A DNA stretch of 26,280 nt. Source: Candidatus Nanohalobium sp. (lineage in GTDB: Archaea > Nanohalarchaeota > Nanosalinia > Nanosalinales > Nanosalinaceae). This document shows, one piece after another, positions 1-26,280 of the stretch. The DNA lies in NCBI GenBank assembly GCA_042217545.1, contig JBDGSM010000080.1, positions 1 through 26,280 on the forward strand, written 5' to 3'. The position numbers were made by a program, and so were the translations under genes. Each line of letters opens with the position of its first letter. Within the stretch, counting starts at the first letter, position 1. The notes under the pieces are model-generated. The model did not search any database. It was not told where the DNA came from and saw only the letters and a program-made list of their open reading frames with translations.

Positions 1-1707
1 CACTCCGCAGCCCACGTCTTCGCACAGGCACTCAAACGCATCTACGGCGACCAGGTCAAGCTCACGATCGGGCCATGGACCGATGAAGGCTTCTACTACG
101 ACATCAAAGGAATCGACATAGAAGAAGAGGACTTCGAACAGATAGAAGAAGAGATGGAGAAGATCATCGAGGAAGACCTTCCGATCGAGCGGGAGATGAT
201 TCCACGAGAGGAAGCCGAGGAGTTCTTCGAGGACAACGAGTACAAGACCGAAATACTGAATGAAGAAGCAGGTGACGGAGATGAAGTAAGTTTTTACCGC
301 CAGGGAGAGTTCAGGGACCTGTGTAAAGGCCCTCACGTCTCGAGCACGGGCGAGATCGGAGGCTTCAAGCTTCTGGAGATCGCAGGCGCCTACTGGAGAG
401 GCGACGAAAACAACGAGATGCTGACAAGAGTCTATGGAACCGCATTCCCTTCCGAGTCGGAGCTCGAGGATTTCCTGGAGAAGAGAAGGGAAGCTGAAAA
501 AAGAGATCACAGAAGGATAGGCCAGGAGATGGATCTTTTCTCGATTCCAGAGTTTTCACCGGGCGGAGTTCATTTCCACCGTGAAGGCATGAAGATCCGC
601 CGAGAGCTGGAGGAATACATCCGGGAGAAAAACAAGGAGCTTGGCTACGAGGAGGTCTGGACGCCAGAACTGAACCACGCCGATCTCTGGAAGAAGACAG
701 GCCACTACGAGGCCTTCAAGGAGGAAGGTGAGATGTTCGCCTGGGAACAGGACGATACAGAGTACGGACTGAAGCCCATGAACTGTGCGAACCACTCCCA
801 TATCTTCGACTCCGGAAAACGCAGTTACAAGGAGCTGCCGATCAAGCTCTCCGAGTTCGGAACGGTAAACAGGAACGAACAGAGTGGAGAGCTTTCAGGC
901 CTTCTGCGTGTAAGGACTTTGACACAGGACGACGGCCACGCGTACATCAGGAAGGATCAGATCGAGGAGGAGATCAAGAAGCATCTACAGATCATAATCG
1001 AGATGTACGACGAGTTCGGCTTCGAGGTCAACTTCATCCTTGAGACAAAACCTCCTAAGGCGCAGGGACCGGACGAGCTATGGGATGAAGCCGAGAGCTC
1101 GCTGAAAAACGCTCTTGACGAGAAAGTAGATGACTACCAGATCAACGAGGAGGAAGGCGCGTTTTACGGGCCTAAGATCGGTGTCGAGGTAGAGGACGCG
1201 ATAGGAAGAGAATGGCAGCTCGGAACAGTCCAGCTCGACTTCGTCATCCCACGCAACTACGGGTTGAAGTACGTCGGGAAGGACAACGAGGAGCACTACC
1301 CGGTCATGATCCACAGAGCAATTTTAGGCTCGATAGAACGGTTCATGGGAGTCATGATCGAGCACTTCGCGGGAGACTTCCCAACATGGCTCGCACCAGA
1401 GCAGGTCAGGATCCTGCCGGTGACTGATGAGAACATAGATTATGCCGAGGAAGTGAAGGAGAAACTCTCAGAGTTCCGTGTCGAGATCGAGGACAGAAGC
1501 TGGACTGTCGGGAAGAAGATTCAGAACGCTCACGACGACAACGTTCCGTACATGCTGATCCTCGGAGACGACGAGGAAGAAGCAGAGAACCTCTCAGTAA
1601 GAGATAGACAGGAACGAGAAGACGGAGATGTCGATGTTGATGAGTTCTGTGAGCACCTGAAGTCAGAGGTCGAGGAGAAACGGCTTCGGCCGGACTTCTT
1701 GGAGTAA
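1..1707 (+). CDS. thrS: Threonyl-tRNA synthetase (bacterial-type editing domain), 5'-truncated by the window
   Basis: Frame is open from base 1 (HSAAHVFAQA...GFYYD), so the ATG at 154 is internal. Motifs: DLCKGPH, GAYWRGD, RDHRRIG, KPMNC, GAFYGPK, MIHRAILGSIERF, and a C-terminal anticodon-binding domain. Confidence 0.98.
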   Translation, partial: HSAAHVFAQALKRIYGDQVKLTIGPWTDEGFYYDIKGIDIEEEDFEQIEEEMEKIIEEDLPIEREMIPREEAEEFFEDNEYKTEILNEEAGDGDEVSFYRQGEFRDLCKGPHVSSTGEIGGFKLLEIAGAYWRGDENNEMLTRVYGTAFPSESELEDFLEKRREAEKRDHRRIGQEMDLFSIPEFSPGGVHFHREGMKIRRELEEYIREKNKELGYEEVWTPELNHADLWKKTGHYEAFKEEGEMFAWEQDDTEYGLKPMNCANHSHIFDSGKRSYKELPIKLSEFGTVNRNEQSGELSGLLRVRTLTQDDGHAYIRKDQIEEEIKKHLQIIIEMYDEFGFEVNFILETKPPKAQGPDELWDEAESSLKNALDEKVDDYQINEEEGAFYGPKIGVEVEDAIGREWQLGTVQLDFVIPRNYGLKYVGKDNEEHYPVMIHRAILGSIERFMGVMIEHFAGDFPTWLAPEQVRILPVTDENIDYAEEVKEKLSEFRVEIEDRSWTVGKKIQNAHDDNVPYMLILGDDEEEAENLSVRDRQEREDGDVDVDEFCEHLKSEVEEKRLRPDFLE

Positions 1708-1738
1708 CCAAAACTCCTCTTTTTTCTCTTAATATTTC

Positions 1739-2023
1739 TTATTCGTCAAATACCCTGTCCATCAGTTCATCTGAAGGTAGGTAGAAGTCCTGATCGCTGT
1801 AGAAATCGTTCTCATCGCTGTCTTTCACAGCTCCTAGCTCTTTGTACAGTTTCTCTTCTTGAAGCCAGTCATCCTTGATGGAATCGACAGGTAGGTAAGT
1901 CTGGGTCTTCAGTATCTCGAACAATCCTTGAGGCAGTCCTTCCTCTTTGAATTCCTCTCTGTCCATGTTGAACCTCTGGAGAACGGTTCTTATGGCGTTT
2001 ACAAGTTCCTGTTCCTCGTCCAT
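1739..2023 (-). CDS. Hypothetical acidic protein (94 aa)
   Basis: ORF with a GGAGG Shine-Dalgarno just upstream; last gene of a tight 3-gene minus-strand unit. Confidence 0.75.
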   Translation of the reverse strand: MDEEQELVNAIRTVLQRFNMDREEFKEEGLPQGLFEILKTQTYLPVDSIKDDWLQEEKLYKELGAVKDSDENDFYSDQDFYLPSDELMDRVFDE

Positions 2024-2035
2024 CGGTAACCTCCT

Positions 2036-2365
2036 CTAAATGTACTCTTCCAGTTCTTCACTGAAAACATACTTGGTGTTCTTCTCTTTGTACCAGACTG
2101 AGGATTCTGCTGGAAGCCCTACCAACCGGTTCTTGATTTCTTCAACTTCTCTCTCATCGAGAAGATTTTTTTCAAGAAGTTCATCCATCGCTCTCTGTAC
2201 CTCCTCGTTGGAGAAACCTTTCTTCAGCGTGAGAAGCTCCCAGATCTCGGCTCCAGCACCTTCACTATAAAGGTACTCTTCTATCTCATCTTCATCCAGT
2301 ATATTTTCTGTCAGTTCTCCGATAGATTCAAGGACTGAAACTGTTTCATCACTGAGTTCGGTCAT
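2036..2365 (-). CDS. Hypothetical acidic protein (109 aa), possible winged-helix
   Basis: ATGA overlap with the upstream gene at 2362-2365. IWELL...GFSNEEVQRAMDELLEKNLL resembles wHTH helices (weak). Confidence 0.7.
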   Translation of the reverse strand: MTELSDETVSVLESIGELTENILDEDEIEEYLYSEGAGAEIWELLTLKKGFSNEEVQRAMDELLEKNLLDEREVEEIKNRLVGLPAESSVWYKEKNTKYVFSEELEEYI

Positions 2366-3060
2366 ATCAGTTCCTCCTCGGATTCTTTGATGTAGTTCAC
2401 GATTTCATTATAGGTTTCGCGGTCAGGGTTGATAATCTCTTGGATATCCACATCGTTCTCCTCACGATACTGAGAAGCTGCATAAGCTGCTAATGTCTGC
2501 TCTCGGGAATCACGGTATTTGTGAAGAGCAGCTTTGAAATCTTCTTTTACCTGATCATCTTCGATCTCGTCAGCTGAGATTAACTGTTCGTAGAGGCCTC
2601 CTTCATCGGGCAGACCGTGCTCAACTGCTTCTTCCTGTTTTTCAAGAAAGTTCAACCTTGTTAAAGTGTAGGTCATTTTCTCTCCTCCGTCCACATTTAC
2701 TTCTCCTAGTATATCCTGTGCGGCGTGTGCTGCGAATTCTGCGTAGAGTCTTTGATCGAAAAGGTTGTCTCCGTATAGGTCTATTCCCTTGTTTTCGTAA
2801 TCTATCATCTCTGCATGGACGGTTTCATGCGCCAGATTCTCTGGCTGGAGTTCGCCGGCGGTGATGAGTACTTTTTCCCCGTTGATGAGGTCGACTTTGT
2901 TCTTGCTGGTATCTTTTGTATTGGTTACTTCATCTACCTCAACTTCTTCGTCTATAGCTCCTGGTTCAACTCGGTCAATTACCTCTGATGGCGTGATTCC
3001 TATAGCGTCTTCCACCAGTTGTTCGTCTTCTTCGGTTAAGCCAGGAAAAGAAACACTCAT
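2362..3060 (-). CDS. Hypothetical protein with HExxH zincin-like metallopeptidase motif
   Basis: LAHETVHAE motif with a downstream helical Glu (YAEFAA) as possible third zinc ligand. Confidence 0.7.
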   Translation of the reverse strand: MSVSFPGLTEEDEQLVEDAIGITPSEVIDRVEPGAIDEEVEVDEVTNTKDTSKNKVDLINGEKVLITAGELQPENLAHETVHAEMIDYENKGIDLYGDNLFDQRLYAEFAAHAAQDILGEVNVDGGEKMTYTLTRLNFLEKQEEAVEHGLPDEGGLYEQLISADEIEDDQVKEDFKAALHKYRDSREQTLAAYAASQYREENDVDIQEIINPDRETYNEIVNYIKESEEELI

Positions 3061-3141
3061 ATTGTTGCTATCGTTTTATCACAAATAAATTTGTTTTGGT
3101 TTTCAGGCCGACTGATTTAATCTTCAGTCCAAAAAACAGGA

Positions 3142-3195
3142 CATATGAAGGAAGAAGTAGAAGAGAAAAAGCTGAAGCCGGACTTCCTGGCCTAA
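3142..3195 (+). repeat. Diverged copy of the last 17 codons plus stop of thrS
   Basis: Encodes HMKEEVEEKKLKPDFLA* versus thrS 1654-1707 HLKSEVEEKRLRPDFLE* (12/17 aa and 39/54 nt identical by hand). Both copies are followed by a pyrimidine/T-rich tract. Confidence 0.85.
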
Positions 3196-3231
3196 GGCCT
3201 TCAACACCACACATCTCTTTCTTATTCTTTC

Positions 3232-4233
3232 TCAGTCACCTGTCATGCTCTCCATAGCAGCAGTACTTGCTTTCAGAGGTAGCAGCGAGGCCTCAGTCGC
3301 CGCACGCATATACGCCCTGAACGGGTCAGGCCTCCGGTAGGCTTCCTGTACAGATTCGAGGTCCTCGAAGCCTTCCGTGTACATCGAAGTCTCTCTGTAG
3401 CCTAAGGCCTTTTCATCCATTTCATCGCCATAGTCCACATGTATATCCCATTCAACTTCCACCTTCGGACCTTCCTCCAGTGTACCTGAGATCTCGAAGA
3501 CGAACTGCTCTGCTTCTCCCCAGTTCACAGGCCTGTAGGCCTCTATACTGTTTTCGATGAGGAGCTCGCCGTTCCTGACATCTCCCGGAGTGGAAAAGCT
3601 TCTTCCTACCGCCTGGTCGGCGAGTGCGGTCATGTAAGAGTTGTGGGCCTGGCCGTACTGTCCGCCGCCATCCAGGTACTCTGGCGTTATCTTTCCGGCG
3701 TTCAATGGTTCTTCTGTGTTTCCTGCGGGAAAGAGTGAGGCCCTGAAGCCTTCGGCCCCGTTATCAGATAGGACAACCTGGTCCGGATTCTCAGATGCGT
3801 AGACCATCTGAGTCCATTCACCCTTCAACGACCTGAGAGGCTTTTCCAGCTGCGGGACGAGCGCGTCCACGAAGCTCATGCCCTGGCTGACCACTACAGG
3901 TTCTTCCTGTACCGGTTCACGGACGAAAGGATATTTACCGGAGGTTGAAAGCTCTTCCACCACTTCTTTGCTCTGGTGAAGCAGATTTGCGTCGCCCGAG
4001 GCCTCAGAGTTTTTCTCCGCATCTTCTTCTGTTGGCGCAAGCCTTACTGCAGTCCATTCATCTGTTCCCCAGGTCTCGTATTCTAGGCCTTCCCTCCATT
4101 CCTCCCTGAGTTCGACTGCTTCATCCAGCTCCTGAGAAGTTATGGAGAAGTCCTGGGTTGCGTTTCCCTTCCAGGGAAAGGTTTCATCGTTTTTGCCTGT
4201 CGAGACATCTTCTGAGTCAGGCCTTGTAGCCAT
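3232..4233 (-). CDS. Putative hotdog-fold protein (MaoC-like hydratase motif plus a second thioesterase-like hotdog motif)
   Basis: PTEED...SGDANLLH...VVSQGM matches the MaoC SGDxNxxH...xGM pattern. YGQAHNSYMTALADQAVG resembles the PaaI-type G-x-x-HGG...L-x-D motif. Confidence 0.55.
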   Translation of the reverse strand: MATRPDSEDVSTGKNDETFPWKGNATQDFSITSQELDEAVELREEWREGLEYETWGTDEWTAVRLAPTEEDAEKNSEASGDANLLHQSKEVVEELSTSGKYPFVREPVQEEPVVVSQGMSFVDALVPQLEKPLRSLKGEWTQMVYASENPDQVVLSDNGAEGFRASLFPAGNTEEPLNAGKITPEYLDGGGQYGQAHNSYMTALADQAVGRSFSTPGDVRNGELLIENSIEAYRPVNWGEAEQFVFEISGTLEEGPKVEVEWDIHVDYGDEMDEKALGYRETSMYTEGFEDLESVQEAYRRPDPFRAYMRAATEASLLPLKASTAAMESMTGD

Positions 4234-4319
4234 TAGAATACTTTTTCTCCACTGAACAGGTTAAATCTTTTGGCATGAATGCCGGGATTTACATAAAGTT
4301 CCCTTCGTAAAAGACATCT

Positions 4320-4640
4320 ATGACACTCCAAGAGTACGAGGTGAAACGTATAGAACCTTTTTCATTCGGAAAGATTTCAGCAGCACTCACAGCACTCATG
4401 GGCCTTATTTCAGGCCTTATGTACCTGCCGTTTGCATTCGTGGTGATGATGGGTAGCCTGGAGATCTCCACTGCCGCTGCAGCAATTGCCGCCACGATAG
4501 TTTCTGTCCTGATGATAATCTTTATCTCGGTGGTCTATGCAGGTGTAGGTTTCTTCCTCGGCGTTCTTTACGGCTATGTCTACAACTACGCATCCTCAAA
4601 GATTGGAGGCCTTGAGATGATAATGGACGTGGAAGGATAA
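4320..4640 (+). CDS. Small membrane protein, DUF3566-like
   Basis: EVKRIEPFSFGKI N-terminus, two long hydrophobic segments, YN...GGLE C-terminus. Confidence 0.7.
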   Translation: MTLQEYEVKRIEPFSFGKISAALTALMGLISGLMYLPFAFVVMMGSLEISTAAAAIAATIVSVLMIIFISVVYAGVGFFLGVLYGYVYNYASSKIGGLEMIMDVEG

Positions 4641-4660
4641 CCCGGCGGGAGCGGGCCCTG

Positions 4661-4669
4661 ATTTAAAAG
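4661..4669 (+). promoter_or_regulatory. TATA box of the rps19e operon (likely leaderless transcript)
   Basis: ATTTAAAAG about 25 nt upstream of the ATG at 4692. Confidence 0.55.
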
Positions 4670-4691
4670 TTTTTGACCACTTCATTCGTGT

Positions 4692-5099
4692 ATGACGACG
4701 GTATATGATGTAAAAGCTGAGCCTCTAATTCAGGAGGCTGCTGAGGAACTGGAGGACAAGTTCGAAATACCTGACTGGACGGAGTACGTCAAGACAGGAG
4801 TCCACAAAGAGAAGCCTCCAGAGCAGGAGAACTGGTACTACATCAGATCTGCAGCGATCCTAAGAAAGATCTACATGGACGGACCGCTCGGAGTCTCCAA
4901 GCTACGTACTATCTACGGAGGCAACAAGAACAATGGACACGCACCCGAGCACCACGCAAAGGCCTCAGGAAAGGTTATCCGCACAGCACTCCAGAACCTG
5001 GAGGAAGCAGGATACCTTGAGGAAGAGGAAGGAGAAGGCCGCAAGATCACAGACAAGGGAAGAAGCTTCCTTGACGCAAAGTCCGAAGAACTCAAATAA
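4692..5099 (+). CDS. rps19e: 30S ribosomal protein S19e
   Basis: TTVYDV, PDWTEYVKTGVHKEKPP, WYYIRSAAILRKIY, GPLGVSKLRTIYGG, SGKVIRTALQNLE. Confidence 0.98.
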   Translation: MTTVYDVKAEPLIQEAAEELEDKFEIPDWTEYVKTGVHKEKPPEQENWYYIRSAAILRKIYMDGPLGVSKLRTIYGGNKNNGHAPEHHAKASGKVIRTALQNLEEAGYLEEEEGEGRKITDKGRSFLDAKSEELK

Positions 5100-5139
5100 A
5101 AGATAAATGCCTGAAACATGGCTGAGAGGCCGACTGAAG

Positions 5140-5463
5140 ATGCCTGACGAAGACGACCTGGAGAAGCTGAGAGAGGAGAAAAAGAGTGAACTCCAGGAGC
5201 AGGACGCTCAGGAACAGGAAGAAGAGAGAAGGGAGCAGATCAGCCAGATGGCCTCCAAGTACCTCACAAGTGAAGCTCAGTCACGCCTCGCCAACATAAA
5301 GGCGGCGGACCCGGATAAGGCCTCCGCGGTGGAGACGCAGATCGCAAAGCTGGGACGCGCAGGTCAGATCGACAAGATGACGGACGACCAGCTGAAAAGT
5401 ATACTGAAGTCAGTCCAGGAAGAGAAGGACAAAAACAAATCCAATATAAAGTTTAGAAGGTGA
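5140..5463 (+). CDS. PDCD5-like dsDNA-binding protein (DUF122 family)
   Basis: DLEKLREEKKSELQ...YLTSEAQSRLANIK...QLKSILK...IKFRR, in its usual position after rps19e. ATG 5140 preferred over 5107. Confidence 0.93.
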   Translation: MPDEDDLEKLREEKKSELQEQDAQEQEEERREQISQMASKYLTSEAQSRLANIKAADPDKASAVETQIAKLGRAGQIDKMTDDQLKSILKSVQEEKDKNKSNIKFRR

Positions 5464-5473
5464 ACAATCAAAC

Positions 5474-5647
5474 ATGAGTTCCAACAAGTCGAAGGGTAAG
5501 AAGAAGAGGCTCTCCAAGGCCGCGAAGACAGCGAAATCAGCACCAAGATGGGTTTCCCTGAAAGCGTTCGGCATGGACAGGGCTACAAAGAAGTCCATCA
5601 AGCCACGCAGCAGCCGCCACTGGAGAAGAAGCGACCTCGACGAATAA
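5474..5647 (+). CDS. rpl39e: 50S ribosomal protein L39e (57 aa, absent from the ORF track)
   Basis: Hand translation MSSNKSKGKKKRLSKAAKTAKSAPRWVSLKAFGMDRATKKSIKPRSSRHWRRSDLDE*, with KKKRL, P-x-WV and RHWRR motifs and the conserved operon position. Confidence 0.95.
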   Translation: MSSNKSKGKKKRLSKAAKTAKSAPRWVSLKAFGMDRATKKSIKPRSSRHWRRSDLDE

Positions 5648-5687
5648 ATCTTCACATATTCCCTTCTAATTTCTCAGTGATTTCAAA

Positions 5688-6341
5688 ATGGAGATACAGC
5701 GATACGACTACCTCGGAAACAACAATATAGGATTCTATGCCACCGTAACCAACGGACAGGCTATCTATCCTCCCGAGTTCAAGGAAGACAGGAAGAAGAT
5801 GTTCGATATCAAATCCTGCGAGACATTTATCAACAGGACAAGACTGGTAGGCCTCTTCACGGCAGGTAACTCGAACTGCATTCTGATCCCGCCGGGAGCA
5901 ACGGACAGGGAGAAGGATAAGCTCGAGGAATCCGGCATAGACTTCCAGGTAATCAGGACGAAGGATAATGCGCTCGGGAACCTAATTCTAGCGAACGATA
6001 AAGGCGCTGTTATCAGCGAGAAGATAGAAGACAAGAAGAAAGAGATTGAAGAAGCTCTGGAAGTTCCTGTTACAGTAGCAAGGATTGCAGGCATCAAGAA
6101 CGTGGGTGTCTGCGGAGAAGCGAACTCTTCAGGCGTTTTGCTTCACAGGGAAGCCGATGAGGAGGACGCTGAAAAGGTTAAGGAAGCTTTGGATGTGGAG
6201 AACGTCGATATCGGCACTGTAGAAATGGGTTCTCCGTACATAGGATCAGGCCTTATCGCTACAGACGAGGCAGTTCTGACTGGCGAGAGCACTACCGGGC
6301 CTGAAATCGGCCGTATAGACAGGACGCTGATGCAGGACTGA
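5688..6341 (+). CDS. eif6: Translation initiation factor 6 (aIF6)
   Basis: GNNNIGFY, LVGLFTAGNSN, NALGNLILANDKGA, GTVEMGSPYIGSG, TTGPEIGRI repeats. Confidence 0.96.
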   Translation: MEIQRYDYLGNNNIGFYATVTNGQAIYPPEFKEDRKKMFDIKSCETFINRTRLVGLFTAGNSNCILIPPGATDREKDKLEESGIDFQVIRTKDNALGNLILANDKGAVISEKIEDKKKEIEEALEVPVTVARIAGIKNVGVCGEANSSGVLLHREADEEDAEKVKEALDVENVDIGTVEMGSPYIGSGLIATDEAVLTGESTTGPEIGRIDRTLMQD

Positions 6342-6401
6342 GGACTACTGATCTTTTAAGTCACTCTTTTTATTTCAGAAAGCCGGTATGAAAAATGTAG
6401 G

Positions 6402-7259
6402 ATGGACACCACTGTATCCGAAAAATACCTGAAGTACTTTCTGCCGGCAGCGGAGAAGCTGAAACCGGCAGTCCCATCCATAAAGAAGGATTTGAAAGGC
6501 GCGAGGATGGACATAGACCCAGATACGTATATAGCTAATTCTCTCGCCCGTGCTGTTCAGATCGGAGTTTCTCTAAGCGCTTCAATCGCTGTCGCAGGAT
6601 TTGTAATGCACCAGGACTTTATAATGAAGCTGGGAGCAGGCCTTCTACCATTGTTTACGCCTCTGCTCTTCCTGACGTTCGCCTACCGGCCAAAGATCAA
6701 GGCAAACAGGATTTCCCGGCAGCTGGAGAAAAATCTGCCTTATGCATTGCGACACATGCTTATCGAGGTAAGTTCCGGCGTATCAATGTACGAGGCGATG
6801 GTTGATGCATCTTACGATTACGGTGAGGCCTCACATGAGTTGAACAGGATCGTATCCGATATTCAGGGAGGTAAGTCGCAGATAAAGGCTCTGGAGGATT
6901 CTATTGGACGGAATCCAAGCATCATGTATCGGAGGGCGATCTGGCAGATGATCAACGCGTTGAAGTCGGGTGCAGATCTTACTGATACCTTGAATTCGCT
7001 TGTAGATACCATGGTTGAGGAGCAGAAGCTTGAAGTACAGAAGTACGGTGAGGATCTTAACCCGTTTATCCTTATGTACCTGATGCTTGCGGTTATATTT
7101 CCAAGCCTCGGAGTTACTTTAATGATCGTGATGTCGTCTTTCATCTCCCTGCCTCTCGGAAAGATGACTTTCTACGGCATGCTGGGTGGCCTGGCATTGT
7201 TCCAGCTATTCTTCCTGAACCTTGTGAAGTCCAAGAGGCCTGAGGTGAAGGCTGCATGA
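6402..7259 (+). CDS. Type IV pilus platform membrane protein (T2SS-F/TadB-TadC family)
   Basis: LEKNLPYALRHM...SGVSMYEAM...YGEASHEL...ALKSGADL T2SSF pattern flanked by TM helices. Confidence 0.9.
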   Translation: MDTTVSEKYLKYFLPAAEKLKPAVPSIKKDLKGARMDIDPDTYIANSLARAVQIGVSLSASIAVAGFVMHQDFIMKLGAGLLPLFTPLLFLTFAYRPKIKANRISRQLEKNLPYALRHMLIEVSSGVSMYEAMVDASYDYGEASHELNRIVSDIQGGKSQIKALEDSIGRNPSIMYRRAIWQMINALKSGADLTDTLNSLVDTMVEEQKLEVQKYGEDLNPFILMYLMLAVIFPSLGVTLMIVMSSFISLPLGKMTFYGMLGGLALFQLFFLNLVKSKRPEVKAA

Positions 7260-8269
7260 CTGTCCGGGAAAACATCTCGGTAAAGAACATGTACGAAGTG
7301 CTTCCAGACCGTTACAAGGATAAAGTGGAGCAGGAGGCACTTTATGCCGCCGTCGACGATAGAGTGGAGAAGCTTACGCTTTCAGGGCTTTTCGTAGGAT
7401 TCTTTGCTACGCTTGCGATGGTTCTGTACTTCGCTCCTTTCCCTATGCTTTTCACGGCAGCGGCAGCACTGATAGCAGCCCTGGTCGCAGGCCCTGCTAC
7501 TCCATACATGTATGTCTCGATCAAGGCGGAGAGGAGGAACAAGGAAATCGAGCAGATCCTGCCGGACGCGATGAGACTGGTAGGTGCGAACATCAAGTCA
7601 GGTCATACACTGGAGAAGGCCTTCCTGCTTTCAGCGAGGGATGAGTTCGGTCCTCTGGCAGACGAGATGCGGGATACCGCGATGGAAATCTACGGAGGGA
7701 AGCCGATCGAGGATGCGCTGAAGAATATGGAGGAGCGAATGAAGTCTGAGCTATTCCAGGAAACACTGAAGCTTCTGAGAGACGGTATAGAATCCGGTGG
7801 AGACACCGCAAAGCTCCTGGACTCGTCGGCGGATGATATAAGGAACTCCCTGGAGATCCGGGACGAGATCAAGTCCAGCATCAGGATGTACACCATCTTC
7901 ATCATGATGGCCTCGGTCGGAGGAGCACCGATACTGTTCTCAATCTCGACATACATGGCCAAGAAGACCACGAACATGTGGAGCCAGGCCAATATAGGAA
8001 GCATGGGCGGTCACGGGGTTGGAGGCGGTATGAGCCAGATAGGAGGGTTCAACATGTCTTTCTCAGCACCGGATGTCAACATCGCGATGTTCCAGCAGTT
8101 CGCAATGATGGCGATCATCTCCATCAACTTCTTCGCAGCCATGATAATCTCAGAAATCAGCAACGGCAACATCAAACAGGGAATCAAATACGTACCGGTA
8201 TTCATCATAATCTCGCTCCTCCTCTTCATCGGAGTCAAATCAGCCATCGCCGGAGCCATGGGTGGATGA
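7256..8269 (+). CDS. Type IV pilus platform membrane protein (T2SS-F/TadC family)
   Basis: IEQILPDAMRLVGANIKSGHTLEKA...EFGPLADE...GIESGGDTAKLL; ATGA overlap with the upstream paralog. Confidence 0.92.
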   Translation: MTVRENISVKNMYEVLPDRYKDKVEQEALYAAVDDRVEKLTLSGLFVGFFATLAMVLYFAPFPMLFTAAAALIAALVAGPATPYMYVSIKAERRNKEIEQILPDAMRLVGANIKSGHTLEKAFLLSARDEFGPLADEMRDTAMEIYGGKPIEDALKNMEERMKSELFQETLKLLRDGIESGGDTAKLLDSSADDIRNSLEIRDEIKSSIRMYTIFIMMASVGGAPILFSISTYMAKKTTNMWSQANIGSMGGHGVGGGMSQIGGFNMSFSAPDVNIAMFQQFAMMAIISINFFAAMIISEISNGNIKQGIKYVPVFIIISLLLFIGVKSAIAGAMGG

Positions 8270-8370
8270 TAGAAAACCCTGCAGATGTAACCCTGAAAGA
8301 GACAATGTTGCATGAACTGATGACAACACCACCTGCGGATGTATCGAAAACTAACCGATAGCCTTCTTCA

Positions 8371-8416
8371 AAAGGTTTTTTATAGGACTCAACCTAATTA
8401 GTTCTTGATTGGGTGA
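8371..8416 (+). promoter_or_regulatory. BRE/TATA box and Shine-Dalgarno of the major pilin gene
   Basis: AAAGG followed by TTTTATA (8378-8384); GGGTGA at 8411-8416 before the ATG at 8427. Confidence 0.65.
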
Positions 8417-8426
8417 CAAACCAACT

Positions 8427-8897
8427 ATGACAAAGAATTTTGACGTATTCGCAAAGCGAAAAGGTCAGTCAGCCATCGAGTACCTAATGACCTACGGATG
8501 GATGCTTCTCGTAGTAGCAATCGTAGGAGGAGCAATCTTCGCAACCGTCCAGGGTCAATGTACAGCATCCACATCAGGGTTCTCCACATCAGATGTCCGT
8601 ATCGCGGACTTCGGCCTGACCAACACAGGCCTGGGATTCGAAGTCAGAAATGCAGCAGCAGACCCAATCAGTGTTACAAACGTTTCCATCACTGACGGTT
8701 CTAAGACTGCATTCACAAACAGCAATGTGGACATCCCAGTCGGCTCAAGTAAAACAACCACAGCCGACCAGGGAGCTGGATTCAGCAACGTAGATGGATG
8801 TAATGACTTCGATGTACAGATTACCTACGACGTTCAGGGTGGCATTCAAAACCAGTCCGTCACAGGTTCACTGACCGACAGTATGTCGCTTACCTAA
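8427..8897 (+). CDS. Type IV pilin, probably the major pilin
   Basis: Class III signal peptide KRKG|QSAIEYLMTYGWMLLVV with E at +5, a Cys pair, and its own promoter, SD and terminator. Confidence 0.9.
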   Translation: MTKNFDVFAKRKGQSAIEYLMTYGWMLLVVAIVGGAIFATVQGQCTASTSGFSTSDVRIADFGLTNTGLGFEVRNAAADPISVTNVSITDGSKTAFTNSNVDIPVGSSKTTTADQGAGFSNVDGCNDFDVQITYDVQGGIQNQSVTGSLTDSMSLT

Positions 8898-8911
8898 AAG
8901 CTGACATCACA

Positions 8912-8943
8912 TTTTTCTCTTTTTATCTTATCTTTTTCTTTTT
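8912..8943 (+). terminator. Oligo-T archaeal terminator after the pilin gene
   Basis: TTTTTCTCTCTTTTTATCTTATCTTTTTCTTTTT-type tract immediately after the stop codon. Confidence 0.65.
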
Positions 8944-8990
8944 CCAGATGAAGTGTAAAAATCCGTTCAGGAAAGAGGATCCGTATTTCT

Positions 8991-10223
8991 TCAGTATGTA
9001 AGGCCTGTCATGTTCCACTGGTTTACGTGGTACTGGTCGAGGCGGAACCCTCTGCGGTATTCCCTGTCTCCATAGGCTTGGTCGCCGGTGACTCCGGCTA
9101 CTTTGGAGAGGCTGCCATAGTTTCCTGTCTGGTTGAAGTAAACGTATCCGACGTTGGACCTGTCTAGGTACTGGAGCTGGGGAGGGATCCTGGTCTTGTC
9201 AAGTACTGTCTCAATGCCCTGATTCTCACCTGGCTTCGAGGTAAGGCTGTTTTCCATCCTTTCAAGGATTCCTGGTCCAGGCCTGTTCCCGGATGATCTG
9301 AAGTAGCATCCTGTGTTCATGACCTGTCGAATGTGTGAGTTCCAGACCTGGTCCTGGTAGAGGATGATCATGTCTCCACTGTTTATCTTGTCGTATGTGT
9401 TCTGTGTGATTCCGAAGACGTACTTGGTGTTGTAGCCAGGATCAGTGCTGGATGTGGAGATCACTCCTGCATACCTGCTGGCTGTCGCCGAGTTTGGAGT
9501 GTTCTGTGTGTAAAGTATTTTTGTGCTTTTGTTGTTCGCACCAGGCCTTGCTGCTTCTCCGTATGTAGCTCCTGCGTTGTTGTAGTTTCCTGCGCCAATT
9601 TTCTCTGCCGGTGTGTCGAAGCTGCACGCTTTGTAGTTGTTGATGTATCTTTCACGGGTTCTCAGGAGGATCATGGTGTCCTCGTAGCCGTTCATGTTGA
9701 CCTGCTTGCTGTAGCTCGGTTCATGTTTGAACTCGGCCAGTGTGGTCGGGTCTTCAAGTTTTGTCGAGGCCTTGAGGTTTGAGACAAGGTCCAGGTATCT
9801 GTCCTCGAAGTTGAGCTGTGTGAAGTTAATCTGAAGCCTGTATCTTGACTCTTCCGCAGAGTCGATCACTCTTCTCCTCCAGGATTTCAGCGAGGAGTTT
9901 GCTGTCCCGTTGAGGCTCTGATTCTCGAATTTTCCTTCCAGAGTGCCGTTTTTCAAGGCCTCTTCCGGGTTTTTGAGCGCTTTTCCTTTTGCTACGATGT
10001 AGCCTATGGCGCTGGAGGCTGCTCTCCTGGATGCTATTCCCTGAGCTCTGTCAAGATCTTTCTGTACGTTTTTAAGGTAGTATGAGGCCTCTCCTATTCT
10101 GAAAGGGTTTTTTTCTGATGTGTAGCTTCCGTGGACGGTTGCTGTGAAGGTGAAGAGAAGTATGAGCAGGCTTGTAGCTATTATTGCAAATGTGGTGTAG
10201 ACCATTGCTTTTCTATTTTTCAC
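8991..10223 (-). CDS. Large minor pilin-like surface protein (410 aa)
   Basis: N-terminus MKNRKA|MVYTTFAII plus hydrophobic helix (class III-like); several N-x-S/T sequons; overlaps the adhesin stop codon. Confidence 0.75.
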   Translation of the reverse strand: MKNRKAMVYTTFAIIATSLLILLFTFTATVHGSYTSEKNPFRIGEASYYLKNVQKDLDRAQGIASRRAASSAIGYIVAKGKALKNPEEALKNGTLEGKFENQSLNGTANSSLKSWRRRVIDSAEESRYRLQINFTQLNFEDRYLDLVSNLKASTKLEDPTTLAEFKHEPSYSKQVNMNGYEDTMILLRTRERYINNYKACSFDTPAEKIGAGNYNNAGATYGEAARPGANNKSTKILYTQNTPNSATASRYAGVISTSSTDPGYNTKYVFGITQNTYDKINSGDMIILYQDQVWNSHIRQVMNTGCYFRSSGNRPGPGILERMENSLTSKPGENQGIETVLDKTRIPPQLQYLDRSNVGYVYFNQTGNYGSLSKVAGVTGDQAYGDREYRRGFRLDQYHVNQWNMTGLTY

Positions 10224-13200
10224 TCCAGATCACCAGTTTGACGTTTGCTGGCCCCCAGAGATGTGGCTGGTTGCCGAGTATGTTCTGGCTGTAGTCAAAG
10301 CTGCTTGAGTTGAGGTCTACTATCGGTTTGTTTCCATAGAGGGTTAGCTTGTCTTCAAGCCTGTTTTTTGCGTCTTTCTTGGCCGCGGTTTCGTTGGGGA
10401 AGAAGCCTCCGTATCCCACCGAGCTTGGTGCCTGGAGAGTGTAGTAGAATCTGTTGTCAGGGCTTGCTCCGCTTGGGTTGGAGGGTTTGAGTGCTGTGTC
10501 TATCCTGACCGTGTTGTTTCCGTTGATCAGTTTCTTCTCTGGTATATTGAGGATGAATGGGTCTCCAAGAGATGGATAGTCGTTGCCGTAGTTTGAGAGG
10601 TTGTAGAAGTACTGGAAGTTTCCTGAGTTGTTTATCAATGCTCTGTCTGTCCATTTTATCCCTGAGTAGGATGTGACTCTTGCGGATTTGACTGTTGATC
10701 CATTTGGTACATAGAAGCTTCCCTGTTTTGGCGAACTGACGTTCCCTCCGAACCTGTCGGATGAGAGCTGTAGACCTATCTTTCCGAACTTCAGGTTCTG
10801 TTTATCCGTGTAGTTGAAGGAGAGGTAGGAGTCCTGGTAAAGTCTTCCTTGGGCGTTCTTGTTGGCTGTATTTATCCTCTGGGCTACGAAGCTGGCGTTC
10901 AGGATGCTGTTGCTGATGTTTCTGAAAACCTGCTCCAGTTCGTTGGTGCCTGCAGAGTAAAACTTGCCTCCCCCACACTGAGCCGTCCTGTTCATCAGCT
11001 GGTTATCAGCTCCACTTCCAAAGGCCACGGTGTATACCTTGATGTCGTGGTTCTGGTAGGCTCTGCATGCCGCTTCTATGGTGTGATCATAAGCGTCCAC
11101 AGTTCCATCGTTGTTGTGGTCCGGTACGTTCTGCATCGAGGTCTTCACGTTAGGGGTTCCGTCCGACATCACGATCATCGACTTCTTCCTCTTCTGTGTC
11201 AGGTTGAGCGTGGCATCAAACTCCGCTGCCGACTTATTCACTCTGTATCTAACGTCGATAGAGTCAAGTCTAGGAGTGTTGAACTGATCCTGCGTATCCA
11301 TGGAAACATTGTACCTAAGTTTCTGGGAGTTAGGCACCTGGGAGATACTGTCATACCACTGGTTACCATCTGAGTAGTTTACATTGAAACTTGTCCCTGA
11401 AGGTGTGGAGTTCTGGATCTGGACGTTGCTCCAGTTCGCTTTCATCCCTGCATCGAACTGCTGGGACATGTAGCTGCCATTGCCATAAGCAGGCCTTCCA
11501 ACGTAGACCGAGTAATCCTCAACCTCATTCAGGTTAGGATCTTCACAGGTGGCAGTGTGGTAGCTTCCTTCCTCACCCATCACCCTCATCAATGTACTCC
11601 CTGAAGCAGCGCTCCGAGGAACATGGACCTCTGTCGATACAGTGCAGCCATTTGTACCACAGCTGCCGATTTCATGAGCTGTCTGATCGGCTATACTTCC
11701 GTCTCCATCCCAGTCAAATGCAACAGTAGCGTAATCATTGTTTCCACCTGTGTAAAAGCTGACATCTATAGTGTAATTTCTTCCAGGCACCATAACATCG
11801 GAGATACTATTCGTGGCATCCAGGTAACCGCCGTTGTCACCAGAGTTCCTGTTAATGCCGTTTATACTAACTGAATCCATGTATGTGCTGTAGCGGTATC
11901 TCCAAAACCAGGACCCGGCCCAGGAAGAAGTTGTACCTGAGACGCTGCAGTAGTTTCCTGCGTTCACATCCTGCTTCGTTCCTGTGTAAGAAGTAGTGTC
12001 CAGTTCAAGGCCTCCGCTTCTCTCCCTGGTCCCGCTGAAGCTTCCCTGGTTCCACTCACTGGAACCGTCCTTGGTCCAGTGCCTTGTGTCATAAGGCCTG
12101 TTCTTCAGTTTAACTCCAAGAATATTGTCACCTCTCCTTATCAGGCCTCCATCCGCATCGATCTCACGGTTCCAGTACTTCCCTGCGTGCCTTGAAGTAT
12201 CGTTGTCGATCACTTTACCGTTCAGGTATATCTTCGCGGCGTCATTGGAGAGCACTTTAAGTGAAACATTCTTGTAGATAGGGGATTTCATGTAAAATGT
12301 TTTTCTGAGGTAAACACTTCCATTGGACTTGTTCAGCTTTGTCTGTGAACGTGGAGTCGTTCCTATAATCGCCGACCCATTGTTCCAGGCCTGTGTGTCG
12401 TAGTCTGGCGACGTCCAATTCACTCCATTGTTTTTATCAGGCGTGGAGTTCAGATAATTCGTAGTATACTTCCATTCCGATCCCCTGCTGAAGATATGTT
12501 TGACATATCTGTCGTCGAGGACTTTGATAGCTCTGAGTATTCCGCAGCCTATGCAGGTGTTTCCACCAGCAGTCTGGGAGTTGATCATCTGCTTCAAAGA
12601 TTTATCATTCTTCGTAAGGTTATGGGCATCGACAATATCCTGATTATAGCTGACAAAACCCGCTCTGTTACCTGACGCATTGAGAATTATATCTACAAAT
12701 GTCTTCGAGGCATTCTGGGCCTTATCTATCTTACATGGTGGCCGCTGGAACCATCCGCACCCCATGCTGCCTGAGACGTCGACTACCGATACCGCATCGG
12801 CGATCGCCCCTATTATGACCTTTGTCTTGATGTTGCTGAGGCCTATCCTGAAGGGGACTGTTCTCCTGCTGATCCCTTTGTAGCTCATGTTTTTCTGCTG
12901 GAAATCGTTGAATATTGTCTGGTTGCTTATAGTCTTGGAGACCTCGCCTACCGTCTTGTTCTTGTATATAGTGGAGTTTCCGGCCTTGACGAACAGCGTC
13001 CTGTTCTGGGTGCTGTAGTGGATATGAGCTTTCACCCCTTTCAGGCTTCCAGGTACGTAGAAACTCGAGTAATAGTTTATAATCCCGTCTATACCCGGAA
13101 TGCGCTTTTCTTTACTGAGATACTTCCCGCTCCGAGAGTTCAACTGGTAGTTACGCCTGTAGTTTATCTCCATAAGGCCTCCTCGGATGCTCTTGTTTTC

Positions 13201-14010
13201 CCCCGTGAACTTGAAGCTGATATTGTTGTATCCCGGCCTTAAAGCCTTGCAACGTGACTTGTTGGTCTGGTCGGTGCAGACGTTGAAGACATCGGCGCTA
13301 AGTTTTCCCCCCTCAGGAGTGTAGTTTCCTGCCGGCTGACCGTTGAAGTAGAGTTCGAACGGTCCGGAAAAATCCCCCTCCAGGTTGACTCTGCGGACTT
13401 TCTCCAGGTCGTTCATCGTAACGTTGTAGAATAACTGTCCCTGTCCCACGAATCCTCCGAAGAAGACCGTCCTGGTCTTGTTCTTCGTGACCGAGGAAAG
13501 CAGGGCCCTTGAACGGTAGGCATTGGAACTCCTGTTTATCTTATGGCCCGAGACAAGGCTTGAAGATGATGTAACGATCCTGGGGTTGCCTTTTAGCCTT
13601 GAACTGTTGTAGATCACGTAACTGTCTCCACCCTCGATGAACTTCAGCATGAAGTCATACCTATCAGCTATACGTGAGCTGAAGTATCTCCTGGCCAGCT
13701 CACGGGCCTTACTTCTGTTTCCGTTCGCCCAGAGAAGTGATATGCCGTTCAGCACCGATTTATTCATATCCTGGTCTCCTATAGTAGGCCTTAACGTGTC
13801 TGTAAAGCTTTTGTCGAGGGAGCTTACCTTTTCAACTTCTGCAAGCCTCATGGCATCTCTTGTATTTGTGCTGAGCTGCTGGAAACGTGATGAATCAGTT
13901 CTGAAATCGCTGGAGGATGAGCTTGAAAGCTGGAGGACGAAAACCATTGAAGCCGACATTATCAGCAGTGCCATGACCACATCCATCGAGAAGTAGAATC
14001 CCTTCCTCAT
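10213..14010 (-). CDS. Giant pilin-anchored adhesin with split VWA, jelly-roll and GEVED-like domains (1265 aa)
   Basis: Start moved to ATG 14010 (ATGA overlap, GGAG SD), giving MRKG|FYFSMDVVMALL. MIDAS elements DVSGSM, GGNTC and IVMSDG; DWDGDG...MRV...NEVEDY GEVED signature; many sequons. Confidence 0.85.
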   Translation of the reverse strand: MRKGFYFSMDVVMALLIMSASMVFVLQLSSSSSSDFRTDSSRFQQLSTNTRDAMRLAEVEKVSSLDKSFTDTLRPTIGDQDMNKSVLNGISLLWANGNRSKARELARRYFSSRIADRYDFMLKFIEGGDSYVIYNSSRLKGNPRIVTSSSSLVSGHKINRSSNAYRSRALLSSVTKNKTRTVFFGGFVGQGQLFYNVTMNDLEKVRRVNLEGDFSGPFELYFNGQPAGNYTPEGGKLSADVFNVCTDQTNKSRCKALRPGYNNISFKFTGENKSIRGGLMEINYRRNYQLNSRSGKYLSKEKRIPGIDGIINYYSSFYVPGSLKGVKAHIHYSTQNRTLFVKAGNSTIYKNKTVGEVSKTISNQTIFNDFQQKNMSYKGISRRTVPFRIGLSNIKTKVIIGAIADAVSVVDVSGSMGCGWFQRPPCKIDKAQNASKTFVDIILNASGNRAGFVSYNQDIVDAHNLTKNDKSLKQMINSQTAGGNTCIGCGILRAIKVLDDRYVKHIFSRGSEWKYTTNYLNSTPDKNNGVNWTSPDYDTQAWNNGSAIIGTTPRSQTKLNKSNGSVYLRKTFYMKSPIYKNVSLKVLSNDAAKIYLNGKVIDNDTSRHAGKYWNREIDADGGLIRRGDNILGVKLKNRPYDTRHWTKDGSSEWNQGSFSGTRERSGGLELDTTSYTGTKQDVNAGNYCSVSGTTSSWAGSWFWRYRYSTYMDSVSINGINRNSGDNGGYLDATNSISDVMVPGRNYTIDVSFYTGGNNDYATVAFDWDGDGSIADQTAHEIGSCGTNGCTVSTEVHVPRSAASGSTLMRVMGEEGSYHTATCEDPNLNEVEDYSVYVGRPAYGNGSYMSQQFDAGMKANWSNVQIQNSTPSGTSFNVNYSDGNQWYDSISQVPNSQKLRYNVSMDTQDQFNTPRLDSIDVRYRVNKSAAEFDATLNLTQKRKKSMIVMSDGTPNVKTSMQNVPDHNNDGTVDAYDHTIEAACRAYQNHDIKVYTVAFGSGADNQLMNRTAQCGGGKFYSAGTNELEQVFRNISNSILNASFVAQRINTANKNAQGRLYQDSYLSFNYTDKQNLKFGKIGLQLSSDRFGGNVSSPKQGSFYVPNGSTVKSARVTSYSGIKWTDRALINNSGNFQYFYNLSNYGNDYPSLGDPFILNIPEKKLINGNNTVRIDTALKPSNPSGASPDNRFYYTLQAPSSVGYGGFFPNETAAKKDAKNRLEDKLTLYGNKPIVDLNSSSFDYSQNILGNQPHLWGPANVKLVIWSEK

Positions 14011-14534
14011 CTCCTGTTCCTCCACATCATGTACTGAAGCTTCCCCGAATTTATGTTTTGCTCTCCGACTATCACATCTCTTTCAACCACGACAACCGTC
14101 TCGGGATCGTTTCCCGGGGCCCTGGGATCTTTTCCAAAGCTCAAAGGCCTGCCATCAACCTTTACCGTTCCCGACCTGTTGACGATAGCCAGGTAGAAGT
14201 TCTGGGCCTTGAGCAGCGATCTCTGCCGATCATAGCTCATGTTGCCGAACTCCTGGATCTTCTCCGGCGAGAGAAGGTTATCAGATCTCTGTGAGAAACC
14301 AGGTATAGAGACGTTAACTGATTCGTTTTCCCAGCCTCTCGGATAACCTTCTGTAGTTACAAGAAATGCTGCAGTTCTCTGGGCCTGCGTCTTCATCTTC
14401 TCCGATGTTGAGAACCTCTGATCCGACTGCACAATAGTGTTCCACGGTACAAAGAACGCAGCCACTATAATACTAAAGACAGCGATACTTACAGTAAAAT
14501 CGCTTATGAAGGCCTGTGCCTTTCTCTCTTTCAC
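14007..14534 (-). CDS. Minor pilin-like protein
   Basis: MKERKA|QAFISDFTVSIAVF class III-like signal peptide; LVTTEGYPRGW segment; GTGA overlap with the upstream gene. Confidence 0.8.
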   Translation of the reverse strand: MKERKAQAFISDFTVSIAVFSIIVAAFFVPWNTIVQSDQRFSTSEKMKTQAQRTAAFLVTTEGYPRGWENESVNVSIPGFSQRSDNLLSPEKIQEFGNMSYDRQRSLLKAQNFYLAIVNRSGTVKVDGRPLSFGKDPRAPGNDPETVVVVERDVIVGEQNINSGKLQYMMWRNRR

Positions 14535-14926
14535 TTGATATACACCCCGCTACTGTTATGTAGGACTGTGAAACTTCGTTTGCTGCCCGTGTTAAACTGC
14601 AGGGTCCTGTTCCTGTAAAGCGTATCTCTTGTAACGAAGTTTTCCTGCCATCCAACGTAGACTGTGCGGTTTGCAACTTTGACTGTTATCTTGTCGGCAG
14701 CTATATCGGAAGGGAGTGAGAAAGTCCTAGAATAGCCTTCTCCCTGGACGAGTGCCATTTCTACCTGGAACGCTACGTTTTCAGCGACCTGTCCAGCTAT
14801 CTGCCTGTTCTGTCGTTCGAAGACATTTGACTGCTTCTGTGAGACTGCTCCAAAAAATATAGAAAGTATCGCCATAGAAAGTCCGAAAAGCAGGAAGAAC
14901 TCCATAGAGGTCTGTCCCTTAAGCAT
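14531..14926 (-). CDS. Minor type IV pilin
   Basis: MLKG|QTSMEFFLLF with E at +5; GEGYSRTFSLP; TGATG overlap with the upstream gene. Confidence 0.88.
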   Translation of the reverse strand: MLKGQTSMEFFLLFGLSMAILSIFFGAVSQKQSNVFERQNRQIAGQVAENVAFQVEMALVQGEGYSRTFSLPSDIAADKITVKVANRTVYVGWQENFVTRDTLYRNRTLQFNTGSKRSFTVLHNSSGVYIK

Positions 14927-15363
14927 CAGTTCACCACCGAGATATTAACCTGGCCGTTCCAGGCCACAACGGATACCTTTGAACTTCCGCTGCCATCAGG
15001 AAGGCCTCCAGGAGCAGATATGTTAGTATCGAAAACACGGGAGTAGTTGCTCTTCCCTGAACCTCTTCTCAGCGTATAAACTACTGCTCTATCCTGTATG
15101 ATACGTGCAGCGACCACCCTGTCCGGCAGTTCCATGCGGAAAGTTCTTCTTGACGGCTCTCCCGCCACGCTGACCGTGCTGACTGCTTCATCCAGTCTAT
15201 CAAGTGATTTCTGGATAGATACTGAAGTAGAGGTCTGCTGGATATTCAGAACTGATTTCTGCGCACTCAGGATGAACGGCGTGGAGACAGCAAGAGCTAT
15301 GCCCACGACCATCAGGAACTCCACGGAGGACTGTCCCTTTCCTGAGAAAAAGGCCTTTGTCAC
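14926..15363 (-). CDS. Minor type IV pilin
   Basis: KG|QSSVEFLMVVGIAL. The likely start is GTG 15363 (MTKAFFSGKGQ), 26 nt below a TATTTTAA box (15396-15389), rather than 15423. Confidence 0.85.
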   Translation of the reverse strand: MTKAFFSGKGQSSVEFLMVVGIALAVSTPFILSAQKSVLNIQQTSTSVSIQKSLDRLDEAVSTVSVAGEPSRRTFRMELPDRVVAARIIQDRAVVYTLRRGSGKSNYSRVFDTNISAPGGLPDGSGSSKVSVVAWNGQVNISVVN

Positions 15364-15476
15364 AGTATACAATACGGGAGACGCTGGGTTAAAATACAAC
15401 AGGGAGGAAGAGGCCTCTGCCACCTCTCAATGATAACGTCCTTTTTATATGGCGGGAGGCGGAATGTTCATTTATT

Positions 15477-18047
15477 ATGGAGAACGTTCTCTGGTTCGAA
15501 AACATTACCGCAGATGATACAGACAAAGTCGGAGGAAAAAGCGCAAATCTTGGAGAGCTGAGCAATGAGGTGGACGTACCTGTTCTGCCAGGCTACGCCA
15601 CGACGGCAGATGCCTACGATAGCTTTATACATGATACAGATCTGAGAGATAAACTTGAGAGGCTTCTGGACGGTCTTGATACCGATGATGTCAACGATCT
15701 TCAGAGGCGTGGCGAACAGATCCGCTCCCATATAAAGGAGGCGGATATGCCCGAAGATCTGAGGGAGAGCTTCGTTGAGGCCTACGAACAGCTTGAAGAG
15801 AAACTGGGAGTTGACAACCCGGAAGTAGCTGTTCGTTCATCGGCGACTGCCGAGGATCTGCCAGGATCTTCTTTCGCAGGCCAGCAGGAGACCTATCTGA
15901 ATGTACAGGGCAAGCAGGATCTGATCAAGAGGATCAAGGACTGCTATGCCTCGCTGTTTACGAACCGTGCTATCAGCTACCGTGAGGACAAAGGCTTCAA
16001 CCACTTTGATGTGAAGCTGAGCGCAGTGGTCCAGAAGATGGGACGCTCGGATATCGGAGCCGCGGGAGTAATGTTCACACTCGACCCAGACTCAGGTTTC
16101 GACAACGTTGTAACGATCAACGGCAGCTACGGCCTGGGAGAGTACGTCGTCCTGGGAGAGGTCAACCCGGACGAGTTCACAGTCTTCAAGGAGAACATAG
16201 GCATAATAGAGAAAAAACTTGGCGATAAAGAGATCAAGCTGGTCAGAGACGACGAGAACGATGACAACGATAACAAGGAGGAGAAAGTTCCTCAAGAGGA
16301 CCGGGAAAAGTTCTGCATAACAGATAACCAGGTGCAGGAACTGGCCAAGTACGCCCTTGAGATTGAGGACCACTACGGAAAGCCAATGGATATCGAATGG
16401 GTTTTCGATGGTCAGACCAAGGAACTTTACATTGTCCAGGCAAGGCCTGAGACGGTTCAGGCGGAGAAGGATGAGAACATAATAGAGGACTACAAGCTGG
16501 AGGAAGAATCCGAGGTAGTCCTTGAAGGAGAGGCCATCGGCTCGAAGATCGGGAACGGTACGGCACATGTTCTCAACAGTCCGAAGCAGATCGACCAGTT
16601 CGAGGAGGGAGAAGTACTTGTAACAGACATGACCGATCCTGACTGGGAGCCGATCATGAAAAAAGCAGGCGCCATTATCACCAACAAGGGAGGCCGTACC
16701 TCCCACGCAGCAATTGTCTCCAGGGAACTCGGCGTTCCTGCAGTCATCGGAACAGAGAACGCGACTTCCCAGCTCAAGGACGGACAGGACGTAACAGTTG
16801 ACTGCTCATCCTCCACAGGAAAGGTGTGGGACGGAGAACTCAACTTCGAGGTAAACGAACATCACCTGGGTGAGATACCGGACACCGAGACCGACGTACA
16901 GGTAAACATCGGAGAGCCGAGCGAGGTATTCCATGTCGCCCAGCTACCGGTAGAAGGAGTAGGCCTCGCAAGAGAAGAGTTCATAATATCTTCACATGTA
17001 GGTGAACACCCACTGAAGCTTATCGAGGAAGGCCGTGAGGACGAGTACGTTGAGGCCCTTAGAAGTGGTATCGGAAAGATTGGCGCAGCTTTCTATCCTG
17101 ACCAGGTAGTAGTCCGTCTAAGCGACTTCAAATCAGATGAGTACGCAGAACTGAAAGGCGGGGAGGACTACGAGCCAGATGAGGCGAACCCTATGCTCGG
17201 TTTCAGGGGCGCCTCCCGTTACTACGATGAAGAGTTCCAGAAGGCCTTTGAACTGGAATGTAAGGCCCTGCGCCAGGCCATCGACGACCTGGAACTTGAC
17301 AACCTGACCATCATGGTTCCGTTCTGCCGTACGATCGAGGAAGGGAAGAACGTCCGTGCGAAGATGAAAGAGTACGGCCTGGACGAAGGCGATATAGAGG
17401 TCTACGTCATGGCCGAGATCCCGGCAAACATTGTGAGAGCTGAGGATTTCTCGGAGGTCTTCGACGGCTTCAGCATCGGAACCAACGACCTGACACAGCT
17501 CACTCTGGGCGTGGACAGGAACTCGGACAAGCTTTCCGAGATCTTTGATGAGAGAGATCCCGCAGTCAAGGAATCTGTCAGGACGCTGATTGAGAAAGCA
17601 CATAGAAAGGATAGACACGTGGGCATCTGTGGAGACGCACCAAGCACACATGACGGCTATGCAAAATTCCTTGTGGACCAGGGAATAGATGCTATCTCGG
17701 TCTCACCAGATGTAGCACTGGAAACCATCCTGAAGGTAGCAGACGCTGAGGAAGAACGTGGAGAAATCGACCACAGCTCAGGCAGCGAGGCCTCCAAATC
17801 AGTGGATGTTGATGTCCAGCAGCTTGACTCTCTTTCAGTAGAAGAGATCGGGCAGTCCGCAGGCGAAGTCTACGAGACACTGAACAAGCACGGCAAAGCT
17901 ACCGCTTCAAAGCTCAAGGAGTACACGGACGACCTTGACTCGGAGAAAGTGATGAATCAGGCCCTTGGATGGCTCGCCAGGGAAGGAAAGATAGAAGTAG
18001 AAGTAAAGAAGAACGGTGAAATGAAGTACCGGCTTGAATCCGAGTAA
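15477..18047 (+). CDS. ppsA: Phosphoenolpyruvate synthase with a C-terminal wHTH extension
   Basis: VGGKSANLGE, VAVRSSATAED, SFAGQQET, DIEW, QARPET, GGRTSHAAI (catalytic His), EANPMLGFRG, SIGTNDLTQ, GICG. Confidence 0.97.
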   Translation: MENVLWFENITADDTDKVGGKSANLGELSNEVDVPVLPGYATTADAYDSFIHDTDLRDKLERLLDGLDTDDVNDLQRRGEQIRSHIKEADMPEDLRESFVEAYEQLEEKLGVDNPEVAVRSSATAEDLPGSSFAGQQETYLNVQGKQDLIKRIKDCYASLFTNRAISYREDKGFNHFDVKLSAVVQKMGRSDIGAAGVMFTLDPDSGFDNVVTINGSYGLGEYVVLGEVNPDEFTVFKENIGIIEKKLGDKEIKLVRDDENDDNDNKEEKVPQEDREKFCITDNQVQELAKYALEIEDHYGKPMDIEWVFDGQTKELYIVQARPETVQAEKDENIIEDYKLEEESEVVLEGEAIGSKIGNGTAHVLNSPKQIDQFEEGEVLVTDMTDPDWEPIMKKAGAIITNKGGRTSHAAIVSRELGVPAVIGTENATSQLKDGQDVTVDCSSSTGKVWDGELNFEVNEHHLGEIPDTETDVQVNIGEPSEVFHVAQLPVEGVGLAREEFIISSHVGEHPLKLIEEGREDEYVEALRSGIGKIGAAFYPDQVVVRLSDFKSDEYAELKGGEDYEPDEANPMLGFRGASRYYDEEFQKAFELECKALRQAIDDLELDNLTIMVPFCRTIEEGKNVRAKMKEYGLDEGDIEVYVMAEIPANIVRAEDFSEVFDGFSIGTNDLTQLTLGVDRNSDKLSEIFDERDPAVKESVRTLIEKAHRKDRHVGICGDAPSTHDGYAKFLVDQGIDAISVSPDVALETILKVADAEEERGEIDHSSGSEASKSVDVDVQQLDSLSVEEIGQSAGEVYETLNKHGKATASKLKEYTDDLDSEKVMNQALGWLAREGKIEVEVKKNGEMKYRLESE

Positions 18048-18056
18048 AAAGGCCTT

Positions 18057-18476
18057 TTACCGGAAACTTATCACTTTTTCTTTTACCTTCTTCCCGTTGT
18101 GCTGGACTTCAACAATGTATCTGCCGCCCGGAATTACGTCGGTGTGCGCTCTGTACTCTGCAAGGCCCAGACACTGGTTTACATAGTCCGTAGGCTGCTT
18201 TCCGTCTTCTGCCTTCACGTTCAGCAGTATTTCTCCGTCCGATACCTTGTACGTGTAGGAGAGATCGGATTCTGTGTTGTTGATAGGGAACTGTCCTTCA
18301 AAAGTAAGTCTTTTCCCGTTAGGATGAACCCCTATGTTCGATGCTTCCTTCCTGTTGTACCTGCACGCCGTCTCCAAATCTGTGAAGTTTATACCTGCTG
18401 CGGTTTGATTTCCTAGAAGGATTAACGCTATTCCGATAACGACCAGAGTTCCTGCTGCCCCCCAAAACTTTGACAT
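18057..18476 (-). CDS. Hypothetical secreted or membrane-anchored protein
   Basis: N-terminal hydrophobic helix, two Cys, beta-rich body. Confidence 0.75.
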   Translation of the reverse strand: MSKFWGAAGTLVVIGIALILLGNQTAAGINFTDLETACRYNRKEASNIGVHPNGKRLTFEGQFPINNTESDLSYTYKVSDGEILLNVKAEDGKQPTDYVNQCLGLAEYRAHTDVIPGGRYIVEVQHNGKKVKEKVISFR

Positions 18477-18588
18477 GGTTACTCTTGGGCAGTAAATTGT
18501 TTTAAACTCTTTGGAGTGACAATTCAGGCCTCAGTGGTCGCCTCTAATTGATAGGATTTATTAACATCTACCGGATAATACTTAAACA

Positions 18589-18994
18589 ATGAGCAGGGAG
18601 AGTTATCGGCCTGATCTCGGGGAAAGGAGGCGCAGGAAAGACAAGCCTCGGCGTAAACCTTTCTATAGCGTTGAAACAGCTTGGAAACGAAGTAGAGTTG
18701 ATAGATGCCGATTTCGATGCCTCAAACCTGGGAGTGTACCTGGGGAGATACGATCATCCCGTCAAGTTCCAGGACGTACTCGCAGGAGACTCGGAAGCCG
18801 AGTCCGCAATCTTCAGACATCCTACGGGGATCAAAGCAGTAGTCTCCTCCAACAATATCGATAAGACGGAGCCAGACACTGCAAACTTCAAAGACATGAT
18901 AGACACGGCAGCTGACGAATCAGACTACGTTATAGTAGACGGGCCTCCAGGCCTCAACGACACAGTAGAGACATTGATCGCTGCATGCGACGAG
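18589..18994 (+). pseudogene. minD: MinD/ParA-family ATPase, frameshifted at the start and 3'-truncated
   Basis: ATG-A-GCA-GGG-AGA-GTT: removing 1 nt gives MAGRVIGLISGKGGAGKTS (deviant Walker A), then LIDAD and YVIVDGPPG. Similarity stops at IAACDE. TTTATTAA box lies 25 nt upstream. Confidence 0.8.
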
Positions 18995-19069
18995 GAGGAC
19001 TTTTCCCAGTTCTCTTTTGTCCACTCTTTACTTTTCAGGTATCTTTTCCGCCCAGGTAACTACGTCCAT
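18985..19069 (-). pseudogene. 5' remnant of a convergent gene with an in-frame stop
   Basis: ATG 19069 lies 27 nt below TTTATAAA (19096-19103). It reads MDVVTWAEKIPEK*RVDKRELGKVLLVA and runs into the minD remnant. Confidence 0.45.
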
Positions 19070-19176
19070 CTATATGTGCTTTACCGGTTCTCTTGTTTAT
19101 AAACTGTTTTCCGAGGGCTTCCTGACCGAGACTTGAGGTAACAGCTTTAAGGATGAGGCTTCCCTATATTCCTGTT

Positions 19177-19578
19177 ATGGGACTTAAACTTTGGATGGTT
19201 TTTGAAGCCGTCGCAGCTAGTGAAGATGCTGTTGAAGGCTCTCTTCAGGATCACGTGGAGAAACTTGGGAGAGAGGACGAGGTAGAGATTACTGAGGAGC
19301 AGACTGAGGAGGTTTCCAAGGTGGAGAATCCTCACCCTGACCTTGAAGAAGGTTACTCGCAGGTTTCAGAAGTAAGAGCTGACGTGGATAGTTTTACGAA
19401 GGCCATCAATCTTGTGCTTCACTACGGACCGACCTATGTTCAGATAGAGGGGCCTGATCAGTACGAGATGGATCTGAAGGAGAGCCAGGAGTCTCTGCAG
19501 AAGGTCGCAAACACTATGCAGCAGTACGCCCAGAAAGGCCTGGGAGGAGTACTGGTTTCAAAAACTTCGCAAGAATAG
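19177..19578 (+). CDS. Conserved hypothetical acidic archaeal protein
   Basis: Typical acidic composition. Start ATG 19177 chosen because CTTTAAG lies about 26 nt upstream. Confidence 0.75.
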   Translation: MGLKLWMVFEAVAASEDAVEGSLQDHVEKLGREDEVEITEEQTEEVSKVENPHPDLEEGYSQVSEVRADVDSFTKAINLVLHYGPTYVQIEGPDQYEMDLKESQESLQKVANTMQQYAQKGLGGVLVSKTSQE

Positions 19579-19593
19579 GACTTAGAGGATACT

Positions 19594-20487
19594 ATGAAGA
19601 AGTTGCTCGTCGTCTTTGCTGTTCTAGCATTCAGTTTTTCAGCTTCAGCTACCTTGATCCCCCGGCAGAACGTTACCGTGGACCTGGATAACTCCAGGGT
19701 GAATGTGAGCATGAGGGTTAAGGATATGACCTCTTCAGGCTTCTACTACACCAGCAGCTATCCCGTGAAGGGGGATGTAGAGGCATCTGTAGGTAACGAG
19801 TCACTTGACTGCAATAGCAAGATGCTTCCTCCTGGAAGCTATATCACCTGTGATACCACCAGGGAGAACTTTACCATTCATTTCTCTTACCTGGCTGAAG
19901 GCCTTACAAGCCAGCGTAGTGGTGTGAAGATCTTCAGGTATACGCAGAGCATCCAGAGGCCTACAGAAGAGTTCATGTTGCGGGTTTACCTGCCGCGGGG
20001 TTCAGGCCTTGTCGACGGCTCAAATGTTTCTCTGCCTGTTATCAGTCCTGATTCAGGCCTTTCCGGTACTGACGGTCGGAGGATCTATGTGGAGTGGGCG
20101 AGTTCTCCTGATCTCGGTCAGGCAAGTTTCCAGGCTCTTTACAGGCCTGTATCCGGTGATGCTTCCGGTGATGGTCCTTCACTTATGTGGGTTGTACCTC
20201 TTGGCGTATTTGCTTTGTTGATCGGCGGAGGGGTTTTCATCGTCCTGAAGAGCAGAAGGGATATAGAGGAGGCTTACGAGGATCTTTCCGAGGATGAGAA
20301 GGATGTGCTGGATATGATCCGTGAGAATGAGAACTCCATGCTTCAGAAAGACATCGTAGATCAGTCAGAGTATTCCAAAGCCAAGATTTCCAGTGTTATC
20401 TCAGGCCTTGAGGATAATGGGATAGTTAAGAAGAGTAAGGAGGGCAGGAGCAACAAGGTTTCGATTTCACGGAAGTATACGATCTAG
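19594..20487 (+). CDS. Membrane-anchored protein with C-terminal MarR-like wHTH (COG2512-like)
   Basis: Signal peptide, extracellular beta domain, TM helix, then LSEDEKDVL...LQKDIV...SKAKISSVISGLEDNGIVKKSKEGRSN. Confidence 0.85.
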   Translation: MKKLLVVFAVLAFSFSASATLIPRQNVTVDLDNSRVNVSMRVKDMTSSGFYYTSSYPVKGDVEASVGNESLDCNSKMLPPGSYITCDTTRENFTIHFSYLAEGLTSQRSGVKIFRYTQSIQRPTEEFMLRVYLPRGSGLVDGSNVSLPVISPDSGLSGTDGRRIYVEWASSPDLGQASFQALYRPVSGDASGDGPSLMWVVPLGVFALLIGGGVFIVLKSRRDIEEAYEDLSEDEKDVLDMIRENENSMLQKDIVDQSEYSKAKISSVISGLEDNGIVKKSKEGRSNKVSISRKYTI

Positions 20488-20807
20488 TTGCTTACGCTTA
20501 TCGGTATGAGTTGTGATACGCCTTTGTAGCTGTGTCTGCACACGCATTTAAGCTGTGAGCTTTTCTTGACTTCTTTTGAAAGGTTTACCTTTACTATACC
20601 AGGCTGGAAGCAGGCGATGGCCCCAGAGAAGTTTCTTTTCTGTGCCACCTGTGATTCTATCCTGTCGCAGTAGGTCTGTCCGTTGGAGGCTTTTTTCTTG
20701 ACGATTTTTGCGGATGTGAAGCCTGCCGTAAGACCTATAAGTGCTATGAGTGCGAGGCCTATGATCTTCCTGGCGTCCAGAACCTGTCTTATTTCAGGCT
20801 GTAGCAT
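20484..20807 (-). CDS. Small basic membrane-anchored protein with 4 Cys
   Basis: TM helix IIGLALIALIGLTAGF and C...C...CVC; overlaps the upstream gene. Start is uncertain. Confidence 0.7.
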   Translation of the reverse strand: MLQPEIRQVLDARKIIGLALIALIGLTAGFTSAKIVKKKASNGQTYCDRIESQVAQKRNFSGAIACFQPGIVKVNLSKEVKKSSQLKCVCRHSYKGVSQLIPISVSN

Positions 20808-21459
20808 TTGGTGTTGATTCCTCGTTCATCAGGTTCTTGAGCTGTTTCAGGGGTATGTACTTCCTGTAGGTGCGGTTGCCGTTTATGACTATTGTCGGTC
20901 CGCCGGTTACGTTGAAGTCGGATTTGAGTACTTCAAGGACCTTGGAGTTGTCGACTGCCAGGTTGAAGGAGAATATGCTCGTGGAGTTGTCGACTTCCTT
21001 CCTGTACTGTGTGAGGACTGCTCCCTGTCGTTTGGAGGCTATGTCTCCATCGAAGAAGAACAGGATCGAGTCCATCTTGGCTCTGCATCTGTCTCTGTAC
21101 TGATCAATCGTGTTGTAAAGTCTTAGCTGGCTTACGTAGTATCTCCGTCTCAGCAGCTTATATCTTGAGGCCTTGCTTACCCCTTTGCTGGAGAACTGCT
21201 CAAGGCTTGTACCTATCTCCGCATTGTTTTCGCCCATCTGAGGTATCTCTTTTCTTACAAGTTCGCAGTAGTTATCGCTGGTGTCTAGGTAGTTCTGGAC
21301 CGCCATTATGGTCTGGGCGTTTACAGAGGCCTCCGATATTCTGTTGGAGACGTATCCTGTTCTCATGTCGTCCATCTGGAGGCCTGCGAGAAGGCCTATT
21401 AACAGGACCATTATGGTGACTGCTGCAGCTTTCATCAGGGATTTCTGAATCAGGTCCAT
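20794..21459 (-). CDS. Membrane-anchored protein with C-terminal thioredoxin-like fold (no CxxC)
   Basis: N-terminal TM helix, helical region, then ILFFF...FNVTGGPTIVING cis-Pro-like motif. Confidence 0.7.
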   Translation of the reverse strand: MDLIQKSLMKAAAVTIMVLLIGLLAGLQMDDMRTGYVSNRISEASVNAQTIMAVQNYLDTSDNYCELVRKEIPQMGENNAEIGTSLEQFSSKGVSKASRYKLLRRRYYVSQLRLYNTIDQYRDRCRAKMDSILFFFDGDIASKRQGAVLTQYRKEVDNSTSIFSFNLAVDNSKVLEVLKSDFNVTGGPTIVINGNRTYRKYIPLKQLKNLMNEESTPNATA

Positions 21460-22679
21460 GTTTTCTTACTGCCTACCAGCTCTTTTAAAATAGCAGCCAT
21501 CCAGAAGAACCCTTTCAGCATGAAGAATAAGAAGAAGTAGAATGCCAGTGAAAGGACGTTTCCGATCTTCATGTCGGATTCGCTGTATGCTATCTTGAGT
21601 TCGTAGGCGGAGAAGCCGAGACTCGCTACTAGAGGTATGTATACAACTACGGATATGCCGAGAAGACTTCTGGTAAGTTTTCCGAACTGCGGGAGTGGGT
21701 TCTGCAGGCCTGTCGTGGACAACTGTATTCCAAGGTTGAATAGGCCCTGGAACCATCCTATGGCGACTAGCCAGAATCCTATTATGCTTAGGACCGGCAG
21801 TACTAGCTGGATAGGTAGCTGGAATCTTCCAAACCAGCCGTATTCCTTGTTGAATATCATGTCTCTTTTTTCGTATGCGTTGCGGATGAATCCGCGTGCC
21901 CAGCGGACTCTCTGGCTGTAAAGTTGTTTGAAAGTCTTTGGGAACTCTGTCTGGGCGGATTCCTGGAAGGCCATCTCTATGGATTTTCCGTCCTTTCTTA
22001 TCCGCCATGCGAGTTCAAGGTCTTCTGTAAGGTTGTCTTCGTCGAAGCCTCCGAGGTTCTTGACCTGTTCTGTGCGGTACATGGAGAAAGCTCCTGGCGT
22101 GATGTCCAGTACGTCTATGTGCGACATCAGGTTTCTGTAGAAGTTGGTTAGTGTGTATTCGATTATCTGGAGCTTCTGGAAGAATGTTTCGGTTTCCAGA
22201 GGCCTTATAGAGGTTATTACTGCGCCGGTATCGGTGTTTGACTCCATCTTGGCTACTGATTCAATTATGAGCTGGCTGTCGATCTTTGAGTCCGCGTCCT
22301 GTACGATCATGTACTCCGAATCTGCGTTCTCCAGTGCTGTGTTGAGGGCTTCTCCTTTACCTCTGTTTTCCGGGTGCTGGATGAGTTTCAGCCTTGGATC
22401 CTCCCGGTACTGCTCCGCTTTCTGATAGGTGCTGTCGGATGATCCGTCATCTACAAAGATTATCTCAAGGTTCTCGTACTCTATATCCAGTGCACTTTCC
22501 AGCGCCCCTTCTACAACGCCTTCCTCGTTGTACGCCGGCATCAGGATGGAAACTTTTGGCTCTGTCTCAAGCTCCCTTGCTTCCACTTCGTTGATCGGGA
22601 CATTGTTATACACGTTCATGTAGAACGCGACCATAAAGAGGGATGACCCGATCAGCAACCAGGCAAGCCATACAAGCAT
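21450..22679 (-). CDS. Processive GT2 glycosyltransferase (cellulose/PNAG synthase-like)
   Basis: PAYNEE, DDGSSD, GKGEALN, QDADS, TEDLE and QRVRW (D,D,D,QxxRW set) plus C-terminal TM helices. Confidence 0.92.
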   Translation of the reverse strand: MLVWLAWLLIGSSLFMVAFYMNVYNNVPINEVEARELETEPKVSILMPAYNEEGVVEGALESALDIEYENLEIIFVDDGSSDSTYQKAEQYREDPRLKLIQHPENRGKGEALNTALENADSEYMIVQDADSKIDSQLIIESVAKMESNTDTGAVITSIRPLETETFFQKLQIIEYTLTNFYRNLMSHIDVLDITPGAFSMYRTEQVKNLGGFDEDNLTEDLELAWRIRKDGKSIEMAFQESAQTEFPKTFKQLYSQRVRWARGFIRNAYEKRDMIFNKEYGWFGRFQLPIQLVLPVLSIIGFWLVAIGWFQGLFNLGIQLSTTGLQNPLPQFGKLTRSLLGISVVVYIPLVASLGFSAYELKIAYSESDMKIGNVLSLAFYFFLFFMLKGFFWMAAILKELVGSKKTWT

Positions 22680-22712
22680 AACAATTGAATTATAAGAAGT
22701 TACAGATTTAAA

Positions 22713-23921
22713 CTAGTTCTTTTGCAACTCCCTAAGGAAAACCGTCGCATACGTGCCCTTAGGAAGATCAAACTTCACAGTCATCTTGTTTCTGGCCATA
22801 TTCAGGTCGTCCTCGCCTATATCCCGTATCTCAAAGTTCCTGAAGTCAGCGAACGCTCTGCGGTAGCTTCCTTCGGAACGAAGATCAGGCATCTTCTGAA
22901 GCCTGAAGTCCTCCTGGGAAACACCCTCCTCTTCCATGACTTCCGAGATAATATTTTCAGGCCTGTTATCCTTCAGATCGGTCTTGTAACCGACAAGAGG
23001 GATTTCGTACTCTTCATCGTACCATTCGTCCTCTACCAGCCTGGAAAGGGCCTTGTTGAAGAGCCAGGACTGATACGCGTGGACGAACAGTTCCTGGAGG
23101 CCTCGAGGAAGACGCTTGATAGCTCCCTTGTAGTCTCCAGGGTTCTTTGTCAGGTGGTAAAGCAGTGTTTTCTCGTACCTGAACTTTTCAGGGAATCTTT
23201 CTGCTGCTCCTTCGACTTCCCGGGTTTCCCAGAGATCCCGCCTGACCTTTCTGATGCTCTTGTATTCGCTCTCGTAGGGCTTCGCTATATAGGTCCAGAC
23301 CGCCTCCTCGAACTCTCCTCTGAGTATATGTCTTCCTACCTGGTGTGTGATAGGCCTTGAGCTTCCGAAGCGCTGTTCTCCGAAGTAGTTAGGCATCTTT
23401 CCGTCAAGCTGGTCGATTATGCCGAGAGATCTGTTTCTTATGTCTTCCACAGGGAGCTGGAGATCCCTTACCCTTATCTCGAACCTGTTTGCTGAAAGGT
23501 TTCCAAGGCCTATGTGGCCGTCCTTTCCAACCACTTCAAGTTCAAACTCATCTGTGAATATCTGTCTTACGTCTTCTTCGTCTACTCCCTGGACCGAGAT
23601 GTACTGTTCCGTGATCGCTCTCTTGTCCTTGTTTCCCGCGTATCCTATCCTGTCCTTTGAGATGTGAAGCATCTTGGACAGTTTGTCGATCGCGTCCAGA
23701 GTTGTCATGTTCTGCTTTCTCAGCTTGACAACCAGGTGATCTCCTTCGCCGGTGTCGTGGGAGGCCAACTCCTTTACTATGAAATCGTCAACCTGCTCCT
23801 TGATCTCTCCACGGATACCGGGCTTATCTGAGTAATATGCCCAGTCCATCTCCGTGAAGTCCACGTCCGCGAATTCGTCTTCTTCGATACCTTCGTCTAC
23901 CTGTTCCTCTTCTTCTGACAT
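22713..23921 (-). CDS. truD: tRNA pseudouridine(13) synthase TruD
   Basis: DFIVKE, IGYAGNKDKRAITEQ (catalytic Asp), NYFGEQRFG, HAYQSWLFN, FDLPKGTYATVFLRE. Confidence 0.97.
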   Translation of the reverse strand: MSEEEEQVDEGIEEDEFADVDFTEMDWAYYSDKPGIRGEIKEQVDDFIVKELASHDTGEGDHLVVKLRKQNMTTLDAIDKLSKMLHISKDRIGYAGNKDKRAITEQYISVQGVDEEDVRQIFTDEFELEVVGKDGHIGLGNLSANRFEIRVRDLQLPVEDIRNRSLGIIDQLDGKMPNYFGEQRFGSSRPITHQVGRHILRGEFEEAVWTYIAKPYESEYKSIRKVRRDLWETREVEGAAERFPEKFRYEKTLLYHLTKNPGDYKGAIKRLPRGLQELFVHAYQSWLFNKALSRLVEDEWYDEEYEIPLVGYKTDLKDNRPENIISEVMEEEGVSQEDFRLQKMPDLRSEGSYRRAFADFRNFEIRDIGEDDLNMARNKMTVKFDLPKGTYATVFLRELQKN

Positions 23922-23931
23922 TTTATTCCAC

Positions 23932-24285
23932 CTATTCGAGAAGTTTCAAGTCCCTGGTTATACTATCGATTTTGGATTCTTCAGCCGGACCCACTCCTAG
24001 AGCAGTCTTTGTACCTGGCTTAACCTCTGTAAGGCCTGCATCCTTCACGATGGCTGCTGGAACATTGTTCCTCTTCGCTCTACGGAACCTTTCCTGCAGA
24101 TCGCCATCACCCATGTCGAGAACGACCTTCTTCTGTCCTCCAGACTCCCATTCGCCCTGGGCTTCAGAAGAAGCCTTCTTGTACGCCTTCAGAGAGGCGT
24201 GACAGGCCTGAGCTATCATTTTACCTGTGGACATGCCTAGATCAGTTCTCAAAACGATGGCCTGTTTGTGTTGGGACACAGTCAT
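23932..24285 (-). CDS. pth2: Peptidyl-tRNA hydrolase Pth2
   Basis: KQAIVLRTDLGMSTGKMIAQACHA, GQKKVVL, DAGLTEV, TALGVGP, LKLL. Confidence 0.97.
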   Translation of the reverse strand: MTVSQHKQAIVLRTDLGMSTGKMIAQACHASLKAYKKASSEAQGEWESGGQKKVVLDMGDGDLQERFRRAKRNNVPAAIVKDAGLTEVKPGTKTALGVGPAEESKIDSITRDLKLLE

Positions 24286-24447
24286 AATTTGGTCTCTTAT
24301 CGTTTAAAATGTGCTTTCCAGCATTCAAAAGTTGTACCTGAAGTATTTAATACCTTTCGGTAACAACGGATGGAGTTTTGGGCGGATTTTTGTATGCCTC
24401 CACAGATCCCTGACGGCATCCGCTTCAACAATATCTGCTAATGGGTT

Positions 24448-24566
24448 TGGGTCCGCCCAGATTCGAACTGGGGATCTTCGCCTCACTCACTCACTCGTGC
24501 TTGATATCAGCGCTCCACACGATGCGGCTGTAAGGGCGACGTCATAACCAACTAGACCACGGACCC
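24448..24566 (-). tRNA. tRNA-Val(TAC) with a 45-nt intron (24484-24528) at position 37/38; CCA not encoded
   Basis: Acceptor GGGTCCG/CGGACCC-A, D arm GTC...GAC, anticodon stem TCGCC/GGCGA with CT-TAC-A, T arm CCCAG-TTCGAAT-CTGGG. Bulge-helix-bulge helix CTTA/TGAG. Confidence 0.95.
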
Positions 24567-24641
24567 GTTAAACTACCTGCAACACTACATGAGTGTGTTA
24601 ATACTTTAAACTCCATGTTTTAAGAGCGTACTTCAAAGGCC

Positions 24642-26280
24642 TTAACCGACCTCTTTCTCCAGCACAGGATCGTAAACCGTCTCGTTATCCGAGAAGTAAG
24701 GATAGTAAACCCGTGATACAGAGGCCTCATCAAGTCTTGAAGCTGCTTCTCCCTCGGAGACCTCGTAGCCAATCAGCGATTCCTCCTCCACAACCTGATC
24801 ATCGACGCCTACATCGAATATAGACTCGGTTAACTCGTTATCAGCGTTGATAAGGCCTTTATCCTGGAGATCCTGGAGCTTAGAGGCGATCTTGGAGACC
24901 TGGAGGCCTGTCTCATCCACAATCTCGCTCTTCGACCTTCCATCGGCGATAAGATCCAGTATCTTCCTGTCCTGGCCTTCAACTTTTGCCTTCTCCGCCT
25001 TGACCTGGTCTTTTACGCCGTCGACGAGAATCTTCTTCTCGGAGTTCTCCACAAGGTACAGCGGGTACCAGGCCTCGGAGATACTGTTTCCGAGATCCTG
25101 CTTGACCTCGTTGAGAGATCTCTGCGGCTTGAAGGCCTTTATGCTTTCCTTTTCAACGTAGTTCTCGGAAGTCTGTGTCTCTCCGCCGTGCTGGCTATTC
25201 CTCTGCCTTACATCCGTCATGACAGGGTAGTCGTTGCCGAGGACGAAGGAAACTCCGGGAGGCAGGGACTTGATCATGTCCTCCACTTCCGAGGTGATGC
25301 CTTCGAAGGATTTGGAAATTGCCTTCAGGTCGTTCGGGTTGGTCACCCTCAGAATGAACTGGGTGTTGCACTGGCTCAGCACGTTCTTGTCGATCCTTGC
25401 AGGCCTCTGACTGATTACTCCGAGGCCTAACCCGAACTTTCTTCCTTCCGACGCGATCTTTCTGAGTATAGGGTTTGATACGGCCTGGCCGAATCCTTTC
25501 TCCGGTACGAAGTTGTGGGCCTCCTCCATCACCATCAGGAACGGAGGAACCATGTCCTTCTTCCTCAGGTCGAACAGTTTCTTCGCCAGCATGTAGGCCG
25601 TCATCTCTGCTGCATCCGGTTCGACAGCTTTCAGGTTGATAACGGTTGCCTGACCTGGTTCAAGCAGATCCGTGAGGTCGACAGGGTTCGGGTCGAAGAG
25701 GCCTGACTCCTCTAACTGCTCCAGATAGTTCAGGAGATTCCATTTCGCGGTTGAGTCCTCCTGGGAGACCGCATCCTCTATGTCCAGTAAAGTATAGTCC
25801 TGATCTTTCTCCTTCAACCGTTTCAATGAGTTATAGAGCACTCCCATCTGCGAGTTGGTTAGAGAGTCCGGGATCAGCGTCATCAGTTCTTTCTTCCCCA
25901 GGTTCTTCGAGGAGAACTGGAGAGGCATAGCTTCGGAGTTGATGTCCGTGTTCGGCGAGTACTCCTTCACAGGATAGCCTCTGGCTTCGGGATCGCCGTT
26001 CTCCGGGTTAGGCCTTTTTAGGGAGGAGAATTCGCCGTGAGGATCCAGAATCATCACCGGGAAGTCCTGCTCCAGCAACTCTTCTACCAGGACGCCCGTA
26101 AGATAGCTGTTATGCGATACAATGCCTCCTGTGCCAGCAACGAAGTTGTGGTGCTCCCTAACGGTTAAATCATAAACGTAGCCAGCGTAATCTTTCTCTT
26201 CAATCGAGACTACCTTGTCCCAGTAGAGGTCAGAGCTAGCGAGATCTCTGAATAACTCGCTGTCAAGTTCTTCAGCCATA
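24642..26280 (-). CDS. HerA/DUF87-like ATPase with intein, 5'-truncated by the window
   Basis: SYLTGVLVEEL (after Walker A), ILDPHGEF, VMEEAHNF (Walker B), EGRKFGLG, SQRPA, LSQCNTQ; HTH-like C-terminal region. Confidence 0.9.
   Translation of the reverse strand, partial: MAEELDSELFRDLASSDLYWDKVVSIEEKDYAGYVYDLTVREHHNFVAGTGGIVSHNSYLTGVLVEELLEQDFPVMILDPHGEFSSLKRPNPENGDPEARGYPVKEYSPNTDINSEAMPLQFSSKNLGKKELMTLIPDSLTNSQMGVLYNSLKRLKEKDQDYTLLDIEDAVSQEDSTAKWNLLNYLEQLEESGLFDPNPVDLTDLLEPGQATVINLKAVEPDAAEMTAYMLAKKLFDLRKKDMVPPFLMVMEEAHNFVPEKGFGQAVSNPILRKIASEGRKFGLGLGVISQRPARIDKNVLSQCNTQFILRVTNPNDLKAISKSFEGITSEVEDMIKSLPPGVSFVLGNDYPVMTDVRQRNSQHGGETQTSENYVEKESIKAFKPQRSLNEVKQDLGNSISEAWYPLYLVENSEKKILVDGVKDQVKAEKAKVEGQDRKILDLIADGRSKSEIVDETGLQVSKIASKLQDLQDKGLINADNELTESIFDVGVDDQVVEEESLIGYEVSEGEAASRLDEASVSRVYYPYFSDNETVYDPVLEKEVG
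26109..26280 (-). mobile_element. C-terminal part of an intein
   Basis: DLYWDKVVSIE...YVYDLTV...HNFVAG (block F) and IVSHN|S (block G His-Asn followed by Ser +1 at 26108). Confidence 0.93.

Follow-up and report, generated by a model that had tools for sequence, protein, structure and literature searches.

What sustains a short palindrome at many times its expected frequency throughout the DNA of an archaeon? The window analyzed here, a stretch of 26,280 nucleotides from Candidatus Nanohalobium sp., contains exactly 80 copies of AGGCCT between positions 710 and 26015 (3.0/kb), a sample of a genome-wide signal. A first-pass annotation had counted about 80 copies and estimated a ~12-fold enrichment; all 17 coordinates quoted there are among our 80, and dinucleotide shuffles of the window, which yield 7.5 ± 3.1 copies (maximum 19, with 0 of 100 shuffles reaching 80), place the excess at ~11-fold. 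By our own gene calls, 74 copies are genic (26 in plus-strand and 48 in minus-strand genes, with frames occupied 18/23/33) and 6 are non-genic. Two of these six lie in the 5' stretch of one ORF with a start called late. Inspection of individual copies reveals intergenic sites at 3195..3200 and 18526..18531, a site at 18050..18055 between the convergent stop codons of genes 15477-18047 (+) and 18057-18476 (-), and a site at 24637..24642 at the stop of a HerA-like, intein-bearing ORF (24642-26279, -). The longest AGGCCT-free stretch, ~1.7 kb at 903..2593, covers the first ORF in its 3' half, along with a pair of small acidic ORFs. By inspection, the window also holds pilin- and Tad-like ORFs. 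Public contigs, possibly the source of the assembly itself, show 0 differences from the window in long pieces, and no strain variants were found at this stretch in the long contigs of the two sequencing runs holding it.

Two simpler accounts raised by the first-pass annotation, enrichment peculiar to this window and a by-product of codon or GGCC frequencies, do not survive genome-wide analysis. The source genome (G000) carries 3,699 copies in 1,032,751 bases (3.6/kb), present on all 82 contigs at 1.3-5.9/kb. Genic copies number 3,187 versus 613 from within-gene synonymous shuffles, with an excess in each frame that rules out a codon or amino-acid-pair artefact. The word is saturated in coding and non-coding DNA alike, occupying 69% of its synonymous opportunities (8-11% expected) and reaching an intergenic density of 4.1/kb. 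Under an order-2 Markov model, observed/expected ratios are 5.1 for AGGCCT and 1.6 for AGGCCC, versus 0.3-0.6 for TGGCCA, CGGCCG, GGGCCC, AGGCCA and AGGCCG; a general GGCC excess is thus rejected as the source, since GGCC hexamers other than AGGCCC/GGGCCT are unenriched. An assembly artefact is unlikely, as the enrichment is present in 13 genomes.

These 13 genomes, out of 70 from the phylum, all fall within one clade and carry AGGCCT at 2-4.7/kb (genome sizes rounded). Within the family, 50 genomes were compared, 13 AGGCCT-rich and 37 poor, where the rich genomes share the same six genera with 11 of the poor ones; the comparison rests on a one-gene tree with just 2-3 independent contrasts. 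The word has altered the amino-acid usage of encoded proteins: in orthologues aligned with those of a poor relative, opportunities for AGGCCT number 1,702 vs 1,117 and 1,372 vs 912, that is to say ~50% more than in the poor relative, with five control words within 7%. One poor genome, G068, retains a 1.5-1.7-fold excess, which would be a relic of a decaying signal. No other hyper-abundant word was found in G068 or in loci L057-L063, nor was a second motif of similar strength in 3-18 kb samples from 11 poor genomes with the B-like gene described below, where the test missed AGGCCT in 3 of 7 positive controls and G005 and G014 lay outside the sample. A virus scan (12 of 64 parts) revealed no enriched contig with a strongly acidic proteome among 81 of 121 loci >2 kb.

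Inspection of single-base variants indicates which part of the word matters. The log-odds shift is 3.72 for AGGCCT vs 1.57 for AGGCCC in G000, and 4.09 vs 2.35 in G003. In 61 kb of genus g18, the shifts are 3.19 for AGGCCT, 2.39 for AGGCCC, 1.9 for each of AGGCCA and AGGCCG, and 0.7-0.8 for double variants, with AGGCCG raised 1.7-3.0-fold in 3/3 g18 genomes. The ratio of AGGCCC to its reversed control is 0.83-3.96 in the 13 rich genomes, versus at most 0.74 in the 37 poor ones. Inner variants of AGGCCT sit at -0.3 to 0.6, the same level as in the poor control G068, and none is specifically depleted. The core therefore looks like an asymmetric five-base word, with AGGCCC about half as strong as AGGCCT. 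Half-sites shun adjacent full sites and inner variants do not; this avoidance is not significantly one-sided (-0.66 ± 0.15 vs -0.44 ± 0.14, z = -1.1), and AGGCCC, judged by eye, shows no obvious skew between strands along G003. The half strength of AGGCC(A/C/G) is compatible with a one-strand reading, and a symmetric dimer could likewise yield a half-strength single variant. On the basis of the genome-wide fits, the variants across the window (1..26280: 20 AGGCCC/GGGCCT, 17 AGGCCA/TGGCCT and 14 AGGCCG/CGGCCT) are read as half-strength sites.

Sites are redundant over short range. Close pairs such as that at 3529..3542, 8 bases apart, are under-represented genome-wide, and the log-odds shift, ~3.5 far from neighbours, drops to 2.6 where a single site lies within 30 bp and to 1.8 where two do (n = 33 for the latter class). 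The best decay length is 20-25 bp; a neighbour within 20-40 bp takes away about half of the bias, and effects are gone by ~60-100 bp. A toy model in which the first site wins, with a 25-bp reach and tuned on these same data, reproduces the curve. With a reach of 300-2000 bp, the model predicts a curve that rises, which the spacing data reject, so that a short reach enters as an added assumption.

To find genes that follow the word, 9 of 142 candidate entries were put through a rich/poor profile test that drew on three genomes, G000, G003 and the incomplete G068, together with targeted searches. One adjacent pair stands out, located outside the window in the same genome (contig C17, 39063-41795 and 41792-44359). 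Its B-like gene is present in 13/13 rich genomes and 0/4 poor genomes of the mixed genus g2, and its A-like gene shows the same pattern, with an AddA reading frame of 888-945 aa in 13/13 rich genomes; completeness of the poor g2 genomes is 77-89%, with G068 missing whole blocks, and synteny demonstrates no clean deletion. Of the 11 poor genomes in these six genera, 5 lack both genes, 1 retains just a fragment of B, 4 show only an AddA frame of 758-774 aa, and G065 combines a short frame with one of 1001 aa. Judging from their length, the short frames likely lack the nuclease domain, because this domain lies at about aa 798-903. Shortened AddA genes, of 758-777 aa, are carried by G010, G015, G021, G027, G032, G033, G065 and G066. 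The pair is not sufficient for richness: across the 37 poor genomes the B-like gene occurs in 16 and the A-like gene in 14, with a full-length AddA frame in 8 (G005, G011, G013, G014, G030 and G073, and second copies in G027 and G065). Four further poor genomes reached via loci, possible duplicates left out of these counts, have no B gene. Seven other DNA-related candidates failed the profile test. Nre, a winged-helix, a ribbon-helix-helix and an Ogt/ATL-type protein are all present in poor G069, a Rad50-like gene is missing from rich G019 and G022, and YgjP and an HhH-GPD orthologue are missing from rich G022.

The two subunits, 855 and 910 aa in G000, resemble AddAB in being a two-gene SF1 helicase-nuclease with an apparently inactive helicase-like B subunit. 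The A subunit carries UvrD motifs and a PD-(D/E)XK tail, with Walker A and nuclease motifs visible, and UvrD and PDDEXK_1 domains are detected in the G003 orthologues; by its motifs, the pair would comprise an active-type SF1A helicase with a C-terminal RecB-type nuclease plus a partner, as in AddAB. An AlphaFold model of the B subunit (pLDDT 87.6) has a predicted fold whose best match is AddB, along almost the full length of the subunit. The top five Foldseek matches are all B. subtilis AddB (E 1e-11 to 3e-10), and comparison with 4cej_B (VIA) gives Z 18.1 and rmsd 6.3 over 673 aligned residues, with AdnA within ~1 Z. Since its sequence contains no Walker A, the model suggests an inactivated helicase fold plus a nuclease, again as in AddB. 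By sequence, the pair lies outside the curated AddA/AddB families. The B subunit has no NCBIfam match, pieces of the A subunit reach scores of 115 and 58 where the cut-off is 708, both subunits fall under all NCBIfam AddA/AddB cut-offs, and no PDB sequence match was found. With only three scattered cysteines, the B subunit lacks the Fe-S staple that is a feature of AddB. Between 5 rich and 2 poor B subunits, 37 alignment columns differ consistently, too few rows for interpretation.

Because every rich genome has the full-length pair, we propose, with a probability of about 0.5, that AGGCCT, a genome-wide, clade-restricted word, is a Chi-like stop signal of this AddAB-like helicase-nuclease that spreads by biased repair. 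This candidate was absent from the guesses of the first-pass annotation. On this view, the B subunit would recognize 5'-AGGCC(Y>R), or the complementary sequence, on one strand only, and the double score of AGGCCT would reflect a copy of the word on each strand. Site recognition would halt the A-subunit nuclease. In repair between chromosome copies or with exchanged DNA, a site-less allele would be chewed past and replaced and a site-bearing allele kept, such that AGGCCT would accumulate, by molecular drive, because the allele carrying the site tends to survive end-trimming in recombinational repair. The destructive phase would be short, with a mean of ~25 bases, and for this reason a neighbour would have to be close to cancel the push from the side on which it lies. 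Loss of the pair or of the A-subunit nuclease would turn the drive off and let sites decay. Bacterial AddAB resects processively over kilobases up to Chi, and the short range seen here does not fit that behavior well.

The short range may instead be a footprint. If AGGCCT were the site of a double-strand DNA-binding protein of chromatin or segregation, kept by weak selection, close copies would be redundant through that footprint. A palindrome suits a dimer, the exclusion is two-sided and extends over 20-40 bp, a distance of footprint size, G000 encodes three histone-like genes, and filled shared opportunities coincide in G000 and G003 beyond chance (OR 4.3). A chromosome-structure role is also among the proposals for HIP1 in PMC5861425. 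However, a smooth decay describes the spacing better than a step function (NLL 3960 vs at least 3989), the loss is only about half of the total, and no clear helical phasing is seen (z ~2). The spectrum of AGGCCT over 10-90 kb in one complete rich genome, a simple spectrum that differs from the published HIP1 method, peaks at 33.5, below the 95% permutation limit of 34.8. Control words likewise reach ORs of 2.3-3.5 (0.6-3.5 across five palindromes), the winged-helix and ribbon-helix-helix candidates also occur in poor genomes, and the AddA-length pattern is left unexplained. We therefore regard such a protein as unlikely to be the cause.

One alternative, which we consider improbable, casts AGGCCT as a tag for the uptake or transfer of DNA, with site-bearing fragments preferentially imported and recombined. 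Uptake sequences of Neisseria and Pasteurellaceae are longer and non-palindromic. Like AGGCCT, they run to thousands of copies and reshape the proteome, being the word described in PMC2817400 as roughly doubling the peptides it encodes, compared with the ~50% rise in opportunities here; the pilin- and Tad-like ORFs and HerA-like ATPase of the window would suit such a role. Against this, DprA was found in 0/5 genomes searched, 4 of them rich, no receptor candidate is known, and redundancy over 20-40 bp demands very short fragments. We are more doubtful of a short-patch repair ratchet operating without AddAB, for example through a site-specific nicking or mismatch enzyme that shields the site-bearing strand within ~25 bases. 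The spacing range fits a short patch and NucS/EndoMS is near-universal (46/50 family genomes), but NucS does not track richness, no inner variant is specifically drained, and synonymous divergence is no lower at 40 bp or less from shared sites (0.51-0.55) than farther away (0.50-0.55; 56 sites, low power), nor does it dip near AGGCCT in a saturated genome pair.

The first-pass annotation had favored a HIP-like system and, as one version, a GGCC/AGGCCT methyltransferase with biased repair; its DNA-level, frame-independent character is supported, and the methyltransferase is not, as searches for C5 (1/13 rich genomes, 0/4 of the single-contig ones), Dam-type (0/13) and N4/N6-type DNA methylases (a clear match in 1/6 searched) reveal none common to the rich genomes. 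Methylation-directed repair that creates and keeps the word, as in Elhai's HIP model, accordingly has very little chance of being right: matching methylases accompany cyanobacterial alternate HIPs as described in PMC4390886, but a motif scan for DNA amino-methylases finds none in G000 (its only N6/N4 match looks like a tRNA methyltransferase by sequence) and two RM-sized ones in G003, and the genomes with the fewest GGCC words are poor ones, among them G017 and G021, in which a C5 methylase is present.

Returning to the AddAB-like stop signal, comparison with known systems shows where it would be new. The cyanobacterial HIP1 is GCGATCGC. AGGCCT shares with HIP1 and alternate HIPs the character of a short, over-represented, frame-independent palindrome, genic and intergenic and patchy among relatives, and the alternate HIP of Synechococcus sp. 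PCC 6312, CAGGCCTG, contains it (0.37/kb, O/E 14.7; described in PMC5861425). In contrast to HIP1, it is denser (2-4.7/kb for the hexamer vs at most 2.73/kb), lacks a significant period at 10-90 kb in the single complete genome analyzed, has no matching methylase (N4/N6 searched in 6/13 rich genomes), and combines an apparent one-strand core with an archaeal host. Chi of Bacillus subtilis, 5'-AGCGG, works with AddAB, as E. coli Chi does with RecBCD, and to our knowledge Chi sites have so far been known from bacteria. The seeming five-base asymmetric core recalls Chi, and AddB is described in PMC4824097 as the B. subtilis subunit that scans single-stranded DNA for it. Unlike Chi, the dominant word is palindromic, fills ~70% of opportunities, and has no evident strand skew and neighbour effects that end by ~60-100 bp; the enzyme differs from bacterial AddAB in its archaeal host, divergent subunits and missing Fe-S staple. 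According to a 2026 preprint (10.64898/2026.05.08.723854), archaea lack AddAB, and Chi has yet to be identified in them. Known Chi sites would lack such a drive, because codon usage is argued in 10.1101/2021.07.08.451572 to account for nearly all of the E. coli Chi frequency.

A 'PD-(D/E)XK nuclease + ATP-dependent helicase' pair on plasmids of Halobacteria has the same two-gene order as in nanohaloarchaea, and identity to the B subunit is 35-40% in the 25 listed of 35 plasmid matches. AGGCCT is scarce around these plasmid pairs (1, 1 and 0 per 18.6 kb vs ~5.5 expected), so possession of the AddAB-like family is not enough to confer the word. We tentatively suggest a first archaeal Chi system, in which an AddAB-like enzyme, of a kind also carried by haloarchaeal plasmids, evolved to read AGGCC(Y), and repair alone then drove the palindrome, being read twice, to ~70% of opportunities and rewrote the proteome. 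At stake is whether a genome and the proteins it encodes can be filled with a signal by nothing more than the repair enzyme to which that signal belongs. We know of no cause demonstrated for HIP-type palindromes in decades, and in this clade genomes of 1 Mb combine a saturated word with close relatives lacking it and with a named gene pair as candidate, of which shortened forms exist in nature. AGGCCT is in addition a practical binning marker for the clade. If the proposal is true, loss of the enzyme or of its nuclease domain would turn the drive off, and HIP-type palindromes would have a methylase-free route.

The first-pass annotation had claimed strong enrichment of AGGCCT throughout the window, and a full count confirms this, with exactly 80 copies versus 7.5 +/- 3.1 expected. 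As it described, the copies occupy genes on both strands, every reading frame and also spacers. The enrichment extends beyond the window to the whole genome (G000), where 3,699 copies occur in 1.03 Mb and on 82 of 82 contigs. Markov analysis of G000 ranks AGGCCT first among hexamers, with observed/expected ratios of 13.0 (order-1) and 5.1 (order-2). Across the same genome CTAG is strongly avoided (O/E 0.24), as are CTAA, CCAA and AATT. The base at -1 of AGGCCT differs by genome, where A is preferred in G000 and G in G003, another AGGCCT-rich genome.

The window ORFs are acidic and archaeal, and the names of their homologues assign the lineage to the nanohaloarchaea. A HerA-like ATPase (24642-26279, minus strand) runs off the contig end and carries an intein C-terminal end and a C-terminal winged-helix-like stretch. 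By inspection, 6402-8897 (plus strand) and 8991-15423 (minus strand) contain two membrane proteins that look Tad-like, one pilin-like ORF and a pilin-like run; this run surrounds a 1,270-aa protein, also named by inspection, with a vWA-like motif. The genome further encodes an ORF of 8,305 aa (C9:32587-57504), a size as for giant surface proteins reported in nanohaloarchaea, and three histone-like genes (C21:8179-8803, C21:26787-26984, C56:3104-3301), one of which adjoins a small winged-helix gene.

The enrichment is not a product of codon choice within genes. G000 genes (n = 1,190) were called by a purpose-written hexamer-score script, so gene-level counts carry calling errors; by frame, 545, 1,069 and 1,573 copies were observed versus 131, 210 and 272 in within-gene synonymous shuffles. 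Spacers hold 4.1 copies per kb. The force behind AGGCCT acts at the DNA level. We then defined an opportunity as a position where synonymous choices permit AGGCCT, with an expected fill of 8-11%. Fill across the three frames is 534/702, 1,029/1,699 and 1,559/2,155 in G000, 638/755, 1,339/1,879 and 1,534/2,138 in G003, 63/198, 75/426 and 140/584 in the rich genome G034 (326 kb), and 49/499, 89/1,054 and 151/1,499 in G068, an incomplete AGGCCT-poor relative used as control. In aligned orthologues, opportunities are themselves ~50% commoner in rich genomes than in G068 (1,702 vs 1,117; 1,372 vs 912), and five control palindromes differ by 7% or less; protein sequence has therefore shifted too.

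Comparison with related genomes bears out a wider distribution, with AGGCCT enriched in 13 of 70 phylum genomes, all from four genera of one family. Twelve carry about 2.0-4.7 copies per kb (genome sizes rounded) and G034 (39% GC) about 1 per kb. In an RpoA' tree built from 29 genomes, with the partial G004 left out, these four genera form a clade of 19 rows (100/99) with genera g20 and g19, represented by G021 and G020 only; its base lacks resolution. Genus g2 is mixed, with two rich and four poor genomes. A residual 1.5-1.7-fold excess in G068 suggests loss of the trait followed by decay. Neither G068 nor the samples of other poor genomes showed a substitute word.

G017, G018 and G021 (L001, L002) strongly avoid AGGCCT, AGGCCG and AGGCCC, with 55-97 AGGCCT per Mb, possibly through a GGCC restriction-modification system; G017 and G021 encode closely scoring C5 methylases of 338-340 aa. 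Contigs C1 and C2 of G068 (L099, L100, L185-L191; 166 kb) share no close genes with G003 and resemble large contigs of halovirus origin that were binned with the rest; several palindromes are avoided in them (AGGCCT 6, TCCGGA 1, ACGCGT 0). A 10.1-kb viral contig (L239), whose proteome is not acidic, holds 27 AGGCCT besides three searched for, ~9-fold over composition.

To identify a responsible factor, we listed 142 entries (56 annotated) present in G000 and G003 yet missing from the incomplete G068. Of the nine tested across genomes, seven failed; the other two passed, lie next to each other and encode a PD-(D/E)XK protein (C17:41792-44359) and a UvrD helicase-nuclease (C17:39063-41795), which resemble the B and A subunits, respectively, of an AddAB-like helicase-nuclease. 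The B-like gene occurs in 29 of 50 genomes (13/13 rich, 0/4 poor g2, 16/33 other poor) and the A-like gene in 27 (13/13 rich, 14/37 poor). Every rich genome has an A-like frame of 888-945 aa. Among the 14 poor carriers, eight have frames of 758-777 aa, two of these with a second frame of ~1,000 aa, and six have 911-937 aa. Judged from frame length, the short forms likely lack the nuclease domain, because it lies at about aa 798-903. Chi, the stop signal of such enzymes, silences this A-subunit nuclease. Within the clade's six genera, the full-length pair is found in 13/13 rich versus 1/11 poor genomes; the exception is G065, which with 892 AGGCCT (control 547) leads all poor genomes. The link comprises 2-3 independent contrasts.

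For the G000 B subunit, AlphaFold gave from an 88-row alignment a model (pLDDT 87.6, pTM 0.62) whose best match is B. subtilis AddB (Foldseek E 1e-11; VIA Z 18.1, rmsd 6.3, 673 aligned), followed by AdnA, UvrD and RecC. The protein falls outside the curated AddA/AddB families, and no PDB entry matches its sequence. Haloarchaeal plasmids carry homologues of the pair in the same gene order; AGGCCT is scarce there. Two divergent AddB-like genes occur in G034 (C16, L141; C5, L130), identical at 142 of 398 aligned residues.

Log-odds shifts, computed for opportunities with no other site within 50 bp, reveal the shape of the word. For AGGCCT, AGGCCC, AGGCCA and AGGCCG they are 3.72, 1.57, 0.68 and 0.37 in G000; 4.09, 2.35, 1.10 and 1.24 in G003; 3.19, 2.39, 1.94 and 1.92 in genus g18 (61 kb); and 0.62, -0.18, 0.27 and 0.07 in G068. 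In G000 and G003, variants at both ends shift by -0.4 to 0.2, against 0.7-0.8 in g18; inner variants shift by -0.3 to 0.6, like G068. Family-wide, the ratio of AGGCCC to its reversed control is 0.83-3.96 in the 13 rich genomes and at most 0.74 in 37 poor ones, and AGGCCG is raised 1.7-3.0-fold solely in the three g18 genomes. The half-strength pattern matches that predicted if AGGCC(Y>R) is read on one strand, in which case the palindrome would be read on both; a symmetric dimer that tolerates changes at its outer position may account for it as well. The AGGCCT shift in G034 is 1.9, ~half that of other rich genomes.

AGGCCT pairs at short distance are under-represented, with 15-bp bins containing 88, 128 and 137 against about 195. 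A logistic fit to 8,098 opportunities in G000 and G003, dropping those with a neighbour more than 700 bp away or at a sequence end, gives a neighbour penalty that weakens from -2.1 over 6-10 bp to about -0.9 to -1.1 over 10-26, -0.4 over 26-42 and -0.2 over 50-75, and vanishes beyond 100 bp. An exponential decay of 20-25 bp (up to 40 bp from the tail alone) fits better than step models, with no gap-length term left. Fill is 0.75 far from neighbours; one neighbour lowers it to 0.54 and two lower it to 0.36 (n = 33). Exclusion also affects half-sites, on either side of full sites (-0.66 and -0.44, difference z = -1.1); no such exclusion was found for inner variants. In a toy simulation where half of the push comes from each side and whichever site is reached first wins, a 25-bp reach matches the spacing data and 300 or 2,000 bp fails, although this match is not independent because its parameters derive from the same data.

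We put at about even odds (roughly 0.5) that AGGCCT is a Chi-like stop signal of the AddAB-like pair, spread via biased repair. In B. subtilis AddB, the inactive helicase domain scans single strands for AGCGG, and a latch mutant reaches the Chi-modified form without Chi (PMC4824097). A leaky natural switch in the enzyme would give the short reach that the spacing model requires. Against a Chi-like role, poor genomes with a long A-like frame exist, seven of them outside the clade, and a low-power search found no second motif in such genomes. Neighbour exclusion is not significantly one-sided, and its range is unlike that of processive AddAB. The cross-genome profile covers nine of the 142 candidates, leaving 133 that may fit it too, and codon usage has been argued to explain E. 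coli Chi (10.1101/2021.07.08.451572).

Selection of AGGCCT as a binding site is a possible but doubtful alternative. That the word serves as an uptake tag is less probable still; DprA was found in none of five genomes tested. Another short-patch ratchet is slightly further down in likelihood, and NucS is present in 46 of 50 genomes. A methylase ratchet, the methyltransferase version of the HIP-like system first proposed, is very improbable, as no methylase type tracks AGGCCT richness: C5 enzymes occur in 1/13 and Dam-type in 0/13 rich genomes, N4/N6 DNA methylases are clear in 1/6 tested genomes, and a motif scan of G000 found no such enzyme. We found no literature on AGGCCT in nanohaloarchaea in mostly open-access text, and the string is absent from the main text of two methylome papers on nanohaloarchaea, a survey of archaeal RM systems and a 2026 HIP1 paper; supplementary oligomer-count or methylome tables could hold it.

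Should AGGCCT act as a Chi-like signal, its spread by repair between chromosome copies would presuppose several copies or DNA exchange. Haloarchaea have multiple chromosome copies or exchange DNA.
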